64,000 nucleotides of DNA, taken from positions 8,610 to 72,609 of the forward strand of contig JBAYGS010000004.1 in assembly GCA_041666545.1 (NCBI GenBank), written 5' to 3'. This DNA is from Minisyncoccota bacterium (lineage in GTDB: Bacteria > Patescibacteriota > Minisyncoccia > Phycocordibacterales > JBAYGS01). The translations under genes were made by a program, and so were the position numbers. Under the pieces are notes generated by a model. That model worked only from the letters and a program-made list of their open reading frames with translations, ran no database searches and was not told where the DNA came from. This document shows positions 1 to 64,000 of the stretch, one piece after another; within the stretch, counting starts at the first letter, position 1; the number at the start of each line of letters is the position of its first letter.

Positions 1-275
1 TGAATGATGTCCGGTTTCTCGCTGTGGATCAGTCGCCAGAATGTTATAAATGATAGGGCGTCTTGAGTTGTACTTATGTCTCGAGAAAGTGAGTCGACAG
101 AGATTGAGCGAATCCCGGTTTCCTTCAGTTTGTCATGCAGTGGGCCACTGCCACCGGCGGCCACAACAGCTTCGAATTTAGTTTTAGGCAAATTGGTGGC
201 TAAATCGAAAACATGCCTTTGGGCGCCACCCCAATTGCTTTTGGTAATGAAGTAAAGAATTTTCTTTTTAACCAT
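1..275 (-). CDS. Glycosyltransferase family 4 (group 1), N-terminal part; gene continues beyond window start
   Basis: Reverse-strand translation begins MVKKKILYFITKSNWGGAQRHVFDLATNLPKTKFEAVVAAGGSGPLHDKL..., a GT4 N-terminal Rossmann-like domain with GGAQ motif. Start codon ATG (complement of cat at 273-275). Open at the window edge, so not in the ORF track. Confidence 0.5.
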   Translation of the reverse strand, partial: MVKKKILYFITKSNWGGAQRHVFDLATNLPKTKFEAVVAAGGSGPLHDKLKETGIRSISVDSLSRDISTTQDALSFITFWRLIHSEKPDII

Positions 276-406
276 AGTCATTGATTAATTATAGCGCAGA
301 ACCCAAAACCCGGGGCATAAAGCATGGTGCGCAAAGCTTCAAAGAATTGGCGGTGAAAATCCTGTTGCTTTTTGGGGGAAAATTTGTATAATAATTTAAT
401 TATCAT

Positions 407-1756
407 ATGCGAATCTTTAATAAGCGCGAACCGCTAATTTTATTTCTGGGTGACTTGGTAGCTTTTGCGCTAGCTCTTTGGTTTACTCTTTTTTTGCGTT
501 ACGGCTCGTCTTTGGACGCGGTACGTTTGTCTGACCACTTTCAGGCTTTTTCCATAATTTTTTTGATTTGGACTTTGGCATTTTATATTGCCGGTCTCTA
601 TGGTAAGCAAACTCTGGTCTTTAAAAACCGCCTGCCGAGTAGAATTTTAAAGGCCCAAATTGTAAACAGTTTCTTGGCAATCGCTTTTTTCTATCTAGTC
701 CCGTCTTTTGGTATAACACCAAAAACCAACTTGTTTATTCAGCTGTCCCTTTCTTTCTTTTTGGTTTTGATTTGGCGTCTGTACGGTGGAGGTTTTCGGG
801 AGTCCAAAGAGAAACAGTCGGCAATTTTAATCGGGGAAGGGGAAGAGATGAAAGAGTTGGCCGATGAAATCAACCATAACAATCGTTATGCGGTTGGCTT
901 CGATTCGGTTTTAGATTTGAGTCAAATCTCCGGGGCAGAAGCCGTCTCAAACATCGACCGCCAGCTCAAAGATGGCAGGATCAGTTTGGTTGTTGCCGAC
1001 TTAAGCCATGAGAAAATTCAGCCAATTTTACCGGAGTTTTATAAATTGTTGTTTTCTCGGGTCAAGTTTCTTGATGCTGGTAAGCTCTACGAAGAAATCT
1101 TTGATCGGGTGCCACTATCGCTCATCCGCTATGGCTGGCTATTGCAGAATGTTTCAAATTCACCCAAGAAAACTTACGATAGTCTAAAACGCCTGATGGA
1201 CTTAATCTTGGGAGTTATCGGGGGTCTAGTTTCTTTGGTTTTTTACCCATTCGTCTATCTGGCGATTAAACTTGATGACGGTGGCCCAGTCTTTATTTCA
1301 CAGGAGCGAATCGGTCAGAATAATAAAATTTTTAAGATTTTGAAATTCCGAACTATGACCAAAGATGATGCCGGCTATGCTGTTGCCAAACAAACCAATC
1401 GGACCACTCGGGTTGGTGGTTTCTTGAGGCGGACAAGAATTGATGAATTGCCTCAACTTTGGAATGTTTTGCGTGGCGACCTGTCATTAATTGGCCCACG
1501 GCCGGAGTTGCCAATTTTGGCTTCGGCTTACGACAAAGATATTTCTTATTACCGGGCCAGACATCTGATCAAGCCGGGCCTTTCTGGCTGGGCCCAATTG
1601 AATCAGCAAAATCCTCCAAAACGGGATTTGAATTTTAACGATACCAAAGTGAAATTGTCCTACGACTTATTTTACCTGAAGAATCGTTCACTCTTTCTGG
1701 ATATCAAGATTGCCCTAAGAACGATTGCTGACCTGCTTTCAAGAAGTGGGCTGTAG
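407..1756 (+). CDS. Polyprenyl-phosphate sugar phosphotransferase (bacterial sugar transferase family, WbaP/WcaJ-like initiating enzyme)
   Basis: 449 aa. N-terminal TM helices. C-terminal bacterial sugar transferase domain motifs (KFRTM, PGLSGWAQ, DIKIALRT-like end). Divergent from the GT4 gene at the window start. Confidence 0.85.
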   Translation: MRIFNKREPLILFLGDLVAFALALWFTLFLRYGSSLDAVRLSDHFQAFSIIFLIWTLAFYIAGLYGKQTLVFKNRLPSRILKAQIVNSFLAIAFFYLVPSFGITPKTNLFIQLSLSFFLVLIWRLYGGGFRESKEKQSAILIGEGEEMKELADEINHNNRYAVGFDSVLDLSQISGAEAVSNIDRQLKDGRISLVVADLSHEKIQPILPEFYKLLFSRVKFLDAGKLYEEIFDRVPLSLIRYGWLLQNVSNSPKKTYDSLKRLMDLILGVIGGLVSLVFYPFVYLAIKLDDGGPVFISQERIGQNNKIFKILKFRTMTKDDAGYAVAKQTNRTTRVGGFLRRTRIDELPQLWNVLRGDLSLIGPRPELPILASAYDKDISYYRARHLIKPGLSGWAQLNQQNPPKRDLNFNDTKVKLSYDLFYLKNRSLFLDIKIALRTIADLLSRSGL

Positions 1757-1834
1757 ACCAAGCTGATAATAAGTAATTAGATTGACAACATTTTTCTTGG
1801 GTGTAGTCTTTCAATAGAATAGAAAGACTGATTT

Positions 1835-2047
1835 ATGGAAATAATAGTACCTCTGGTCATTGTTGTTTTGTTGTTTGTGGCGCCAGAAATTGTCGGGGTG
1901 ATGATTACGCTAGGTGTCTCGGTTGTTGCTCTCATGTGTTGGGTTCTCGTGCTACCTTTTGCGGGAGTCTATCGACTCTGGTTGTATTGTCGTCGCTGGT
2001 ACTCGTCAATCAGGGGAACTAAAGTTATCTGTCAGAAGGTAAAATAG
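1835..2047 (+). CDS. Small hydrophobic hypothetical protein (70 aa)
   Basis: ORF only. Very hydrophobic two-helix peptide. No recognisable motif. Confidence 0.2.
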   Translation: MEIIVPLVIVVLLFVAPEIVGVMITLGVSVVALMCWVLVLPFAGVYRLWLYCRRWYSSIRGTKVICQKVK

Positions 2048-2055
2048 GTCGCTTT

Positions 2056-2080
2056 GCTAGCCTGAGAGGCTAGCTTTTTA
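2056..2080 (+). terminator. Rho-independent terminator-like hairpin
   Basis: gctagcctgagaggctagc stem-loop followed by ttttta. Confidence 0.45.
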
Positions 2081-2130
2081 AATTGTAAAAAGATTTGCAG
2101 TTTTAAATCAAATCGGCTAAGATACGCCCT

Positions 2131-3456
2131 ATGTTAAAACATCGGATTTGGGCCGTTATTCTATTAGTCACAGCCGTTTTAATCGGTTATTTTGTCTATT
2201 CGTCTCAAGTTAAGTCAGACTCGAACTTTCCTTTTAAATTAGGCCTGGATCTTTCGGGTGGCACCCATTTGGTCTATGAAGCCGATGTTTCCTCGCTGGC
2301 AGCTTCTGATGTCGACAGCTCAATGAATACCTTAAGAGATGTCATCGAGCGCCGTGTCAATGTTTTTGGTGTTTCAGAGCCGATTGTTCAGGTTGAAAAT
2401 GGTAATGTTTTCGGCTCGATTAAAAGTCGCTTGATTGTGGAATTGCCAGGCGTTACTAATGTTAATGATGCTGTGGCGGCAATCGGCCAAACTCCAATTT
2501 TGGAATTTCGCCTCGTCGCGGCGGGAGTTAAAAATCTGAATGAAGTCAAGGACAAGCCGATGGATCAAGTTTTTATTCCAACAGGCCTCACCGGTCGACT
2601 TTTGGAGCATTCGCAACTGGAATTTGATCAGCAAACCGGTGAGGGAATTGTCGTCTTGTCTTTCAATAAAGAGGGCGGTGATTTGTTTGAAAAAATTACC
2701 AAAGAAAATGTTGGTCGCAGTTTGGCGATTTTCCTCGATGGTGATTTGAAATCGACGCCAGTTATCCGTGAAGTTATTGCCGGTGGTAAAGCTACCATTT
2801 CCGGCGGTTTTACTGGTCAGACCGGTCTTACTGAAGCTCGGGACTTGGTGAGAAATTTAAATCTCGGTGCTTTACCGGTCCCAATTAAACTGGTTTCGAC
2901 TCAAACTATCGGCGCTACTCTGGGTGAGGCGGCTGTTGACGCGAGCGTGAAGGCCGGCATCTTGGCTTTTATAATTGTCGCGCTTTTCTTAATCATTTGG
3001 TACCGCTTGCCTGGCCTGATTGCCGTCATCTCGCTTGCAGTTTATGTAGCTTTGAACTTGGCGATTTTTAAATTAATCCCGGTGACTTTGACGGCCGCGG
3101 GCATTGCCGGCTTCATTCTATCCATCGGTATGGCGGTGGATGCTAATATTTTGATTTTCGAACGAATGAAGGAAGAACTCAAGCGTGGCCGAGTCCTTTC
3201 CGATGCTGTCTATGAGGGCTTCGCCAGAGCTTGGCTATCGATTCGTGATTCCAACCTTTCAAGTATCATCACTGCCGTTATTCTTTACTCCTTTGCCTCG
3301 ACGGCTCTGGTCAAAGGTTTTGCGCTGGTATTCTTTATCGGGGTGATTGTCAGTATGTTTACCGCGATTACGGTTTCTCGAACTTTGCTTTTGTCGATTA
3401 TGCCTAAAGTCGGAGGCAAAATTTCCCATTTCCTTTTTGGCAATGGCCTGAATTAA
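2131..3456 (+). CDS. secD: Protein translocase subunit SecD
   Basis: 441 aa. N-terminal TM, periplasmic domain, C-terminal 6-TM SecD/SecF fold (ILIFERMKEE..., GVIVSMFTAITVSRTLL). Confidence 0.9.
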   Translation: MLKHRIWAVILLVTAVLIGYFVYSSQVKSDSNFPFKLGLDLSGGTHLVYEADVSSLAASDVDSSMNTLRDVIERRVNVFGVSEPIVQVENGNVFGSIKSRLIVELPGVTNVNDAVAAIGQTPILEFRLVAAGVKNLNEVKDKPMDQVFIPTGLTGRLLEHSQLEFDQQTGEGIVVLSFNKEGGDLFEKITKENVGRSLAIFLDGDLKSTPVIREVIAGGKATISGGFTGQTGLTEARDLVRNLNLGALPVPIKLVSTQTIGATLGEAAVDASVKAGILAFIIVALFLIIWYRLPGLIAVISLAVYVALNLAIFKLIPVTLTAAGIAGFILSIGMAVDANILIFERMKEELKRGRVLSDAVYEGFARAWLSIRDSNLSSIITAVILYSFASTALVKGFALVFFIGVIVSMFTAITVSRTLLLSIMPKVGGKISHFLFGNGLN

Positions 3457-3474
3457 TCTCGATTAAAATCTATT

Positions 3475-4380
3475 ATGAAAATCGTTAAATACAGAAAAAT
3501 ATTCTACATCATCTCCGGCATTCTGGTTTTGGCCTCAATCGCTTCAATTTCAATCTGGGGCCTAAATTTAGGAATCGATTTCAAAGGGGGTTCTCTTCTG
3601 GAGATTTCTTATACCGGCACTCGACCAGAGATCGGCGTTATCAAAGATGCCTTGAAAAATCTGAATCTTGGGGATTTCTCGGTGCGAACTACCAGAGATA
3701 CCGGCTACATTGTACGAGCTAGGGAGATTTCTCAACCAGAAAAGGTCCAAGTCTTAAACGCGCTCGCTATTGGTGGTCAGAAGATTACCGAGGAGCGTTT
3801 CGACTCGATTGGTCCGGTTTTGGGTAAAGAGGCGGCCAGCAAATCTGTCACCTCAATTATTTTGGTGATGTTGGCTATTGTCTTGTTCATCACCTTCGCT
3901 TTTCGAAAAGTTTCCGAGCCGGTTTCATCTTGGAAGTATGGCTTGGTGGCGGTCTTGGCCTTGGTCCACGATGTTTTAATCCCGACCGGAGTTTTCGCCA
4001 TCCTTGGACATTTCAAGGGAGTAGAAGTTGACACTCTGTTCGTGACAGCAATCTTGGTGGTCTTAGGCTTTTCGGTTCACGACACGATTGTCGTGTTTGA
4101 TCGAGTTAGAGAAAATTTGCGTCGACTGAAAGAATCAAATGGCCGAAAAGATTTTGAAACTGTAGTGGGGGAGAGTGTCAGTCAAACTTTTACCCGCTCA
4201 ATCAATACCTCGCTTACTACTCTTTTGGCTCTAATTGTCCTTTATTTTGTCGGTGGGGAAGCCACCAAGCTGTTCTCTTTGGCCCTAATTATCGGCGTTG
4301 TGGTTGGTACCTATTCTTCAATTTTCATCGGTTCGCCTCTCTTGGTTACCTTGGAAAGGTTGAAAAACCGCAGAAAATAG
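3475..4380 (+). CDS. secF: Protein translocase subunit SecF
   Basis: 301 aa. Immediately downstream of secD. Typical SecF TM bundle (HDVLIPTGVFAILG..., FDRVRENL...). Confidence 0.9.
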   Translation: MKIVKYRKIFYIISGILVLASIASISIWGLNLGIDFKGGSLLEISYTGTRPEIGVIKDALKNLNLGDFSVRTTRDTGYIVRAREISQPEKVQVLNALAIGGQKITEERFDSIGPVLGKEAASKSVTSIILVMLAIVLFITFAFRKVSEPVSSWKYGLVAVLALVHDVLIPTGVFAILGHFKGVEVDTLFVTAILVVLGFSVHDTIVVFDRVRENLRRLKESNGRKDFETVVGESVSQTFTRSINTSLTTLLALIVLYFVGGEATKLFSLALIIGVVVGTYSSIFIGSPLLVTLERLKNRRK

Positions 4381-4397
4381 GGATAGTATTTAAATCC

Positions 4398-4425
4398 TTG
4401 ACTCCAAAATGTCCCCGTGTATAAT
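4398..4425 (+). promoter_or_regulatory. Sigma70-like promoter upstream of the 16S rRNA gene (TTGACT-16-TATAAT)
   Basis: ttgact at 4398-4403 and tataat at 4420-4425, ~245 nt upstream of the 16S 5' end. Confidence 0.5.
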
Positions 4426-4735
4426 AGACCCCACGCTCTAAGTAGGGCGGGGGTCTTTGACAATTTGAAGTAATAAGAAGATATGAGAATCGCCCAAGTA
4501 AAGTCTTGGGCTAATGCAAGTCTCATAATGTAATTTTAAAGTGATTGCTAGGATAGATGAACAATTTAACTTTTAGCAGGTTAAGTAGAAACATTCTTTG
4601 TTTTGTTCCGTTCTAAACTTAAAAAAATTAATCAAAACTTTCGCAAGAGAGTTTTTCTAATTTTTATTAAGAGTTTGATCCTAGCTCAGGATGAACGCTG
4701 GCGGCGTGGATAAGGCATGCAAGTCTAGGGGGTCC

Positions 4736-4872
4736 GGCACTTTGCGCGGAAGTGGCAAAGCGAATGACCAATAACCAAGAGACAAATTCCAAACTAGAGA
4801 GTGTTTGGTTATTGTTTATTGGAATTTGGAATTTCACTTTGTTTGCTTATGAGCAAAGTGCTGGATCACCGG
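4736..4872 (+). repeat. Hairpin-ended expansion element (IVS) within the 16S V1-V2 region, copy 1
   Basis: Starts ggcactttgcgcggaagtggcaaagcg (self-complementary hairpin) and ends cactttgtttgcttatgagcaaagtgctgg (hairpin). Same termini as the element at 6497-6642. Confidence 0.55.
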
Positions 4873-5525
4873 CAGACGAGGTAGTAATAAATAGGTACGA
4901 ACCTTCGAGTCAAGAATAGTCCGTCGAAAGACGGGGTAATCCTTGATAGTCCCTTCGGGGTAAAGATTTATCGCTCGATGATCGGCCTATTCAGTATCAG
5001 CTAGTTGGTAGGGTAATGGCCTACCAAGGCAATGACGCTTAGGGGGGGTGAGAGCCTGTTCCCCACCGATGGAACTGAGATACGGTCCATACACCTACGG
5101 GTGGCCGCAGCCGAGAATATTCGACAATGGGCGAAAGCTTGATCGAGCGACGCCGCGTGATTGATGAAGTCCTTCGGGACGTAAAGATCTTTTATGAGGG
5201 AGGAAGTTTATTGACGTTACCTCATGAATAAGGGGTTGCTAAACTCGTGCCAGCAGCAGCGGTAATACGAGTGCCCCAAGCGTTATCCGGAATCACTGGG
5301 CGTAAAGGGTGTGTAGGCGGTAGTGTTAGTCTTGTGTCAAATTCTTCGGCTTAACCGGGGTACGCACGGGAAACGGCACTGCTAGAGGATGCGAGGGGTC
5401 TCTGGAACTCATGGTGTAGCGGTGAAATGCGTTGATATCATGGGGAACACCAAAAGCGAAGGCAAGAGACTGGAGCACTCCTGACGCTGAAACACGAAAG
5501 CGTGGGTAGCGAATGGGATTAGATA

Positions 5526-6138
5526 AACGCTCGCCTTAGCTTTTTAAAAACGCGCATAAAGTCCTGGTGGACTTTTGCTATACTCGGCCTCACGGCCTGC
5601 GCTGTTTTTAAAAAGCTAAGGCTCGCTCCTGTGAAAAGGAGAAGAGAAAGAGCAAATGTCTCATCTACTAGTGATAGTAGAAAGCAAATTTGGCTATATG
5701 CTGGAAACTCCGTTGTATCCGACAATACCGAAAGGTAAAAATTTGTCGGTGCGGACAATCAGCAGGAAACTTGTATGTGTTGAGAAGGGGATTCGGATTG
5801 TAATCTTTGGGAAGGCAACAGCGTAAGCCTCTGTATGTGGACAGAGAAACTGCGCACTACCCCAAGGCTCTTACCTTCTGGGACAGCGTGTTAAAGCGCA
5901 CTCCCTGTGTGACCAGTCAGTGTGATTGGTCACACCTCCTTCCCAGCACATATTAAGGATCCTCAGAGACTAAACGCCAGACCCCTGAATTTCAGGGTGA
6001 AGATATAGTCCGTTCTGCATAGCGATATGTAGAGACAAGCAGAAATGACTTGTCCTAGTAATTTTTAATTTTAAATTGTAATTTTTCATTTTGAGATTTA
6101 CATTTTAATTTTTAATCGTTACTTCGTAACAATTAAGA
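5526..6138 (+). mobile_element. ORF-less ~610 bp insertion (putative self-splicing intron/IVS) in the 16S between GGATTAGATA and CCCCAGTAGTCC (E. coli ~position 790)
   Basis: The conserved block ATTAGATACCCTGGTAGTCC is split by 613 bp. No protein-like ORF. Contains an AT-rich tract at 6061-6120. Confidence 0.5.
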
Positions 6139-6233
6139 CCCCAGTAGTCCACGCCCTAAACGATCTTCTCTGGTTTTTCGGAGTATCGACCCTCTGAGAG
6201 ACGAAGCTAACGCGTTAAGAGAAGCGCCTGGGT

Positions 6234-6265
<32 letters not shown>

Positions 6266-6496
6266 AGACGGGGACTTGCACAAGCGGTGGATCATGTGGT
6301 TCAATTCGACGGTAAACGAAAAACCTTACCAGGGTTAGAAATCTAATCGAAGGCTAGCAGAAACGTTAGTCGTCTCACAAGGACGGTTAGACAGGTGTTG
6401 CATGGCCGTCGTCAGTTCGTGGTTTGAACTGTTCCCTTCAGTGGGGTAACGAACGCAACCCTCGTTGCCTGTTATATTTGTCAGGCGAGACTGCCC

Positions 6497-6642
6497 AGCA
6501 CTTTGCGCGGAAGCGCAAAGTGAGTTGAAAGTGAAAAGTTTATAAAGTCTGTAAAGTAAAGCAAAGAGCTCTGCTTTATGAACTTTCAACTTTATAACTT
6601 TATAAACTCACTTTGTTTGTTTGCGAACAAAGTGCTGGGAGG
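6497..6642 (+). repeat. Hairpin-ended expansion element (IVS) within the 16S (~E. coli 1130 region), copy 2
   Basis: Starts cagcactttgcgcggaagcgcaaagtg and ends cactttgtttgtttgcgaacaaagtgctggg. Inserted between gactgccc and ggaggaaggcgaggatgacg. Confidence 0.55.
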
Positions 6643-6863
6643 AAGGCGAGGATGACGCCAGGTCAGCATGGCCCTTTGATACCCTGGGCCACACACGTGA
6701 TACAATGCCGATTACAACGGGATGCGACGGGGAAACCCTGAGCCAACCCTAAGAAAAATCGGCCAAGTTCGGATTGAGGTCTGCAACTCGACCTCATGAA
6801 GCTGGAATCGCTAGTAATCACAGGTCAGCTATACTGTGGTGAATACGTTCTCAAGTCTTGTAC

Positions 6864-8151
6864 TCGGGTCGCCATGCGATCGAGTACGCTAGTTGGTGCT
6901 CCAGTTGTAATTTTTGGGAAGTTAAAAAACCCGCCGATAAGCGGGATGTGTACGGGCTTGGAATAAATTATCCCAGCCGTCTGTTCACGGCAGGTTGAAG
7001 AAAGCTCTCGCAGAGATAGTTTGGCAGGGAAATGAGACATATCACGGCCACCGGAACAGCGATACAGATGATGGTCAGAACGAGGAAAAAGGTTTCAGTT
7101 TTCGTAGTCCTCATAAGAATCCTCTCTGTCGCGATGGTATCTAATTTTAATAGAATTGTCAAGCAAGGCTTGACCCCAAAAATTACAACTGGAAAATCCA
7201 ACCAAGACAATTCACAGTGTCTTGAAGCGAAATACTAGTCCCGACGCCGTGAGGGGTCGGGATGAAGGAGTAAAGTAGCATTTCTTAGCTTGAATGCCAG
7301 TTATGGCGCATAACAGAGGTTATCCTGCGAGTACATGGAGAAGCCTACTGTGTTTTAAAAACTGTTATGCGTATCGTGGCATCGAGATGAGAAGAAACAG
7401 TGTATTCGGTCACCGTGGGAGGTCTTGCATTTTCCTCGTTGTGTTATACACACCGAGAAATTGTATTAGTAATGATACAATCATGAGATGCAAGAAGTCA
7501 GCAGAGTTCGTAGTACCAAAAGGAAAGATGCTCGGTTTAACCCCAAGCTAGAACTTCCTCTTGGGAAGGAACAAATTCAAAGGAAAAAGTTACATCCTCA
7601 ATATGTTGCAGGATTTATTGATGGAGAAGGATCTTTTTCGATTAGTATTGGAAAGCACAAAACTTTGCGTAGAGGTTTCGAAATTCGTCCGGAATTTGAA
7701 ATAGAATTACGGAAGGACGATCAAGAAATCTTGGAGCGAATACTTGTGACTATCGGAATTGGAAAAATTTACGATTGCTCATACGAGCGATACGGATGGT
7801 ATCCACATGCGAAGTACAAAATTATGAGCATCTGGGACCTGAAAGAATATTTATTTCCATTTCTCGATAAAAATCCATTACAAGCGAAAAAGAAAAAATC
7901 CTATCTACTTTTTAGGCAAATAGTTTTGATGATTTGCGCTAAGAAACATTTGTCTGATAGGGGATTTAACAAAATCGTAAAACTTCGCGACGAGCTTCGC
8001 GCTCTAGGGAAGAAAGCTAAAACTTATCATGGCAAGGTAAGTGAATTCGAGAAAAAAATCGAATAAGCAACCTTTGAAAAACGCGAGGGTGCGGGAAAAC
8101 CGCTTGCCCCGTGTTGAAGAGAAGTGTAATGGCAACATTATACAACATCAA
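6864..8151 (+). mobile_element. Group I-type intron in the 16S (near E. coli position ~1390, between CTTGTAC and ACCGCCCGTCA) carrying a homing endonuclease gene
   Basis: ~1.29 kb inserted into the universally conserved GTACACACCGCCCGTC block. Contains the LAGLIDADG ORF at 7488-8066. Confidence 0.7.
7488..8066 (+). CDS. LAGLIDADG-family homing endonuclease (intron-encoded)
   Basis: 192 aa. Canonical motif LHPQYVAGFIDGEGSFSISI. Basic C-terminus. Located inside the rRNA intron. Confidence 0.8.
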   Translation: MQEVSRVRSTKRKDARFNPKLELPLGKEQIQRKKLHPQYVAGFIDGEGSFSISIGKHKTLRRGFEIRPEFEIELRKDDQEILERILVTIGIGKIYDCSYERYGWYPHAKYKIMSIWDLKEYLFPFLDKNPLQAKKKKSYLLFRQIVLMICAKKHLSDRGFNKIVKLRDELRALGKKAKTYHGKVSEFEKKIE

Positions 8152-8493
8152 ATACCGCCCGTCAACTCAAGGGAGTTGGGAGCGCCCGAAATCTCACGCA
8201 AGTGGGCCTAAGGCGAGCTCAATGACAGGGAGTAAGTCGTAACAAGGCACGGGTAGCGGAAGCTGCTCGTGGATTATTTCAAATTGAACAACGTTGAATG
8301 CCTATTTATTTATGCATCTCAACTTAATCGGTCGTTATCGCGTATTCCATATGGATACACGATGTCCGCCTGAGGGGCTAATTTCAGGGGATAGTGATTC
8401 GATATCCTAAAAGTGAATCTGACATCGGGAAAGACTGGACGCGACACGAAAGTGTCTCGAGGAACGGAACAAAATAAAGCATGTTTCAAAAGC

Positions 8494-8521
8494 AAAAACC
8501 GCCCAAAAGGGCGGTTTTTGC
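8494..8521 (+). terminator. Rho-independent terminator downstream of the 16S
   Basis: aaaaccgcccaaaagggcggtttttgc stem-loop plus T-run. Confidence 0.6.
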
Positions 8522-8536
8522 TTGCCTTAATCTAGA

Positions 8537-8565
8537 TTGACTTTTTAATCAAAATATGATATAAT
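8537..8565 (+). promoter_or_regulatory. Sigma70-like promoter (TTGACT-17-TATAAT)
   Basis: ttgact 8537-8542, tataat 8560-8565. 47 bp upstream of the CDS 8612; an AGGAG Shine-Dalgarno precedes the ATG. Confidence 0.5.
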
Positions 8566-8611
8566 AGCCCGAGATTTAAAAAAGTTCCCGAACAATCAAA
8601 AAAGGAGACTT

Positions 8612-9271
8612 ATGTCAAAAGAAGACAAGAAGCTGTTCGGGGATTTCCTGTTCTGGCTTCAGTTTGCGATGGCTTGGGTCTTCACTGTACCCCAAGTTAT
8701 TCGGTCGTTCTACAGCACGAAGGGTATGACCATCACTTGGTCAATGTTTTGTGCGCTATTCGTCCTAGTCAATCTCTTTTTGGCGCTCGGCGCCTATCGA
8801 GATTCTCGAAGTCGCAAGGCCGGGCAGGTGGTGTTCGTTTATGCCAACTGGCTCCTGCTTTGGTCGGTCATGTTTGTCGTCGCCAGTCTCAAAGGAGTCT
8901 GGACTACAACCGACAGCTTACTTAGCATAATCATTGTGATTGGCGTCGCGATTCTCTTGTTGGCTCGCAAGAGGGAATCGTTGTTTGCAACCATCACTGA
9001 GCCGATCACTCGCGGAATTGTTTCGCTGATCGTTAAAAGTGTCCCGCAGCTCTACATCGGGTATTGCATCGTGAGGGACGGCAACAATTCCGGATTGGTT
9101 GGGACGACTCTCCTGATCGGCCATGTCACGGTGCTCATCCGGATCTTCGAGATCTGTTTGGCCGCTAGACAGGATGGCTGGAGCCGGAAAAACCAAGGTC
9201 TGTTCATCAGCGAGGCTGGCAACGAGTCAACCTGGCTAGTCACAACAGTCATCTGGCTGGCCTACTGGTAG
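8612..9271 (+). CDS. Integral membrane protein (multi-TM, possible PQ-loop-like), hypothetical
   Basis: 219 aa, ~6 predicted hydrophobic helices. TVPQVIRSF motif. No confident family assignment. Confidence 0.5.
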   Translation: MSKEDKKLFGDFLFWLQFAMAWVFTVPQVIRSFYSTKGMTITWSMFCALFVLVNLFLALGAYRDSRSRKAGQVVFVYANWLLLWSVMFVVASLKGVWTTTDSLLSIIIVIGVAILLLARKRESLFATITEPITRGIVSLIVKSVPQLYIGYCIVRDGNNSGLVGTTLLIGHVTVLIRIFEICLAARQDGWSRKNQGLFISEAGNESTWLVTTVIWLAYW

Positions 9272-9303
9272 TTCTTTCAATCACCCCCGTACTTTGTATG
9301 GGG

Positions 9304-9331
9304 GTTGACTTTTTTCTAGGGTTTGGTATAA
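9304..9331 (+). promoter_or_regulatory. Sigma70-like promoter (TTGACT-16-TATAAT)
   Basis: ttgact 9304-9309, tataat 9326-9331. Confidence 0.4.
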
Positions 9332-9375
9332 TACAACACAGAACAGAAAAGTCAACTGAATAAAGGAAAAAGACC

Positions 9376-9534
9376 ATGAGAGCGAAAAACCTCTACAGAA
9401 TCGCCCCGCCGACCATGCAAGAAGTCCTCATTGGGGCCGGGTGGAAAAAGATCGTCATGTTCGCCTTGGCCGCGCCGTTCATTGCGACCGGGCTTTGGAC
9501 CTTGGCCGGTATGATTCTTAGCCAGGCCCCGTAG
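9376..9534 (+). CDS. Small membrane protein (52 aa), hypothetical
   Basis: MRAKNLYRIAPPTMQEVLIGAGWKKIVMFALAAPFIATGLWTLAGMILSQAP. Flanked by a promoter and a perfect terminator hairpin. Below the ORF-track size cutoff. Confidence 0.3.
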   Translation: MRAKNLYRIAPPTMQEVLIGAGWKKIVMFALAAPFIATGLWTLAGMILSQAP

Positions 9535-9539
9535 TTTCA

Positions 9540-9582
9540 GCGCCGGCAACTCCTCCGAGGAGTTGCCGGCGCTAATTGTTTG
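9540..9582 (+). terminator. Rho-independent terminator (perfect 14-16 bp stem)
   Basis: gcgccggcaactcctccgaggagttgccggcgc followed by taattgttt. Confidence 0.55.
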
Positions 9583-9680
9583 CCAGAATGACTTTTTTCT
9601 GCTAAATTCTCTAGGTATTTAGGGAGTCCGAATCGATCAGGTGGCTGTTCACCAAAAATTAATGATATAGTTAACAGAGT

Positions 9681-9762
9681 GCGCGTATAGCCCCGACGCC
9701 TGCCTTGGTAAGGTCGGGATCCCGACTTCGCCGGGCGAACGTCGGGGCTCAGGTGGGCGTAC
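9681..9762 (+). repeat. tRNA-Ile 5'-half-like fragment split by a 55-bp GC-rich hairpin
   Basis: gcgcgtatagc + ccccgacgcc...cgtcgggg (inverted repeat) + ctcaggtgggcgtaca. Mirrors the first 19 nt of the tRNA at 9795-9868 (gcgcgtatagctcaggtgg). Confidence 0.4.
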
Positions 9763-9794
9763 ATTCAAAAACAAACCAATCATGTTGACAATGT

Positions 9795-9868
9795 GCGCGT
9801 ATAGCTCAGGTGGTTAGAGCGCGTCACTGATAATGACGAGGTCCCACGTTCAACTCGTGGTACGCGCA
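9795..9868 (+). tRNA. tRNA-Ile (anticodon GAT)
   Basis: 74 nt. Acceptor gcgcgta/tacgcgc. D-arm gctc-aggtggtta-gagc. Anticodon arm cgtca-CTGATAA-tgacg. T-arm ccacg-ttcaact-cgtgg. Discriminator A. No encoded CCA. Confidence 0.8.
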
Positions 9869-9936
9869 CATTGTCCGGATGAGGGATTTTGCTTCTTGAA
9901 TGTAGAGCGGTAAAATCATCTCCCAGATGGTTTTAC

Positions 9937-9977
9937 CTGATAATGACGAGGTCCCACGTTCAACTCGTGGTACGCGC
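9937..9977 (+). repeat. Exact 41-nt duplicate of the 3' part of tRNA-Ile (anticodon loop to acceptor 3' strand)
   Basis: ctgataatgacgaggtcccacgttcaactcgtggtacgcgc is identical to tRNA positions 33-73. Lies 68 bp downstream of the intact gene. Confidence 0.6.
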
Positions 9978-10008
9978 CCAGTTTTAATTTTTAAAATTTA
10001 TTTCATAA

Positions 10009-11436
10009 ATGCACACTTTACCCCCAAAGAAGACGAAGATTGTTTGTACTGTTGGTCCGGCGACTGAATCACAGGAGTCTCTGGAGAAGCTTTTAAAAGC
10101 CGGCATGAATGTCATGCGACTAAACTTTTCTCACGGCGATTTCGAGGAACATGGTCGTAGAATCCATAACCTACGAGCCGCAATGATTGAGACCGGTATC
10201 CCAGCCGCCGTCCTCCAAGACCTGGGCGGGCCGAAAATTCGCATCGGTACCTTTACGACCGAAGTCGTCACTCTTAAAGAAGGGCAGACCTTTACTTTGA
10301 CTACCCGAGAGATTGTCGGCGACGAAAATATTGTTCATGTCAATTATCCGCTTTTACCGAAAGAGGTTGAAAAGGGTCACCACATTTTTCTTTTCGATGG
10401 CCGATTAAAACTGGAGGTGTTGAAAATCAAGGATGCCGATATTACCTGCAAAGTCTTGGTTGGCGGAGAGATCAAGGGCAAGCGGGGAGTCAATTTGCCT
10501 CACAGCAACATCTCCATCAGCTCGCTCACACCGAAAGACAAAAAAGATTTGGCATTCGGTTTTGAGCACAATGTTGATTATGTTGCCCTATCTTTTGTCC
10601 GCAAACCGTCCGACATTACCGAGCTCCGAAAAATTTTGGATAAGAAAAAATCTCAAGCCGGCATTATTGCCAAAATCGAGACTCCGCAAGCGGTGGCCAA
10701 TATCGATGAAATCATCAAACTTTCGGATGGCATCATGGTGGCGCGAGGTGACTTGGCAATTGAAATCCCGGCCGAGCATGTGCCGATGGTTCAAAAAGCG
10801 ATCATCAAAAAATGCAATGAGGCCGGCAAGCCGGTGATTACTGCCACGCAAATGCTCGAATCAATGATCAAGACTTCAATCCCGACTCGCGCCGAAGTTT
10901 CCGATATTGCGAATGCGATTATCGACGGCACTGATGCGATTATGCTTTCTGAAGAGACCACCTTGGGCAAATACCCAGTTGAAGCGGTTTCCGTGATGAG
11001 TCGAGTGGCGCATCGGGTGGAGACCGATTTCTTGCATAAACAACTTTTGGGTACTGGTGATGCAGTCGAACCGCGCACTGTCGGTGAAGCCATCAACGCT
11101 TCGGCGGTCCGAACTGCGGAAAGAGTCAAGGCTAGATTGATTGTCTCCTTGACGCACTCCGGTTACAGCGCCCGAATGATTTCTCGTCACAAGCCGACTC
11201 ATCCAATTTTGGTAATGACTCCGCATCAGAAAACTTTTAACAAAGCTCTACTTTATTTTGCCGCCTACCCGGTTTTAATCAAGCAATTCAAAACTTTGAG
11301 TGAAGTCTTGGTGGTGATTAGAAAATTCTGTCTGGAAAACAATTTGGCGCAAAAAGGGGACAAAGTGGTGGTAGCTTGCGGTATGCCTTTTGGCAAAGTG
11401 ATTGAGACGAATATGATGTTGGTGGAGACAATCTAA
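10009..11436 (+). CDS. pyk: Pyruvate kinase
   Basis: 475 aa. KTKIVCTVGPATES, MNVMRLNFSHGD, IAKIETPQAVANIDEI, MVARGDLAIEIP motifs. Confidence 0.9.
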   Translation: MHTLPPKKTKIVCTVGPATESQESLEKLLKAGMNVMRLNFSHGDFEEHGRRIHNLRAAMIETGIPAAVLQDLGGPKIRIGTFTTEVVTLKEGQTFTLTTREIVGDENIVHVNYPLLPKEVEKGHHIFLFDGRLKLEVLKIKDADITCKVLVGGEIKGKRGVNLPHSNISISSLTPKDKKDLAFGFEHNVDYVALSFVRKPSDITELRKILDKKKSQAGIIAKIETPQAVANIDEIIKLSDGIMVARGDLAIEIPAEHVPMVQKAIIKKCNEAGKPVITATQMLESMIKTSIPTRAEVSDIANAIIDGTDAIMLSEETTLGKYPVEAVSVMSRVAHRVETDFLHKQLLGTGDAVEPRTVGEAINASAVRTAERVKARLIVSLTHSGYSARMISRHKPTHPILVMTPHQKTFNKALLYFAAYPVLIKQFKTLSEVLVVIRKFCLENNLAQKGDKVVVACGMPFGKVIETNMMLVETI

Positions 11437-11484
11437 CACGACACGAATACACGAATTAGCGCGAATGATACGAATGGGAAGGCC

Positions 11485-11512
11485 AAATCCGCCGAAGAGG
11501 GCGGATTTTGCC
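11485..11512 (+). terminator. Rho-independent terminator after pyk
   Basis: aaatccgccgaagagggcggattttg. Confidence 0.55.
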
Positions 11513-11684
11513 TATAAGGTGAGGCCCCTTGGCGGGCTTGCTTTTTTTCTCAAGATATGCTATAATTCATAACAGAACGGTACCTTGTAATTGCAAGGAA
11601 ATCCTGCAGAAGACACGCCCTAAACCGCTTGTTGCGGTCGGGTAAAACCACGGGGTTATAGCCCCACAGAAAGAAAGGAAGACA

Positions 11685-13121
11685 GTGAAAACTGAAACAG
11701 TTGCGAAGACTCCGATCCCCGTTGACGAGATTCTCACTCACGCTCGCGCCCACTGGGACGAGTTGGTGGCGTGGAAACTGTTGATATGGTACGGGGAGAA
11801 GTTTTTCCCCGGAATCAGTAAGGCGAAGCTTTTCTTCGCCGGAGCCACGACTGAAGGGACGGACGCGATGTTCGACCAGCGGAAGATTCTTCGGATTGCG
11901 TGTGGCGGGCGTTTCGATGAGCACCGCAACGGTGGCAGTGGCCGGATTCCGGGCAAGTGCTCGACCATCCTGGTCGCGGATTACATTGAGTTGGCGGATG
12001 CCCCGTATCTCCGACGCCTCTTTAAAGAGACCCTGGAGTGCGACGAGCGGAATGTCTCAGCGACTCGGTTCCCGCAGATTATGAAAGCCGCCTATCGGGC
12101 TTTTCCGAATGACCCGGCCTTCATCTTCAGGAAATCGCAGTGTGTCGTCGCGGCCATCATCAAGGCGGAGATGTGCCAGTTCGCCCCCAAAGCGAACGAG
12201 CCGACCCTGACCTCACTCTTTGAGGAGGTGCTCAAGGAACGGGCGGAGCACTTCACCGACGAGAAGGCGATTGAGCACATCAAGCGCCTCTACGCCGAGA
12301 GCGACCGCGCGGGTGAAGAGTTCGTCACCGAGCTCTCCTTCATCGTGAAGGCGATGTTCCGGCGGGATGACCCGATCAAGGACATCTCGGACTGGGTGTG
12401 GTTTGTGAGTGGTATTCTCTACGCCGACCAAGTGGCCTTTCGCACAGCGAGGGACTTCTGCAAAGCCAACGCGGTTGAACACCGTGTGGTAATGCAAAAC
12501 GGTCGGCACCTCCGCCTCGGTGTGGTCCAGACCGACCTCGAGTCGGCCTTGCAGGTGATGTTGTACTTCAAGTACGACATCGTGATTATCAAGAACGGCA
12601 AGGGTCAGGTGCAAGTCTGCACCGCGAAGTCGGCTCGGGAACGCCATGGGGTGAATCTCGGCAACTTTGTCCGCATGTGGCGGTGGCTCGAGTTGCCGGT
12701 TCAGGATAAGGAGACCTACACCTGGCAGCAGTTGGGTGTCGCCGGGAATCACGAAGGGGTAGATACGGTCTACTACCATCGCGGTTCGCAGGAGGCGTCG
12801 GTCGAGAACGCCTACAATGGAACGACCACTCACCCGAATGTCCCGCCGACGCGAGTCGCGCTCGACATGTTGGTGAACTGTATCCAACACGCCTTCACTG
12901 TGGACGGTGTGGCGCAGTGGATGCGGGGTCGGGCGGTCCGGATGGAGAAGCGGGTGAAGGTGGTGGTGCCGAAGGCGACGACCCCGAAGCCTCAGCCGGC
13001 AGTGGAAGCGGTAGCTCCCCAGGCGCCGGTAGTGGCATCGAGTGAGCCGAAAGGTCCGGTGACGGATGTGGAGGCTGCCTTCGCGAAGGCTGCGGTGGTC
13101 GACGAAGGTGAAGGGAAGTAG
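11685..13121 (+). CDS. Hypothetical protein in the high-GC island (478 aa), with low-complexity P/A/V/K-rich C-terminal tail
   Basis: GTG start preceded by AAGGAAG Shine-Dalgarno. GC ~60%+. No recognised domain. The antisense strand carries only R/H/P-rich nonsense ORFs. Confidence 0.5.
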   Translation: MKTETVAKTPIPVDEILTHARAHWDELVAWKLLIWYGEKFFPGISKAKLFFAGATTEGTDAMFDQRKILRIACGGRFDEHRNGGSGRIPGKCSTILVADYIELADAPYLRRLFKETLECDERNVSATRFPQIMKAAYRAFPNDPAFIFRKSQCVVAAIIKAEMCQFAPKANEPTLTSLFEEVLKERAEHFTDEKAIEHIKRLYAESDRAGEEFVTELSFIVKAMFRRDDPIKDISDWVWFVSGILYADQVAFRTARDFCKANAVEHRVVMQNGRHLRLGVVQTDLESALQVMLYFKYDIVIIKNGKGQVQVCTAKSARERHGVNLGNFVRMWRWLELPVQDKETYTWQQLGVAGNHEGVDTVYYHRGSQEASVENAYNGTTTHPNVPPTRVALDMLVNCIQHAFTVDGVAQWMRGRAVRMEKRVKVVVPKATTPKPQPAVEAVAPQAPVVASSEPKGPVTDVEAAFAKAAVVDEGEGK

Positions 13122-13145
13122 GCAGGGACTTGCAAGCAGGACAGT

Positions 13146-13183
13146 GGCCCGGGAACGCGCAGCGCGTTTCCGGGCCTTTTTAT
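13146..13183 (+). terminator. Rho-independent terminator
   Basis: ggcccgggaacgcgcagcgcgtttccgggcc + ttttt. Confidence 0.6.
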
Positions 13184-13303
13184 TACAAATATTTACAAAT
13201 AGCGGCCTTGTGCTCCAATGTACACAGGACTCCCCTGTGTAAACGGTGGAGGTGGCTAAAATAAGCCATTTTTTGGGAAATATCAATGATTTGTCAAAAA
13301 TGC

Positions 13304-13332
13304 TTGACAAACGACTTCAAATTTGCTATAAT
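13304..13332 (+). promoter_or_regulatory. Strong sigma70-like promoter (TTGACA-17-TATAAT) with overlapping TTGTCAA/TTGACAA palindrome
   Basis: ttgaca 13304-13309, tataat 13327-13332. AT-rich promoter embedded in GC-rich DNA. The inverted repeat ttgtcaaaaatgcttgacaa overlaps the -35. Confidence 0.55.
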
Positions 13333-13437
13333 ATGCACAGAAAACCTGAAAGAAAGATCTCGACTGGGTCTCGGCACTTCGCCGGATAAGGGGCACCTGT
13401 CCCACCAAAGTTGAGATGCAGAAACGAAAGAAGCGAT

Positions 13438-14448
13438 ATGAAAACAAACAAAATGCTGGAAGCTGGCAACCAAACCATCAAGGCGCGTCGCGGCGTGGTG
13501 AAGTTTGTGTCCCGCACCAAGGGATACGGTTTCGTCACCGGCGTCGAAGGCGTGGGTGGCCAGGATGTCTGGTTCCCGATTGACGACATCGGCAACATCA
13601 TCGCTGGCGATAACCATCCCAGGATCCTGCGCGACAACCGTGTGCAGCTCTTCCCGGGAACCGTGGTCATGATTCTCGCGCCGTTCGACGGCAGGGGGAG
13701 TCTGGCGACCGATGGGGTCGGACGGCTCATGGATTACGTCGACGCCGAGCGCGAAATCGCGAAGCGGCCGTACTTCCGGGTCATGCATCTGGACACGCGT
13801 TTCAACGGTCAGAAGATGACCGCGGGCGCGCGCGAGGTGCAGTACGCTGAAGGCACACTGGCCCAGCTGGAACGGGAGTTTCCGATCGGCACGCCGAACG
13901 ATCCGTTGGCGAAGGGCTATAAGACGGCGGTGGTGACGGTTCCGGCGGTTCGCTGGGATCGGCGCCAGGCCGACGGGAGCTGGAAGGTGCAAAGCACCGA
14001 TCCTCGGCGTTGGGCGCAAGCTCCGGAGCCGAAGGTTCCGGCGGTCATGCTCCAGCCGATTGCGAAGCCGACCGGGACTCCAGCGCCTCTGATGGTTCGG
14101 GTGCTCAAGGTCGGTGCCGGTGGCGGCACGCAGGTCTGGGCCGGTCCCATCGTCGAGTTGAGCAAGTCCACGGAGTTCACCGGGGCTGGCTACACCGTCG
14201 AGAAGGTCGACGGCACGGTCAATGGCGAAGTCGCCTGGACCGAGATCGCTGACCCGCGCGCGAAGGTCGCTCCGAGCGTGCCGACTCCGGCCCGCCAAAA
14301 GGCCGCCAAGCCGGCTCAACCCGTCAAGGGTTCCGGCCAGACCGCCCCCACTGGCGTGTCGGTCGCCCCGGCCAAGAAGGCGAAGTCGGTGCAGACGGTC
14401 AAGGGCCTCGACGCCCTGTCCATCGCCCCGGCTCCGGCTGGCAAGTAG
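13438..14448 (+). CDS. Cold-shock-domain-like N-terminus protein with K/A/P-rich histone-H1-like C-terminal tail; hypothetical
   Basis: GVVKFVSRTKGYGFVTGVEGVGGQDVWFPIDDI resembles a CSD (GxVKWFNxxKGFGFI...DVFxH). The C-terminus ARQKAAKPAQPVKGSGQTAPTGVSVAPAKKAKSVQTVK is low-complexity. ATG at 13438 (the track's TTG start at 13411 is also possible). GC ~63%. Confidence 0.5.
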   Translation: MKTNKMLEAGNQTIKARRGVVKFVSRTKGYGFVTGVEGVGGQDVWFPIDDIGNIIAGDNHPRILRDNRVQLFPGTVVMILAPFDGRGSLATDGVGRLMDYVDAEREIAKRPYFRVMHLDTRFNGQKMTAGAREVQYAEGTLAQLEREFPIGTPNDPLAKGYKTAVVTVPAVRWDRRQADGSWKVQSTDPRRWAQAPEPKVPAVMLQPIAKPTGTPAPLMVRVLKVGAGGGTQVWAGPIVELSKSTEFTGAGYTVEKVDGTVNGEVAWTEIADPRAKVAPSVPTPARQKAAKPAQPVKGSGQTAPTGVSVAPAKKAKSVQTVKGLDALSIAPAPAGK

Positions 14449-14471
14449 CTTGAGTCCTCACGGACTCGCAA

Positions 14472-14506
14472 CCCCCGCAACACGCAAGTGTCTGCGGGGG
14501 CTTTTT
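14472..14506 (+). terminator. Rho-independent terminator
   Basis: cccccgcaacacgcaagtgtctgcggggg + cttttt. Confidence 0.6.
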
Positions 14507-14541
14507 GTTAAGAACCCTTACGAATAGGGCACACGAATAAG
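14507..14541 (-). repeat. 35-bp repeat family, copy A (reverse orientation)
   Basis: gttaagaacccttacgaatagggcacacgaataag is the reverse complement of the consensus yTTATTCGTGTGCCCTATTyGTAAGGGTTCTCAAC. Confidence 0.7.
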
Positions 14542-14603
14542 CAGAATGCTTTACAAATTTTCTATGCCGTGATACAGTTCTAAAGGAAAGGTGGTGATAA
14601 AAA

Positions 14604-15191
14604 GTGCGTTGTTATACAGCCTATTTCCCAAGGCCCGAGGAGCTCCCTGATAATCTCAAGGATGCTGACTTCAAATTGGGTGACCTAAAGCTGGTTGACG
14701 GTATTAAGGTTGAGGGTGAGAATGACGCGATCATTCTGGGGCAGGTCCCTGGTGATCGAGTTGGCTTGCCTTTGAGCAAGTCTCGTCCACCCGAGGTGAG
14801 TGATGGCCACATCTTTTCCGGTGATCTAATTGATGAAGATGGCGAGCAGGTGCTTGCGCTTTCAGCAACAACCCCGCCGAGACATGTGACCGAAAAAGCT
14901 GTGCCGATTTTACTTTGCGTTCGGTTGTTTTGTTCGGGTGATTCCAAGATCGACGGTTTCTTTCGAGTCTTGGCAGAACCAGCTTCAACTGTTCTTGCGG
15001 TTGGGGGGGTTGCTAAGGTTGGCAGTCATCAAGGGGCTTTTTACCAGGATGTTTTGGTTCTTTTGGAACAGGGTGGCGTTATTCAGGTTAGGCCGGCGGC
15101 GGTCCATCCACCCAAAGATTTCGTTATCCGCTACACGGGCACCGGAATCAATTATTTGACGATGCAGGACTATTTGTCTCTGCCTCCGTGA
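14604..15191 (+). CDS. Hypothetical protein (195 aa)
   Basis: GTG start with AAGGAAAGGTGG SD. TTTACA-17-TACAGT promoter at ~14553-14581. Own terminator. GC ~52%. Confidence 0.45.
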   Translation: MRCYTAYFPRPEELPDNLKDADFKLGDLKLVDGIKVEGENDAIILGQVPGDRVGLPLSKSRPPEVSDGHIFSGDLIDEDGEQVLALSATTPPRHVTEKAVPILLCVRLFCSGDSKIDGFFRVLAEPASTVLAVGGVAKVGSHQGAFYQDVLVLLEQGGVIQVRPAAVHPPKDFVIRYTGTGINYLTMQDYLSLPP

Positions 15192-15197
15192 AATCTT

Positions 15198-15229
15198 CCG
15201 CCCCTCGCGTCGCGCGAGGGGCTTTTCTT
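15198..15229 (+). terminator. Rho-independent terminator
   Basis: ccgcccctcgcgtcgcgcgaggggc + ttttctt. Confidence 0.6.
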
Positions 15230-15256
15230 ATTTGTGTAAAGTTTTCCGACTCCTTC

Positions 15257-15304
15257 TTTTGGTTATTGTTTCTTGGTTATTGATTATTGTTCGAGGGTTC
15301 TTAA
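15257..15304 (+). repeat. 'ggttattg'-rich spacer plus partial 3' end of the 35-bp repeat
   Basis: ttttggttattgtttcttggttattgattattgtt followed by cgagggttcttaac (matches the repeat 3' end aagggttctcaac). Confidence 0.5.
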
Positions 15305-15311
15305 CTATCTT

Positions 15312-15346
15312 CATATTCGTGTGCCCTATTTGTAAGGGTTCTCAAC
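15312..15346 (+). repeat. 35-bp repeat family, copy B (forward)
   Basis: catattcgtgtgccctatttgtaagggttctcaac. Confidence 0.7.
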
Positions 15347-15405
15347 TGTTTTCTTTTCCCAGTTATCCTGCTATTCTTGAGCAGAAAGTTCTTCCCAAGG
15401 TTTTT

Positions 15406-16032
15406 ATGAAAGCTTTTGAATTCCGATTCGGTCCGAATGGTAAGGCTGTCTGGACTATTGGTATCGGTCGCGAGGTTTTCAAATTTCGCGACAAGACTTG
15501 TCACGGCTTGTCGCTGGGACAGGAAGGTTGTCGGCATCTTGGCCGCAACGGCAACGAAAAAATCCTGTTCGATCGATCTCAACCGCCGATTGTTGATGCC
15601 AGTTGCGCTCGGGTCCTGGAGTGCTCGATTACGGCAGTTTCTACCAGGAAAAAGGACCGTCGGCCGGCTTACCGTTCGCACCACTTTATCTTATCAGCTC
15701 CTCGTGATAACGACTCCAGAATTCTGGTCAGGGTTGTCTCGAGGTCGTTGCTCAACAGGTATCGTTCGAGCGCTGATGGTAAAGTGAGCTTTCTTAAAGA
15801 CCCTACTCGACAGCCGATCGCGCTCGGTTTTGGTCATAATGTCTTCAATGATCTAAACAGTGGTGTCTGGACCGACGAGCTCTTGATTATGAATCTCGGC
15901 GACGCCGTGAATGTTCATCCGGCCGGAATCCAGACCGTATTCTTCGATCAAGTTTTATATTATGATGACCCTGCCAGTCTTCCTATGTGTGTGGCTGGCT
16001 ATGGCTATAAGCGCGATCGGCATTTGGACTGA
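15406..16032 (+). CDS. Hypothetical protein (209 aa from ATG 15406; track ORF starts TTG 15232)
   Basis: MKAFEFRFGPNGKAVWTIGIGREVFKF... Preferred start is downstream of repeat copy B. Own terminator. Confidence 0.4.
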   Translation: MKAFEFRFGPNGKAVWTIGIGREVFKFRDKTCHGLSLGQEGCRHLGRNGNEKILFDRSQPPIVDASCARVLECSITAVSTRKKDRRPAYRSHHFILSAPRDNDSRILVRVVSRSLLNRYRSSADGKVSFLKDPTRQPIALGFGHNVFNDLNSGVWTDELLIMNLGDAVNVHPAGIQTVFFDQVLYYDDPASLPMCVAGYGYKRDRHLD

Positions 16033-16043
16033 TTTTTCACTTC

Positions 16044-16072
16044 CGCCGCCCCAACCTTTCTGGGGCGGTTTT
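16044..16072 (+). terminator. Rho-independent terminator
   Basis: gccgccccaacctttctggggcgg + tttt. Confidence 0.6.
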
Positions 16073-16107
16073 CATATTCGTGTGCCCTATTTGTAGGGGT
16101 TCTCAGC
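16073..16107 (+). repeat. 35-bp repeat family, copy C (forward)
   Basis: catattcgtgtgccctatttgtaggggttctcagc, immediately after the terminator and ~37 bp before murD. Confidence 0.7.
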
Positions 16108-16143
16108 CGTTTTTTAATGCTATGGTCGTGCTATGATGGCGTC

Positions 16144-17487
16144 ATGAAAATTCCAGATGGCTATTTCAAGGGTAAAAAAATAACGGTAATGGGACTGGGT
16201 CTTTTGGGTCGGGGGGTGGGGGATATCAAATTTCTGGCCGAAGCCGGGGCTGATTTGATTGTGACTGATTTGAAATCTGAGGATGTTCTTAGTCCATCTT
16301 TGAAACAACTTCAAAATCTTAGAACTTCAAAACCAATAAACTTTGTCCTGGGCGAGCACCGTCTAGAAGATTTTAGAAATCGAGATTTTATTCTGAAAGC
16401 GGCCGGTGTTCCGTTGGATTCAGTTTATATTACTGAAGCAAAAAAATGCTGGATTCCAATAAAGATGAGTGCCTCCTGGTTTGCGGAATTGGCCGAAGGA
16501 GTAAAAATTGTCGGAGTGACCGGCACGCGCGGGAAATCAACCACCACAGTTTTAATTTACGAAATTCTCAAAAAGGCCGGCCGGCAAGTTTTTCTGGGTG
16601 GTAATATTCGAGGGGTTTCGACTCTGGCATTTCTTAACGAGGCTAAGCCTGGAGATATTGCAGTTTTGGAATTGGATTCCTGGCAACTCCAAGGTTTTGG
16701 CGAGGCCGAATTTTCACCTCAAGTGGCAGTATTTACGACTTTTCTCGATGACCATCTGAATTATTATAAAGGCGATAGAGATATGTATTTTGAAGACAAA
16801 GCCAATATTTTTAAATACCAGAAAAAAGGCGACGTTTTGGTGGTTAGCGAGATGGTCACGGAAGATGCAAGATTCAGGATTCATGATTCAAGAATGAAAA
16901 TAGCAAAGAAGGAAGAGGTGCCAAAAGATTGGAAGATACAAATTCCCGGCGAGCACAATCTTTCAAATATCGCCTGCGCTTTTGAGGCGGTGAAGGTGCT
17001 CGGGGTGCCCTTGGCAACAATCAAGGAGGCGGTCGAGGAGTTTAAAGGAGTCGAGGGACGCCTGCAAGATCTCGGAATTTTCGACGGGGTGAGGATTTAT
17101 AATGACAATAATGCCACTACACCCGACGCGACAGTCGCCGCCCTAAAAGCTTTGAATAAAAATATAATTTTAATTTGTGGCGGGTCGGACAAGGGTTTAG
17201 ATATGACGGCCTTAGTTACGGAAATTCCTAAACATTGTAAAGCGATCGTTTTGCTTTCCGGCTCTGGTTCTCTTTCACTACTCACTACTCACTACTCACT
17301 ACCAACTAAAGTGGAAATGAAAGAGGTCGCAAATTTAGGCCAAGCACTGGACGCATCACTCAGGTTGGCCGCTAAAGGAGACATTATTATTTTCAGTCCT
17401 GCTTTTGCCTCATTCGGTTTGTTCAAAAATGAGTATGACCGCAATGATCAGTTTTTGGAATTGGTTGAGAAATTAAAAAACCGATAA
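16144..17487 (+). CDS. murD: UDP-N-acetylmuramoyl-L-alanine--D-glutamate ligase MurD
   Basis: KKITVMGLGLLGRG N-terminal Rossmann, GVTGTRGKSTTT P-loop, C-terminal SPAFASFGLF. Start preferred at ATG 16144 (MKIPDG...); the track start at 16117 is in-frame. Confidence 0.85.
   Translation: MKIPDGYFKGKKITVMGLGLLGRGVGDIKFLAEAGADLIVTDLKSEDVLSPSLKQLQNLRTSKPINFVLGEHRLEDFRNRDFILKAAGVPLDSVYITEAKKCWIPIKMSASWFAELAEGVKIVGVTGTRGKSTTTVLIYEILKKAGRQVFLGGNIRGVSTLAFLNEAKPGDIAVLELDSWQLQGFGEAEFSPQVAVFTTFLDDHLNYYKGDRDMYFEDKANIFKYQKKGDVLVVSEMVTEDARFRIHDSRMKIAKKEEVPKDWKIQIPGEHNLSNIACAFEAVKVLGVPLATIKEAVEEFKGVEGRLQDLGIFDGVRIYNDNNATTPDATVAALKALNKNIILICGGSDKGLDMTALVTEIPKHCKAIVLLSGSGSLSLLTTHYSLPTKVEMKEVANLGQALDASLRLAAKGDIIIFSPAFASFGLFKNEYDRNDQFLELVEKLKNR
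17270..17305 (+). repeat. (CACTACT)n heptamer tandem repeat segment, in-frame inside murD
   Basis: ctctttcactactcactactcactactcactaccaact encodes SLSLLTTHYSLPTK. Near-identical to 28814-28852. Confidence 0.7.
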
Positions 17488-17519
17488 CCTTGCGGTCATC
17501 GGTGAAGTTTAATCAGAAA

Positions 17520-18416
17520 CTAGAATCGGTTTACCACGACCAGATTCCGTTTTTTGCTGTCGGGTCCGTTGCCAGCCCGCCTGCAAGACCAGAGAGCAAA
17601 GTCACCGCTTGAATCCTTGTCGCCAAAGGTGTCGAGACCGTCATGAAACGGGACAGTCGGTTCGACTTTACCGAAGGACCTGAACTGTCTTGCAATCAGT
17701 AGCTCCAAGTCGAGACAGCCCAGGTCGGGGCTTCCTAAAAATACCTCATGACCAAAATGTTTGGTCAGGTAGCGAATCATTGACCGGTTACGTTCGCCGT
17801 ATGTCACCTCGTGGACACTGTGGCAGAAATTACGGCCGGCAATTCCGCAGGTGATGAAGAAGCGTAAGTTTTTCGGACGCTCACCTTGGAAACTCTTGAG
17901 AGCATTTCGGACCACTGATTGGTACAAATGAGTCCCAAAACCTTGGCCGATGGCCACACGGTCGATAACTGATTCTCGGCCAGCGTGAAAGACAACGGTT
18001 TTGTCGGTTTCAGTGCTCCAGAGGATTACCGTCGGGCAATCGGCCGAGGAGATCATGAAACTGTGCCAAGCCGGCAACTCAATTCCGTCAGCTTCGCCGT
18101 TTACCATGGGTGTTTTTTCGACTGGGCCGCTGACTTCCGTCCCGCGCAGAATATTTGAGGAATCGACATGAAAACAGGTGTCGAATTCGTTGAGGCGGGC
18201 GATTCGCCGGTTGAACTTTGAGGCGTTGGGCGCATAGAAAGTTCGGACGGCAAAACTTGAACAGACTCGGGCAATCATCGGACGGAAATTGCTTGCAATC
18301 GGCTTTCTCAATTGTTCCAGATTCCAATCAATTATCTGATCTTGGATTTTTCGGCCGAAGACAGAGACAACCAAGCGATCATGCAGGGCTTTCGACCATA
18401 AAGGGGCGGGTTTCAT
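17520..18416 (-). CDS. Laccase-domain / YfiH (PgeF) family protein, putative peptidoglycan editing factor
   Basis: 298 aa. ADCPTVILW...VVFHAGRESV matches the ADCVPVLL...HAGWRG signature of DUF152/PgeF. Confidence 0.55.
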   Translation of the reverse strand: MKPAPLWSKALHDRLVVSVFGRKIQDQIIDWNLEQLRKPIASNFRPMIARVCSSFAVRTFYAPNASKFNRRIARLNEFDTCFHVDSSNILRGTEVSGPVEKTPMVNGEADGIELPAWHSFMISSADCPTVILWSTETDKTVVFHAGRESVIDRVAIGQGFGTHLYQSVVRNALKSFQGERPKNLRFFITCGIAGRNFCHSVHEVTYGERNRSMIRYLTKHFGHEVFLGSPDLGCLDLELLIARQFRSFGKVEPTVPFHDGLDTFGDKDSSGDFALWSCRRAGNGPDSKKRNLVVVNRF

Positions 18417-18519
18417 TTGTCCTTTCTTTTGATGAGCTATTCTTGGGTGATTCTACCCGCTTGGCCAAAAGTGTCAATTGATTGCTTTTGTTTTGGTATT
18501 TTTTTGCTAAGATGACCCT

Positions 18520-19848
18520 ATGGCTTTAAATTTGAATGAGGTCCGGAAAGTTTATTTTCTAGGCATTGGTGGGATCGGTATTTCGGCGATTGCCCGGATG
18601 TTTTTGGCTCGAGGTGTCAAGGTGTCCGGTTCCGATATCGGCGAAAGCGAGATAACTAAAGAGCTGGTTAGGCTTGGAGCAAAAATTATTTTTGGCCAAG
18701 ATTTGAATTTGATTCCCAAGGATTCAGATCTGATCATATATACCAAAGCCCTTGAGGTTTCAGCTCCGGATTTTTTGAAGCAAGTTAAATCTTTGAACAT
18801 TCCCGTTTTGTCTTATCCGGAAACTTTGTCTTTGATTTCGAAAGGTAAATTTACTATCGCGATTGCCGGGACACACGGTAAGACCACGACGACCGCGATG
18901 ATCGGGAAAATTATGATGGACGGAAAGTGTGATCCCACCCTGATTGTCGGCTCTTTGATTCAAGGTCCGACCTTGGATCGGGAAGAAGGTCGGACCTTTG
19001 CTACGAATTTTGTAAGCGGCAAAAGCGATTACTTTGTGATTGAGGCTGATGAATATCGGCGGGCCTTTCTCAATCTTTACCCGAAGATTTTAGTGATTAC
19101 CAATATTGATGCTGATCATTTGGACTATTATAAAGATTTGGAAGATGTTCAAAATGCTTTTGTCGAGTTGGTCGCCAAAGTGCCCAAAGATGGCATTTTG
19201 ATTTGTAATCCCAATTTGCCAAATTTGGCGCCGGTTTTGGATTGCGCCGCCTGCGCGATTTTGGACTACAGCTCGACTGATATTTCCGAGCTCAAACTTA
19301 AAGTGCCAGGTCGTCACAATCGCGAGAACGCACAGGCGGCGCTAACTCTCGCCGGAGTTCTGGGAATTGATCAAAAAGTGGCCCGAAAATCTCTCGAAAA
19401 TTTCTCTGGTACTTGGCGCCGTTTTGAATACAAAGGGGAGACCAAGTCTGGGGCTTTGGTTTATGACGATTATGCCCATAACCCGCACAAAATACGGGCG
19501 GCGCTTCAGGGTGCACGAGAGTTGTATCCAAAATCCAAAATTTTTGCTGTCTTTCAGCCACATCTTTTTAGTCGGACTAAAACCCTACTTTCAGAATTTG
19601 GTCAGAGTTTCGAGGATGCCAATGAAGTTTTGCTTTTGCCGATCTATCCCGCCCGCGAGGTCTTTGATGCTTCTATTAATTCTGAAATGCTGGGTGAGAA
19701 AATAAAATCAAATGGGCAGACAGTAAGAAATTTCCATGATTTTAATTCTGCTGCAAACTATTTAAAAACTCACTCCCAAAAAGGTGATATTGTCATGATT
19801 ATTGGAGCAGGGGATATAAATAATCTAACCCGACAGATTCTGAAATGA
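18520..19848 (+). CDS. murC: UDP-N-acetylmuramate--L-alanine ligase MurC
   Basis: YFLGIGGIGISAIARMF..., GTHGKTTTTAMIG P-loop, Mur ligase central and C-terminal domains. Confidence 0.9.
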   Translation: MALNLNEVRKVYFLGIGGIGISAIARMFLARGVKVSGSDIGESEITKELVRLGAKIIFGQDLNLIPKDSDLIIYTKALEVSAPDFLKQVKSLNIPVLSYPETLSLISKGKFTIAIAGTHGKTTTTAMIGKIMMDGKCDPTLIVGSLIQGPTLDREEGRTFATNFVSGKSDYFVIEADEYRRAFLNLYPKILVITNIDADHLDYYKDLEDVQNAFVELVAKVPKDGILICNPNLPNLAPVLDCAACAILDYSSTDISELKLKVPGRHNRENAQAALTLAGVLGIDQKVARKSLENFSGTWRRFEYKGETKSGALVYDDYAHNPHKIRAALQGARELYPKSKIFAVFQPHLFSRTKTLLSEFGQSFEDANEVLLLPIYPAREVFDASINSEMLGEKIKSNGQTVRNFHDFNSAANYLKTHSQKGDIVMIIGAGDINNLTRQILK

Positions 19849-19879
19849 CTTTTAACTAAGTCGCTGGTAATTAAAAGTA

Positions 19880-19909
19880 TATTCTGATATTCTTGAGAAC
19901 ATCAGAATA
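19880..19909 (+). promoter_or_regulatory. 30-nt palindromic operator-like motif upstream of the ArsR-family gene (copy 1)
   Basis: tattctgatattcttgagaacatcagaata contains the inverted repeat ATTCTGAT...ATCAGAAT. A second copy is at 20190-20219. Confidence 0.4.
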
Positions 19910-19935
19910 GTCAGTCGATTCTTTAACTTGGGTAA

Positions 19936-20220
19936 ATGGCAAAATTGGATCATAAAACTTATCGGGCTCTAGAGCGATTGGTGCGCGGGTTTTCTAATCA
20001 CCGACGAATTGAAATGCTTAATCTTGTAGAAAATAATCCGGAGCTATCTGTTGAGGAAATTTCTAGAAAATTGAATATTAATTATAAAACTACCGCGGAT
20101 CACCTGCGACGCCTGACAATTGCCGGGCTATTATTGAAGAGATCGGATTCAGTTTCGATTAGACACAAACTGACTTCGCGTGCTAACCATGTTCTGAAGT
20201 TCTTGAGAACATTAGAATAA
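19936..20220 (+). CDS. ArsR/SmtB-family winged-helix transcriptional regulator
   Basis: 94 aa. HRRIEMLNLVENNPELSVEEISRKLNINYKTTADHLRRLTIAGLL is an HTH_5-type motif. Confidence 0.6.
   Translation: MAKLDHKTYRALERLVRGFSNHRRIEMLNLVENNPELSVEEISRKLNINYKTTADHLRRLTIAGLLLKRSDSVSIRHKLTSRANHVLKFLRTLE
20190..20219 (+). promoter_or_regulatory. Second copy of the 30-nt operator-like motif, overlapping the arsR 3' end and just upstream of rsmI
   Basis: tgttctgaagttcttgagaacattagaata, 25/30 identical to copy 1. Shares the core TTCTTGAGAACAT. Confidence 0.35.
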
Positions 20221-20229
20221 TAAAAAATT

Positions 20230-20904
20230 ATGGGGACACTTTTTGTTATAGGGACACCAATTGGTAATCTGGAGGATATCACTTTACGGGCTTTGAGAAT
20301 TTTCAAAGAGGTTGATGTGATTTTGTGTGAGGATACTCGCACGACTCAAAATTTGCTCAAGCATTATCAGATTATCGACAAGAGGCTTTCGGCTTACAAC
20401 GACCAGAAGAGTGGCATTTCGGCCGAGAAGGCGATTGCATGGCTTGAGGAGGGGATGAATCTGGCTTTGGTGACGGATGCCGGGACACCGGGAATTTCCG
20501 ATCCTGGCTCAATGCTGGTCAAAGCTGTCAGGGAAAAAATGCCGGAAGTAAAAATTGAGTCGGTGCCGGGACCGAGCGCGCTTACCTCGGCGTTATCAAT
20601 CTCAGGTCTTTTGATCAATGATTTTGTTTTTCTCGGATTTCTTCCGCACAAGAAGGGGAGAGAGACTTTGTTCAAAGAAATCGCTGGCATGGAAAGAGCG
20701 GCCATTTTCTACGAATCGCCACATCGGATTTTGAAAACCTTGGAATCACTTCAGAAATTTTCTCCGGAGAAAAAAATTACGATTGTTAAAGAATTGACCA
20801 AAATCCACGAAGAAGTCATTTCTGGCACCGCTTCCGAAGCCCTAGAATTTTTTGCTAAAAATAAGGACAAAGTAAGAGGGGAGTTTGTTGTAATTGTAAA
20901 CTAA
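20230..20904 (+). CDS. rsmI: 16S rRNA (cytidine1402-2'-O)-methyltransferase RsmI
   Basis: MGTLFVIGTPIGNLEDITLRALRIFKEVDVILCEDTRTTQNLL. Tetrapyrrole-methylase fold. Confidence 0.85.
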   Translation: MGTLFVIGTPIGNLEDITLRALRIFKEVDVILCEDTRTTQNLLKHYQIIDKRLSAYNDQKSGISAEKAIAWLEEGMNLALVTDAGTPGISDPGSMLVKAVREKMPEVKIESVPGPSALTSALSISGLLINDFVFLGFLPHKKGRETLFKEIAGMERAAIFYESPHRILKTLESLQKFSPEKKITIVKELTKIHEEVISGTASEALEFFAKNKDKVRGEFVVIVN

Positions 20905-20925
20905 ATACATAGGCCAGACCTATGT

Positions 20926-20954
20926 ATTGACAGAAGTTGTAATTTATGTATAGT
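20926..20954 (+). promoter_or_regulatory. Sigma70-like promoter (TTGACA-16-TATAGT) for the second island
   Basis: ttgacagaagttgtaatttatgtatagt. Preceded by the palindrome tacataggccagacctatgta. Confidence 0.45.
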
Positions 20955-21087
20955 TAGAAGTGGAAGGTTCTTTGAGTTAAACGGGTTTTAGACCCAAAAG
21001 AGCTAAAACGAGACAAGTTGGTCTTTGGCGAACACGTCTCAAACAAGGGCCTAAAGCACCAAGTGCTCGGCCAGAGAAGGACAAGTT

Positions 21088-21789
21088 ATGTGTGATAACA
21101 AGTCTGCAATCATGACGACTCGGCAGGCGGCCGAGTTGGACCATGCGTTCGGGAGAAACGGTTGGACCTCGGAGGATGTGAAGAAATTGTCGGCGGGGAA
21201 TACCTTGGTGCAAGTTCTAAGAGTTATTCGCAATCAAGCCGAAATCGTCCCTAAGCCGAAATCCCAACCCGCACTCCCAAAAATACCAGCCCCTCTTATC
21301 ATCGACCGCACCACTCCATTCAACCCTGTAGCTTTTATTGGCCAGGGTTCGACCATCTGGCGTGGGCCCAAAGATGGTGACGGTCTCATCGGCGAGGAAG
21401 AGCAGGACAAACGCTCTCTCGCTCTTACGGTATTTGATGCGTCCAAGATCACCGCCGCCAACTTCCAAACCGGTTTTTACCCTGGTGAGACGGTAATCAC
21501 CGGTGAGGTCAAATTGGTTCGGCTCACCACCCAAATGATCCAAGCCGATGCCAAGATTGCCGAGGTGCTCTACCGGGAGGAGGGTCAAAAAACCCTCCGC
21601 CACCTCTACGACACCTTCGGTGTTACCTGGTTGGAGTTTATGGGCACAGTTCTGCGCAATTATCCGTATGGCAGTCGCGGCGTCCTCCTCCTCCGCCGCA
21701 AATTCAGTGGTTTGTGGATCTGGAACCATAGCCTGATTAGTGGTCGTGATTTTGTCGCTAGTAATTGGGCTCTTGGTTTAGCAGGTTAG
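21088..21789 (+). CDS. Hypothetical protein (233 aa), GC-elevated, SD-bearing
   Basis: GAGAAGGA SD 8 nt upstream. No known domain. The antisense ORF 21217-21729 is judged spurious. Confidence 0.4.
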   Translation: MCDNKSAIMTTRQAAELDHAFGRNGWTSEDVKKLSAGNTLVQVLRVIRNQAEIVPKPKSQPALPKIPAPLIIDRTTPFNPVAFIGQGSTIWRGPKDGDGLIGEEEQDKRSLALTVFDASKITAANFQTGFYPGETVITGEVKLVRLTTQMIQADAKIAEVLYREEGQKTLRHLYDTFGVTWLEFMGTVLRNYPYGSRGVLLLRRKFSGLWIWNHSLISGRDFVASNWALGLAG

Positions 21790-21793
21790 TTAT

Positions 21794-21829
21794 CCGGCCG
21801 GAAACGCTTTGCGTTTCCGGCCTCTTTTT
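21794..21829 (+). terminator. Rho-independent terminator
   Basis: ccggccggaaacgctttgcgtttccggcc + tcttttt. Confidence 0.55.
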
Positions 21830-21935
21830 ATGCTTTTCTTCTGTTCTTATACTTATACCTATACTTCATACCTACACTATCTCCCTGTTCCACTCGTGTC
21901 TCTTTTGTGGTATAGTCGCGCCAGAAAGGATTCCT

Positions 21936-22304
21936 ATGAGCACACCGACGACGTTCCGTGCTCATCTGGAAATCGATGGGCACTTGAAAAATGGAGAGAT
22001 CCACAAGGCCCTGAAGGCAATTGATGGTTTTCCTAAACCCGAAAGAGTTGCCCAGTTGCTTAAGGTCTTGGCCAAAGTCAAAACCTACGAGCGGACTGGC
22101 AATTGGAAAGAGTGGGTGGAAACTAATTTGCACGCGCTGGCTGCCAAGTTTCTCGAGTTGGGCGAACTTACCAAGGCCGAGGAGGTGATTGCGATGATGT
22201 CTATATCCAACAAGAGACGAGGGGAGGCCGAAGCGCTTCTCAAGCAAACAGTCGCTAATATGCAGGAAGCTTCTCGGGGAGCTGATCAGATTTCGGAAGA
22301 GTAG
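21936..22304 (+). CDS. Hypothetical protein (~122 aa from ATG 21936)
   Basis: MSTPTTFRAHLEIDGHLKNGEIHKALKAIDGF... AAGGA SD. The in-frame upstream extension to 21765 is hydrophobic and low-complexity, likely not translated. Confidence 0.4.
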   Translation: MSTPTTFRAHLEIDGHLKNGEIHKALKAIDGFPKPERVAQLLKVLAKVKTYERTGNWKEWVETNLHALAAKFLELGELTKAEEVIAMMSISNKRRGEAEALLKQTVANMQEASRGADQISEE

Positions 22305-22309
22305 ACGAT

Positions 22310-22345
22310 GGCCCAAGTTTTGCTCGGCAAAACTTGGGCCTTTTA
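22310..22345 (+). terminator. Rho-independent terminator
   Basis: gcccaagttttgctcggcaaaacttgggcc + tttt. Confidence 0.6.
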
Positions 22346-22346
22346 A

Positions 22347-22483
22347 GTTGAGAACCCTTACGAATAGGGCATGCGAATAAGGATTCAATTAGGAACCGTT
22401 GGTTATTGTTTTTTGGCCATCGGTTATTTTTGCCGGTTCCAAACCCTTTATATTCGTGTGCCCTATTCGTAAGGGTTCCCAAC
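22347..22483. repeat. Complete composite unit of the 35-bp repeat family: reverse copy D (22347-22381) + 'ggttattg' hairpin spacer + forward copy E (22449-22483)
   Basis: gttgagaacccttacgaatagggcatgcgaataag ... ggaaccgttggttattgttttttggccatcggttatttttgccggttcc ... tatattcgtgtgccctattcgtaagggttcccaac. Confidence 0.7.
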
Positions 22484-22543
22484 AATTTTTACACTCCTTC
22501 CAATCTAGAGTACAATAGCTAAAGCAGTTAATTTTTAAATTTC

Positions 22544-22777
22544 ATGTCAAAAATTTCCTACATTATTTTTTTGGGTGTTCTAGTTTTTCTCGCACCATTC
22601 ACCGCTTTTCCTTCGGCTTGGAAAACTGTTTTCTATGTAGTGGCCGGATTTTTAATCGCGGTTATCGGTTCGCTCTGTCGAAAAGAAAATCGCGCCAAGG
22701 CTTTGCCAAAAGATTTCCAAGCACCAGCCGTGAGCAGTTCTTTTGTGGAAAATAATCACTCGATTCAAAATAATTGA
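22544..22777 (+). CDS. Small two-TM membrane protein, hypothetical
   Basis: 77 aa. Overlaps the start of the next gene by 4 nt. Confidence 0.35.
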   Translation: MSKISYIIFLGVLVFLAPFTAFPSAWKTVFYVVAGFLIAVIGSLCRKENRAKALPKDFQAPAVSSSFVENNHSIQNN

Positions 22778-24018
22778 TTATGCCTTGGCTTCGGTCCACA
22801 ATTAAAACTAACACTGGCCGAGCCGTTATTTTTGGCGGTATTTTGGTGGCAATAATTGTGGCGGTCGGCTATTTTCTGATTCCCAGCTTTTTGTTGCAGA
22901 CTTACTCAAGCGGTAGTGTGAACCAAGCTTTGAAGATTTTGGCCACCAGCACGCCATTTGTGGTGACACACGTGGCAACCCCGGTGCCGGTCAAGGGTAT
23001 TTATATGACCTCCTGTGTGGTTGGCTCGAAATCTTTGCGTGAAGGTCTTAAAAAAATTGCCAATGAGACCGATGTCAATTCAATAGTTATCGACATCAAA
23101 GATTTTTCAGGAAAAATTTCTTTTGAGACTGATAACCCAAAATTGAAAGGAGCGATTTCGGAACGATGTCTGGCGCGCGACATGAAGGAATTTGTCGGTG
23201 AATTGCATCAAGCAGGGATTTATGTCATCGGCCGAATCACGGTTTTTCAAGATCCTTATTATACGGCCATCCGGCCTGATTTGGCGATAAAAAAATCCAG
23301 TGACCATGAAGCGGTTTGGAAAGATTTTAAGGGTTTAAGTTTTATCGAGGCCGGAGCCAAAGATTTTTGGAGTTATATTGCCGAGCTTTCGGTTGAATCA
23401 TACAAAATTGGTTTTGATGAGTTGAACTACGACTATATCCGCTTTCCCTCGGACGGTAACATGAAAGATATTTATTATCCTTTCAGCGAGGAAACTGTCA
23501 AAGCAGATCCGGAACTCGGGATGGCCAAGGTGCTAAAATCTTTTTTTGCTTTTCTTTCGGGTGAAGTTCGGTCCAAAACCAAAGCCAAAATTTCTGCCGA
23601 CCTTTTTGGCATGACGACTACCAATCCGGATGATTTAAATATCGGCCAACTGCTGGAGTATACTTTGCCGTATTTCGATTATGTGAGCCCGATGGTTTAC
23701 CCGTCGCATTACCCGAAGGATTTTAATGGCTGGCTTGATCCGAACAAGCATCCTTATGGTGTGGTTAAATATTCGATGGACAAAGCGGTGGTGCGGGTAA
23801 AACTTTTCAATGATACGGTGGCCTCGACCAGTGTCGATGTTTTGCGACCTTGGCTTCAAGATTTTAATTACGGCGGAACTTACGGCGTGCCGGAAGTTCA
23901 GGCTCAAATGTCGGCGACTTACGATTCCGGTCTTGACTCGTGGCTTTTGTGGTCGCCGTCTAATCGCTACACAATCAAAGCACTTGGGCCAATCGCTTCA
24001 ACCACTCCGAAAGACTGA
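22774..24018 (+). CDS. Putative glycoside hydrolase-like protein (DUF4015/GHL10-like TIM-barrel), N-terminal TM anchor
   Basis: 414 aa. Motifs VIDIKDFSGKISFETD, GIYVIGRITVFQDPYY, FDELNYDYIRFPSDG are typical of the putative glycosyl hydrolase-like 10 family. Confidence 0.45.
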   Translation: MIMPWLRSTIKTNTGRAVIFGGILVAIIVAVGYFLIPSFLLQTYSSGSVNQALKILATSTPFVVTHVATPVPVKGIYMTSCVVGSKSLREGLKKIANETDVNSIVIDIKDFSGKISFETDNPKLKGAISERCLARDMKEFVGELHQAGIYVIGRITVFQDPYYTAIRPDLAIKKSSDHEAVWKDFKGLSFIEAGAKDFWSYIAELSVESYKIGFDELNYDYIRFPSDGNMKDIYYPFSEETVKADPELGMAKVLKSFFAFLSGEVRSKTKAKISADLFGMTTTNPDDLNIGQLLEYTLPYFDYVSPMVYPSHYPKDFNGWLDPNKHPYGVVKYSMDKAVVRVKLFNDTVASTSVDVLRPWLQDFNYGGTYGVPEVQAQMSATYDSGLDSWLLWSPSNRYTIKALGPIASTTPKD

Positions 24019-24023
24019 CCTCA

Positions 24024-24086
24024 TCTTATATTCATGTGCCTCGGTTATTGTTTCTTGATTATTGGTTATTGCCTCAAGGCTCCTAA
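24024..24086 (+). repeat. Degenerate/scrambled copy F of the 35-bp repeat (5' half + 'ggttattg' spacer + 3' half)
   Basis: atcttatattcatgtgcc + tcggttattgtttcttgattattggttattg + cctcaaggctcctaac. Confidence 0.4.
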
Positions 24087-24447
24087 CTGTGTATAACTCA
24101 TTGACAGCCGAAAAAACGAGGCGTAGACTTGAAAATGGATAGTTAAACGGTAGACGTGGGGTGTGAGGACGCCCCGTGCGTACCAACGTCGTTTACCATA
24201 GGAACAAAGTCAGTCGTGGAAAGTAAAGTTATGGCAAAACAAGTGAATGGCGCTCCTGTAGCGTCTGGCAAACCCAACGGTCAGTCATCTACCTGTCGGT
24301 CTCGCGCCACATCGGCGGATATTCTCGGACGTCCCTTGTCCAAGGAGCCACCGGCGGTTCGGATGACCAGTCGTTTGGGAGTGGCGGTGAGCATGGAAAT
24401 GCTCGGTGTTCCGGTTGCCGCCAGGTAATCAGTTTTGCTCAAATCAA

Positions 24448-24485
24448 CACCCCGCGGAGATTTTTCTCCGCGGGGCTTTCGTTTG
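24448..24485 (+). terminator. Rho-independent terminator
   Basis: caccccgcggagatttttctccgcggggc + tttcgttt. Confidence 0.55.
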
Positions 24486-24514
24486 CCCGTTTTTTAAACT
24501 ATAATTATTCGGTA

Positions 24515-26611
24515 ATGGCTACTCCTGAACAAGTCACATATTTTGCGCAGACTGATTATCGCAATAAACGCACACCTTTTGGCATCAAAGCCAAAGATCG
24601 AACCCGCCATGTCTATGTGATCGGTAAGACTGGTATGGGCAAGTCCACACTTCTCGAAAACATGGCCATTCAGGATATCAAGAATGGCGAAGGTTTTGCT
24701 TTTATTGACCCACACGGCAAAACGGCGGAACTTCTGCTTGATTATGTGCCGGAGAATCGGATTAAAGACGTTTTATATTTTGCGCCCTTCGATATGGATT
24801 ACCCAGTGGCTTTTAACGTGATGGAAGATGTCGGGGCAGATAAGCGACACTTGGTGGCGTCTGGTCTCATGAGTACCTTCAAAAAGATTTGGGTGGATGC
24901 TTGGTCGGCGAGAATGGAATACATTTTGAATAATACAATTTTGGCACTTTTGGAATATCCGGGTGCGACCCTGCTCGATGTGAACCGAATGCTGGCGCAG
25001 AAAGACTTTCGCAAGAAAGTCGTCGAGAATATTAAAGATGTCTCGGTCAAATCATTTTGGGTTGACGAATTTGCCAAATACACCGACAAGTTTGCGGCCG
25101 AAGCGACACCGGCGATTCAAAACAAAGTTGGTCAGTTTACTTCGAACCCACTGATTCGTAACATCATCGGTCAGCCGAAATCGACTTTTGATATCCGGCA
25201 AATGATGGATACCAAAAAAATTCTGATTATCAACCTCTCCAAAGGCAAGGTTGGCGAGACCAATGCCAACTTGTTGGGTAGTATGATGATTACCAAGATT
25301 TATCTTGGCGCCATGAGTCGTGCCGATGTGCCGGAAAAAGTTTTGAAAACTTTGCCGAACTTTTATCTCTATGTCGATGAATTTCAATCTTTTGCCAACG
25401 AGTCGTTTGCCAACATTCTCTCGGAGGCCAGAAAGTATCAATTAAACCTGACAATTGCGCACCAGTACGTCGAACAAATGTCCGAAGAAGTCCGGGCGGC
25501 GGTTTTCGGCAACGTCGGTACCATGATTTCTTTCCGAGTCGGCGCTTTCGATGCCGAGCTTTTGGAAAAGGAGTACGCGCCGCAGTTTACTGCGGAAGAT
25601 ATGGTGAACCTTGGCTTCGCGCAAATTTATCTGAAACTGATGATTGACGGTGTCAGCTCCTCGCCATTTTCGGCTCTAACTTTGCCACCAATTGCTCCGG
25701 CCGGAGTTAAGTTTACCAATGAAATTATTAAGTCTTCTCGTGAGCAATTCGCTAAGCCCCGCGTGACGGTGGAGGAGGAAATTGCCAAGGTCCAAGATGT
25801 TGGTGGTATGGGCGGGAAAATTGCCACTGCCCCGAGCGCTTCTTCCAGCACTCCTTCGGCCTATCCACCACGAGTACCAAGTCAGTCATCTCGAGATTTT
25901 TCTCGACCAGCCGGCCCGTCGGCGTCAGCAACTCCGTCAGCTCCAAGAAGTGATTTTAGAAGTCAGTCGGCGCCAAGACCGCCGGAAGCTAGAGCCGAGA
26001 GCCGTCCGTTCGAAAGCCGACCGGCTGAACCGAAAAATGAAAGACCGCCTCTTGAAGGCGCCAAAAGCTTCAAAGAAGCTCTCACTCCGCATTTGGCTAA
26101 AATTCAGGCCGAATCGGTTAAACCTGTCGAAACCCCAAAACCAATCAGCCTCAATCAGCTTAAAAAAGAGCCGGTAAGTGGACTGCCAAAGACCGAACAT
26201 AAACTTGGAGAAGGAGAGGCCTCAGATTTGAAAAAGGCTTTGGCCGATCTGATTAAGACTTCAGCTGGACCGACTGCAACTCCAACTCCGACCTCGGCCG
26301 TTCCGATCGCGACCCAAAGTGAAAAACCAAAAGTTGTGCCCGTGCCGAAAGTAGAAATTAAGCCCGCTCAAAATTCCAGTCCTCGAATTCATGAAAAGGC
26401 TTATCAAAATTCACCTAAACCGGCACCTCAAACTGCTCCAACACACCAATCTAATCAAACAAAACCGATACAGCCGGCTCGGCCGTTGCAGTCGGCCGCC
26501 CTACCTCACTCGGCTCATCAAAATCAGCCAAATAATTTTCCGCCCAAACCAAAAGGCGTGCCGGACGAGCTTTTGAAAAAAGTTCTCCAGGTTGATAAGC
26601 CGGGTCAATGA
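24515..26611 (+). CDS. TraD/TraG (VirD4)-family coupling-protein-like P-loop ATPase, soluble, with ~300-aa disordered P/S/A/K-rich C-terminal tail
   Basis: 698 aa. Walker A VIGKTGMGKST. Walker B-like LYVDEFQSF. TIAHQYVEQM. Architecture of the T4SS DNA-binding-domain/AAA-like (DUF87-related) proteins. No N-terminal TM. Confidence 0.5.
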   Translation: MATPEQVTYFAQTDYRNKRTPFGIKAKDRTRHVYVIGKTGMGKSTLLENMAIQDIKNGEGFAFIDPHGKTAELLLDYVPENRIKDVLYFAPFDMDYPVAFNVMEDVGADKRHLVASGLMSTFKKIWVDAWSARMEYILNNTILALLEYPGATLLDVNRMLAQKDFRKKVVENIKDVSVKSFWVDEFAKYTDKFAAEATPAIQNKVGQFTSNPLIRNIIGQPKSTFDIRQMMDTKKILIINLSKGKVGETNANLLGSMMITKIYLGAMSRADVPEKVLKTLPNFYLYVDEFQSFANESFANILSEARKYQLNLTIAHQYVEQMSEEVRAAVFGNVGTMISFRVGAFDAELLEKEYAPQFTAEDMVNLGFAQIYLKLMIDGVSSSPFSALTLPPIAPAGVKFTNEIIKSSREQFAKPRVTVEEEIAKVQDVGGMGGKIATAPSASSSTPSAYPPRVPSQSSRDFSRPAGPSASATPSAPRSDFRSQSAPRPPEARAESRPFESRPAEPKNERPPLEGAKSFKEALTPHLAKIQAESVKPVETPKPISLNQLKKEPVSGLPKTEHKLGEGEASDLKKALADLIKTSAGPTATPTPTSAVPIATQSEKPKVVPVPKVEIKPAQNSSPRIHEKAYQNSPKPAPQTAPTHQSNQTKPIQPARPLQSAALPHSAHQNQPNNFPPKPKGVPDELLKKVLQVDKPGQ

Positions 26612-28041
26612 AAAAGCCGTTTCTAATTTGTTTAGTCGCGATGGCCATTTGTTGGCCGGCTTTTGTTTTGGCGGCGCCAGTCATTTCGGAAATTATGTAT
26701 GATGTTGAAGGTACCGATACCGGCAGGGAATGGATGGAGGTATCAAACAACAGTAGCACCGCCATCAATTTGTCGGACTGGAAACTTTTTGAAGCCAGTA
26801 CCAATCACAAGCTGACTTTTGTGCGGGGCAGTGAGAGCGTTCCTGCTGGTGGTTATGCAATCGTGGCTGACGATCCGCAAAAATTTTTGGCGGATTGGCC
26901 AAATTTTTCCGGGACACTTTTTGACAGCACTTTTTCACTTTCGAATACCGGAGAGACCTTAATCTTAAGGTCGCCTGATTTGGTCGATGTTGATACGGTT
27001 TCCTACACGAATAATAATGGGGGAGCCGGCGACGGTAAATCACTCCAGAGGACTAATGACGATTGGTCAGCTGCGCTACCGACTCCCGGCTTAGCTTCGG
27101 CCCTGTCCGCCCCGACTCCACTGGCAGATAACAATAGTGGGAGCACGACAGTCGCCACCCTGGCCAATAATTCAGTTGGCTCGCACCGAATTGAGCCCTC
27201 AATTTATGCAGATGCGGGTGATGATCGCACAGTCGCCGCCGGTTCGGTTGGACTTTTTACCGCTCTTGCTTCGGGTTTAAAAAATGAGCCCTTGGAGGCC
27301 GAAAGATATTTCTGGACTTTTGGTGATGGCTCTTTCGCTGAAGGTAAAAAAATTTTTCACGCTTATGCCTCGCCTGGTACTTATCTCGCTATGCTTGAAA
27401 TCACTTCGGGTGCATATGTAGCCAGTGCAAGAGTGAAGGTGACAGTTGTGCCGGCTACGCTTTCGATTTTAAGTGTTTCCGGTGGCCCGCAAGGCGGTAT
27501 CACTCTTAAAAACGAAAGCATCTATGAGCTGGATTTATCATGGTGGCAGTTGGTTTCCGGTTCTAACAAATTTGTTTTTCCTAAAAATACGATTGTTTTG
27601 CCCAAAGCGACGGTCACTTTTCCGGTCTCGATAACCAGTCTCTCTGACATTAATCAGGGAGTTTCCTTGTTTTATCCTAATGGTGAACTGGCCAGCCGTT
27701 TTAGTTATGAGGCCGGTGTTTCTAAGTCGGCTGTCATAAATCCCACTCCGGTCGTGTCGGTGGCTAAAAAGTCTCCTCCGGTGACTGTTCCCAAAATGCA
27801 GATAGCCGAGCCGGTAATTGAAACTCAGGGTTTTGAACAGGCCGCTGCAGTTGGTTTAGTCACCAAAGATTTGGGCCAAAACCGGGGAGATAAATTTTCT
27901 TGGCCGTGGCTCTGGGGAGTCTTGGGTTTAGCCGTTTTGGCGGTTTCGGGAGTGTGGTATGTTAATAGAGCGAATAGTGACTCGGCTGGCATTGATACCG
28001 GCGGAGTTGCGCCGGGTGAATTTGATTTAATTGAAGAATGA
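26608..28041 (+). CDS. Secreted/cell-surface protein with lamin-tail domains and a PKD domain; signal peptide and C-terminal TM anchor
   Basis: 477 aa. The N-terminus MKKPFLICLVAMAICWPAFVLA is a signal peptide. ISEIMYDVEGTDTGREWMEV...NTGETLIL is an LTD. FWTFGDGSFAEGKKIFHAYASPGTY is a PKD. The C-terminus WPWLWGVLGLAVLAVSGVWYV is a TM. Confidence 0.6.
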   Translation: MKKPFLICLVAMAICWPAFVLAAPVISEIMYDVEGTDTGREWMEVSNNSSTAINLSDWKLFEASTNHKLTFVRGSESVPAGGYAIVADDPQKFLADWPNFSGTLFDSTFSLSNTGETLILRSPDLVDVDTVSYTNNNGGAGDGKSLQRTNDDWSAALPTPGLASALSAPTPLADNNSGSTTVATLANNSVGSHRIEPSIYADAGDDRTVAAGSVGLFTALASGLKNEPLEAERYFWTFGDGSFAEGKKIFHAYASPGTYLAMLEITSGAYVASARVKVTVVPATLSILSVSGGPQGGITLKNESIYELDLSWWQLVSGSNKFVFPKNTIVLPKATVTFPVSITSLSDINQGVSLFYPNGELASRFSYEAGVSKSAVINPTPVVSVAKKSPPVTVPKMQIAEPVIETQGFEQAAAVGLVTKDLGQNRGDKFSWPWLWGVLGLAVLAVSGVWYVNRANSDSAGIDTGGVAPGEFDLIEE

Positions 28042-28074
28042 GGGGCAGTATAAAGTATAAGTATAGATATAAGT

Positions 28075-29223
28075 ATGGAGAAAGAGAAAAAAAGAATTTT
28101 AATATTTTCTGTCGCTTATTTGCCTTTTGTTGGCGGGGCGGAAGTAGCGGTTAAAGAACTTACGGATCGGCTGACCGATTGTTATTTCGATTTGGTCACG
28201 GTCAATTTGGATGGTCGACAAAAAAAGTTGGAAACAATCGGCCGGGTAAATGTTCATCGAGTTGGAATCAGTAAAATCTGCAAATACACTTTTCCAATTA
28301 GCGGCTTTTTAAAAGCTTGGTCTTTGCAAAAAAAGAATTCTTACGATGCGACCTGGGCGATTATGGCTAACTACGCCGGCTTGGCGGGACTATTTTTTAA
28401 ATATAAATTCCCTAAGATTCCTCTCGTCCTGACTTTGCAGGAAGGCGACCCTTTGCCACACGTCAAAAAGCGAATGCTCTTGCTTTACCCGCTTTTTAAA
28501 TCACTTTTCAGAAAAGCTGATAAAATTACCGCGATTTCAAACTATTTAGCGAACTGGGCAAGAGAGATGGGGGCGACTTCACCTGTCGCCGTTGTGTCCA
28601 ACGGTGTCGAGGTGAAGAAGTTTCAAGTTTCAAGTTTCAAGTTTCAAGTTGCAGAAAAAAGACATGAGCTCGGATTTAAAGAGGAAGATGTGGTCTTGGT
28701 GACGACTTCCAGACTAGTTAAAAAAAATGCAGTTGGGGATATTATTGAATCGCTCAGATTTTTGCCCGAGAATGTGAAGTTGCTTGTTGTGGGTTCCGGT
28801 CCTCTTTTTAAATCTCTTCAACTACTCACTACTCACTACTCACTACAAACTCGCATTAAATTCGTCGGTCATGTAGTGCCAGACAAAATTCGCGAATATT
28901 TGTGGGCATCAGACATTTTCATCCGCCCCTCTCTTTCCGAAGGCTTCGGCAATTCATTTATTGAAGCCATGGCCGCTGGCCTGCCAGTGATCGCTACGCC
29001 AGTTGGTGGTATTGTCGATTTTCTTAAAGATGGAGAGACCGGCTTATTTTGCAAAGTTAATGATTCGAAGAGTATTTCTGAAGCAGTATTGAGACTCGTT
29101 AACGATCCGGCATTAAAGAATAAAATCATTGAGAATGCTTCAAAAATGGTCACAGATAAATACGATTGGCATATTGTTGCCACAGAAATGCGATCAGAAG
29201 TGTTTAATCGTTTAATTAAATAA
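28075..29223 (+). CDS. Glycosyltransferase family 4
   Basis: 382 aa. GGAEVAVKELTDRL N-terminus. C-terminal EGFGNSFIEAMAAGLPVIATPVGG motif. Contains the heptamer-repeat insert. Confidence 0.8.
   Translation: MEKEKKRILIFSVAYLPFVGGAEVAVKELTDRLTDCYFDLVTVNLDGRQKKLETIGRVNVHRVGISKICKYTFPISGFLKAWSLQKKNSYDATWAIMANYAGLAGLFFKYKFPKIPLVLTLQEGDPLPHVKKRMLLLYPLFKSLFRKADKITAISNYLANWAREMGATSPVAVVSNGVEVKKFQVSSFKFQVAEKRHELGFKEEDVVLVTTSRLVKKNAVGDIIESLRFLPENVKLLVVGSGPLFKSLQLLTTHYSLQTRIKFVGHVVPDKIREYLWASDIFIRPSLSEGFGNSFIEAMAAGLPVIATPVGGIVDFLKDGETGLFCKVNDSKSISEAVLRLVNDPALKNKIIENASKMVTDKYDWHIVATEMRSEVFNRLIK
28814..28852 (+). repeat. (CACTACT)n heptamer tandem repeat segment, in-frame inside the GT4 gene
   Basis: ctcttcaactactcactactcactactcactacaaact encodes SLQLLTTHYSLQTR. 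36/38 identical to 17270-17305 in murD. Confidence 0.7.
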
Positions 29224-29305
29224 TCAAGGGTTTGACTTCCGATCATTTAAGAGTAGGATCTTGGATAGAAATGAGTCTTTTACATTCAAATGAGAAAGGC
29301 AACCA

Positions 29306-30187
29306 ATGAGAGATCTATCGACACGCGATTATCGGTTCGGATTTATAGAGCCGATCGGAGGAGTTTTGGGCGAAATACCGTTCATCCTTGTCCACAGAAG
29401 TGAGGAGATGCCGCCAATCGACAAGGTTTTTGTGCTGTACGTCAACTGTTACAGTCGGCATAGTTTGGTACAAAGCGATCTGGTGCTTGTCTGGCTTATG
29501 GAGGAAACTGGGATAGTGATCAAGTCGTACTGTAGGGCGGATGATCCCAGACTGAGAGCTCAATACAAAAACTGTTCTGAGTTTGCCGAAAAGGTCATGG
29601 CCATGTTGCTTTTGTCTGAAGAACGCGGACGGCCGTCTGAAATTTATCGTCGTACGGAAATCGGAGCTAAGCTGAAAAAAGACGAACTGCCTGGATATCT
29701 GAGGCCTATCATTGTCCGGGTGGAGGGATGGAAAGTCTTCTTTGGGCGTCCGGAGGTACGGCAGATTCGAGGTGGTTATTACGCCCGCATTTCGGAAGAT
29801 GGCTATTATGTTGCTCCAATCGGTCGAGCTTGGCTTAGGCTGGGTGAAAGGGTGCTCAAAGACGGTTTGCCATTTGATGAAGAGTATACCATTCTGGATG
29901 ATGAATTAGGATTTCATTTTGATCCCAATGATCAGTCGCCTATTGTTGTGAGTGATGCGATTTACTGGCAACTGGAGGGCTCCAGGGTTTTGGTTGTCTT
30001 GCCACATGCCTCAGCAAACGAAAAAGTTGCAACATACTACGGTTACCTTAAACAATTCAATGAGTTCAACGCCGCTGTCAATGAAGCGAGGGAAAGAATA
30101 AAGGTGGCAGCGAAGGCAAATGCGGCCAGAGAAGAGGAAGTGATCAATGCCCGGGCTCTGGATCTAAGAAAAGCTTTGCTTGAGTGA
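29306..30187 (+). CDS. Hypothetical protein (293 aa), stand-alone transcription unit inserted within the glycosyltransferase cluster
   Basis: No recognisable domain. GC ~49%. Upstream TTGACT (29232) and SD-like GAAAGG. Strong terminator at 30206-30240. Confidence 0.4.
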   Translation: MRDLSTRDYRFGFIEPIGGVLGEIPFILVHRSEEMPPIDKVFVLYVNCYSRHSLVQSDLVLVWLMEETGIVIKSYCRADDPRLRAQYKNCSEFAEKVMAMLLLSEERGRPSEIYRRTEIGAKLKKDELPGYLRPIIVRVEGWKVFFGRPEVRQIRGGYYARISEDGYYVAPIGRAWLRLGERVLKDGLPFDEEYTILDDELGFHFDPNDQSPIVVSDAIYWQLEGSRVLVVLPHASANEKVATYYGYLKQFNEFNAAVNEARERIKVAAKANAAREEEVINARALDLRKALLE

Positions 30188-30205
30188 ATTGATCAATGTT
30201 CGTTC

Positions 30206-30240
30206 AGCCGGAGGTACAGAAGTGTGCCTCCGGTTTTTTA
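30206..30240 (+). terminator. Rho-independent terminator
   Basis: agccggaggtacagaagtgtgcctccgg + tttttt. Confidence 0.6.
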
Positions 30241-30278
30241 TGTTCTATATTTAGGCCTAAATGTGTTATAAATAAGCT

Positions 30279-31286
30279 GTGAAAATAGTCATTACCACCG
30301 GAATCTATCCACCAGCTATCGGAGGGCCGGCGCAATATGCCAAGAATTTGGCGGAGACTTTTCGTGCCAAAGGTCATGCAGTTAAGGTTTTGACTTACCG
30401 GCTTGAAAAATATCTGCCGACTGGGGTTAGGCACTTCTGGTTTTATTTGAGGTGTCTATTTGGTTTTGCCGGAGTGGATTTGATTATTACTCTCGATACT
30501 TTTAGCGTTGGTTGGCCATCGGTTTGTGCCGCCAAGCACTTGAATAAAAAAATTATTATCCGGACCGGCGGTGATTTTCTCTGGGAAGGTTATGTGGAAA
30601 GAACAGGGGATTTGGTTTTGCTCCGTGAGTTTTATCAAACTCGAATGGGCAAGCTATCTTTTAAGGAAAGGCAGATTTTTAGAATTACTAAAGATATTTT
30701 AGCCAAGGCCGACAAAATCGCTTTCAATACTTATTGGCAGAGAGTCATTTGGGCCGCGCCTTATGGTTTGGATTTGGACAAGACGACGGTTGTCGAAAAT
30801 TTTTATGGCCCAAAAGAGGAGTCAAATTATGAAAATTTTCCGGCCCGGAAGGTTTTGGTTGGTGGTACGAGGCAATTGAAATGGAAAAATCTGGCGGTTT
30901 TGAGGCGCGCTTTTGCTCTGGCGAAAGCGCGCCTGCCGGATTTAGAGCTTGATCTTATGACTGCCGATTATGATGCCTTCCAGGACAAAATTCGTCATTC
31001 GTACGCTGTGATTCTGGTCTCTTTGGGCGATATCGGTCCCAACTTGATTATGGACGCGATTCGTCTCAATAAGCCTTTTATCTGCACGAAAGAAACCGGT
31101 CTTTATGATAAAATTAAGGATATCGGCCTTTTTGTTAATCCGCAGAATGAAAACGAAATTGCCGAGCAGATAATTTTTCTGTCCCAAAAGGTAAATTACG
31201 AGGCGGCCATTTCTCGGCTCCAAGCTTTCGATTTTATTCATACTTGGGAGGAAATTGCTGAGGAGTTTTTAAATCTTGCCCAATGA
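30279..31286 (+). CDS. Glycosyltransferase (GT4-like, GT-B fold)
   Basis: 335 aa. GTG start. MKIVITTGIYPPAIGGPAQYAKNLAETF N-terminus is typical of GT4. Confidence 0.55.
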   Translation: MKIVITTGIYPPAIGGPAQYAKNLAETFRAKGHAVKVLTYRLEKYLPTGVRHFWFYLRCLFGFAGVDLIITLDTFSVGWPSVCAAKHLNKKIIIRTGGDFLWEGYVERTGDLVLLREFYQTRMGKLSFKERQIFRITKDILAKADKIAFNTYWQRVIWAAPYGLDLDKTTVVENFYGPKEESNYENFPARKVLVGGTRQLKWKNLAVLRRAFALAKARLPDLELDLMTADYDAFQDKIRHSYAVILVSLGDIGPNLIMDAIRLNKPFICTKETGLYDKIKDIGLFVNPQNENEIAEQIIFLSQKVNYEAAISRLQAFDFIHTWEEIAEEFLNLAQ

Positions 31287-32431
31287 CCAGAGTCTTGATG
31301 ATTTCAACCGACCGAAAAATATTTGATAACAATTCTCTGGTGCGCGAGAGGATGATTGAGTATGGCTCGATTTTTGATGAATTAAATATTGTGGTTTTGA
31401 CCAAGAGGGGTGAGGCGATTGGGCAGTTGCCGGTTCACCTCTCACCCAAAGTCAGAGTTTTCGCCACCGAATCGGCCGGTAGGCTCTCGGCCATCAAGGA
31501 TGCTTTTAAAGTTGGGATGCAAATTCTCGATTCTGCCACCGATTTAAATTTTTGGGTGATTACCACTCAAGATCCTTTTGAGACTGGTCTCGTTGGCCGC
31601 AAGCTTAAAAGAGTTTTTAAATTGCCATTACAAATTCAGGTTCATACCGACCTTTTAAATATTCACTTTGCTCACGATCCGCTGAACAATCTCCGTTTTA
31701 TTGTTGCTCGGCAAGTTTTGAAATCGGCCGACAGTCTCAGGGTGGTTTCAGAGAGAATCAAGCGGTCTTTGGTCAATGATTATCGCTTTGCCATTCCGGC
31801 CGAGAAAATTTCGGTTTTGCCGATTTTTATTGATTTGGAGAAAATCAGAAGTCTGCCGGTCTCGGTAGATTTGCACAAAAAGTATCCACAATTCGGCAAA
31901 ATTGTCTTAATCGCTTCTCGTCTGACCAAAGAAAAAAATTTGTTTTTTGCTCTCAAGGTTTTCAGAAGGCTTTTGAAAGAAACACCGGAGGCGGGTTTGG
32001 TGATTGTCGGTGATGGGCCAAAGAGATTGAAATTGGAAAAGAAGGCCAAGAGTTGGGGAATCGCCGACCGAGTTAAGTTTGAGGGTTGGCAAGATAATTT
32101 GGTCTCTTATTACAAGACTGCCGATACTTTTCTGAGCACTTCGTTTTACGAAGGCTTTGGCTTAACCATTGTCGAAGCAATTGCTCTCGGCTTGCCGGTT
32201 GTCTCTTCCAATGTTGGCATCGCTTCGCAAGCCTTAACCAGTGTGAATGGTTCGGTTTGCGAGTATCCGGACATCGATTGTTTTGTCCATCGACTCTGGC
32301 ACTTTTTGGCCGAAGGTCGGTTTGAGCCGGGGAGCGGTGATATCAATTTTTCCCAGATTATGACCACTGACAAGGCCGATTATCTTCGCAAGTACCAGCA
32401 AGCTATCGAGATTATTGCTCGCGCACGTTAA
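31283..32431 (+). CDS. Glycosyltransferase family 4
   Basis: EGFGLTIVEAIALGLPVVSSNVG motif. Start overlaps the upstream stop. Confidence 0.8.
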   Translation: MTRVLMISTDRKIFDNNSLVRERMIEYGSIFDELNIVVLTKRGEAIGQLPVHLSPKVRVFATESAGRLSAIKDAFKVGMQILDSATDLNFWVITTQDPFETGLVGRKLKRVFKLPLQIQVHTDLLNIHFAHDPLNNLRFIVARQVLKSADSLRVVSERIKRSLVNDYRFAIPAEKISVLPIFIDLEKIRSLPVSVDLHKKYPQFGKIVLIASRLTKEKNLFFALKVFRRLLKETPEAGLVIVGDGPKRLKLEKKAKSWGIADRVKFEGWQDNLVSYYKTADTFLSTSFYEGFGLTIVEAIALGLPVVSSNVGIASQALTSVNGSVCEYPDIDCFVHRLWHFLAEGRFEPGSGDINFSQIMTTDKADYLRKYQQAIEIIARAR

Positions 32432-32465
32432 TTAAAATCATCCGCGGTTTTCCCGGATTTGAAAA

Positions 32466-33497
32466 ATGAAAATTTTATTTATAACTCAAAAGGTTGATAA
32501 GAATGACGCCGTGCTCGGGTTTATCCACGGTTGGCTTTTGGCTTTGTCGAAACAGTTTGCCGAGCTCCAAGTGATTTGTCTTGAGAGGGGTGAAGTCAAT
32601 TTGCCGGCGAACGTAAAAATTTTCTCTCTGGGCAAGGAGAGTGGCCGATCACGGCTCAAGTACATCTCTAATTTTTATCGAACAGCTTTCGGCCGCCAGG
32701 CCGATTATGAGGCTGTTTTTGTCCATATGAACCCCGAGTATGTCATTCTGGGCGGCTTATTCTGGCGTTTTAAGGGTAAAAAGGTGGTTATGTGGTACAA
32801 CCACACCTACGGCGATTGGCGGGCCAAATTAGCCATGTTTTTGGCCAATATTCTTTGTCACACTTCACCCTACGCCTTTACGGCCAAGACTAAAAAATCA
32901 GTTCGGATGCCGGCAGGGATTGATACGGGAATTTTCCAGCCGACTGGTGTAGATAAAAAGAAAAACTCAATTTTATATTTGGGCCGGATCTCGCCAATTA
33001 AAGATCTCGGCACTTTGCTTGAAGCTGTGAAGATTTTGGATCAAAACAGTTTCCCTTTTGTTTTGGATGTTTACGGCGAGGCCTTGGTGGGGGATCTTGG
33101 CTATTTGAAGCAACTACAACAAAAATTTGAGAGTTTAATCCGAGCGGGCAAAATCGATTTTTTTGGTTCTGTTGCCAATTTCAAAACCCCGGAAATTTTT
33201 TCTAGTCATGAGGTTTCGGTCAACCTGACTCCCGCCGGCAATTATGATAAAACGGTATTGGAGACCATGGCTTGCGGATCTCTGCCACTGGTTTCTTCGC
33301 CGGCTTTTAAAGATGCCCTGCCAACGGAATTCTTTTTCAAAGAAAAGGATCCGGTTTCCTTGGCTGAGACACTCAAACGAGTTTTATTTTTCGATCAGGA
33401 TAAGAAAAATTCTCTCGCCGTGGATTTACGAAAATATGCTGTTGCCAATCATGGTTTGGATAAATTAGTATCTGCCATTACAAAACTCTATGAATAA
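32466..33497 (+). CDS. Glycosyltransferase (GT4-like)
   Basis: 343 aa GT-B fold. ETMACGSLPLVSSPAF C-terminal motif. Confidence 0.6.
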   Translation: MKILFITQKVDKNDAVLGFIHGWLLALSKQFAELQVICLERGEVNLPANVKIFSLGKESGRSRLKYISNFYRTAFGRQADYEAVFVHMNPEYVILGGLFWRFKGKKVVMWYNHTYGDWRAKLAMFLANILCHTSPYAFTAKTKKSVRMPAGIDTGIFQPTGVDKKKNSILYLGRISPIKDLGTLLEAVKILDQNSFPFVLDVYGEALVGDLGYLKQLQQKFESLIRAGKIDFFGSVANFKTPEIFSSHEVSVNLTPAGNYDKTVLETMACGSLPLVSSPAFKDALPTEFFFKEKDPVSLAETLKRVLFFDQDKKNSLAVDLRKYAVANHGLDKLVSAITKLYE

Positions 33498-34635
33498 AAA
33501 AATTTATTACATTGCCCACTGCCGTTTCCCGTCTGAAAGGGCTCATGCGATCCAAGTTGCGAAAATGATTGAAGCCATGAGCCTTAATGGTTTTGAAGTT
33601 GAGCTGATTGTGCCGGATCGGGAGAATGCCATTTCGCAAAGCCCGAAGAATTTCTACGGTCTCCAGACCGATATTTTGGTTAAGTATCTGAAAATTTGTG
33701 ATCTCTATCGTTTCGGCAAACTTGGTTATCGGTTAAGTGGCCTGTCATTTATTCTGGCCTACCGTCGATTTATTAAGGAAAGGCAAAAGGCCGGAGAAAA
33801 GTTCTTGCTCTACACTATCGACATGGATCAGTTCTCGCTCATCGGTGTCAGTTTTTTGCACACGCCTTTTGTGGTTGAGGTCCACGATGCCAAAAAATAC
33901 AGCTGGATTTTTAATCGAATGTTTAAAAGAGCCACCGCTATTTTGACGATTAATAATTTGATTAAAAACGAGATTGTGAAAACTTTTTCTCTGTCGTCTG
34001 AGAAGGTTTTGGTTCAACCGAACGGTATCGACCTCCAAATGTTTTCCAAACCGGCCGATAAGGCGGCTTGGCGGGGGAAGTGGAGTATTCTTCTTAATCG
34101 GCCATTCGTACTTTATGTCGGCAAATGTTATGACTGGAAGGGTTTGGAAATATTCGATCAGGCCCTGAAGGCTTTGCCGGAAATTAATTTTGGTTTCGTT
34201 GGTTGTAGTAAAGGCGAGGTTGAAAAGATGACCGGCCAGAAATATGATTTGCCGAACGTTTTATTTTTCAGTCAGCGGCCGTATACCGAGATGGTTGATT
34301 GGATGAGGAGTGCGGACATTCTGCTTGTTATCGGCACCAAGAAGAATGAGTATTCTTACTATCACACTTCGCCAATGAAATTGTTCGAGTATTTGGCGAC
34401 CGGAGTGCCGATTTTGGTTGCCGATACCCCGGCCATCAAAGATATGGTGAGCGAAAAGGAAGTCTTTTTCTATCAGGCTGATAATTCCGAAAGTTTCGTC
34501 TCGTCGATTCGAAAAATTATCAGTGATCAAAAAACTGCCGGTTTAAGATCGGCCGAGGCTTTAAATTTGGCCGGTAAATTGTCTTGGTCAAGCCGAGTTT
34601 TGCTGGTGCTTAATTTTGTGAAGAATAAGTTATGA
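33490..34635 (+). CDS. Glycosyltransferase family 4
   Basis: PMKLFEYLATGVPILVADTPAIKDMV motif. Confidence 0.7.
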   Translation: MNKKIYYIAHCRFPSERAHAIQVAKMIEAMSLNGFEVELIVPDRENAISQSPKNFYGLQTDILVKYLKICDLYRFGKLGYRLSGLSFILAYRRFIKERQKAGEKFLLYTIDMDQFSLIGVSFLHTPFVVEVHDAKKYSWIFNRMFKRATAILTINNLIKNEIVKTFSLSSEKVLVQPNGIDLQMFSKPADKAAWRGKWSILLNRPFVLYVGKCYDWKGLEIFDQALKALPEINFGFVGCSKGEVEKMTGQKYDLPNVLFFSQRPYTEMVDWMRSADILLVIGTKKNEYSYYHTSPMKLFEYLATGVPILVADTPAIKDMVSEKEVFFYQADNSESFVSSIRKIISDQKTAGLRSAEALNLAGKLSWSSRVLLVLNFVKNKL

Positions 34636-35705
34636 AAATTGGCATAGTCCTCCATCCATTTGATGAGAAGAGGCCTGCCGGACTTGGCCGGTATATTTTT
34701 GAGCTGACCAAGGAAATTATCGAGAGAGATCCGGAAAGTCAATTTATTATTTATCTAAAACAAACGCCGAAGGAAAAATTGAATATTGGAAGCAATAATT
34801 GGCAAACGGTGGTTCTTGGCGACGGTTATTTCTGGCTCGAAGGCTTAGCCGGAACCCCGAAGGCCGATCTTTATATTTTTAATACTCCGATTATGCCTTT
34901 TTTCTTCCGGCCGAAGCGGTCTCTGGTGATCGCTCTCGACTTTGCTTATCTTGATTTTGCTTCGTTTTGGCAGTGGCCAAAGATGTGGCCTTTAAAACTG
35001 TATCATCGTTTCTCTCTGAGGCGGGCGACCAAAATTATAGCGATTTCTGAAACTACCAAACAAGAGGTGATGACTCGTTTTGGAATTGACCGGAATAAAA
35101 TCGAGGTCATTTATCCGGGTTTTAACCCAATCTGTAATTTGCCGTCCCAAGCGGTAGCGACGCCGGAAAAATATTTTCTTTATGTCGGTGTGATCAAGGC
35201 CCGAAAAAATCTTTTGAGGGTTGTTGAGGCCTTTGCACTTTTTTTGAAAGACTTTCCGAAGTATCAACTGCTGATAGTTGGGAAGGGACAAGGGAGGTAT
35301 TACGACCGGGTTAAAAGCCTGATCATAAAAAGCGGGATTTCTGAACAAGTTAAATTTGTCGGCTATGTCTCAGATCAGGAATTATCATCTCTTTATCAAA
35401 AAGCTGAGGCTCTGGTCTTTCCCAGTCTGGCTGAAGGTTTCGGTTTTCCGGTTTTGGAGGCCATGGCTTGCGGTCTGCCGGTCATTACTTCCAATCAAAC
35501 TTCGACCAAAGAAATTGGGGAAGCGGGCTCGGCTTGCCTCGTCGATCCTAAAAATTCGAAGGAAATTAGCGGGGCGATGGTTAAAATTGCTTCCAATCAG
35601 GATTTTCGCCGGCTACTGGTTGAAAATGGCCAAAAGCGGTCACAAGAATTTTCTTGGCGAAAATGCGCGGAACAATTTATCAAGCTTATTAATGATTTAA
35701 AATGA
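34632..35705 (+). CDS. Glycosyltransferase family 4
   Basis: EGFGFPVLEAMACGLPVITSNQTSTKEI motif. Confidence 0.85.
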   Translation: MKIGIVLHPFDEKRPAGLGRYIFELTKEIIERDPESQFIIYLKQTPKEKLNIGSNNWQTVVLGDGYFWLEGLAGTPKADLYIFNTPIMPFFFRPKRSLVIALDFAYLDFASFWQWPKMWPLKLYHRFSLRRATKIIAISETTKQEVMTRFGIDRNKIEVIYPGFNPICNLPSQAVATPEKYFLYVGVIKARKNLLRVVEAFALFLKDFPKYQLLIVGKGQGRYYDRVKSLIIKSGISEQVKFVGYVSDQELSSLYQKAEALVFPSLAEGFGFPVLEAMACGLPVITSNQTSTKEIGEAGSACLVDPKNSKEISGAMVKIASNQDFRRLLVENGQKRSQEFSWRKCAEQFIKLINDLK

Positions 35706-36799
35706 AAATTGGCTTTTTGGCTCACAATTTAGGTCATGACAATGGTGCCGGAGTTTTTGCCAATCGCATTGTCGAAGGGGTTAAAAAAGCCGGTTTTGAG
35801 GTTGTGGTTTTAACCTCGATTGCTTCCGGCAAAACTTACGAGAAGGCTCTGATTTCTCCGAACCGTTTCCAACTGCTTAGAAATTTTTTAAAAATTCGAT
35901 GTGAGCTCGAGGATTGTGACCTGATTCACGCACTCGATCTCTTTCCATATGGTTTTGTCGCTTTTTTCTGCTCACTGGGTTTGCATAAGAAGATGGTTCT
36001 GACTTTGGTTGGCAGTGGCTCGATTATCCCGCTTTATAATTTTTGGCAAAAGTGGCCGGCGCAGCTGGTAATTAAAAAGGCTCGGCACTTAACGGCGATC
36101 AGCAGTTTTGTGGCCAAGGAAGTTTTGAAAAAATTACCCGCCAAACTCGATGTCTCCGTGATTACACCGGGAATCGATTTTGCCAAATTTCAAAATCCTA
36201 AGCCGGAACTGGTGGCGAAATTTTCCGGTCTCTATTCACCCTATCTCATCGGTGTAGGATCATTACGCTGGCGCAAGGGGTACAAGTACACCATCTCGGG
36301 CTTCGCTAAGTTGGCTAAGCAGTTGCCGACCTTGAAGTATGTGATAGTCGGGAAGAAGTACAGCGACAAGCAATACAATAAGATCGTCGATTTGATCCGA
36401 GAATTGAATCTGGAGAATAGGGTAGTATTGCTTACCGATGTCGACGATTTGGAAGTGCTCAAAGCTTTGTATGCCGGAGCCGAGGTGTTCGGCCTGCTTT
36501 CTCAGAATATTGGTCACGATGTTGAAGGTTTTGGCATGGTATTTTTGGAGGCGGCGGCGCTAGGTTTGCCGATTGTGGGCAGTAAGGATTGCGGGGTTGA
36601 GGAGGCCTCACTTAGCGGTCAGAATGGATATTTGGTAGACTCCACAGATGTCGACGGGTTTGTCTTCGCGGTTGGAAAGATAATCGCTAGTCCGAATTTA
36701 AGGCGGGCGATGTCAGAGAAGTCGGTCGAGTTTGCAAAGAGTCAAGGTTGGGATGATAAAATTAAGGCCTATTTGAAGATTTATGAATCAATCATTTAA
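35702..36799 (+). CDS. Glycosyltransferase family 4
   Basis: FGMVFLEAAALGLPIVGSKDCGVEEA motif. Confidence 0.8.
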   Translation: MKIGFLAHNLGHDNGAGVFANRIVEGVKKAGFEVVVLTSIASGKTYEKALISPNRFQLLRNFLKIRCELEDCDLIHALDLFPYGFVAFFCSLGLHKKMVLTLVGSGSIIPLYNFWQKWPAQLVIKKARHLTAISSFVAKEVLKKLPAKLDVSVITPGIDFAKFQNPKPELVAKFSGLYSPYLIGVGSLRWRKGYKYTISGFAKLAKQLPTLKYVIVGKKYSDKQYNKIVDLIRELNLENRVVLLTDVDDLEVLKALYAGAEVFGLLSQNIGHDVEGFGMVFLEAAALGLPIVGSKDCGVEEASLSGQNGYLVDSTDVDGFVFAVGKIIASPNLRRAMSEKSVEFAKSQGWDDKIKAYLKIYESII

Positions 36800-37334
36800 A
36801 AGACTTAATCTTGGTTGTGGCCACGACATTAAATCGGGTTGGATCAACGTTGACTCGATAAATTTGCCAGGCGTTGATATCGTTCATGATTTAAACCAAC
36901 TGCCACTGCCTTTTAAAAACAATCAATTTGAAGAGATCCTTTGTCAGGATGTTTTGGAGCATTTGGAGTATATTCCGGTCTTGAAGGAGATTCATCGGAT
37001 TTTAGATGTGGGCGGCCAAATTAAGATTCGAGTTCCGCACTTCACTTCTCGGGTCAATTTTATGGATCCGACTCACAAGAAAATGTTTTCGATCAGAACT
37101 TTTGATTTTTTTACCAAAACTTCTTTCAAAAATCGAGCCTACTATTTCGATTTTCATTTTACTAAAGTTGTCGAAGCTAAAATTATTTTCGAACATAGCT
37201 TGAAGTGGTTTGCTTTCAATCACTTGGTAAGTTTCTTGGTCAATCACAGTCGGAAAGCTCAGGACTGGTATGAAGCTACCGGCTTCTCCAGACTTTTTCC
37301 GGCCCAAAACATCATTGTCACACTGCTAAAATGA
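36783..37334 (+). CDS. Class I SAM-dependent methyltransferase
   Basis: LNLGCGHDIKSGWINVD (motif I). DVLEHLEY...LDVGGQIKIRVPH (motif II/III). Confidence 0.75.
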   Translation: MNQSFKRLNLGCGHDIKSGWINVDSINLPGVDIVHDLNQLPLPFKNNQFEEILCQDVLEHLEYIPVLKEIHRILDVGGQIKIRVPHFTSRVNFMDPTHKKMFSIRTFDFFTKTSFKNRAYYFDFHFTKVVEAKIIFEHSLKWFAFNHLVSFLVNHSRKAQDWYEATGFSRLFPAQNIIVTLLK

Positions 37335-38521
37335 AAATTGCGATTATTGTCAGGCGATTAAATGTGCGAGGTGGCACTCAACGGCAGGCCATTGAGTTGG
37401 CTCTGCGCCTGCAAAGTTCCGGCAATTCAGTGACTCTGTACACTTTTAAATATGAGCCGAAAATTTGTTTTGTGAGCGCTCTTCACAATCTCAAGGTGAT
37501 TGAACTTAAAACTGAAAGCCGTCAGCCGGCTGGTTATTTAAAAAATCTCTGCTTGGAACAGAAAAAGGCCAAAGAATTGGCCAAGTTGATTGATCAAGAT
37601 ACCGAAATTTTGAATCCGCACGATCAGTTGAGTTATAAAGTGGCCTATTACTTTAAGAAGCAAGTCAAAAATATTCCCTCAATCTGGATGATGAATGATA
37701 TGCCGACCAAGTGGCCGTCATTTCTTAGGGAGAGGGAGGTAAATCCGAATTTGAAAATCGGTTTACTTAAACACCTGGCCTACAAACTTTTTGACTATTA
37801 TGATACGCACAAATTTATCAAAGCCCAGAATAGGATTGTAGTGCTCGACAATCGCGATCGAGATTGGGTCCGCCAATTTTTTGGCCAAACGGCGGAAGTG
37901 GTGAGGAGTGGTTTGGATATTAGCGGCTTTATTTTCAAAGCTCGAACGGTCGTTCGTGGCGAACAGATTAAAATTCTGACGACCAGTATCTTTTTTCCTC
38001 ATCGTCGCTTTGAAGACACGATTGAGGCAATTTCGATTTTGAAGTCTAAAGGTTTTAATTTAAAATTTCAGATTGTCGGTGATTTTGATTCTGATAAAGT
38101 TTACGCTGACTTTACCAGACGACGAATCGTGGAACTCGGCCTTGAGCACGAGGTTGAAATTATGGGCCGAGTCAGTGATGAAGAGCTTAGGTTCTTGTAC
38201 CAGAGCGCCCACCTGTTTGCTTTTGTGAGTCACATGCAAAGCTGGGGTTTGGCGGTTTTTGAAGCGATGGCTACGGGTTTGCCCATTATCGTTTCCGAAA
38301 CTACCGGGGCGGCTGAAGTCTTGATCGATAAAAAGCGGGCGCTTTTCGTGCCGCCAAAGTCACCAAAAGCGATTGCCGGGGCGATTGAGCTTTTAGTCGG
38401 CGATCCGAAGCTTTATCACGACTTGGCGTCTAATGGCCGGCAATTTGTCGAACAGAATATTTCTTGGGAAAAGTACACGGCCAAAATGCTCGAGATTTTT
38501 CGTAGTGAGCTTAAGCGTTAA
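37331..38521 (+). CDS. Glycosyltransferase family 4
   Basis: WGLAVFEAMATGLPIIVSETTGAAEV motif. Confidence 0.8.
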   Translation: MKIAIIVRRLNVRGGTQRQAIELALRLQSSGNSVTLYTFKYEPKICFVSALHNLKVIELKTESRQPAGYLKNLCLEQKKAKELAKLIDQDTEILNPHDQLSYKVAYYFKKQVKNIPSIWMMNDMPTKWPSFLREREVNPNLKIGLLKHLAYKLFDYYDTHKFIKAQNRIVVLDNRDRDWVRQFFGQTAEVVRSGLDISGFIFKARTVVRGEQIKILTTSIFFPHRRFEDTIEAISILKSKGFNLKFQIVGDFDSDKVYADFTRRRIVELGLEHEVEIMGRVSDEELRFLYQSAHLFAFVSHMQSWGLAVFEAMATGLPIIVSETTGAAEVLIDKKRALFVPPKSPKAIAGAIELLVGDPKLYHDLASNGRQFVEQNISWEKYTAKMLEIFRSELKR

Positions 38522-38540
38522 ATGGTTATAATGTTTTAAT

Positions 38541-39893
38541 ATGAGGCCCAAAACAATTTTTATCAGCAGCTTCCATCCGATGATTTCACGCAATATTTTG
38601 GCGACTGATTTTTTTTCATACCTGAAAGCTCAAAAAAATATAAGGATTGTCATTCTGGTTCCAAGATATAAGGCCGAATATTTTAAGCAAATGTTTGGCT
38701 CGACCAATGTGATCATTGAAGGGGTTGGCCCCTATCAAGCTTCGCGGACTTTTCTCGGTCTGTTGTTTAAGAAATTAGGGGTGATGCTTTTTAACACAAG
38801 AACGGCACGGAATCGAAAAAGATATGAATACCTTTATCACAAAAAGTACGGCCTGTACTCGGCTTCAATGGTCCTGGGCTCAATTGGCCGTTTTGCTTTT
38901 GTAAGGGCAATTGTTCGCGTCTTGGACTTAAGTTTTTGTCCACAAGGCTATTTTCTCGACTTGTTTGAGAAGTATCAGCCGGATTTGGTTTTCTCGACCG
39001 ACTTGCAGAATGAGAATGATGTTAGCTTGTTGCAAGATGCTAAACATCGGAAGGTCAGGATTGTCGGCATGGTCAGGTCTTGGGACAACCCAACTCAAAG
39101 GATTTTTCGGATTTTGCCGGATCGGCTGGTGGTCGGCTCCCAGGAGTTATTTTCTGAAATTTTGGAGTTATATAAGTATCCGGCCAAACTAATCAGCGTT
39201 ATAGGTAATCCTCACTACGATCGGTATCTTGTGGGCCCGACACAATCGAGAGGCGATTTCTTCAAGTCTTTTGGAATATCACCAGATCGTAAATTAATTG
39301 TTTATGCGCCGGTGAGCGACGCCCTGATAAAATTTAACGATATCGATCAGTACGTGATGTCTTTACTGGGTAAAGTCGAGGCTTCCGTGATTGTGCGGTT
39401 TCCGGCGGAAAAAGGTGTACGTCTGGATAACTTTGTAAAACCTGACAATATGGTTTTCCATCGGACGGGCAAGTCCTTTAACGATAGGGAGCAAGGCGAT
39501 CGAGAGATTACGCCGGCCGACGATGAGAGTCTGATCAACGAGCTATTTTATGCCGATCTGGTGATTACTGGACCGACGAGTATCGCTGTCGATGCGCCAT
39601 TTATGGATCGGCCGACAATCGCCGTGAATTTTTATCCCACACCCAGAAATTTCTTTGAGACAGTTTACTCATATAAGTGTGATCACATTCAAAAAGTTCT
39701 GGAAACCGGCGGCGTGCATTACAGTGACAGTGTCGAAGATTTTTTTCAGGCGATTGCGGCTTATCTCAAAGATCCGGCCAAAGATCGAGCTGGAAGGCTT
39801 AAGATTAAGCAGAAATGGTTTTCAAAAGCTGACGGCCTGGCGGGCCAGAGGCTAGCCAAAGTTGTCATAGATGAATTAGCTCTCAAATCATGA
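38541..39893 (+). CDS. CDP-glycerol glycerophosphotransferase (TagB/TagF)-family protein, paralog 1
   Basis: 450 aa. KLIVYAPV (cf. TagF VLYAPTWR). C-terminal GPTSIAVDAPFMDRPTIAVNFYP (cf. TagF DYSSVIFDYLLLDKPIIFY). Confidence 0.5.
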   Translation: MRPKTIFISSFHPMISRNILATDFFSYLKAQKNIRIVILVPRYKAEYFKQMFGSTNVIIEGVGPYQASRTFLGLLFKKLGVMLFNTRTARNRKRYEYLYHKKYGLYSASMVLGSIGRFAFVRAIVRVLDLSFCPQGYFLDLFEKYQPDLVFSTDLQNENDVSLLQDAKHRKVRIVGMVRSWDNPTQRIFRILPDRLVVGSQELFSEILELYKYPAKLISVIGNPHYDRYLVGPTQSRGDFFKSFGISPDRKLIVYAPVSDALIKFNDIDQYVMSLLGKVEASVIVRFPAEKGVRLDNFVKPDNMVFHRTGKSFNDREQGDREITPADDESLINELFYADLVITGPTSIAVDAPFMDRPTIAVNFYPTPRNFFETVYSYKCDHIQKVLETGGVHYSDSVEDFFQAIAAYLKDPAKDRAGRLKIKQKWFSKADGLAGQRLAKVVIDELALKS

Positions 39894-41305
39894 AGACGAT
39901 AATTATTCCGGTTACCACCAATTTTTTTACCAGGAATTATCTTCATTCCGGCTTTATCAGCAAGATCGCTAAGACGCCGGAAGTGCAGATTGTTCTTGTG
40001 GTACCGGGACGCTTGAGGTCTGATTATGAAAAAATTTTCGCCGAACTCGATAATATCCGGTTGGTTGAATTTCCACATAATGGTCATCGACTGGCCGATA
40101 AGATTTTTAAGTTTATTGAGACTTCAAGTATCAGTACTCACACTCGATACATGCAGATGATGTCGGAATTTTTCCGACTCCAGGCCAAACATAATTTCTT
40201 GGTGAGATGGTCGATCTTGTTCACTCGGCTTGGTTTTTTCGCCTTAGGTAAATTTAGGTTCTGGCGAGTTTTTATAAGGTGGAGCTATGGAGTAATCCCG
40301 AGCCGGACTTTTGCCGAAATACTCAATGAGTATCAGCCGGATTTGGTTTTCTCTCCGACCATGCTTTATGACGATTATCGGATTCTAAAAGAGGCCAAGC
40401 AGAGGGGGATTAAAACTGCCGGCATAATCCTAAGCTGGGATAATCTTTACAGTAAATCATTGTTGCGTGTTCATCCGGATCAACTTTTTGTGCACACCGA
40501 GGTGTTAAAACAACAAGCCGCGAGTCTTGGTGATTATCCGGCTTCGCATATCTTGGTCACCGGAGTCTTGCAGTATGATCGGTATTTCAATCGGGATCAG
40601 ACTAAAACCGACTGCCAAGCTTTTCGAGAATCGGTCGGCTTTAAAAAAGATGAAGCGATGATCTTGTACGCCTTGTCGGGAAAGGCCGGTCTTGATATAG
40701 ACTTTGTTATTCTTAAACTGATCAGAAAAATTATCGATAGCGGACAACTAGAAAGGAAAGCCAATGTTTTGATTAGGCCGTATCCCAAGGTTGATTTTTC
40801 CGTAGAAAAGCTGGAAAGACTGCAAGCCGAACTCGGCTTTGTTGGCCAGTCATCAGTGGCCCATTTTGCCGAACGAGATGATTGGGAGTTTGATGAACAA
40901 TCTTTAAATTTGCTCGAAATGCAACTCCAGTGCACTGACATCGTCATTACCATGTATTCAACTTTCTTTATCGAGGGGGCGATTTTTGACAAGCCGCTTA
41001 TCGGTATAGCTTTCGATGGTGACTTAAAGCGTGATTATTGGAATTCGGCCAAACGATTTTTTGATTGGGATCATTTAAGAGATATTAAAACTACCAATGG
41101 CATTGATTTGGTGAGGACCGAGAATGAATTGAAGGAGTCACTTAACCTGGCCATTAAAAATCCGGGGCAACTTCAGTTGGGTCGAGAAAGTATTGTTAAG
41201 ATGCAATGCGAGTTTACCGACGGTAAAGCGAGTTGGCGGCTGGCTTCCGCGATCAGTAAATTGTTAAGCCAGGAGACCGACAAAACCATTCATGCTAATA
41301 TTTAA
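39890..41305 (+). CDS. TagB/TagF-family glycerophosphotransferase-like protein, paralog 2
   Basis: 471 aa. Same architecture. MYSTFFIEGAIFDKPLIGIAFDG. Confidence 0.5.
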   Translation: MKTIIIPVTTNFFTRNYLHSGFISKIAKTPEVQIVLVVPGRLRSDYEKIFAELDNIRLVEFPHNGHRLADKIFKFIETSSISTHTRYMQMMSEFFRLQAKHNFLVRWSILFTRLGFFALGKFRFWRVFIRWSYGVIPSRTFAEILNEYQPDLVFSPTMLYDDYRILKEAKQRGIKTAGIILSWDNLYSKSLLRVHPDQLFVHTEVLKQQAASLGDYPASHILVTGVLQYDRYFNRDQTKTDCQAFRESVGFKKDEAMILYALSGKAGLDIDFVILKLIRKIIDSGQLERKANVLIRPYPKVDFSVEKLERLQAELGFVGQSSVAHFAERDDWEFDEQSLNLLEMQLQCTDIVITMYSTFFIEGAIFDKPLIGIAFDGDLKRDYWNSAKRFFDWDHLRDIKTTNGIDLVRTENELKESLNLAIKNPGQLQLGRESIVKMQCEFTDGKASWRLASAISKLLSQETDKTIHANI

Positions 41306-41310
41306 CCTTA

Positions 41311-42717
41311 ATGAAAAAAACTGAAACAATTTTAATTAGCATCGCTTCTTCAGCCGCCTTTCGAAACCTGTTTTTATTTCCAGGGAGTTTCCTTGATTAT
41401 TTGAAACAAGCGATGCGGTCGGGTGATTTATCTGTCGTCTTCGTTGTGACAAAGCAATATGACGCTAAATATCGCGAATTTTTAAATCAGGCGTTGGCTG
41501 AAGTCAAAGATTACTGGACGATCGAAGTCATTAAAGTGCCGACCCCTAGAGGATTTCTCCAAAGATTTTTCTATTTCTGTTACTCGTACCTGATCTTTAC
41601 CGGCACCACGATGATTATGGCCACGATTGGTACCCGGCCGGATGAACCGCCGGCTGGCGGGCGAGGATACCTTTCGCCGATTAAAGGATTCATCAGTTTG
41701 AGTCTTGGGAAATCAGCTTATGTGAAGCAAAAACTGGTACCGGCTCTGTTTCAGTCTATTTTCAAAAACATTCGATCTTTTGCCCCAGTTTTCGATAAGT
41801 ACCAACCGGTCAAAATTTTTGCCACCCACATTTATGGTTGGTTCGACATGATTTTGATTTCTGAGGCGAAGCGGCGAAATATCAAGACAGTCGGCATGCC
41901 GGCCGGTTGGGATCATTTGGATAAATATTTCTTGCCGCTCAAAGTTGATCGACTGGTTGTGCAGAGTCAGCAAATTAAAGATATGGCCGTCGATTACCAA
42001 GGTTATAATCCTGAGTCGATTGAAATTGTCGGCTATCCGCACTTTGATTTTATTTGGAAGCGAGAATTTTTGCAGCCGAGGGAGAAAATTTTGGAAACTC
42101 TTAATTTTCCGACCAACGCCAAGTTTATTCTGTATATCTCGGGCAGTGCCTATTGTCCTGATGAGCCGGAAATAATTGAGACCATGATCAAGTGGGCCGA
42201 CGAAAATAAATTTGGCACTGATGTGCGTTTTGTGATCCGCCCTTACCTTGGCGGTCGCAGCAAAGATCGAGAGTTCGATGAAGAAAAGTTTAATCGTTTT
42301 GAGAATAATCCGAGGGTTTATTTTTACCGGCGAGAGTTTTGGGGAGATATCCCAAAAACCGAGCATTTTTTGAACATCATCAATTCTGCCGATGCCGTGA
42401 TTTCGGTTTACAGCACCGCCGTGCTTGAGGCGGCCGTGCTCGATCGCCCGATTGTGGCCCCGCTTTTTGACGGCTATCAAATTCGTCCTTTCAGGCGTTC
42501 GATTACTCGTTTTGCCAAATTCGATCACTTTAAGAGTGTTCTTGAGACCGGCGCCTTAAGAACCCCGAAGAGCTTTAAAGAATTATTTGCCGATCTGGAT
42601 AAATATTTGCGCGACCCTGCAGCCGATTCCGATAAGCGCCGACTTTTGAGAGAAAACGTCTGCGGCCCGCTTGATGGTCATTCATCTGAAAGGGTTTTTA
42701 GGGCTCTGTCTAAGTGA
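41311..42717 (+). CDS. TagB/TagF-family glycerophosphotransferase-like protein, paralog 3
   Basis: 468 aa. KFILYISGSAY. VYSTAVLEAAVLDRPIVAPLFDG. Confidence 0.5.
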   Translation: MKKTETILISIASSAAFRNLFLFPGSFLDYLKQAMRSGDLSVVFVVTKQYDAKYREFLNQALAEVKDYWTIEVIKVPTPRGFLQRFFYFCYSYLIFTGTTMIMATIGTRPDEPPAGGRGYLSPIKGFISLSLGKSAYVKQKLVPALFQSIFKNIRSFAPVFDKYQPVKIFATHIYGWFDMILISEAKRRNIKTVGMPAGWDHLDKYFLPLKVDRLVVQSQQIKDMAVDYQGYNPESIEIVGYPHFDFIWKREFLQPREKILETLNFPTNAKFILYISGSAYCPDEPEIIETMIKWADENKFGTDVRFVIRPYLGGRSKDREFDEEKFNRFENNPRVYFYRREFWGDIPKTEHFLNIINSADAVISVYSTAVLEAAVLDRPIVAPLFDGYQIRPFRRSITRFAKFDHFKSVLETGALRTPKSFKELFADLDKYLRDPAADSDKRRLLRENVCGPLDGHSSERVFRALSK

Positions 42718-42863
42718 AAAGCCGAGTCGGTTTCGCTTAAATTTCTTGACTCGAATTTACAAGCTAGAATGATATAATTATCCGGCTAGTCCTCAATAAA
42801 GTGGAGGAGAGGGATTGAGTTTCAGGTTGTCTATAATTACCAGATCACATTAATTAATATTCA

Positions 42864-43499
42864 ATGAGTGTTTACGATATACCTTTCTGGTCAAAGGATT
42901 TTTATGACCACAAAGCTAGGTGGATCCATTACTATAACCAGATTAGGGCAGTGGCGAATGAGATCAAATTTCGCGGTAAAGATCTCAAGTCTTTCCGTGT
43001 TCTCGAGGTTGGTCCATCGCACGGCCAGGTGACCTCTTATTTGAAAAAATTTGGCGTTGATACCACCACGATTGATAATAAAAAAGAGTATAGTCCGGAT
43101 GTCCTGGGTTCGGTTTACGAGATGCCTTTTCCAGATAATTCGTTCGATATGATTTTGATCTGTGAGGTGTTGGAGCATATGCCATACGAACAGTTTCCGG
43201 TTGCCCTCAAGGAGCTTTACCGAGTGACCAAGAAAACTGTGTTTTTCTCGGCCCCGGATACCAGGAGGACCTTTTCGGGTCTTTACCTGAAATTGCCTTT
43301 TTTGAAAGCGGTTGAATTTATCCTCAAACTTTCGACTCGCCAAAATGAAATCATGGACGGTCATTTTTGGGAAATTGGTAAACGCGATTTTTCCGTCTCA
43401 AGAGTCAAAGCCGATATTGAAAAAGCTGGCTTCAAAATTCTTGAAGATAAGGTTTACTACGATACTCCCAAAAATCACTATTTTTGGCTGGAGAAGTAA
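42864..43499 (+). CDS. Class I SAM-dependent methyltransferase
   Basis: FRVLEVGPSHGQVTSYL. FDMILICEVLEHMPYEQ. Extended -10 promoter tgatataat at ~42770. Confidence 0.7.
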   Translation: MSVYDIPFWSKDFYDHKARWIHYYNQIRAVANEIKFRGKDLKSFRVLEVGPSHGQVTSYLKKFGVDTTTIDNKKEYSPDVLGSVYEMPFPDNSFDMILICEVLEHMPYEQFPVALKELYRVTKKTVFFSAPDTRRTFSGLYLKLPFLKAVEFILKLSTRQNEIMDGHFWEIGKRDFSVSRVKADIEKAGFKILEDKVYYDTPKNHYFWLEK

Positions 43500-43510
43500 T
43501 TTGATGATTC

Positions 43511-45100
43511 ATGTTTGCTAAGTTAATAAAAAATAAAGAAGCTTGGTTTAGGGTCTCACTCGTGACAACAATTTTGCTGGCGATTGCCGAGATCGCTTTG
43601 CTTTTAATGTACAGGGAGACTTGGGTTGATGAGCAAATTTATCTTTTCAAAAGCCTGGTAATATTAAGGGGCGATTTTGTTCCCTTTGGCGATATTTTGG
43701 TTGAATACCCGCCGGCTTTTATCTTGATTTACGGATTGCCCCAGCTAATCTTTGGTGCCGGTTTCTATGTCGGCAGGCTGACCGCCGTTCTTGTTTTGGT
43801 CATCTGTCTAATATTGTTTTTTAAATTAGCTGAAAAACTCAGTAGCCGATGGTTGGCTCTCGGTTCGGTAATTTTTCTTCTCAGCAATGTTCTACTGATC
43901 GGCAATTATATTTCGGTCTCTCTCTACGCTCCGAGTTTGCTTGTAATGCTGGTAATGGTTTATACGGAAACCTTGTCAATCAAGTCTCGATCTAAAATAA
44001 TAATTGCGGGCATTTGCGGGGCGCTGCTGATCCTGATCAGGATTAATTTGGTGCCGGTCGTAATCGTCTATCTGGCTTATCTGATCTGGCAGAAGACTTC
44101 TCTGAAGCAGGTATCCTTATTTGTGGGGGTTTTCGCGGCCGTTGTAATTCTCGGCTATCTGCCAATCGTTCTCAGTAATCCAACTCTGGCGATTAGCTAC
44201 ATCCTGTCTCCTTTCCATGTCTTAGGACCCCTTAAGGCCTTGCCGACTAACGGTGTTTCGAGTCCTGGTCTAAGTAGCATGCTTCTGGTTTTGGCCGAAT
44301 TTATCAAAGAGTATCTTATCTACCTGGCCTTATTTTTGGCTGTGGCCTTTGCTTTCGTCAAAGGACTTTCTAAAGAAGTGGCGATTCGGCAGTTTTTAAT
44401 TCAAGAAAAGATTTATGTTTTCGTGACGGTTTTGGGCGTCGCCCTGATAGCGACACATTATTTTTATTGGCGGATTGCCGGCAACTTGTACTACGCTAAC
44501 TATTTTATCCCAATCTTGGTGTTGTCGGCGATAATCGGGACTTTCAAATTTACGGACGATAAGTCACCTTGGGTTTTAGTTTTAATTGTCGGGATAATTC
44601 TGAACTTTGGCGCTAATATTTTGAGGACTGATGTGGTCTCCAGCCCAAATTCAGAGTCCGATCTCACCAGAGTCGAAAGGGGGGCAGCTTTTGTCAAAGC
44701 TAACACCCAACCGACTGATACCGTTGTTGCGTTTGACAACTCTATTTTTCAAGTTTATCTGGCAGGACGGAAGACTTACCCGCAATTGATTAACCGCGAC
44801 TTTTATTATCTGGGAGGGGAATCTAAGGAAGTCGCCTCATCGTTATTGATGTACAATTTTGACATGCTGACTGATTGGATCAAAAATAGTGACTACCTGG
44901 TTCTTCATGAAGAAAGTTGGCCGGTAATGTTTAGGCGAGCCTTCTGGAAGGACAATGTGAAAGTGGATGGTCGGCTGGAAATCGAAAAGTTGCTGAAGGA
45001 TCGATTCACGCTTGTCGGAACCGAAAAAAATGTGTATCCTCGAAAGTATACCGAGGGTAACGATGGTGGCACCCTCTTACTATATAAGAGAATCAAATGA
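43511..45100 (+). CDS. GT-C superfamily membrane glycosyltransferase (ArnT/PMT-like, GT39/GT83-type)
   Basis: 529 aa. ~11 TM helices. DE motif in the first extracytoplasmic loop (ETWVDEQIYLFKS). Soluble C-terminal domain. Adjacent to a GtrB-like GT2. Confidence 0.5.
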   Translation: MFAKLIKNKEAWFRVSLVTTILLAIAEIALLLMYRETWVDEQIYLFKSLVILRGDFVPFGDILVEYPPAFILIYGLPQLIFGAGFYVGRLTAVLVLVICLILFFKLAEKLSSRWLALGSVIFLLSNVLLIGNYISVSLYAPSLLVMLVMVYTETLSIKSRSKIIIAGICGALLILIRINLVPVVIVYLAYLIWQKTSLKQVSLFVGVFAAVVILGYLPIVLSNPTLAISYILSPFHVLGPLKALPTNGVSSPGLSSMLLVLAEFIKEYLIYLALFLAVAFAFVKGLSKEVAIRQFLIQEKIYVFVTVLGVALIATHYFYWRIAGNLYYANYFIPILVLSAIIGTFKFTDDKSPWVLVLIVGIILNFGANILRTDVVSSPNSESDLTRVERGAAFVKANTQPTDTVVAFDNSIFQVYLAGRKTYPQLINRDFYYLGGESKEVASSLLMYNFDMLTDWIKNSDYLVLHEESWPVMFRRAFWKDNVKVDGRLEIEKLLKDRFTLVGTEKNVYPRKYTEGNDGGTLLLYKRIK

Positions 45101-46038
45101 TCTCAGTTATTGTGCCGGTCTACAACGAGAAGGATAATGTCGGACCTCTGGTTAAAGAGCTGGTTTCAGTTGTCGGTAAAGAAACAAAGGATTTTGACAT
45201 CATCATTGTCGATGATGGTTCAGCTGACAGCACTTACAATGAGTTAAAAAAGCTGGCGGAGACCGAGAAGCATTTGAAGGTTATAAAATTTAGCCGCAAC
45301 TTCGGTCAAACCTCCGCTTTTGCGGCCGGCATCGAGGCGTCGAAGGGGGACATCATTATCACAATTGACGGCGATCTCGAGAATGACCCCAACGACATCC
45401 CTAAGATGCTCCGAATGATTGAAAGCGGAGTTGATCTGGTTTCCGGCTGGCGCAAGAACCGTTGGCAAGGTCAACTGTTTACCCGCAGATTGCCTTCACT
45501 TTGCGCCAATAAGTTGATTTCCGCCATTAGCGGGGTCAAGCTCCACGACTATGGCTGCATGCTTAAAGTGTATCGGCGTGAAGTGATCAAAGATGTCTCG
45601 CTTTATGGTGAGATGCACCGTTTTATCCCGGCTTATGTTAAATATAATGGCGCCAATATCGCCGAAGTTGAGGTTAATTATCGGCCGAGGCGATTTGGGG
45701 TCAGTAAGTATGGTTTGGGAAGGGTTTCCAAAGTTATTTTGGATCTTCTATTTATCAGGTATATGATGAATTATATGAATAAGCCGATCAGATTTTTTGG
45801 CGGGATTGGCATGTTCTCTTTGCTTCTGGGGCTTGTTTCCGGTTTGGCGGCGATAATTTTAAAAATTATGGGCCTCAGAAATCTGGTTGCGACGCCTTTG
45901 CCAATCTTCTCGGCAATCTTTGTAATTGTGGGAATTCAGCTTTTGGTGATGGGTATTTTGGCGGAAATGATCATGAGAACTTACTACGAGTCTCAACACA
46001 AGACGCCGTACAAAGTTAAAAATCGAATCAATTTTTAA
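45097..46038 (+). CDS. Polyprenyl-phosphate glycosyltransferase (GT2; GtrB/ArnC/DPM1-like)
   Basis: ISVIVPVYNEKDNV...DIIIVDDGSADST...ITIDGDLENDP. Two C-terminal TM helices. Confidence 0.85.
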   Translation: MISVIVPVYNEKDNVGPLVKELVSVVGKETKDFDIIIVDDGSADSTYNELKKLAETEKHLKVIKFSRNFGQTSAFAAGIEASKGDIIITIDGDLENDPNDIPKMLRMIESGVDLVSGWRKNRWQGQLFTRRLPSLCANKLISAISGVKLHDYGCMLKVYRREVIKDVSLYGEMHRFIPAYVKYNGANIAEVEVNYRPRRFGVSKYGLGRVSKVILDLLFIRYMMNYMNKPIRFFGGIGMFSLLLGLVSGLAAIILKIMGLRNLVATPLPIFSAIFVIVGIQLLVMGILAEMIMRTYYESQHKTPYKVKNRINF

Positions 46039-46039
46039 G

Positions 46040-47245
46040 TTGTCTCGGCCAAGTATGATTAAAAAAAAGATACTAATGATTGCGCCAACTCCGTTTTATT
46101 CCAATCGGGGCTGTCACATGAGAATTTTTGAAGAGGCCAGGTGGTTATCAAAGGATCATTATTTGGTCAAAATTGTCACTTACCAGGTTGGCGACAATCC
46201 GGAAGGTTTTGATGTTGAGCGGATTCCCGACTGGTTTTTTTGGAGTCGGGTCGGTCTTAAGGCTAACCAGCCGACTTGGCATAAAATTTATTTAGATTTT
46301 TTTCTTTTGCTTAAGACCTTTGTCGTGGCGATCAAATTTCGTCCGGCGGTCCTGCATTGTCACCTGCATGAAGGCGCGCTAATCGGCCTTCTCGTCGGTC
46401 CTTTATTGGGAGCCAAAGTGATTTTTGATAGCCAGGGCGGTTTGACTGACGAATTGTCGAGATTCAAGATGATTGAAAAAGGTTCCCTCCTTTATGGCAT
46501 TTTTCTATTGATCGAAAAAGCGATTTACCGCCTCGTGCCAACTATCGTGGCGAGTAATGAGAGTAACTATGCGATGTTGCGTGATTTGTTCAAGGTTCCG
46601 GAGACCAAATTAAGACTGGTGCCTGACGCCATTAGTTTCGATATCAAGACAGATCCAAAAGTGACCGAAACCTTAAGGAAGGAAATGAAAATCCCGTCTG
46701 ATCGAAAAGTTATCGTCTATCTCGGCAGTTATACCGAAGTACAAAATGTTGAAGCGGTTTTGAAACTGGCGGAAGTTATGAAAAGTAAACGACAAGATAT
46801 TTTTTGGGTCTTGCGAGGTAATGGCGATGTGGCCCATTATCAAAATTTGGTTCAAACGCTAAAATTGTCCGACCGGGTGTACTTAGGTGACGTGATTCCT
46901 TATTTGGATTCACAAAGCTACTTGGCTTTGGGTGACTTTGCTATTACTTTGAAACTCCGCACCACCGAAAGTAATGGCAAGTTACTAAGTTATGCTTTGG
47001 CCAGGTTGCCGATAATTGCTCTAGATCATCAGTCCAATCGATCTTTAATTGGCGATTCGGCCTGTTATCTGGGAGGGGACGGTGACTATGAGGCCTGGTC
47101 AAGTAAGTTATCAAAGTATCTGGATTTGCCGAAATCGACGCACGAGGAAACGGCTCGGCAATTAGAAAAAAAGATCAAGGCCTGTTATGCTTGGGAAAGC
47201 ATTATTAAAAAATTAGAATCGATTTATGACGGAGACAATATCTAA
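46040..47245 (+). CDS. Glycosyltransferase (GT4-like)
   Basis: 401 aa GT-B fold. MIAPTPFYSNRGCHMRIFEEARWL N-terminus. Confidence 0.55.
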   Translation: MSRPSMIKKKILMIAPTPFYSNRGCHMRIFEEARWLSKDHYLVKIVTYQVGDNPEGFDVERIPDWFFWSRVGLKANQPTWHKIYLDFFLLLKTFVVAIKFRPAVLHCHLHEGALIGLLVGPLLGAKVIFDSQGGLTDELSRFKMIEKGSLLYGIFLLIEKAIYRLVPTIVASNESNYAMLRDLFKVPETKLRLVPDAISFDIKTDPKVTETLRKEMKIPSDRKVIVYLGSYTEVQNVEAVLKLAEVMKSKRQDIFWVLRGNGDVAHYQNLVQTLKLSDRVYLGDVIPYLDSQSYLALGDFAITLKLRTTESNGKLLSYALARLPIIALDHQSNRSLIGDSACYLGGDGDYEAWSSKLSKYLDLPKSTHEETARQLEKKIKACYAWESIIKKLESIYDGDNI

Positions 47246-48140
47246 CTGTCCGCTTTGCAACAGTGTGAATTATCGGGAGGTTATTAGTTTGCCTGAAATC
47301 GGCGGTTCTGGACCGGAAGTTTTTACTTTCAGACGCTGTCTTAATTGTGGTGTGATGTTTCTGGCGGTGCGACCGCCGGCCTCTGAAATGGCGAGATATT
47401 ACCGAGACGATTATGAGCCGTATCAAAACACTTACCATCCGATTGCCGAGGCTTTTGTCGGTTGGCGAACCAAAAAAGAGGGGAAGATGCTTCTAAAATA
47501 TTGTCCGTCGGCCAAAGACTTGCTCGATGTTGGAGCCTCTTGGGGCAAATACATTAAGGCGATGCGCGACCGCCTCAATTTTAAGGTGGTTGGAGTTGAA
47601 CCTAATTCGGCCATGTGTGCCGAGGGGAAGCGCCGGGGATTGGATCTGCGAGCAGGTGAACTGCTGGCTCAAAAATTTCCCGATCAGTCGTTTGATATTT
47701 TGGTGATGAATCACGTAATTGAACACCTTTCCAGCCCGAGAAAAGAAGTCAGAGAAATTTTTAGAATCTTGAGGCCGGGCGGTCTGGCGTTGCTAAGAAC
47801 GCCAAATGAAGATACTCCCGAAAGGCATTTTTTTGGCCGAGCTTGGTTGGCTTATGAATTTCCACGCCATCTGATCTTGTTTAATCGCGAGACCCTGAGT
47901 CGACTTTTGGAAAAGGAGGGCTTTGAGGTGATAAAAGTCTGGTTTGAAAAAACACCCAACGATATTATTCTCTCGATAAAAAATTTCGGTCAACTCAAAA
48001 AGTGGCCACTAAAACTGACCAAGTTTTTTGACATCAATAATCTCTTTCTGCTTTGCCTGTTCCAGCCGATTGCACTTTTGTCTGGGCTATTTTCTAAAAC
48101 CGGTCGCATGGTTATTTTGGCTAAAAAAAAGAGCCGATGA
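47226..48140 (+). CDS. Class I SAM-dependent methyltransferase with N-terminal Cys4 zinc-ribbon
   Basis: CPLCNS...CLNCG. LLDVGASWGKYIKAM. FDILVMNHVIEHLSSP. Confidence 0.7.
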   Translation: MTETISNCPLCNSVNYREVISLPEIGGSGPEVFTFRRCLNCGVMFLAVRPPASEMARYYRDDYEPYQNTYHPIAEAFVGWRTKKEGKMLLKYCPSAKDLLDVGASWGKYIKAMRDRLNFKVVGVEPNSAMCAEGKRRGLDLRAGELLAQKFPDQSFDILVMNHVIEHLSSPRKEVREIFRILRPGGLALLRTPNEDTPERHFFGRAWLAYEFPRHLILFNRETLSRLLEKEGFEVIKVWFEKTPNDIILSIKNFGQLKKWPLKLTKFFDINNLFLLCLFQPIALLSGLFSKTGRMVILAKKKSR

Positions 48141-49132
48141 AACAAAAACTAAAACAAAATTTAATCTTTCTGGCAAAATTTGCTGCTAGTATTTTGTTGA
48201 TCAATTTTCTACTGACCAAAATCGATTACCAGTCGGTTCTGGCGGTTCTTGGCGAACTTAAATGGGGTTACTTTGCAGTTGCGGTCCTGATTTCATTTGT
48301 GGCGCTCTTTATCAATGCCTACAAATGGCGGATTTTGCTTACGCCAATCATTAGCACCGTGTCGGTTATAAAATTATTCGAGCTCAACCTCATTGGACTA
48401 TTTTACGGTAATTTCTTGCCGGGTGGACAATTGACCGGGGAAGTGGTTAAGACTTACCGGGTTTTGCCTTTGTTATCGGAAAAATACAAAATTGTCTTTT
48501 CGGTTTTCTTTGATCGAGTCACCGGTTTTATCGCACTCTCAATTCTTGGCGCGGTGGTATTTCTGGTTGCCGGTCCAAATTTAGCGCGACCCAACGCAAT
48601 CGAATGGTCTTTTGCTATCTTGTTTTTGATCTCGGTAGTCTCAGTCCTGCTTTTTAACAAGAAATTTTTCAGCCTAATGGTTAAGGTCGGCTCGCTTTTG
48701 ATTCCGGCTCAAGGTTGGCCTGACCGGATTTTCAAAAATTTGGTCAGTGGTTTTAATCTTTATCTTGGCGACTATAGGCTCATCGGGAAGTCGATCATGG
48801 TCGGCGTTGTCTTTCAATTTGTAAACTTTCTATCACTTTATTTTGTTTCCTTGGCTTTAAACCTGCCGATTGGTCTCACTAATATTATTTGGGTCTATGC
48901 TCTAGTCAGTGTCATCTTGTTTATCCCGATTAGTATTATGGGGCTTGGTCAAAGGGAAATCAGCTTCGTCTATCTGCTAGGGCTTATCGGTGTTTCTGAG
49001 ACGCACGCGGTCAGCTTGTCACTTGGTGTTTTTGTGAGTATCTTGGCCGGTGCGTTAGTTGGCGGTTTGCTTGAATTGGCTTATTTTCTTAGAAATCGCC
49101 AGAGAGGGTCTCAGGATAAAAGCGTTGTTTAA
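48137..49132 (+). CDS. Flippase-like membrane protein (lysylphosphatidylglycerol-synthase TM-region family, UPF0104)
   Basis: 331 aa, ~8 TM. N-terminal KIDYQSVLAVLGELKWGYFAVAVLISFVALFINAYKWRILL is typical of PF03706. Confidence 0.5.
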   Translation: MKQKLKQNLIFLAKFAASILLINFLLTKIDYQSVLAVLGELKWGYFAVAVLISFVALFINAYKWRILLTPIISTVSVIKLFELNLIGLFYGNFLPGGQLTGEVVKTYRVLPLLSEKYKIVFSVFFDRVTGFIALSILGAVVFLVAGPNLARPNAIEWSFAILFLISVVSVLLFNKKFFSLMVKVGSLLIPAQGWPDRIFKNLVSGFNLYLGDYRLIGKSIMVGVVFQFVNFLSLYFVSLALNLPIGLTNIIWVYALVSVILFIPISIMGLGQREISFVYLLGLIGVSETHAVSLSLGVFVSILAGALVGGLLELAYFLRNRQRGSQDKSVV

Positions 49133-49171
49133 AGGAACTTTTAGTTGAGATATAATTCTAAATTAATAATT

Positions 49172-51052
49172 ATGTGCGGCATAACTGGCTTCTATGGACA
49201 AGGTTCAAAGGCTGATCTTCAGGCGATGAATGACACGCTTATTCATCGTGGTCCGGACTCGGAAGGACTGTATTTCGAAAATGGCAAAATCGGTCTCGGT
49301 TTCAGACGGTTGGCCATTATTGACGTCCGCGGTGGCAATCAGCCGATTTGGAACGAGACGAAAGATGTAGCGGTTATTTTTAATGGTGAAATTTATAATT
49401 TCCAAGATTTACGCAACGACTTGGAGAAGCGTCATCGCTTTGTGACCAAAACTGACACGGAAGTTATCATCCACCTTTATGAGGAAGTCGGGGAAAAGTG
49501 TTTTGAGAGGCTAAATGGCATGTTTGCCATTGCCGTCTATGATTTAAAGAAAAATAAGTTGGTGATCGCCCGTGATCGATTCGGCAAAAAACCGCTTTAT
49601 TATGCCGAACGAGAGGGGACGGTAATTTTCGGTTCTGAGCTCAAGGCTCTTCTCAAGCACCCACTGATCAGAAATCCCAAACTCGACGCCACTTCGCTTA
49701 ATCTGTATTTGACGCACGAGTTTGTGCCGTCGCCGAGAACCATCTATCAGAATATTTTTAAAGTTGAGCCCGGAACGGCGATTTCCTTCGACCGATCAGG
49801 TAAATGGGAATTGCAATTTTATTTTTTAAAGTACAATAAAGATGAGCCGCGTTTGAGCGAAACGGAATATTTGGAAAAGTTGGATTTTTTGCTCGGTGAT
49901 GCGGTCAAAAAGCGTTTAGTTTCGGATGTGTCGCTCGGAATATTTTTAAGCGGTGGACTTGATTCTGGCGCTGTAGCGCATTATGCGATGAAGTTTGGCA
50001 GCCAGCAGGCGCGAACTTTTTCGATCGGTTTTGATGATAAATCTTTCGACGAATCGGAGTGGAGTAGCCTGACCGCCGATTATCTCGGAACTTTGCATCA
50101 GAACAAAAATTTTTCGGCCAAGGAGATGCAGGACCTGATTCCGCAGGTTGCCAAATTGATTGATGAACCGGTCTCCGATGCGGCGCTCTTTCCCAATTAT
50201 CTCTTGTCGAAATTTGCCAGAGAAAATGTGACAGTTGCTCTCGCCGGTGACGGGGGTGATGAAATATTTTTCGGTTACCCGACTTTTCAATCGGCCAAGA
50301 TTTCTGATTGGTTTAGAAAGATTCCGGAGAGTTTAAGGCGGTCGCTTTTGGAACCGACGGTCGGCCTGCTTCCGACTTCCTTCAATAATATTACTTTAGA
50401 CTATAAACTGAAGCGTTTTTTCACGGGTCTTCATTACCCAAAAAAGTATGAGCAGCTGATTTGGGTCGGTTCGTTTACACCCGAAGAGAAGCGGGGATTG
50501 TTGCACGAAGATTTTCTGAGTCAAATCGAACCCGGCTCAGAGTTTTCCTTCGTCGATAAGTATCGAGATCCGATTAAAGGAGCCGGTGAACTCGATCAGG
50601 TTGGAGATTTTTATTTGAGGACTTATTTGGCTGATGGGGTTTTGGCGATTAAAGATCGGGCGAGCATGATGGCATCTCTCGAGCTTCGCGCGCCGTTCCT
50701 CGACTACCGGCTGGTTGATTTTGCCGCTTCGCTACCGACAGATTTGAAAATGAAGGGTTTCAATACTAAGTATCTCTTGAAGAAACTGATGGAAGGTAAG
50801 TTGCCCGATGAGGTGGTTTATCGACCCAAAAAAGGCTTTGGCATCCCGATTGCCAAATGGCTTCGAGGCGAGCTGAAAGATTTTATGCTCGAGACTTTGA
50901 GTGAGGAGTCAATTAACGAAGGAAAAATTTTCAACTATAGTTTCATAAAAAAACTAATAGACGATCATTTATCCGGCAAGAAAGATAACCGTAAATTACT
51001 TTGGACACTGTTGGTTTTTGAGTTGTGGCGTAAAGAGTGGCTCAAAGCTTAA
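49172..51052 (+). CDS. asnB: Asparagine synthase (glutamine-hydrolysing)-family amidotransferase
   Basis: MCGITGFYGQ (N-terminal nucleophile Cys2). SGGLDSGAVAHY PP-loop. Start at ATG 49172. Confidence 0.85.
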   Translation: MCGITGFYGQGSKADLQAMNDTLIHRGPDSEGLYFENGKIGLGFRRLAIIDVRGGNQPIWNETKDVAVIFNGEIYNFQDLRNDLEKRHRFVTKTDTEVIIHLYEEVGEKCFERLNGMFAIAVYDLKKNKLVIARDRFGKKPLYYAEREGTVIFGSELKALLKHPLIRNPKLDATSLNLYLTHEFVPSPRTIYQNIFKVEPGTAISFDRSGKWELQFYFLKYNKDEPRLSETEYLEKLDFLLGDAVKKRLVSDVSLGIFLSGGLDSGAVAHYAMKFGSQQARTFSIGFDDKSFDESEWSSLTADYLGTLHQNKNFSAKEMQDLIPQVAKLIDEPVSDAALFPNYLLSKFARENVTVALAGDGGDEIFFGYPTFQSAKISDWFRKIPESLRRSLLEPTVGLLPTSFNNITLDYKLKRFFTGLHYPKKYEQLIWVGSFTPEEKRGLLHEDFLSQIEPGSEFSFVDKYRDPIKGAGELDQVGDFYLRTYLADGVLAIKDRASMMASLELRAPFLDYRLVDFAASLPTDLKMKGFNTKYLLKKLMEGKLPDEVVYRPKKGFGIPIAKWLRGELKDFMLETLSEESINEGKIFNYSFIKKLIDDHLSGKKDNRKLLWTLLVFELWRKEWLKA

Positions 51053-53043
51053 TTGCTTTGCTCCAGTTGGTAGATCTGAATGCCGTCTGCGTCGTAAACT
51101 ATCTTTAGGCTGAGCCGTTTATCCAGGCTTACTGATAGAGCCTTTTCCCGTGGCCCGAGATAGAGATAATCGACTCGGTATGATTTGGCCTGTCGCATAA
51201 TCACGTCCGGGTTATAATCCTGATCGATTTTATCGATGTCATTGGTCGGGATAGTAATGGCGTTAAATCCTCCGTTGGTGAAAATTGATCCGCCTTCAGT
51301 CGCCCTGTATTTGTCACCAAAAAGATAAGAGATGCCGGCTTCGTCATATTTTGTTGGTTGATGATCGGGGAAATAATTCGCTCTAAGCTGACTTTTCGAA
51401 ATTCCAAAGAGAGCATTGGTCAAGTAAAATCTGTCCAAGATTTCTTTAATCGGGGACGTCGTGAGCAGGCAGTTTGGTTGCAAGATTTTGTTCGTCCCGA
51501 AGTTCATGATATAGGTGTTGGTCATAAAAGACGGTGAAGCGACTACGGCCGAACGGTCGGTATTTTTAGAAAGCCAGTCGATGGCTTTTATCTCTGAAGT
51601 TGCAACATCGGTCGTAAGATTGTCCAAGTAAAATTGTCTTTGAATTAAGGAGGCCTTTAGAAAAATCGCCAGAGTCGCCACAATCAAAAACCAGCCGACG
51701 ATTTTGTCGAGAGAGACCCCAAAATATTTTCGGAGGAGATACAGGGCGATTGTTAATACCGGCAAGCCGATGGCAATCACGAAGGCCTGAATCTTGACTC
51801 CTAGGTCAGAAGTGCCGCTAGCTTTCCAGATCAAGATGGTGGCAATTATGATTGCGGTGCCTAAAATTTTAGTGAAACTGAAGACCGGATTCCAAATGAA
51901 AGATCTGTATTTGCGAGCGAATAAAATGGAAAGGGACAGTAGAGTAATCGAGATTATTACCTGTTCCGGTTTGATCCAGTGGTCCGGTTGAGGATTGAAG
52001 CCTGTAATTATTTGAATGTTGTAAACTATAAAGACCGGCAAAAGCAAACTGGCGAAAAAAATTCCGGTTTTAAAACTGCCGCCGATTTTTTTCCAACTGA
52101 AGTAAGAGATGAGTGCCAGCAAGCCCTGCTGAGCATAGAAAAACAAAACTCGCGGGTAAAGGAAGAATTCTTTAGAGTGTTCCGGACCCAGCCTTGAGAC
52201 GACATCTTGATATGTTGGTAGCCTTGTAAGTCGCCAAAAGTTTAGCCAGTAGAATATTGAGATGATTGTGCCGGTTGTGGCGGCGTAAAAAAGTTTTTTG
52301 GCTAAAGCGAACTCCTTCTTGGCTAAAAGAATTACTAAGGCAAAAAATATTCCTAGCGCTGCGTAGACGTAATAGTAAAAGTAGACATAAAACAAAAGAC
52401 CGAAGGTGATACCAAGCAGAACCACTATTAGTTTTTCGCCGTTTCTCTTCAGAAATCTGACGAAAAAATATAGAAAAGCTGAAAAGAATGGCAAGGTTAA
52501 TTGCGGGTCTTCAAATCTATCAAGAGGCAAGCGGCCGGGGATATTGGAGATTTGATTCCAAAACCAAGACAAGTAGTATTCGTTATAGGGTGGGAAAAAG
52601 GCCAGATATCGAGGTAAAACGCACATGATGGCGGCGCCGAATATTGAATATAGTTTCGATTTTGTAATCTCAAAAAGTATCACATAGAATATGAAAAAGA
52701 TAATCGCCGGGAAGATAAAATCACTGGCGGTAAATCCGAAATCAATTCGGTTGAATAATTTAGAAATGTAGCCGACAATGATGTGTGGCAAGGGCGGCAT
52801 AAAAGTCGGCGAATCGGTATGTTCGTAAGTCGCCGCATCGCCGGTTGGATAGCCGTTAAAAAAGACTTCGCGCACCCTTGGGGTCGTGAAGTGCCTTTCA
52901 TCAAGATTGATGGTGGTTGGTATGTACCGGCTACCTGAAGTTGCGTAGTCGCGGTATAAAACTAGATTAGGTAAGACTTGGATTACACCAAGCGCGATGG
53001 CCAGAATTATCGCTATCCGGTGTCTTTTTAAGTATGCGCGCAT
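51049..53043 (-). CDS. Large polytopic membrane protein (664 aa), possible GT-C-like glycosyltransferase; hypothetical
   Basis: >12 predicted TM helices with a C-terminal soluble domain. Convergent with asnB, sharing overlapping stop codons. Confidence 0.35.
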   Translation of the reverse strand: MRAYLKRHRIAIILAIALGVIQVLPNLVLYRDYATSGSRYIPTTINLDERHFTTPRVREVFFNGYPTGDAATYEHTDSPTFMPPLPHIIVGYISKLFNRIDFGFTASDFIFPAIIFFIFYVILFEITKSKLYSIFGAAIMCVLPRYLAFFPPYNEYYLSWFWNQISNIPGRLPLDRFEDPQLTLPFFSAFLYFFVRFLKRNGEKLIVVLLGITFGLLFYVYFYYYVYAALGIFFALVILLAKKEFALAKKLFYAATTGTIISIFYWLNFWRLTRLPTYQDVVSRLGPEHSKEFFLYPRVLFFYAQQGLLALISYFSWKKIGGSFKTGIFFASLLLPVFIVYNIQIITGFNPQPDHWIKPEQVIISITLLSLSILFARKYRSFIWNPVFSFTKILGTAIIIATILIWKASGTSDLGVKIQAFVIAIGLPVLTIALYLLRKYFGVSLDKIVGWFLIVATLAIFLKASLIQRQFYLDNLTTDVATSEIKAIDWLSKNTDRSAVVASPSFMTNTYIMNFGTNKILQPNCLLTTSPIKEILDRFYLTNALFGISKSQLRANYFPDHQPTKYDEAGISYLFGDKYRATEGGSIFTNGGFNAITIPTNDIDKIDQDYNPDVIMRQAKSYRVDYLYLGPREKALSVSLDKRLSLKIVYDADGIQIYQLEQSN

Positions 53044-53264
53044 GGCTTTCGGTCTTTAATTAAACAATGCAAAGTATATCAGGGTTTAAAGGTAATGGTA
53101 ATGGTAGACGGGTACTCGGCCGAGCGGTCGTTTTTGGTCGATACTTAACTAAATGGATTTGGAGTTTGGTGCATGCTACACTATTACATCAAAGAGCGGA
53201 CTGTTTTATCTTAAGTGTTTAGATTTTTTACTAATTTAGCTTAGCTCGTAAGTGTGAATCCCAA

Positions 53265-54008
53265 ATGGATATAGGCCTATACCGAGAATTTGATAAAATT
53301 GGCAATGACAATTGGTGGTATGCCGGCCGGAGAAAAATTATTTCCACGATTCTTCACCCTTTTTTAATTCCAGGAGATCTGTCCAAAAAGCGAGTCTTGT
53401 CTGTCGGCTGCGGGACCGGCCAAGAGTTGGATTTTCTCGGTCGCTATGGTTCAGTCGCGGGAGTCGATAAGAGCGAGGAGGCAATTTATTTTTGCCGGAA
53501 AAATAATCCCAAAAGTTTGGTGGCAGTCGCCGATGCCGAAAAGCTGCCTTTTCCAGATAAAGTTTTCGCCCTGGTTTTCATCTTAGATGTAATTGAACAC
53601 GTCGATAACCCCAACGCGGTTTTAAATGAGATTGACCGAGTCCTCAAAGATGATGGTACGGTTGTTTTGACTGTGCCGGCTTATAATTTTCTCTGGAGCA
53701 AAAGCGATGAAAGGTCACATCATAAATGTCGATTCACTGCAGGGCGGTTGCGAGATTTGGTCAGTCAACGGTTTGAGGTTAAAAGACTGACTTATTTTAA
53801 TACCATATTTTTCCCGGCAATTGCATTGATTAAAATTGCTTTAGGAGTATTTGAGCCCAAGGGCCTTTCCCAATACGAAGTTTCGAACCCACCAAAGCTG
53901 CTCAATGAGATCTTGAAAAAGGTGTTCTTGTCCGAAGCTTTTCTCTTGAGGTATTTCCGACTGCCTTTCGGGGTTTCGATCGGTACCGTCCTGGTTAAGA
54001 AAAGATAG
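53265..54008 (+). CDS. Class I SAM-dependent methyltransferase
   Basis: RVLSVGCGTGQELDFL. FALVFILDVIEHVDNP. Confidence 0.8.
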   Translation: MDIGLYREFDKIGNDNWWYAGRRKIISTILHPFLIPGDLSKKRVLSVGCGTGQELDFLGRYGSVAGVDKSEEAIYFCRKNNPKSLVAVADAEKLPFPDKVFALVFILDVIEHVDNPNAVLNEIDRVLKDDGTVVLTVPAYNFLWSKSDERSHHKCRFTAGRLRDLVSQRFEVKRLTYFNTIFFPAIALIKIALGVFEPKGLSQYEVSNPPKLLNEILKKVFLSEAFLLRYFRLPFGVSIGTVLVKKR

Positions 54009-54143
54009 GTCAATTAGTCCCGGTGTAATATCCAACAAGAGATGCTTGTTATCATTTTAACCACGTGAGCTGCCAATTTAGGCGGTTACTATAATTGTTG
54101 CTATAATTTGTTCTCAAACGGGAGTTTAAGTTAAACCGATTAA

Positions 54144-55535
54144 ATGGCCAATCCTTCAGTGCCAGATAACATCAGTATTCCAAAAGCCTTTGTGACCGGC
54201 GAGGTTCAGATGGGCTTTTGGAGTTATGTCAAAAAAGGGGTAAGTGCCGCCGATTCTTTTTTTGTACTCCGGGCGTTGTCGATTTATCAGTACGGCGTTT
54301 ATCAGTTGCTTTTGACTTCCTACGCGATACTTTCCGATGTCTTTCTAGATTTGTTCGCCACAGTTTCCGGCAACGATGTCATCCTTTTGGTTGGACAAGG
54401 TAAGGAGGCTCAAGCTAAGAAACTTTATTTTGAGTATGCCAGATTCCGTCTCTTGATGGCGCTTATCCCTTTTCTCGGCATCTTTTTCTTTGCGCCAATC
54501 TTCTTTACCCGCTATGGGCCGGAAGCCATAGTTTGGATCAGGATTCTCTCTTTGCTTTTTATCGTCGACGCCGCTTCAAATTTATTCCGACTGGCCCTAA
54601 ATTTGCGATTGGATTTTAAAACTTTGGCGATTATGCCGACTACGCAAAAGTCGATACAGCTTGTATTTCTGGTTTATTTTTACTTTTTCTCAAACCTATC
54701 TCTTACCAATGTGATTTTTTCGCTAGTGGCGGCCCCGATCATATCTATTTTGGTATTTTCACCGGCTTTGCGCCGAGCGTTTGCACCGTGGCGCCACTTA
54801 ACTCCTGATCCGGGACAAATGTTTGTACCAGTCATCCGGACCTACGGTTTCTGGGAAGTTCCACAGCTGCTTTTTAAAGGTTTGACCGGCAAAGTAAGCC
54901 CATTTGTCATTAAGCTCTTCTTGAACACTGAGGCAGTCGGCATCTTCGGTGTTGCCAATACGGCTATTTCGATTCTCAAGGACTTGCTGCCAATCAGAAC
55001 TTTGACGACTCTCATTCCGCGCAAGGCGGCCGATCGGAAGTATTCTGATTATTTGTTTCGGCATGGGACCAAGCACTACACTCTGATGTCGCTCGTCGTC
55101 AGTGTGGCGGGACTGATTTTTTATCCCGTCGCAATTTATTTGTTTTTCCCAAAATTCAGCGCCTCAATTCCGATTTTCTCAGTTTTGATTTTGGGCGTGC
55201 CAATTTTTGCTTTCGTTAAACTCTTGGCCGTTTTCCTGGTGGCAAAACGCCGACAGCGCTTCATTTTCTATCAGATGATTTTTGACAATGTCGTCGGAAT
55301 CAGCTTGATGCTCCTCTTCCTGCCTTTTTGGGGGCTTATGGGCATGGCGGTAGCTTCAGTCTCGGCCGACTTTATCACCGATGCTGGCCGGTTCATCTAT
55401 CTGGTTAAAACCGGTTTTGTCAGACCATTTTCTTTTCGTACCCTGTTCCGTTGGACCGAGGAGGACAGTAAAATTTATCAAAATGTGTGGCGGCACTTTC
55501 GACAGGCTTTCCTCGACAAGATTTCCGGGGTTTGA
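54144..55535 (+). CDS. Polysaccharide/oligosaccharide flippase (Wzx-like, MOP superfamily)
   Basis: 463 aa, ~12-14 TM. Positioned in the glycan cluster. Confidence 0.5.
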   Translation: MANPSVPDNISIPKAFVTGEVQMGFWSYVKKGVSAADSFFVLRALSIYQYGVYQLLLTSYAILSDVFLDLFATVSGNDVILLVGQGKEAQAKKLYFEYARFRLLMALIPFLGIFFFAPIFFTRYGPEAIVWIRILSLLFIVDAASNLFRLALNLRLDFKTLAIMPTTQKSIQLVFLVYFYFFSNLSLTNVIFSLVAAPIISILVFSPALRRAFAPWRHLTPDPGQMFVPVIRTYGFWEVPQLLFKGLTGKVSPFVIKLFLNTEAVGIFGVANTAISILKDLLPIRTLTTLIPRKAADRKYSDYLFRHGTKHYTLMSLVVSVAGLIFYPVAIYLFFPKFSASIPIFSVLILGVPIFAFVKLLAVFLVAKRRQRFIFYQMIFDNVVGISLMLLFLPFWGLMGMAVASVSADFITDAGRFIYLVKTGFVRPFSFRTLFRWTEEDSKIYQNVWRHFRQAFLDKISGV

Positions 55536-55621
55536 GGCCACTTGTAGTCGGGACCGTAAAATCGTATAGTGTAGCTTCGTTATATAATAATCATCACAAT
55601 TATAATTAGTACATAATTAAT

Positions 55622-56407
55622 ATGGCCAGAACGAATTCCAAATTAAAAAATTTTTACGACAAGGTCTACTTGAAAGGCGAGAAGAAACACTACAGCAAAC
55701 TGCTTTTGGGAGACAAGATTACCGAGGAGAAAAAGGCAATCCTTGGCGAGGTGTCTTGGTCAGGCAAGAAAGTGCTCGATGTTGGTTGCGGCACAGGGGA
55801 GCTGGCGTTTCTGGTTGCTAAGGAAGGGGCAGAGAAAGTAGTAGCGATCGATTATTCGGCATCGGCGATTGAAGTTGCCAACGCGAATTACCATTCTGAC
55901 AATTTAGCCTATCGTTGCGAGGATATTAATAAGATTTCCGGTTCTTTTGATGTCATAACAGTGGTTGGAGTCCTGGAGCACATTGATGATCCCTTGAAGC
56001 TCCTTAAAAAGCTCAAGAAGATGTTGGCACCGAAAGGCTCGATTATTGTCACTTGCCCGAACTGGTCAAATCCGAGGGGATATATTCTGCTCGCGCTCAA
56101 GGACCTTTTTGATGCCGAAATCACTCTGGCCGATATCCATTATTTTACTCCCGTTGAATTTGAGAAGTGGTCTAAGCTGCTTAAGATGTTTTTAAGCTGG
56201 AAGACCTTGGAGCATGACTGGGGTCATGGAAAAAAACTCATCAAAGATTTTACTCGGCGCCTGCCAAACGTGCTCAAACCTTTAAAAGGCGCCTCCAAAA
56301 CCGGCATTGATACATTTATCAAATGGTTGGATAGTCATGTGTCAGAACTCGAGGGTGAGTTGAAGCACAATGGAGCTACCGGCTTTTATCATTTCCGTCT
56401 GGACTAG
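55622..56407 (+). CDS. Class I SAM-dependent methyltransferase
   Basis: KVLDVGCGTGELAFLVAKEG. FDVITVVGVLEHIDDP. Confidence 0.8.
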   Translation: MARTNSKLKNFYDKVYLKGEKKHYSKLLLGDKITEEKKAILGEVSWSGKKVLDVGCGTGELAFLVAKEGAEKVVAIDYSASAIEVANANYHSDNLAYRCEDINKISGSFDVITVVGVLEHIDDPLKLLKKLKKMLAPKGSIIVTCPNWSNPRGYILLALKDLFDAEITLADIHYFTPVEFEKWSKLLKMFLSWKTLEHDWGHGKKLIKDFTRRLPNVLKPLKGASKTGIDTFIKWLDSHVSELEGELKHNGATGFYHFRLD

Positions 56408-56502
56408 TTTCTGTCAGAATGGCCGTATCGGAACGCTCGGCTGTGACAATTTGGGTGGAAATGCTGTTGTACAGATTGAACTAAGCTAACGCTAATTTAA
56501 CG

Positions 56503-57912
56503 ATGCATCAGAGAGTCGTATTTTTAACTCTATTTGAAGGGATCGAGGGGAAAAATCTGCTGCGGTCTCCCTTTGTTAGTCATTTGCTGTCCGGCCAGGA
56601 TATTAAAATTGTCTGTTTTGTTAAAAATGACGAGAGGAAGATTGGCTATGAAAAGCTCTTCAAACATCCGAGGCTGTTTTTTGAGGCCGTCGATTTTCCT
56701 AAAACAGTTTGGCCGGAAAAAATTTTTGCGACTCTGAAGTTTTATCAGATTTGGACTGAAACTACGGATTTGCGAGCTAAGATGGTCAAAGAGCGCGACG
56801 GTCAATTTTTTGCCTATTATTTTAAGCTTTTGCTTCATCGAGTATTGGCACGGCGACTCATGAGAGTCGTCATCCGTTTCCTCGATAGCCGGCTAATAAA
56901 AGATCGGACTTTTAAAAAGTATTTTAAAAAATACCAGCCGAGTTTGATTATTTGCGCCCAGTTGTTTGAAGAGATTGAGGTCCATTTGGTCAAGCGGGCC
57001 AAAGCTGAAGGCGTGAAGACTGTTTGCTTCATTAATACTTGGGACAAAGTCACAGCCAGAAACGCTTTCCGTGTTCTAGTCGATAAGTTTATAACTTACA
57101 ATGAGATCGTTAAGACTGAGCTCATCGAAAATGATGATGTGAAGGCTCAAGACGTTTACGTATCCGGAATCCCTCAATACGATTATTTCTTTGATGACTC
57201 GGCTCTTGAAATAATCAAAGAGACTTTCAAGATTGAGGTGCCAAAGCTCCGGACTCGAGAGGAGTTTTTGAATAGTATCGGTCTTACCAAAGATGAGAGG
57301 TTTATTTTCTACGCTCCGGTTGGCAGTGTCTATAGTAATGACGATTGGGCGATTATTGATCTTTTGACGGAATCAATAAAGCAAGGACAGTTTGGCTCCG
57401 GTCTCGAGCTCTTTGTCCGGTTTCCACCAAATGATTTTGTAAACAAAGCTGAGTCTGACAAGAGAAAAGATCTTCATTTTTATGCTCCGGGAATCCGTTT
57501 CTCTTCGAAGCGGGGGAGCGACTGGGATATGAGTTTTGCAGATATCATGTCGCTCAAGGAAACTCTCAAATACTCAGAGTTGGTAATTTGCTATGCCTCC
57601 AGTATCTCAATTGATGCCAGTATCTTTGAAAAACCCATCATTAATATAAATTTCATAACTCGGGCCTCGAGTTTGATGATTAAAACACCTACAGCGTTTT
57701 ATCCCATGACCCATTATCAAAAGGCGCTCAAGACAGGGGCGATTGATTTGGCAAGCTCAAAGGAGGAAATGATTGAGCTCATAAAGGGTTATATTAAGAG
57801 TCCAGATGAAAATCGGGGTAATCGTGATAATCTGGTGGCTCGGCAGTGCCAATTTAAGGATGGCTTGGCTGGCAAGCGAATGGCCGATTTTGTGAAGTCC
57901 TGCTTGACATAA
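56503..57912 (+). CDS. TagB/TagF-family glycerophosphotransferase-like protein, paralog 4
   Basis: 469 aa. RFIFYAPVGSVY. CYASSISIDASIFEKPIININFI. Confidence 0.5.
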   Translation: MHQRVVFLTLFEGIEGKNLLRSPFVSHLLSGQDIKIVCFVKNDERKIGYEKLFKHPRLFFEAVDFPKTVWPEKIFATLKFYQIWTETTDLRAKMVKERDGQFFAYYFKLLLHRVLARRLMRVVIRFLDSRLIKDRTFKKYFKKYQPSLIICAQLFEEIEVHLVKRAKAEGVKTVCFINTWDKVTARNAFRVLVDKFITYNEIVKTELIENDDVKAQDVYVSGIPQYDYFFDDSALEIIKETFKIEVPKLRTREEFLNSIGLTKDERFIFYAPVGSVYSNDDWAIIDLLTESIKQGQFGSGLELFVRFPPNDFVNKAESDKRKDLHFYAPGIRFSSKRGSDWDMSFADIMSLKETLKYSELVICYASSISIDASIFEKPIININFITRASSLMIKTPTAFYPMTHYQKALKTGAIDLASSKEEMIELIKGYIKSPDENRGNRDNLVARQCQFKDGLAGKRMADFVKSCLT

Positions 57913-57938
57913 TAGCCTTTTTGCATTCTAATATTTAG

Positions 57939-59048
57939 ATGCCCTCAAAAACCGGTAAATCGTCGTCAAAAATTGTACCGAAGCCTGGCCGAAGCGGCGC
58001 TTTTGTCATTGCTGAAATTGGCAAAAATTTTATAATTTCTGAACAGGATGAGTCTCCAGAGACTTATCTTAAGCGGGCCAAAGATTTGATCCGAGAGTCT
58101 TATGAGGCCGGTGCCGATGCGGTTAAATTTCAGACCCACCATTTTGAAGATGAGCAGATACCGGAGAAGATTTTTTCGCCACATTTCAACGGTGCGGATC
58201 GTTACAATTGGGTCCTGAGGAATAGTCGGCTTACTCCGATAGAATTTTGGCGGGAAATCAAAAACTATGCCGATCATCTGGGAATTCAGTTTTTTATCAC
58301 TCCGATGTCGCGTGGGGCAGTGCGGAAGGTTGCAGACCTCAGTCTGCCTTTTTGGAAGATCGGATCCGGCGATGTGACTGATTTTTTGATGATCGACGAA
58401 TTGGCCAAGTTTAATAAGCCGATTATTATTTCGACCGGTATGGTCAGTTTGAAAGAGTTGGATAAGGTGGTAAGTTATATCAGGGCTAAGGGAGTTAGGC
58501 CTGTAATCATGTACTGTGTCAGCAAATATCCGGCGCCAAAAGAAGCTTTCAATCTTGGCACGATTGAATTTTTGAAGGAAAAATACCCAGACTTGCAGAT
58601 TGGCTTTTCGGATCATTCGGTTGATAATCATGACATCGCTCTTTCTGCGGTCGCACTAGGTGCTAGTTTAATTGAAAAGCATGTCTCGTATTCCAGAGAC
58701 CATTGGGGACCGGACCACAAGGCCTCTTTAACCTTTGCTGAGTTACGCGAACTGGTTGAAGAGATCCGTAGCGGAACGAAGAAGCTCGAGGTCGGAGATT
58801 TTTACGGTTCCAAAGGCAAAGAGTTGGCTGGCGCGACCAGCGAATTCCGTCCATTTTTTCGAAAAGCTTTTGTCGCGGCGCGTGATATCAAAAAAGGTGA
58901 AGTGATTACTTTGGATAATATTTTGGCCATGAGACCGGCGCTTTTGCTGGGAGGAATTCCGTCAGAAGATTTGACCAAAGTTGTCGGCAAGAAAGCTAAC
59001 TGCGGAATTAAAAAACTTAATCCGATTAAAGCTGAAAATTTAAATTAA
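57939..59048 (+). CDS. neuB: N-acetylneuraminate (nonulosonic acid) synthase, NeuB/PseI/LegI family
   Basis: FVIAEIGKNF, AVKFQTH, IISTGM, MYCVSKYPAP, GFSDHS. C-terminal SAF domain (ARDIKKGEVITLDNILAMRP). Confidence 0.85.
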   Translation: MPSKTGKSSSKIVPKPGRSGAFVIAEIGKNFIISEQDESPETYLKRAKDLIRESYEAGADAVKFQTHHFEDEQIPEKIFSPHFNGADRYNWVLRNSRLTPIEFWREIKNYADHLGIQFFITPMSRGAVRKVADLSLPFWKIGSGDVTDFLMIDELAKFNKPIIISTGMVSLKELDKVVSYIRAKGVRPVIMYCVSKYPAPKEAFNLGTIEFLKEKYPDLQIGFSDHSVDNHDIALSAVALGASLIEKHVSYSRDHWGPDHKASLTFAELRELVEEIRSGTKKLEVGDFYGSKGKELAGATSEFRPFFRKAFVAARDIKKGEVITLDNILAMRPALLLGGIPSEDLTKVVGKKANCGIKKLNPIKAENLN

Positions 59049-59053
59049 AAACA

Positions 59054-60226
59054 ATGAAGAAGACCATAACTCCTAAAAGAAAAGTTTGTTTCGTCATTAC
59101 GAGCTTTATTCATTATTCCAGAAGCATCCTGATTTTGGAGGAGCTCCGAACTCGTAAAGATGTGGAACTTTACATAATTGTCGGTGGCACTGCCATCTTG
59201 AGCAAATATTCTGCGAGCTCGGCTTATGTTCGGAAAATCTTGGAACAGGACGGCTATAAAAACATTTATGAGCTTCACTTTAATTTGGAGGGCGATGATG
59301 CGATTGTTAAAACAAAAACAATCGGTCTTGGGGTAATCGAATTTGCCAGCATTTACAACCATATCAAACCGGACATGGTTGTAATTAGGGGTGATCGGTT
59401 CGAGATTTTCGCCGCCGCAATCGCGGCAGCCAATATGAATATTCCAATCGCTCACATCGAAGGTGGAGATGTGTCGGGCACGATTGATGAGAGCTTGAGG
59501 CACGCGATTACCAAGCTGTCTCATATCCATTTCACCACCAACGATGAGGCCAAGGAGCGCGTTATCAGGATGGGCGAGAATAAGGATTACGTTTTCAACT
59601 TCGGCAGTCCGGAGGTTGAAGTGGTGAGTAAAATGCCCCTCAAGGCTGACCGAGTTAATTTGGAGGAGACCGGTAGCGGAGCCAAGCTTGATCCGAGCAA
59701 AGAATTTCTGATGGTGATGTATCATCCGGTCACGACCGAACTTGATAAAATCGGAGAGAATGTCAGGACTCTTCTAAATGCCGTTCATAAAACCAAGATG
59801 CCGACGATTTGGTTTTGGCCCAATTTTGACGCCGGTGCGGAACAGATCTCTCATGAACTCAGAGTCTTCAAAGAGCATGTTAAAGATCATCGAATCAGAT
59901 TTATGCGTTACCTGCCACCTAAAGACTTTATCTGGCTACTGAGACGAACCAGTTGTCTGGTTGGCAATTCTTCCGCCGGCATCAAAGAAACATCTTTTTT
60001 GGGTGTGCCGGTAATTGATGTTGGCACCAGGCAGAATGGACGCTTGAGTTCAAGTAATGTCGTGAAGGTTGGTTATAATGAAGCGAAGATTGTTGAGGCT
60101 ATAAAAAACCAGGTAAAAAATGGCCGTTACCCAGTTTCCGATATCTACAAGGGTGAAGATACCGCTAAAAAAATTGCGGAAAAAATTGCTACAGCTAAGC
60201 TATATGTTCAAAAGAAATTTGAGTAG
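59054..60226 (+). CDS. neuC: UDP-N-acetylglucosamine 2-epimerase (hydrolysing), NeuC family
   Basis: KVCFVITSFIHYSR...HIEGGDVSGTIDESLRHAITKLSHIHFTT. Confidence 0.85.
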   Translation: MKKTITPKRKVCFVITSFIHYSRSILILEELRTRKDVELYIIVGGTAILSKYSASSAYVRKILEQDGYKNIYELHFNLEGDDAIVKTKTIGLGVIEFASIYNHIKPDMVVIRGDRFEIFAAAIAAANMNIPIAHIEGGDVSGTIDESLRHAITKLSHIHFTTNDEAKERVIRMGENKDYVFNFGSPEVEVVSKMPLKADRVNLEETGSGAKLDPSKEFLMVMYHPVTTELDKIGENVRTLLNAVHKTKMPTIWFWPNFDAGAEQISHELRVFKEHVKDHRIRFMRYLPPKDFIWLLRRTSCLVGNSSAGIKETSFLGVPVIDVGTRQNGRLSSSNVVKVGYNEAKIVEAIKNQVKNGRYPVSDIYKGEDTAKKIAEKIATAKLYVQKKFE

Positions 60227-60232
60227 ATTAAA

Positions 60233-60964
60233 ATGAATCAAGACAGGAAAAAATACAATATTCTCGGTGTTATTCCGGCTAGGGGCCAGTCTAAAGGTTT
60301 GCCTGGGAAAAATATTAAAAAATTGGCCGGTAAGCCGATGATTGCTTATACTATCGAGGCGGCTAAGAAAAGCCAGTTGATCAGTCATCTGATTGTTTCT
60401 ACTGATGATAAAAAAATTGCCGCCATCTCTAAAAAATATGGAGTCGAGGTGCCATTTTTACGTCCGGCCGAATTGGCCAAAGATGACACGCCACAGTTGC
60501 CGGTTATGCAGCACGCTATCAACTTTATGGAGCAGCGCGAAGGACTTAAGTTTGATTACATTGTCATTTTGCAACCAACCTCACCTTTGAAAACTGTCGA
60601 GATAATTGATGGCACTCTCGATGAGCTGATTAAGTCAGGCGCCGACAGCGCAGTTTCAATTGCCGAAGTCCGATCTAATCATCCGATTAAAATTAAAAAA
60701 TTTGAAAATGGCAAAGTGATTCCTTTTTGTCTGCCGGAGCCGGAAGGTTTGAGGCGCCAAGATTTCCCCAAAGCCTACAAACGAAGCAGTGATGCTTACG
60801 CGATGAAGCGTGACACGATTATGGTTAAGAACCGCTTGTACGGCGATAATATTGCCGGTTTTGTGGTTGATTCGGAATTTGTCGTTGATATCGATTCCCA
60901 GGAAGATTTTCTGGTGGCGGAGTATAAGCTCAAAAAGTTTCAAGGAGAGCGCCTCAGGACTTAA
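60233..60964 (+). CDS. neuA: Acylneuraminate cytidylyltransferase (CMP-nonulosonic acid synthetase), NeuA family
   Basis: ILGVIPARGQSKGLPGKNIKKLAGKPMIAYTIEAA...LQPTSPL. Confidence 0.85.
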   Translation: MNQDRKKYNILGVIPARGQSKGLPGKNIKKLAGKPMIAYTIEAAKKSQLISHLIVSTDDKKIAAISKKYGVEVPFLRPAELAKDDTPQLPVMQHAINFMEQREGLKFDYIVILQPTSPLKTVEIIDGTLDELIKSGADSAVSIAEVRSNHPIKIKKFENGKVIPFCLPEPEGLRRQDFPKAYKRSSDAYAMKRDTIMVKNRLYGDNIAGFVVDSEFVVDIDSQEDFLVAEYKLKKFQGERLRT

Positions 60965-60992
60965 TCTAAAATTTCTGCTAAAATCGATTTCT

Positions 60993-61718
60993 ATGAAAGA
61001 TAACCTTGTTGTCGGAGGGGGCGAAGTCGGGTCGGCTATCAATAGCATCTTAAAAGGATCGGAAATTTTTGATATCGATCCGACTAAGAATTCGGTCAGC
61101 CAAAAGAGATACCTAAATTTGCACATCTGCTTTCCTTACAATAGGGATTTTGTGAAAAGCGTACAGAAGTATCAAAAACAGTTTAAACCGAGTCTGACAA
61201 TTATCCACTCAACAGTTCCACTGGGGACGTCGGATAAACTTAAAGCCGTCCACTCTCCAGTGAGGGGTATCCATCCCCATTTGGCTAAGAGTTTGAAAAT
61301 TTTTCCCAAGTTTTTCGGCGGACCCAAAGCGAGATTGGCCGCAGAAATTTTCGATCGCGTCGGAGTAAAAATTCTCTGCACCCCGAAGGCCGAGACGACT
61401 GAAGCGATGAAGCTTTGGGATACCACGATCTACGGTCTCAACATCATTTTGGAAAAAGAAATCCATAAATTTTGCGAAGACAATTCGGTTGATTTTGATG
61501 TTGTCTATACTAAGGCCAATCAAAGCTATAACGCCGGCTATCGAATCTTGGGTCGGCCGGAGTATCAAAAGTATGTTTTGTCGCATGTGCCGGGGGGAGT
61601 GGGCGGTCACTGTGTCATCGCCAATGCTGAGTTGCTAAAATCTACCTCTGCCAAGCGATTGGTCAAAGAAAATGCCGAGTTTGTCAAAGCTAAATCACGT
61701 AGATCTAAGTCCAAGTAG
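60993..61718 (+). CDS. Short NAD(P)-binding Rossmann-fold protein, possibly nucleotide-sugar dehydrogenase-like; hypothetical
   Basis: ~241 aa from ATG 60993. N-terminal VVGGGEVGSAI. PGGVGGHCVIAN resembles the GGxC catalytic-Cys motif of UDP-glucose/GDP-mannose dehydrogenases. The track ORF start at 60810 overlaps neuA and is rejected. Confidence 0.4.
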   Translation: MKDNLVVGGGEVGSAINSILKGSEIFDIDPTKNSVSQKRYLNLHICFPYNRDFVKSVQKYQKQFKPSLTIIHSTVPLGTSDKLKAVHSPVRGIHPHLAKSLKIFPKFFGGPKARLAAEIFDRVGVKILCTPKAETTEAMKLWDTTIYGLNIILEKEIHKFCEDNSVDFDVVYTKANQSYNAGYRILGRPEYQKYVLSHVPGGVGGHCVIANAELLKSTSAKRLVKENAEFVKAKSRRSKSK

Positions 61719-61757
61719 GCTTACCTGCAGCCGGTTGGTTTAGAGTTAAAATTTATT

Positions 61758-62723
61758 ATGTCTCTTTCGACAGACGAAAATCATATCATCGTCAATTATC
61801 ATTATGTGGAGGATCCGCGAGATGATCTTTCCGGTGTTCATCCCTGCACGCCAAAAGAATTTGAGAGGCAAGTAAAATTCTTGTCCGAAAATTACAAAAT
61901 AGTCTCGGTAGGGGAGGTGCTGGAAGCTACGCGTTTGGATGTCAGTCGTGGTGCCAAGCCGACGGTTGCCGGTAATCCGAGTCGGTTCTGTGCCATAACT
62001 TTTGATGACGGTCTGCAAAACCAATTTCAATATGCGGCACCGATTTTGGAAAAGTACGGGGCGACAGCGACTTTTTTTGTTATCACCAGTACCTTTTCCG
62101 GGACGGTTCCTTCAGCCCATAAAATTCACGTGGTGCTTTCGGCTGCTTCAACCGAGAAACTGATTGATATGTTCAACGAGTTTTTGATCAGGACCTATCC
62201 TGATCTAGAGGCACAGCATTTTATTCCTAAAGATCGACGCATCACAATGCGGCGTAAATATGACAGCTTGCTTGATGCCAACTTCAAAGAGACTTTGATT
62301 GTTGTTCCGTCGGAAGTTCGTGACGCTTTTTTAATTGAGGCTTTTGACAAATTTGGGCTTGATGAGTCGACCGTTAATCAGATGCTTTTTATGAAAGAGG
62401 CGGAAATCAGCGATCTGGCCAGTCGGGGTTTTTTTATTGAAAATCATACCCATGAGCACGGTTCTCTGGAGCAGGTTTCAGTCGAAGCCCTAACGGCCGA
62501 TCTCGAAACTGCCAACTCGATCTTACATAAATTGTTGGGTCGACGGCCGACGGTGATTTCTTATCCGCATGGCCGTTTTGACGAACGGATTCGCGATGTG
62601 ATTGTTAAGGCCGGTTTAAAATACGGTGTGACAATCGAGCCACGTTCAGTTTCATCAAAAGACGATTCTTTTTTGATACCCCGTTACGATACTAACGATT
62701 TAAAGAAATATATAAACCAATGA
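61758..62723 (+). CDS. Polysaccharide deacetylase family protein (NodB homology domain)
   Basis: ITFDDGLQNQFQYAAPILEKYGATATFFV. ENHTHEHG. YPHGRFD. Confidence 0.8.
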   Translation: MSLSTDENHIIVNYHYVEDPRDDLSGVHPCTPKEFERQVKFLSENYKIVSVGEVLEATRLDVSRGAKPTVAGNPSRFCAITFDDGLQNQFQYAAPILEKYGATATFFVITSTFSGTVPSAHKIHVVLSAASTEKLIDMFNEFLIRTYPDLEAQHFIPKDRRITMRRKYDSLLDANFKETLIVVPSEVRDAFLIEAFDKFGLDESTVNQMLFMKEAEISDLASRGFFIENHTHEHGSLEQVSVEALTADLETANSILHKLLGRRPTVISYPHGRFDERIRDVIVKAGLKYGVTIEPRSVSSKDDSFLIPRYDTNDLKKYINQ

Positions 62724-63049
62724 ATATCGGCGTTGATTTGGTCGCAATCAAAAAATTCCATAAAATCAAGGCTCACGACTATAAACACTGGTCAAGAGTT
62801 TTTTCGATGTTAGAGTGGGAGTATGCTTTCAAGGATGGCTTATCTGCTTCGCACTTGGCCGGCATCTTCGCCGCCAAGGAAGCGGCGATGAAAGCTACCG
62901 GTTTGGTAGGAGTGGAGAATTATCGTAAGTTTGAGGTTCGCCATGATAAACTGGGGGCTCCGAAACTTAATTTAAAAGGTTCTAAACTGAGCCTTTCTCA
63001 TGATCAGGGGTTGGCGATTGCGTTTGTTCTAGCCTCGACTAAAAAATAG
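62720..63049 (+). CDS. 4'-phosphopantetheinyl transferase (holo-ACP synthase, AcpS-like)
   Basis: 109 aa. IGVDLVAIKKF...LAGIFAAKEAAMKATG...SLSHDQGLAIAFV. Confidence 0.55.
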   Translation: MNIGVDLVAIKKFHKIKAHDYKHWSRVFSMLEWEYAFKDGLSASHLAGIFAAKEAAMKATGLVGVENYRKFEVRHDKLGAPKLNLKGSKLSLSHDQGLAIAFVLASTKK

Positions 63050-63053
63050 GCTT

Positions 63054-64000
63054 ATGTCTTTTCGTGATTTACAAATGAAGATCGGAGAATTAATTTCCAG
63101 TCGGACTGCTACGGTGGCTGACTATTTAAAGATTTCAAAGGAGATAGTGCCCGCCGGTGAATTTCCGTTTTATTTTCGCCAGATCAAAGCCGCTTTTTTG
63201 AGCAGTTACACGATTCAAGGATTACCGGAGGTGTTTCAGGTTCGAGGTGTTTTTCATAATTTAAAGATCAGCACTTACACTGCTCCTTACGCGCAGATTA
63301 GTCAGGAAATTTTAAATCAAGCAAGCGAACTTTATAAGTTTAATCCGGACATTGTTTACATTTTGGCGGAGCAGAAAGATTTTCTCGGTGATGGCCATTT
63401 GGCTCAGCTGGTCGAAACCTTAAAGGAGAAGACTGAGGCAGAAGTAATTCTGGTTTTGGCGGGCGGGGAAAACCGGGGCAGGGAGAGGCTGCACATTTTT
63501 GACTTCGAATCTTTTTTGGACAAAATTGGTCGTGCGGGAAATTGGTATACCAAATTCAAAGACTTGGGTGATCTGCGGTTGGCGCCACAAGCGTTTCCGG
63601 TTCTTGCTGAGTCCCTCTTGGCTTACGCGGTGGCATCGGCCGGCAACAACAAGAAATGCCTGGTAGTTGATTTAGACAATACCCTCTGGACCGGCGTGGC
63701 TGGTGAGGATGGGCCGCGAAAAGTCGTGCCAAACCAAAAGCTCCAGGAACATCTGCTCGGACTCTATAAGCGGGGTGTAGTCCTGGCGATTAACAGCAAA
63801 AATAATCCGGAAGATGCTTTTGAGGTAATTGATAATCATCCAGAGATGATTTTGCGTCGGGATCATTTTGCCGCTTGGCGGATTAACTGGAATAATAAAG
63901 ATTCAAATTTAATTGAGCTTAGCGAGGAGATGTCTCTGGGAACCGCTAGTTTTGCTTTTATTGATGATGATCCACTTAATCTCGGACTAGTGAGATCGAA
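63054..64000 (+). CDS. FkbH-like HAD-superfamily (IIIC) phosphatase domain protein; 3' end beyond window
   Basis: CLVVDLDNTLWTGVAGEDG and VLAINSKNNPEDA are HAD-IIIC/FkbH signatures. Open at the window end. Confidence 0.55.
   Translation, partial: MSFRDLQMKIGELISSRTATVADYLKISKEIVPAGEFPFYFRQIKAAFLSSYTIQGLPEVFQVRGVFHNLKISTYTAPYAQISQEILNQASELYKFNPDIVYILAEQKDFLGDGHLAQLVETLKEKTEAEVILVLAGGENRGRERLHIFDFESFLDKIGRAGNWYTKFKDLGDLRLAPQAFPVLAESLLAYAVASAGNNKKCLVVDLDNTLWTGVAGEDGPRKVVPNQKLQEHLLGLYKRGVVLAINSKNNPEDAFEVIDNHPEMILRRDHFAAWRINWNNKDSNLIELSEEMSLGTASFAFIDDDPLNLGLVRS

What the first reader, a model, noticed from the sequence alone, without database searches (positions are those of the whole stretch)
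28075..64000. ~36-kb surface-glycan super-cluster: 9+ GT4s, 4 TagF-like polymerases, 5 methyltransferases, GT-C/GtrB pair, Wzx, AsnB-like and a sialic-acid pathway
From 28.0 kb to the window end almost every gene is glycan-related. The genes are tightly packed, with many overlapping start/stop codons indicating long operons. For an organism with a presumably ~1 Mb genome this is a very large investment in one cell-surface polymer or glycoconjugate. The combination is unusual. It joins teichoic-acid-type glycerophosphotransferases (four paralogs) and many GT4s with five SAM methyltransferases (a heavily O-methylated product?). It adds a polyprenyl-phosphate sugar synthase plus a GT-C transferase, a three-component extracytoplasmic glycosylation system. 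It also has a flippase, an AsnB-like amidotransferase, and CMP-nonulosonic acid synthesis. Together with the WbaP-like initiating transferase and GT4 at the window start, it suggests an elaborate, possibly sialylated and methylated envelope glycopolymer or S-layer/protein glycan. This is plausibly central to host interaction.
Basis: partly seen in the sequence, partly recalled or inferred. Interest (0 to 1): 0.75.

Follow-up and report, generated by a model that had tools for sequence, protein, structure and literature searches.

The report
Giant sialic-acid surface-glycan gene cluster
A tiny-genome Patescibacteria (Paceibacterota) bacterium devotes at least 46 kb to one conserved cell-surface sugar-coat locus, and its four "teichoic-acid polymerase-like" genes are more likely a new kind of sialic-acid-type (nonulosonic acid) transferase than true glycerol-phosphate polymerases.

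Summary
From 28075 to the window end, 32 intact genes fill 97% of the DNA. They include nine GT4 glycosyltransferases (one marginal), five SAM methyltransferases, four TagF-like paralogs, a GT2/flippase-like/GT-C trio, Wzx, AsnB and NeuB/NeuC/NeuA.

There is a second GT-C-fold membrane protein on the minus strand. There is also an MprF-type flippase-like protein, a deacetylase, a PPTase and a truncated FkbH gene. On longer copies of the contig the locus runs about 10 kb further: ACP, dehydratase, reductase, GNAT, a second NeuB(-cupin)/cytidylyltransferase pair and a Wzy_C-TPR protein.

The host is a Candidatus Paceibacterota MAG, and the core synteny recurs in other Patescibacteria.

The main correction concerns the TagF-like proteins. 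They are true but remote TarL/TagF homologues. They lack both catalytic histidines, and no CDP-glycerol synthesis gene is nearby. In 43 of 47 related loci they lie within 10 kb of nonulosonic-acid genes. Their N-domains weakly match the Tannerella pseudaminic/legionaminic-acid transferase family.

Best reading: a Wzx/Wzy_C-type, methylated, nonulosonic-acid-bearing envelope glycan or protein glycan. It is a new variant of a known kind, of moderate interest.

The parts
28075..29223 (+). GT4 glycosyltransferase (first gene of the locus)
   Evidence: Glycos_transf_1 at 134 bits and Glyco_transf_4 at 54 bits. An EX7E motif is present.
29306..30187 (+). Hypothetical 293-aa protein with no family match
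   Evidence: No Pfam or NCBIfam hit.
30279..31286 (+). Marginal GT4-like protein
   Evidence: Glyco_transf_4 at 28.7 bits against a cut-off of 28.5. The C-domain hit is below its cut-off.
31283..36799 (+). Five consecutive GT4 glycosyltransferases (31283-32431, 32466-33497, 33490-34635, 34632-35705, 35702-36799)
   Evidence: Glycos_transf_1 at 38-137 bits. The paralogs are at most 35% identical, so they are not recent duplicates. Several junctions overlap by 4-8 nt.
36783..37334 (+). Small SAM methyltransferase (183 aa)
   Evidence: Methyltransf_11 at 29 bits. Motif I, LNLGCG, is present. Orthologues of 181-191 aa occur in L006 and L007.
37331..38521 (+). GT4 glycosyltransferase
   Evidence: Glycos_transf_1 at 111 bits.
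38541..42717 (+). Three tandem TagF-like GT-B paralogs (38541-39893, 39890-41305, 41311-42717). Candidate nonulosonic-acid (or other CMP/CDP-donor) transferases.
   Evidence: PF04464 at 26-48 bits, C-domain only. NF046086 BFO_1060 family on the N-domain, E 1.6e-10 to 5.9e-9. 24-29% identical to each other and to 56503. No TM segments.
42864..43499 (+). SAM methyltransferase
   Evidence: Methyltransf_11 at 49 bits.
43511..45100 (+). GT-C membrane glycosyltransferase (PMT_2-like)
   Evidence: PMT_2 at 27.7 bits against a cut-off of 26.1. Multi-TM. An orthologue sits in the L006 synteny block.
45097..46038 (+). GT2 polyprenyl-phosphate sugar synthase (ArnC/GtrB/PgfS-like)
   Evidence: Glycos_transf_2 at 119 bits. 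ArnC model 190 bits and PgfS model 159 bits, both below their equivalog cut-offs. C-terminal TM helices at 231-296.
46040..47245 (+). GT4 glycosyltransferase
   Evidence: Glycos_transf_1 at 40 bits and Glyco_trans_4_4 at 30.7 bits.
47226..48140 (+). SAM methyltransferase
   Evidence: Methyltransf_23 at 88 bits.
48137..49132 (+). MprF-type flippase-like membrane protein (LPG_synthase_TM). Candidate flippase for the polyprenyl-P-sugar.
   Evidence: PF03706 at 114 bits. TIGR00374 flippase-like domain at 60.8 bits against a cut-off of 43.2.
49145..51052 (+). AsnB-type glutamine amidotransferase. Candidate glycan carboxyl amidation enzyme.
   Evidence: Asn_synthase at 314 bits plus GATase_7. Best NCBIfam model is the XrtA/PEP-CTERM EPS amidotransferase, 550 bits, below its cut-off. 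It keeps its place in the glycan locus in L006 and L007.
51049..53043 (-). 664-aa polytopic membrane protein with a GT-C fold and a C-terminal soluble domain. It belongs to no Pfam family and is the only minus-strand gene.
   Evidence: No Pfam or NCBIfam hit. About 10-12 TM segments. AF2 model at pLDDT 85.6. The top 13 Foldseek PDB hits are all GT-C enzymes: DPY19 at E 8e-7, then ArnT, STT3, PglB, EmbB, PimE, ALG12, ALG3. Homologues keep the same opposite-strand position in L006 and L007.
53265..54008 (+). SAM methyltransferase
   Evidence: Methyltransf_11 at 81 bits.
54144..55535 (+). Wzx-type flippase
   Evidence: Polysacc_synt at 35.4 bits against a cut-off of 28.2. Multi-TM.
55622..56407 (+). 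SAM methyltransferase
   Evidence: Methyltransf_31 at 76 bits. Its position after Wzx is conserved in L003 and L006.
56503..57912 (+). Fourth TagF-like GT-B paralog, directly upstream of neuB. The best candidate for a nonulosonic-acid transferase.
57939..59048 (+). NeuB-family nonulosonic acid synthase
   Evidence: PF03102 at 207 bits plus SAF. Best PDB sequence match is N. meningitidis NeuB at 175 bits, ahead of SpsE at 133 and PseI at 115. It is below the NCBIfam equivalog cut-offs.
59054..60226 (+). NeuC-type hydrolysing UDP-GlcNAc 2-epimerase
   Evidence: TIGR03568 at 347 bits against a cut-off of 235.9. Best PDB match is the human GNE epimerase domain at 206 bits, ahead of LegG at 180.
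60233..60964 (+). NeuA-type CMP-nonulosonic acid synthetase
   Evidence: CTP_transf_3 at 93.5 bits. PseF model at 175 bits, below its cut-off of 205.7.
60993..61718 (+). 241-aa Rossmann protein, weakly similar to NDP-sugar dehydrogenases. Function unclear.
   Evidence: UDPG_MGDP_dh central domain at 22.8 bits, below its cut-off. The gene call comes from L001.
61758..62723 (+). Polysaccharide (N-)deacetylase
   Evidence: Polysacc_deac_1 at 85.9 bits.
62720..63049 (+). 4'-phosphopantetheinyl transferase (AcpS-type)
   Evidence: TIGR00556 at 65 bits against a cut-off of 45. PF01648 in L001.
63054..64000 (+). FkbH-like HAD-IIIC protein, cut by the window end (541 aa on the full contig). It is the first gene of an ACP-dependent acyl-modification module.
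   Evidence: The partial protein scores 115.6 bits on TIGR01686. The full-length protein in L001 scores 284 bits against a cut-off of 146.65. Downstream genes are listed in L001.

Best explanation
This is a conserved Patescibacteria locus for a complex envelope glycoconjugate that carries nonulosonic acid. It spans at least 46 kb and about 42 genes, from 28075 through the window end and about 10 kb beyond.

Proposed mechanism. Steps marked [shown] rest on family assignments made here. Steps marked [inferred] do not.
1. A polyprenyl-phosphate-linked oligosaccharide is primed by a phosphoglycosyltransferase encoded outside the locus [inferred]. The WbaP-like gene at 407-1756 is a candidate.
2. 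Nine divergent GT4 enzymes extend it on the cytoplasmic face [families shown, order inferred].
3. NeuC, NeuB and NeuA make a CMP-activated Neu5Ac-type sugar [families shown, sugar identity inferred]. A second NeuB-cupin/cytidylyltransferase pair just past the window makes another CMP-ulosonic acid [inferred].
4. The four His-less TagF-like GT-B proteins transfer, and perhaps oligomerise, these CMP-activated acids rather than glycerol-phosphate [inferred from neighbourhood, residue pattern and the Tannerella precedent].
5. Five SAM methyltransferases, an AsnB amidotransferase and a deacetylase tailor the sugars. So does a PPTase/FkbH/ACP/dehydratase/reductase/GNAT module, which would supply a glyceroyl- or lactyl-type acyl group [inferred].
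6. Wzx flips the lipid-linked glycan. The downstream Wzy_C-TPR protein then polymerises it or ligates it to its acceptor, which may be protein, lipid or wall [inferred].
7. Outside the membrane, the GT2 polyprenyl-P-sugar synthase, the MprF-type flippase-like protein and two GT-C enzymes add further residues [families and fold shown, roles inferred].
For: Family assignments.

Intact, packed genes: 97.3% coding with 13 overlapping junctions.

Continuation past the window: FkbH, ACP, MaoC, SDR, GNAT, NeuB-cupin, CTP_transf_3, EamA, GFO-like and Wzy_C-TPR.

Conserved synteny in other Patescibacteria:
- L003 has MT, TagF-like, MT, Wzx, MT, NeuB-cupin, HAD, CTP_transf_3, GFO, TagF-like, NeuB, NeuC, NeuA, Wzy_C-TPR.
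- L006 and L007 have the 664-aa protein on the opposite strand between the AsnB/GT2/GT-C/GT4/MT/LPG_TM block and, in L006, the Wzx/NulO block.

TagF-like proteins:
- Profile-profile homology to TarL-like sequences is 98.3%, covering the C-domain only.
- The TarL K-x-H-P histidine aligns to Pro308. That column reads P33, Q9, Y2, H1 across 45 sequences.
- No invariant or near-invariant His occurs in the N-domain. An invariant W180-D181 is found instead, where TarL-like proteins have Q-x-W-H (the PDB entry title names TarL H300N).
- All four paralogs hit the N-domain of NF046086 at E 1e-9 to 1e-10. The namesake of that family, BFO_1060, belongs to the Tannerella Pse/Leg-derivative transferases, whose knock-outs lose the terminal nonulosonic acid (PMC5420450).
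- Among 47 species-representative loci of at least 18 kb: NeuA-like in 41, NeuB in 39, NeuC in 35, any NulO gene in 43, TagD-like in 0.

NeuB and NeuC are closest to Neu5Ac-pathway enzymes. No DegT-type aminotransferase or 4,6-dehydratase is present in the window or L001.

The 664-aa protein has a GT-C fold.
Against: - There is no biochemical evidence. The product, the acceptor and the donor of the TagF-like enzymes are all inferred.
- The NF046086 hits are far below that family's 200-bit cut-off.
- The sialyltransferase D/E-D/E-G and HP motifs described for the Tannerella enzymes are not conserved here.
- B. subtilis SpsB, another TagB-domain protein next to a legionaminic-acid pathway, is not needed for Leg transfer (PMC7439481).
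- Two of 71 related loci do hold a TagD-like gene. CDP-glycerol synthesis could also be encoded elsewhere in this genome, which could not be inspected.
- The three tandem paralogs sit in the GT4 block, not beside the Neu genes.
- No initiating transferase is in the locus. One minus-strand gene and seven intergenic gaps of 80 bp or more (82-221 bp) mean several transcription units, so the genes may serve more than one product.
Confidence: 0.6

Rival explanations
1. The four TagF-like proteins are true CDP-glycerol or CDP-ribitol phosphotransferases. They build a teichoic-acid-type poly(alditol-phosphate) segment, which the GT4s glycosylate and which carries sialic acid as a decoration.
Against: Neither catalytic histidine of the TagF/TarL family is conserved. 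No TagD/TarI/TarJ gene, TagGH-type ABC exporter or LCP ligase is in the window or in L001. TagD-like genes occur in 0 of 47 large loci, against NulO genes in 43 of 47. The N-domain matches the Tannerella NulO-transferase family rather than PF04464.
Confidence: 0.2
2. The 36 kb is not one pathway. It holds two or three neighbouring, independent glycan systems: (i) a GT4-rich polysaccharide block; (ii) a GT2/flippase/GT-C module that decorates some other envelope component; (iii) a Neu/TagF-like/Wzx/Wzy_C module for protein (pilin or S-layer) O-glycosylation, with Wzy_C acting as a PglL-like oligosaccharyltransferase.
For: One gene is on the opposite strand, and gaps of 82-221 bp split the region into several likely transcription units. 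In the 71 related loci, the Neu/TagF-like module occurs far more often than the AsnB/GT-C/LPG_TM block within 10 kb. Wzy_C domains also occur in O-oligosaccharyltransferases, which is general knowledge. A secreted LTD+PKD protein is encoded 33 bp upstream.
Against: L006 and L007 keep both blocks adjacent, around the same opposite-strand GT-C-fold gene. TagF-like paralogs occur in both blocks. There is only one Wzx and one Wzy_C, and no second export route in the 46 kb.
Confidence: 0.2

Closest known systems
Tannerella forsythia general protein O-glycosylation locus with TagB-domain Pse/Leg-derivative transferases (Tanf_01245, TFUB4_00887, BFO_1060; PMC5420450)
   Same: Soluble GT-B proteins related to TagB/TagF are encoded beside a CMP-nonulosonic-acid pathway. 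The glycan is also methylated, and its nonulosonic acid carries unusual N-acyl groups (glyceroyl, glycolyl). The N-domains of all four window paralogs hit the NF046086 model at E about 1e-10.
   Different: Scores are far below the family cut-off (35-41 against 200 bits). The D/E-D/E-G and HP motifs are not conserved. The host is a monoderm-like Patescibacterium, not a Bacteroidota. There are four paralogs instead of one. The pathway is NeuC-type (Neu/Leg-like), not Pse.
Wall teichoic acid primases and polymerases TagB/TagF/TarF/TarL (PF04464)
   Same: GT-B fold, with TarL and TagF the nearest solved transferases. The C-domain is homologous and shares cytidine-nucleotide-side motifs. There are several paralogs in tandem, like TagB/TagF or TarF/TarL sets.
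   Different: Both catalytic histidines are absent. No CDP-alditol synthesis genes, TagGH or LCP genes are nearby. The genomic partner is a CMP-nonulosonic-acid pathway and a Wzx flippase.
Wzx/Wzy-dependent sialylated capsule and O-antigen loci (for example the group B Streptococcus cps-neu locus)
   Same: neuB/neuC/neuA are embedded in a glycosyltransferase-rich locus with a Wzx flippase and a Wzy_C-domain protein.
   Different: No GT38, GT42, GT52 or GT80 sialyltransferase is present, nor Wzz/CpsCD regulators, and there is no initiating transferase in the locus. This locus adds a Gtr-like GT2/flippase/GT-C module with two GT-C proteins, five methyltransferases, an FkbH/ACP acyl module and a second NeuB-cupin pathway.
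Gtr-type three-component extracytoplasmic glycosylation (GtrA/GtrB/GtrC; ArnC/ArnT; PgfS-type systems)
   Same: A GT2 with C-terminal TM helices resembling ArnC/PgfS, next to a GT-C transferase.
   Different: The flippase candidate is an MprF-type LPG_synthase_TM protein, not GtrA. A second GT-C-fold protein with no Pfam family is conserved on the opposite strand.
Teichulosonic acids of Actinomycetes (Kdn-containing, phosphate-free wall polymers; S. coelicolor SCO4873-SCO4882)
   Same: An anionic wall glycopolymer built from ulosonic acids in a monoderm envelope. This is a conceptual analogue for TagF-like enzymes combined with CMP-ulosonic acid pathways.
   Different: No sequence comparison with the Streptomyces genes was possible here. 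The link is an analogy only.

Membership tests
TagF/TarL CDP-alditol phosphotransferases (PF04464) | Pfam gathering score reached | tested here: met
   38541 scores 26.0, 39890 scores 43.3 and 41311 scores 48.0 bits against a cut-off of 22.1, all on the C-domain only. 56503 itself has no hit, but most of its orthologues carry PF04464.
TagF/TarL CDP-alditol phosphotransferases (PF04464) | Profile-level homology and GT-B fold closest to TarL/TagF | tested here: met
TagF/TarL CDP-alditol phosphotransferases (PF04464) | Catalytic His of the N-domain Q-x-W-H motif (TarL His300) | tested here: not met
   TarL-like sequences show the Q-x-W-H motif. The 45-sequence family alignment has no invariant or near-invariant His before residue 404, and it has an invariant W180-D181. 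This region could not be aligned reliably residue by residue.
TagF/TarL CDP-alditol phosphotransferases (PF04464) | Second conserved His (K-x-H-P motif of the C-domain) | tested here: not met
   The His aligns to position 308 of the V-R-F-P-P-N-D motif. That column reads P33, Q9, Y2, H1 across 45 sequences.
TagF/TarL CDP-alditol phosphotransferases (PF04464) | CDP-glycerol or CDP-ribitol supply (TagD/TarIJ) and TagGH/LCP partners in the locus | tested here: not met
   None is found among the window or L001 genes. tblastn with a B. subtilis TagD sequence recalled from memory hit 0 of 47 large related loci and 2 of 71 overall. The rest of the genome was not available.
Tannerella BFO_1060-type nonulosonic-acid transferases (NF046086) | NCBIfam cut-off (200 bits) | tested here: not met
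   Scores are 35.5-40.7 bits at E 1.6e-10 to 5.9e-9, covering the N-domain only.
Tannerella BFO_1060-type nonulosonic-acid transferases (NF046086) | D/E-D/E-G and HP motifs reported for these enzymes | tested here: not met
   The conserved D453-G454 is preceded by T, L, K, V, A or I. The invariant H404 is followed by Y, I, C, L or F, not by P (motifs as described in PMC5420450).
Tannerella BFO_1060-type nonulosonic-acid transferases (NF046086) | Encoded beside a CMP-nonulosonic-acid pathway | tested here: met
   56503 ends 26 bp before neuB. Any NulO gene lies within 10 kb in 43 of 47 large related loci. The same holds in L003-L006.
Classical bacterial sialyltransferases (GT38, GT42, GT52, GT80) | Sequence or closest-fold match | tested here: not met
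CMP-Neu5Ac pathway (NeuC, NeuB, NeuA) | Hydrolysing UDP-GlcNAc 2-epimerase (NeuC equivalog) | tested here: met
   TIGR03568 scores 347 bits against a cut-off of 235.9. Human GNE at 206 bits outranks LegG at 180.
CMP-Neu5Ac pathway (NeuC, NeuB, NeuA) | NeuB and NeuA specific for Neu5Ac rather than Leg, Pse or another sugar | tested here: inconclusive
   NeuB scores 243 bits against a cut-off of 399.65, and 212 bits on the PseI model. Its closest solved relative is N. meningitidis NeuB. NeuA scores 175 bits on the PseF model, below the cut-off of 205.7. The absence of dehydratase, aminotransferase and acetyltransferase genes for Leg or Pse precursors in the window and L001 favours Neu5Ac.
Wzx/Wzy-dependent glycan assembly | Wzx flippase, Wzy/Wzy_C protein and initiating phosphoglycosyltransferase | tested here: inconclusive
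   Wzx is present. A Wzy_C-TPR protein lies about 8 kb past the window end. No PGT is in the locus; the nearest is the WbaP-like gene at 407-1756. No Wzz-type regulator was seen.
Gtr-like three-component extracytoplasmic glycosylation | Polyprenyl-P-sugar GT2, flippase and GT-C transferase encoded together | tested here: met
   GT2 45097, LPG_synthase_TM 48137 and PMT_2 GT-C 43511 lie within 5.6 kb. The flippase type differs from GtrA. The block is conserved in L006.
GT-C glycosyltransferases (for 51049-53043) | GT-C membrane fold with conserved acidic residues in the first external loop | tested here: inconclusive
   The top 13 Foldseek hits are all GT-C, but TM-scores are only 0.24-0.42. D48, D69 and E74 are near-invariant. 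No Pfam family matches. No activity data exist.
FkbH-type glyceryl-ACP loading module | FkbH domain plus carrier protein plus PPTase | tested here: met
   Full-length FkbH scores 284 bits against a cut-off of 146.65. The ACP hit is weak. The PPTase scores 65 bits against a cut-off of 45. The acyl group and its acceptor are not determined.

The most novel reading that the evidence does not exclude
The His-less, Patescibacteria-restricted TagF-like proteins form a new family of CMP-nonulosonic-acid transferases or polymerases. In most related loci they occur as two to three paralogs within about 20 kb (four across this locus). Together with two CMP-ulosonic-acid pathways, they would build a phosphate-free, teichulosonic-acid-like anionic polymer, or a NulO-rich cap on a surface-protein glycan. 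That polymer would replace teichoic acids in these ultra-small monoderm bacteria. An uncharacterised GT-C family and an FkbH/ACP module would add further decoration outside and inside the cell.
Probability: 0.35. Interest if true: 0.75.

Novelty: new variant of a known kind. Interest (0 to 1): 0.55.

Why it matters
Patescibacteria (CPR) are mostly uncultured episymbionts. Their envelope chemistry is essentially unknown, yet it must mediate attachment to hosts. This locus takes up several percent of a genome presumed to be about 1 Mb, and its core is conserved across many Parcubacteria lineages.

If the TagF-like proteins are nonulosonic-acid transferases, three things follow. They would define a new enzyme family for sialic-acid-like sugars, for which few bacterial transferases are known. 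Hundreds of "CDP-glycerol glycerophosphotransferase" annotations in CPR genomes would need re-labelling. And these bacteria would be predicted to display sialic-acid-type, methylated, acylated glycans. That prediction can be tested directly with DMB-HPLC/MS or lectins on enrichment cultures.

No paper in the searchable library combines nonulosonic acids with Patescibacteria. Sialic-acid genes in CPR have only been mentioned in passing.

Tried and rejected
- Sequence search of the TagF-like profile and of 39890 alone against PDB. Only a weak C-domain hit to TarL appeared (E 2.6e-4), plus noise. No residue-level mapping of the N-domain was possible.
- Forced global or low-mact hhalign to extend the TarL alignment over the Q-x-W-H motif. 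The result had near-zero confidence and placed a TarL strand on a predicted helix, so it was discarded.
- The first search for related loci attempt, with the 45-sequence alignment, failed because no stretch was conserved enough. It was repeated with 17 closer sequences.
- Searching the protein database with a TarL fragment returned only fragments of at most 284 aa. These were enough to show the WH, HP, DYSS and DG..R motifs, but gave no full-length TagF set.
- Promoter and terminator consensus scans were uninformative.
- I considered that the high-GC 11.7-16 kb stretch was a 23S rRNA gene. It was rejected because there is no Rfam hit at E <= 0.001.
- I considered that 36783 was a truncated pseudogene methyltransferase. 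It was rejected because motif I is present and orthologues of 181-191 aa are conserved.
- I considered a Leg or Pse pathway. It is less likely because no dehydratase or aminotransferase genes are present and NeuC/NeuB are nearest to Neu5Ac enzymes.

Full report
**What is there.** Six-frame ORF listing and Pfam/NCBIfam scans show that 28075 to 64000 holds 32 intact genes. Together they cover 97.3% of the DNA. Thirteen junctions are start/stop overlaps.

- Eight clear GT4 enzymes plus one marginal one (30279, at the Pfam threshold).
- Five class-I SAM methyltransferases.
- Three proteins above the PF04464 (TagF-type) gathering score, and a fourth paralog (56503) that is 24-29% identical to them.
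- A PMT_2-type GT-C, and a GT2 resembling ArnC/PgfS with C-terminal TM helices.
- Wzx, a full-length AsnB, and NeuB, NeuC and NeuA.

The GT4 paralogs are at most 35% identical to each other. They are therefore distinct enzymes, not recent duplicates.

At the window start, the WbaP-like transferase (407-1756) and the N-terminus of a minus-strand GT4 are real. They lie 26 kb away, behind secDF, the 16S rRNA gene, pyruvate kinase and mur ligases. They cannot be assigned to the locus.

- 48137-49132 is an MprF-type flippase-like membrane protein (PF03706, TIGR00374). It completes the GT2 / flippase / GT-C trio.
- The only minus-strand gene, 51049-53043, encodes a 664-aa polytopic protein with no Pfam or NCBIfam match. 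Its AlphaFold model (pLDDT 85.6) finds only GT-C enzymes among the top 13 PDB matches: DPY19, ArnT, STT3, PglB, EmbB, PimE, ALG12 and ALG3. The locus therefore has a second GT-C-fold protein, from an undescribed family.
- After NeuA come a small Rossmann protein, a polysaccharide deacetylase, an AcpS-type PPTase and an FkbH gene cut by the window end.

**Source and true extent.** The exact 56503 protein is on record as a hypothetical protein of a Candidatus Paceibacterota MAG. Other assemblies carry the same sequence past the window end (L001). There the order is: full-length FkbH (284 bits against a cut-off of 146.65), an ACP, a MaoC-type dehydratase, a FabG-like reductase and a GNAT. Next come a second NeuB fused to a cupin, a second CTP_transf_3 cytidylyltransferase, an EamA transporter and a GFO/IDH/MocA-like oxidoreductase. 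Last is a 723-aa Wzy_C-TPR protein.

The locus is therefore at least 46 kb long, with about 42 genes. It contains two ulosonic-acid activation pathways, an ACP-dependent acyl module and the Wzy_C partner of Wzx.

**Conservation.** Homologues of 56503 and of the 664-aa protein are confined to Patescibacteria.
- L003 repeats this order: MT, TagF-like, MT, Wzx, MT, NeuB-cupin, HAD, CTP_transf_3, GFO, TagF-like, NeuB, NeuC, NeuA, Wzy_C-TPR. MurB and SecA follow, which suggests where the locus ends.
- In L006, on a 474-kb contig, the 664-aa homologue again sits on the opposite strand. It lies between an LPG_TM/MT/GT4/GT-C/AsnB/GT2/TagF-like block and a Wzx-like/NeuB-cupin/HAD/CTP_transf_3/GFO/TagF-like/NeuC block.
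- In L007 the same homologue sits beside an AsnB/GT2/TagF-like block, but its other side holds deoxy-sugar genes instead.

This is a conserved lineage-typical locus, not a chance pile-up.

The two histidines that mark the family are missing.
- TarL-like sequences carry Q-x-W-H and K-x-H-P motifs. The first His is TarL His300, the residue mutated in PDB 8va1.
- In the Patescibacteria family, the K-x-H-P histidine aligns to Pro308 of a conserved V-R-F-P-P-N-D motif. Only 1 of 45 sequences has His there.
- The N-domain has no conserved histidine at all. It carries an invariant W180-D181 instead. That D181 replaces His300 is my inference, because the region could not be aligned with confidence.

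The N-domains of all four window paralogs do match something else. They hit NCBIfam NF046086, the BFO_1060 family, at E 1e-9 to 1e-10, far below that family's cut-off. BFO_1060 belongs to the Tannerella forsythia TagB-domain proteins. Deleting those proteins removes the terminal pseudaminic- or legionaminic-acid derivative from the S-layer O-glycan (PMC5420450).

**Neighbourhood test.** A scan of one genome per species found 71 loci encoding orthologues, all in Patescibacteria. Among the 47 loci with at least 18 kb of sequence:

| Gene within 10 kb | Loci (of 47) |
|---|---|
| NeuA-like | 41 |
| NeuB | 39 |
| NeuC | 35 |
| NeuB-cupin | 32 |
| Any nonulosonic-acid gene | 43 |
| TagD-like cytidylyltransferase | 0 |

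The TagD query was a B. subtilis sequence recalled from memory. It hit 2 of 71 loci overall.

Most of these loci hold two or three TagF-like paralogs. The window and L001 contain no TagD/TarIJ genes, no TagGH exporter and no LCP ligase.

CDP-glycerol and CMP-nonulosonic acids share the CMP moiety. That explains how the C-domain can be conserved while the donor changes, an argument already made for the Tannerella enzymes.

There are caveats. [quoted passage not shown] The sialyltransferase D/E-D/E-G and HP motifs are not conserved here. The rest of the genome could not be checked.

I put the nonulosonic-acid transferase reading at roughly 0.55 for 56503, and somewhat lower for the three tandem copies.

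**Which sugar.**
- NeuC passes the NeuC equivalog cut-off (347 against 235.9 bits). It is closer to the human GNE epimerase domain than to LegG.
- NeuB is closest to N. meningitidis NeuB (175 bits). SpsE scores 133 and PseI scores 115. NeuB is below all equivalog cut-offs.
- No 4,6-dehydratase or DegT aminotransferase is present in the window or L001.

A Neu5Ac-type product is therefore the best guess, but it is not proven.

The second synthase, NeuB-cupin, belongs to a different subfamily. Its best match is the uncharacterised structure 3g8r at 317 bits. In relatives it is followed by a HAD phosphatase. That would suit a Kdn-type route through a phosphorylated intermediate, but this is speculation.

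The deacetylase / PPTase / FkbH / ACP / dehydratase / reductase / GNAT set would fit removal of an N-acetyl group and re-acylation with a three-carbon acyl group (glyceroyl or lactyl) derived from glycolysis. This rests on the known chemistry of FkbH loading modules and is an inference only.

**Working model.** The steps are as in the Best explanation section:
1. Priming by a PGT encoded outside the locus.
2. Cytoplasmic extension by the GT4s.
3. Addition of CMP-activated ulosonic acids by the TagF-like proteins.
4. Methylation, amidation and acylation.
5. Wzx flipping.
6. Polymerisation or ligation by Wzy_C-TPR.
7. Extracytoplasmic decoration through GT2, the flippase-like protein and two GT-C proteins.

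The families and folds are shown here. The order of steps, the donors, the acceptor and the product are inferred.

The second is supported by the minus-strand gene and by seven gaps of 82-221 bp.

**Novelty and score.** Glycan loci with neuBCA, Wzx and many glycosyltransferases are well known, so the kind is not new.

The variant features are:
- The His-less, Patescibacteria-restricted TagF-like family tied to nonulosonic-acid genes.
- An undescribed GT-C-fold family.
- The MprF-type flippase in a Gtr-like module.
- Two ulosonic-acid pathways.
- The FkbH/ACP module.
- The size of the locus relative to such a small genome.

The searchable literature holds no paper linking nonulosonic acids and Patescibacteria. 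It holds only a passing mention of sialic-acid genes in a CPR lineage.

I rate it a new variant of a known kind, with interest 0.55.

Noticed in passing
window 4663-6890 (and 5597-6032, 7458-8066): The bacterial 16S rRNA gene spans 2228 nt for a 1533-position model. It contains a group I intron (Rfam RF00028, 74 bits). Just downstream lie a group-II-intron D1-D4 hit and a LAGLIDADG endonuclease ORF (7488-8066). No 23S rRNA gene follows in the window; tRNA-Ile (9795-9869) and pyruvate kinase come next.
   Followed up: partly
window 11685-16032: A high-GC island (0.53-0.59 against about 0.44 elsewhere) holds ORFs of 478, 345, 195 and 266 aa. None has a Pfam or Rfam match. Long spurious ORFs run on the opposite strand. 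It may be horizontally acquired DNA.
   Followed up: partly
window 24515-28041: A TraG/VirD4-like coupling ATPase (698 aa) overlaps by 4 nt a 477-aa protein with lamin-tail (LTD) and PKD domains. That protein ends 33 bp before the first GT4. It might be a surface protein linked to the glycan locus, for instance as an acceptor.
   Followed up: no
window 1-1756: A WbaP-like phosphoglycosyltransferase (407-1756) is transcribed divergently from a GT4 whose N-terminus runs off the window start on the minus strand. This suggests a second glycan locus upstream of the window.
   Followed up: partly
L001 14536-19107 (equivalent to about 67.3-71.8 kb, past the window end): A second NeuB-family synthase is fused to a C-terminal cupin, next to its own CTP_transf_3 cytidylyltransferase, an EamA transporter and a GFO/IDH/MocA-like oxidoreductase. 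Relatives add a HAD phosphatase. The product is unknown. The closest solved protein is the uncharacterised 3g8r.
   Followed up: partly
window 29306-30187: A 293-aa ORF inside the GT4 block has no detectable family in Pfam or NCBIfam.
   Followed up: no
window 22774-24018: A DUF4015 putative glycoside hydrolase (279 bits) lies 4 kb upstream of the locus. It could relate to glycan turnover.
   Followed up: no
loci L008-L078: Many species-representative MAGs that carry the TagF-like orthologue are titled 'uncultured Candidatus Saccharibacteria'. The named relatives, however, are Parcubacteria lineages (Sungiibacteriota, Giovannonibacteria, Zambryskibacteria, Taylorbacteria, Nomurabacteria and others). 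The Saccharibacteria label may be a generic submitter label.
   Followed up: no

Follow-up and report, generated by a model that had tools for sequence, protein, structure and literature searches.

A neuB-neuC-neuA gene set beside a recurrent, putative acyl-exchange cassette in a Paceibacteria surface-glycan locus: a possible route to a C3-acylated nonulosonate

Results and Discussion

We propose, with a probability of about 0.55, that NeuC, NeuB1 and NeuA1 of a Paceibacteria (CPR) MAG produce a CMP-N-acyl-neuraminic-type nonulosonate, and that an adjoining cassette deacetylates an intermediate of this pathway and re-acylates it with a C3 hydroxy-acyl group. If true, the locus offers candidate enzymes for sugar decorations that still lack a biosynthetic explanation. 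The genes were found in a stretch of 64,000 nucleotides from this ultra-small bacterium, referred to as the window, and form the 3' part of a surface-glycan locus of approximately 45 kb.

Gene content of the locus

The genes neuB, neuC and neuA are contiguous and intact (Table 1). Next in order come a short dehydrogenase-like gene and genes for a NodB deacetylase, an AcpS-type phosphopantetheinyl transferase (PPTase) and an FkbH protein. All of them lie on the plus strand, with intergenic gaps of 4–39 nt or, where the AcpS gene overlaps the stop of the deacetylase gene, an overlap of 4 nt. An earlier note on this DNA had listed the contiguous neu genes and those downstream, and each is present and intact on the plus strand; its order of the first three has to be corrected to neuB-neuC-neuA.

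Table 1. Features of the locus within the window (positions are those of the window)
Feature	Position	Strand	Evidence or remark
AsnB-type glutamine amidotransferase (context)	49172..51052	+	Asn_synthase 2.7e-93, GATase_7 2.6e-46
SAM methyltransferase (context)	53265..54008	+	Methyltransf_11 9.8e-23
MOP/Wzx-type flippase (context)	54210..55535	+	Polysacc_synt 1e-08; MOP flippase NF007773 6.7e-08
SAM methyltransferase (context)	55622..56407	+	Methyltransf_31 2.4e-21
TagF-fold (Glyphos_transf-like) protein	56503..57912	+	weak matches to BFO_1060 family and Glyphos_transf C-terminus
NeuB1, nonulosonic acid synthase (PEP-condensing, SAF domain)	57939..59048	+	Pfam NeuB 3.3e-61, SAF 1e-07
NeuC, hydrolysing UDP-GlcNAc 2-epimerase family	59054..60226	+	TIGR03568 NeuC_NnaA 347 bits vs curated cut-off 235.9
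NeuA1, CMP-nonulosonate synthetase (cytidylyltransferase)	60233..60964	+	CTP_transf_3 2.2e-26
X241, two-domain "mini" NDP-sugar-6-dehydrogenase-like oxidoreductase	60993..61718	+	weak UDPG_MGDP_dh central domain
NodB-type (CE4) de-N-acetylase, cassette gene 1	61758..62723	+	Polysacc_deac_1 2.7e-24, two stretches
AcpS-type 4'-phosphopantetheinyl transferase	62720..63049	+	ACPS 5.1e-13; TIGR00556 65.3 bits vs cut-off 45.35
FkbH-like HAD-IIIC, putative glyceryl-ACP loader	63054..64000	+	first 315 of 541 codons; gene cut by window end

The locus runs well beyond base 64000 onto the continuation of the contig, L001. Directly 3' of FkbH, L001 encodes an ACP of 77 aa, a MaoC dehydratase, an SDR, a GNAT-like protein, a NeuB-cupin protein, NeuA2, EamA, GFO/IDH/MocA and Wzy_C-TPR. 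The NeuB-cupin/NeuA module 3' of the cassette, in which a second NeuB is fused to a cupin, is very different from the first; together with the GFO protein it represents activities additional to the proposed pathway.

Just 5' of neuB lies the gene for a TagF-fold protein; in many CPR loci, its orthologues are immediate neighbours of NeuB/NeuC/NeuA modules. It reaches 39.5 bits (3.6e-10) with the BFO_1060 family glycosyltransferase model, below the cut-off of 200; BFO_1060 is a homologue of the transferases for Pse and Leg derivatives in T. forsythia (PMC5420450). We regard the TagF-fold protein as a candidate CMP-nonulosonate transferase. Further upstream, the AsnB protein, which starts with Met-Cys on inspection of the sequence, scores 478 bits with TIGR01536 (cut-off 267), while its best model, the XrtA/PEP-CTERM amidotransferase, yields 546 bits and stays below the cut-off of that model. 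A PseA-type AsnB, as previously suggested, finds no support: the protein is a full-length glutamine-dependent enzyme of the asparagine-synthase type without a PseA-type mark, and its probable role is the amidation of a glycan carboxylate.

Identity of NeuB1, NeuC and NeuA1

The best solved relative of NeuB1 is NeuB of N. meningitidis (1xuu, 174.6 bits, approximately 35% identity), with which the catalytic positions, among them GFSDH, EKH and RP, align. NeuB1 reaches neither the curated cut-off for NeuB_NnaB (243 vs 399.65) nor that for PseI (212 vs 340.25). Placing it relative to NeuB, LegI and PseI, a check put forward in the earlier note, assigns it neither to PseI nor to the group around N. 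meningitidis NeuB: an NJ tree puts it into a large clade specific to CPR (100/100 bootstraps), apart from the reference groups for Neu, Leg and Pse. Given these scores and the separate clade, another isomer of the sugar could be the product. NeuA1 matches the CMP-NeuNAc synthetases 6ifd (121.6 bits) and 1eyr (91 bits) in the PDB, and its best NCBIfam model is PseF with 175 bits, below the cut-off of 205.7.

The same three enzyme families are encoded in one operon as NeuC/NeuB/NeuA (SiaA/SiaC/SiaB) in E. coli K1 and N. meningitidis. The likeness extends to NeuC, which passes the equivalog cut-off, and to the TIM barrel plus SAF domain of NeuB1. Unlike those systems, the locus has no NeuD, NeuS or NeuE.

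Which nonulosonate is made

NeuC, NeuB and NeuA suffice for the conversion of UDP-GlcNAc to CMP-Neu5Ac. Since Mur ligases and a pyruvate kinase are encoded within the window, the precursors UDP-GlcNAc and PEP are plausibly available. The claim of a complete gene set for CMP-Neu5Ac is in agreement with our data, as all three genes are present; specificity for Neu5Ac itself is not settled, given that NeuB1 falls below the cut-offs and into a clade of its own.

The product of the three enzymes might instead be legionaminic acid or a different 5,7-diamino nonulosonate, with genes for the dehydratase, aminotransferase and acetyltransferase located elsewhere in the genome. The pathway with PglF/E/D-type enzymes and LegG/LegI/LegF likewise relies on a hydrolysing 2-epimerase of the NeuC family, a synthase of the NeuB family and a CMP-transferase, and in the PDB comparison NeuC scores 180 bits with LegG vs 206 bits with the human GNE epimerase domain. 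Moreover, JGI calls two members of the NeuB1 clade "N,N'-diacetyllegionaminate synthase", although these names are automatic. The precursor genes that set the legionaminic pathway apart, however, were not found among the genes scanned in the window and on its continuation. Pfam scans of nearly all non-nested window ORFs of at least 130 aa gave no match to a DegT aminotransferase, a Polysacc_synt_2 dehydratase or a PglD-type acetyltransferase, in accordance with their reported absence from the window. Continuing the search for PglFED-like genes and an ACP beyond the window, as had been proposed, turned up the ACP on L001 and no PglF/E/D-type gene among the nine complete genes called there.

The surroundings of related synthases point in the same direction. 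Among 21 NeuB1-related loci in which each flank extends over at least 5 kb, a NeuC-type gene is adjacent in 17 and NeuA in 20; a DegT gene occurs within 10 kb in only four, leaving 17 without one. Those four count in favour of a 5,7-diamino product, as does the arrangement in L015, where DegT directly follows the NeuB1-type gene. L014, L021 and L027, in contrast, carry a second, low-scoring NeuB, and it is this second gene that DegT adjoins. In L021 its best match is PseI, and in L014 and L027 DegT and PS2 adjoin a second, divergent NeuB/NeuC pair. CPR loci with legionaminic precursor genes pair those with a different NeuB/NeuC clade. From the scanned genes and these 21 loci, we consider a 5,7-diamino product improbable; an N-acyl-neuraminic-type product is favoured, not proven.

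A mobile seven-gene cassette

The genes for NodB, AcpS, FkbH, ACP, dehydratase, reductase and GNAT form a mobile seven-gene unit, in which all catalytic motifs of the enzymes are conserved. The deacetylase carries the TFDD and HTHEH metal/base motifs, which are kept in the cassette orthologues. Inspection of its sequence revealed no N-terminal hydrophobic segment, signal peptide or membrane segment, and the enzyme is predicted to be cytoplasmic. FkbH shows the conserved motifs DLDNT and SCR; on TIGR01686 (cut-off 146.65) the window fragment scores 115.6 bits and the full 541-aa protein 284.4 bits. An unusual acyl decoration had already been suspected from FkbH, PPTase and deacetylase, and the ACP, dehydratase, reductase and GNAT genes on L001 strengthen that suspicion.

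Further CPR loci contain the cassette as one unit, for the most part adjoining nonulosonate genes. L008 and L009 keep the order NodB-AcpS-FkbH-ACP-MaoC-SDR-GNAT unchanged; L010 has the deacetylase separated from the rest, approximately 4 kb upstream, and in L094 a methyltransferase replaces dehydratase and reductase. NeuB/NeuC/NeuA genes adjoin the cassette in L001, L008, L026, L074 and L094 and are near it in L095. NodB-like and GNAT344-like genes also adjoin nonulosonate modules that lack FkbH (L018, L036, L046 and L057; more distant in L020).

The target of the cassette need not be a nonulosonate, because in L009, where the complete cassette lies beside a PlsC-type acyltransferase and surface proteins, nonulosonate genes are absent within 10 kb, and because in L010 a TagF-like gene is its only such neighbour, the cassette sitting inside a GT2/UDP-glucose-dehydrogenase polysaccharide locus. 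It could thus be an independent module that decorates another envelope amino sugar or polymer, e.g., a GlcNAc or ManNAc residue of a glycan, peptidoglycan or a lipid, the neu neighbourhood being incidental. We judge this unlikely in view of the neighbourhoods compared. Of the five loci selected by their FkbH gene, three carry NeuB/NeuC/NeuA genes within 10 kb and four (L008, L010, L094 and L095) carry a TagF-like gene. In L026 and L074, which were chosen through NeuB1, the cassette lies directly upstream of NeuB1, and the arrangement in which the GNAT gene is directly followed by NeuC-NeuA is seen twice, in L008 and L094.

Proposed pathway

For the synthesis of a re-acylated nonulosonate we suggest three steps. 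In the first, which draws on homology, NeuC would hydrolyse and epimerise UDP-GlcNAc to ManNAc, NeuB1 would join ManNAc and PEP to a nine-carbon 2-keto-3-deoxy acid, and NeuA1 with CTP would activate this acid to the CMP-N-acyl-neuraminic-type nonulosonate. In the second, suggested by the genes present, by their conserved motifs and by their recurring together, AcpS would prime the dedicated ACP, and FkbH would charge it with a glyceryl unit taken from 1,3-bisphosphoglycerate. The MaoC dehydratase may then convert glyceryl-ACP to pyruvoyl-ACP, and the SDR pyruvoyl-ACP to lactyl-ACP; if both act otherwise, the ACP-bound group would remain glyceroyl. In the third, the cytoplasmic NodB enzyme would take the N-acetyl group off an intermediate (UDP-GlcNAc, ManNAc or the nonulosonate), and the GNAT-like enzyme would transfer the ACP-bound C3 hydroxy-acyl group to the amine exposed in this way, giving an N-lactyl or N-glyceroyl nonulosonate. 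Here, we infer both the use of acyl-ACP as the GNAT donor and the substrate of the deacetylase.

The lactyl chemistry is suggested by analogy with polyketide loading modules. Conversion of glyceryl via pyruvoyl to lactyl has been proposed for the FkbH-DH-KR loading modules of trans-AT polyketide synthases (bryostatin, FR901464), and a hotdog dehydratase plus an SDR reductase could do the same here. An FkbH with DxDxT and SCR, a stand-alone ACP and a dedicated PPTase also resemble the glyceryl-ACP systems for methoxymalonyl-ACP and tetronate. Unlike in polyketide FkbH systems, however, there is no polyketide synthase, the dehydratase is of the MaoC type, all proteins are free-standing, the acyl group would pass to a GNAT-like transferase in a glycan locus, and the unit includes a NodB deacetylase.

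A C3 hydroxy-acyl group on a nonulosonate nitrogen, as proposed here, has a precedent in Pse5Am7Gra, the documented N-glyceroyl (Gra) decoration of T. forsythia, and the enzymes for the decorations of this organism were reported as unknown in 2017 (PMC5420450). The likeness includes the weakly BFO_1060-like transferase adjoining NeuB. In C. jejuni, the FkbH-domain gene cj1302 lies within the flagellar glycosylation locus (PMC7099621), comparable to the FkbH-type gene inside a nonulosonate locus. The sugars of T. forsythia and C. jejuni are Pse or Leg derivatives with amines acylated during synthesis, whereas the deacetylase in the CPR cassette implies that an N-acetyl group already in place is exchanged.

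The T. forsythia sugar also lends some weight to a different chemistry, in which glyceroyl or an O-linked ester, and not N-lactyl, is carried, MaoC and SDR have another role, and the deacetylase acts on the finished polymer. The methyltransferase variant of L094 would suit an O-methyl-glyceroyl group, and L095 has MaoC with no SDR match. On the other hand, MaoC and SDR occur together right after the ACP in L001, L008, L009, L010, L026 and L074, and a deacetylase that lacks both a signal peptide and a membrane segment is unlikely to have a polymer outside the cytoplasm as its substrate. We hold this chemistry to be rather doubtful.

Origin of relatives and the gene after neuA

Host mimicry of the vertebrate type, once considered for this organism, is not supported; its close relatives stem from metagenomes of environmental origin, and several have sample names in the style of groundwater studies.

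In relatives, the gene after NeuA usually encodes a 2-hydroxyacid dehydrogenase. In this slot we find X241, an activity additional to the proposed pathway. It shares its NAD-binding domain, its central helical domain and the catalytic-cysteine motif GGHC with UDP-glucose and UDP-ManNAc 6-dehydrogenases; unlike these enzymes of approximately 400–420 aa, it comprises 241 aa and lacks the whole C-terminal nucleotide-sugar-binding domain. Its Pfam central-domain score is 22.8, below the cut-off of 25.4, and it aligns with residues 8–290 of E. coli WecC, including the GVGGHC Cys motif. The family comprises approximately 870 representative clusters, mostly of 220–260 aa, with invariant G8/G10/G13, H94, E137 and C207. 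With the AF2 model of X241 (pLDDT 94.4), the top Foldseek matches are UDP-glucose and UDP-ManNAc 6-dehydrogenases, at a query-normalised TM of 0.67–0.76.

Locus Layout and Surface-Glycan Setting

All genes from 53.2 kb to the end of the window lie on the + strand and are tightly packed, and the genes named by the earlier note (NeuB, NeuC, NeuA, a dehydrogenase-like protein, NodB, AcpS, FkbH and AsnB) were all found in the window. The contig was continued with L001, taken from a Logan assembly, in which a coordinate equals the window coordinate minus 51757. Since the window also encodes glycosyltransferases, a flippase and a PglC-type transferase, the region with the neu genes and the acyl cassette belongs to a very large surface-glycan locus, of which it is the distal part. 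Window and continuation together carry two different nonulosonate modules in this one locus.

Features of the glycan locus in the window and on its continuation L001
Feature	Position	Strand	Remarks
PglC-type initiating transferase	407-1756		
Glycosyltransferase region	28-48 kb		about 10 GT4 and GT2 glycosyltransferases, three further TagF-like paralogues, several methyltransferases, a PMT_2 protein
AsnB-type amidotransferase	49172-51052		
Flippase	54.2 kb		
TagF-fold protein	56503-57912	+	immediately upstream of NeuB1
NeuB1	57939-59048	+	Pfam NeuB 3.3e-61, SAF 1e-07
NeuC	59054-60226	+	TIGR03568 347 bits, cut-off 235.9
NeuA1	60233-60964	+	CTP_transf_3 2.2e-26
X241, 241-aa Rossmann protein	60993-61718	+	
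NodB deacetylase	61758-62723	+	
AcpS-type PPTase	62720-63049	+	
FkbH/HAD-IIIC	63054 to window end	+	cut at the window end
Remainder of the cassette	L001, after FkbH		in order: 77-aa ACP, MaoC dehydratase, SDR reductase, 344-aa GNAT-like protein
Second nonulosonate module	L001, after the GNAT-like gene		in order: 517-aa NeuB-cupin fusion, second CMP-transferase, EamA transporter, GFO/IDH/MocA oxidoreductase; behind the module, a Wzy_C-TPR protein

A 'Candidatus Paceibacterota' MAG is the source of NeuB and FkbH proteins at NCBI that are identical to those found here. Mur ligases and pyruvate kinase are encoded in the window, which implies that UDP-GlcNAc and PEP are available. A promoter and terminator scan gave counts close to the shuffled expectation, and there were no terminator-like sites in the intergenic gaps.

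Two further regions of the window were observed. Directly upstream of the glycan locus (24515-28041), a gene for a TrwB/TraG-type type IV coupling ATPase-like protein is followed by one for a surface protein with lamin-tail and PKD domains. Between 11685 and 14448, G+C content rises to 0.53-0.59 from about 0.44 elsewhere, and long overlapping ORFs occur on both strands; the + strand ORFs scanned there gave no Pfam match. This stretch could be of foreign origin or hold an unusual gene.

Family Assignment of NeuB1, NeuC and NeuA1

NeuB1 passes the Pfam thresholds for the NeuB domain (207.2 bits, cut-off 22.1) and the SAF domain (32.8 bits, cut-off 21). Its GFSDH, EKH and MRP motifs align with GLSDH, ERH and KRP of N. 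meningitidis NeuB (1xuu), positions which we take, from the 1XUZ work, to be the metal-binding histidines and the SAF-domain arginine. It falls short of both curated equivalogs, TIGR03569 NeuB_NnaB (243 bits, cut-off 399.65) and TIGR03586 PseI (212 bits, cut-off 340.25). Among solved structures the meningococcal NeuB is the closest (174.6 bits), followed by SpsE of B. subtilis (133 bits) and PseI 8h2c (115.5 bits). An assignment to the KDO-8-P/DAHP synthases was rejected: the DAHP synthase model reached an E-value of just 3.7e-05, and no KDO-8-P synthase model was among the matches listed.

NeuC exceeds the cut-off of NeuC_NnaA, while the non-hydrolysing wecB model reaches only 61 bits. Its matches in the PDB are the epimerase domain of human GNE with 206 bits and LegG with 180 bits. 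NeuA1 passes CTP_transf_3 (PF02348; 93.5 bits, cut-off 22.6) and remains below the PseF equivalog (174.9 versus 205.7).

In a neighbor-joining tree, built with few true references (1xuu, 8h2c, 1vli and 6ncs, all transcribed from HMMER alignments), the NeuB1 clade was recovered in 100 out of 100 bootstraps. It stands apart from N. meningitidis NeuB, from the SpsE/DegT-context and PseI groups and from the NeuB-cupin clade; the tree shows NeuB1 as a clade of its own and does not give its position relative to the Neu and Leg groups. The core belongs among the NeuC/NeuB/NeuA pathways, but in a CPR-specific clade below the curated equivalog thresholds. Relatives of NeuB1 at 50-56% identity number in the thousands, and those with an organism name are Patescibacteria.

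Which Sugar Is Made

The earlier note held that the precursor genes for Leg and Pse are missing from the window. This is borne out by our ORF scans, which took in nearly all non-nested window ORFs of at least 130 aa and gave no match to DegT, Polysacc_synt_2 or a PglD-type acetyltransferase. The precursor set for Leg (4,6-dehydratase, DegT aminotransferase and N-acetyltransferase) is likewise absent from the downstream stretch of L001, where nine complete genes were called, and a Leg product is unlikely. A Pse pathway is excluded, as no pseB, pseC, pseH or pseG was found nearby and NeuC is present instead. The most economical reading is a ManNAc-derived product of N-acyl-neuraminic type, its precise isomer being unproven.

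Nonulosonate Modules in Related CPR Loci

A contig search of genomes with NeuB1 returned a single locus, from Saccharibacteria. By an alignment-based metagenome scan, 80 related loci were gathered, and their ORFs were labelled with phmmer seeds, those for DegT including ArnB and WecE of E. coli. For counting we used the 21 loci in which a NeuB1-type gene has 5 kb or more of sequence on either side. The matching NeuC type is adjacent in 17 of them, NeuA is present in 20, a 2-hydroxyacid dehydrogenase occurs in 14, and only four have a DegT gene within 10 kb. Several loci hold a second, low-scoring NeuB, and in L014, L021 and L027 it is this copy that the DegT or Polysacc_synt_2 (dehydratase) genes adjoin. 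The second NeuB of L021 has PseI as its best match (236.7 bits); that of L014 is accompanied by a NeuC-type gene of its own and is about as similar to NeuB as to PseI and SpsE.

CPR glycan loci (L002-L091) often hold two or three distinct nonulosonate modules. The first type is NeuB1-NeuC-NeuA, usually with the D-2-hydroxyacid dehydrogenase behind it; the second is built on NeuB-cupin; and the third, linked to DegT and a dehydratase, is of Leg or Pse type.

Pathogens and vertebrates are the best-known sources of nonulosonic acids; in this case, a bacterium whose genome is minimal devotes tens of kilobases to them. CPR relatives of the synthase number thousands, yet our full-text literature search found no paper tying CPR bacteria to these sugars. 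We infer that host attachment by episymbiotic CPR bacteria, or phage evasion, plausibly depends on the surface glycan.

The Acyl Cassette

The earlier note had called for a search for an ACP, and one is present directly behind FkbH; its PP-binding domain scores 25 bits (cut-off 20.8) and the DSF serine is present. The full-length FkbH protein (541 aa) reaches 284.4 bits with TIGR01686 (cut-off 146.65) and is a predicted glyceryl-ACP loader by its sequence; its DLDNT and SCR motifs are conserved and AcpS is adjacent. NodB (PF01522, CE4; 85.9 bits, cut-off 23.1) has both TFDD and HTHEH, separated by an insertion of about 130 residues, and carries no signal peptide.

Across the cassette orthologues, the following motifs are kept: TFDD and H[ST]xxH in NodB, DxDxT and SCR in FkbH, DSF in the ACP, HxD in MaoC, and the glycine-rich GGTGxxG together with YxxxK in the SDR. 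The GNAT-like family combines an N-terminal GNAT domain with an invariant C-terminal DQDRPNP. In the L001 protein (L001:14330-15364) and its orthologues, the invariant terminus was seen to extend to K-x-D-x-DQDRPNP, and the C-terminal half has no Pfam or NCBIfam model. A search of the GNAT-like sequence against the PDB gave no useful match.

The string NodB-AcpS-FkbH-ACP-MaoC-SDR-GNAT recurs in unchanged order in two loci chosen via FkbH (L008 and L009). L010 has the same string, but there the gene for the full-length deacetylase is set apart, about 4 kb upstream, and AcpS comes right after a TagF-like gene. In a variant, NodB-AcpS-FkbH-ACP-MT-GNAT-NeuC-NeuA (L094:8748-15465), an SAM methyltransferase replaces MaoC and SDR; a TagF-like gene and NodB lie on its upstream side and NeuC-NeuA downstream. 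L095 shows a looser cassette in the neighbourhood of NeuB, NeuA and a TagF-like gene, and in two loci chosen via NeuB1 (L026 and L074) the cassette is located directly upstream of NeuB1. Among the cassette loci listed, L009 alone has neither a nonulosonate gene nor a TagF-like gene within 10 kb. NodB-like genes and homologues of the 344-aa GNAT-like protein also adjoin nonulosonate modules that have no FkbH.

A Proposed Acyl Swap

We tentatively propose, with a probability of about 0.3, that CPR bacteria make an undescribed N-lactyl or N-glyceroyl sugar of neuraminic type by an acyl swap, and that the same cassette, in its dehydratase/reductase or methyltransferase variants, is the missing enzymology for glyceroyl-type nonulosonate decorations in general. 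FkbH would transfer a C3 unit from 1,3-bisphosphoglycerate onto the dedicated ACP. As glyceryl-ACP is a 3-hydroxyacyl thioester, the MaoC hydratase/dehydratase could remove water from it and yield the enol of pyruvoyl-ACP, from which the ketoreductase (SDR) would then give lactyl-ACP. Such a scheme from glyceryl via pyruvoyl to lactyl is the one proposed for the FkbH-DH-KR loading modules of trans-AT polyketide synthases. The deacetylase has no signal peptide and belongs to the conserved unit; for this reason we suggest that NodB would act in the cytoplasm and strip the N-acetyl group from UDP-GlcNAc, ManNAc or the nonulosonate. The amine so exposed would be re-acylated from the ACP by the GNAT-like enzyme. 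The order GNAT-NeuC-NeuA in L008 and L094 would fit an acyl exchange before epimerisation.

The cassette resembles the FkbH/ACP systems of polyketide synthesis and differs from them in being tied to a deacetylase and a GNAT-like protein within a glycan locus. The methyltransferase variant of L094 would suit an O-methyl-glyceroyl group and is reminiscent of the methylated glyceroyl Pse that is reportedly found in C. jejuni. Our literature search on lactyl-ACP chemistry brought up nothing directly relevant. N-glyceroyl nonulosonates as such are known (Pse5Am7Gra, T. forsythia), and the enzymes that add the group were reported as unknown in 2017 (PMC5420450). The flagellar glycosylation locus of C. 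jejuni contains a gene with an FkbH domain (PMC7099621). If the cassette works as proposed, it offers a testable route by which glyceroyl- or lactyl-type acyl groups reach nonulosonates, and it extends FkbH/ACP chemistry beyond polyketide synthesis.

AsnB-Type and TagF-Fold Proteins

The suggestion that AsnB might be of PseA type did not hold. With the NCBIfam models the protein reaches 478 bits for asparagine synthase, where the cut-off is 267, and it also matches the XrtA/PEP-CTERM amidotransferase; no sugar-amidotransferase model was among the matches listed. PseA belongs to the N-acetyl-sugar amidotransferase family and not to the true asparagine synthases.

The TagF-fold protein in front of NeuB1 shows weak similarity to the BFO_1060 family, members of which T. 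forsythia needs for attaching Pse or Leg derivatives to its O-glycan (PMC5420450). Four paralogous TagF-fold (Glyphos_transf-like) proteins of 450-470 aa are encoded at 38541-42717 and directly before NeuB1, and no gene for CDP-glycerol or CDP-ribitol synthesis is in view at the locus. These paralogues are candidate transferases for CMP-linked nonulosonates.

The Mini-Dehydrogenase X241

X241 aligns to residues 8-290 of E. coli WecC, including the GVGGHC motif with the catalytic cysteine, and is devoid of the C-terminal nucleotide-sugar domain. It does not qualify as a three-domain NDP-sugar 6-dehydrogenase; the central domain reaches 22.8 bits, below the cut-off of 25.4. Its family is large and unannotated, with about 870 representative clusters (50% identity) at E<=1e-10, and most members among the matches listed measure 220-260 aa; they retain the catalytic cysteine and have no nucleotide-sugar-binding domain. 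A truncated pseudogene was considered and rejected, because so large a family of the same length argues against it. Within the family alignment, G8, G10, G13, H94, E137 and C207 are invariant. With this alignment, the AlphaFold model reaches a pLDDT of 94.4 (31.7 from the single sequence). Structurally, the model comes closest to UDP-glucose and UDP-ManNAc 6-dehydrogenases; the matches take in only the first two domains of these enzymes and cover under half of the targets (TMt about 0.45). None of the other loci among the 90-odd examined has the X241 gene; the relatives have the 2-hydroxyacid dehydrogenase at its position.

The NeuB-Cupin Module

The second module, from NeuB-cupin to GFO/IDH/MocA, occupies L001:15498-20069, about 3.3-7.8 kb beyond the window end. 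The fusion is found across many Patescibacteria at 58-75% identity, where a HAD phosphatase, a CMP-transferase, GFO/IDH/MocA and a TagF-like gene are the usual neighbours. Its cupin part is nearest to D-lyxose/D-mannose isomerases, and its NeuB part reaches 317 bits with 3g8r, an uncharacterised structure from C. violaceum, versus only about 80 bits for NeuB or PseI. A search of the literature on NeuB and cupin found nothing directly relevant. Speculatively, the module might be a pathway of Kdn type, which would draw on fructose or mannose and make a deaminated sugar.

The 16S rRNA Gene

The 16S rRNA gene of the window (region 4663-8284) extends over 2.2 kb because it is interrupted by a group I intron (5597-6032), as is typical of CPR bacteria. 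Towards its 3' side, group II intron domain matches (7243-7571), a LAGLIDADG endonuclease ORF (7488-8066) and an extra SSU rRNA-like piece (8074-8284) were observed, which suggests a second intervening element close to the 3' end of the gene.
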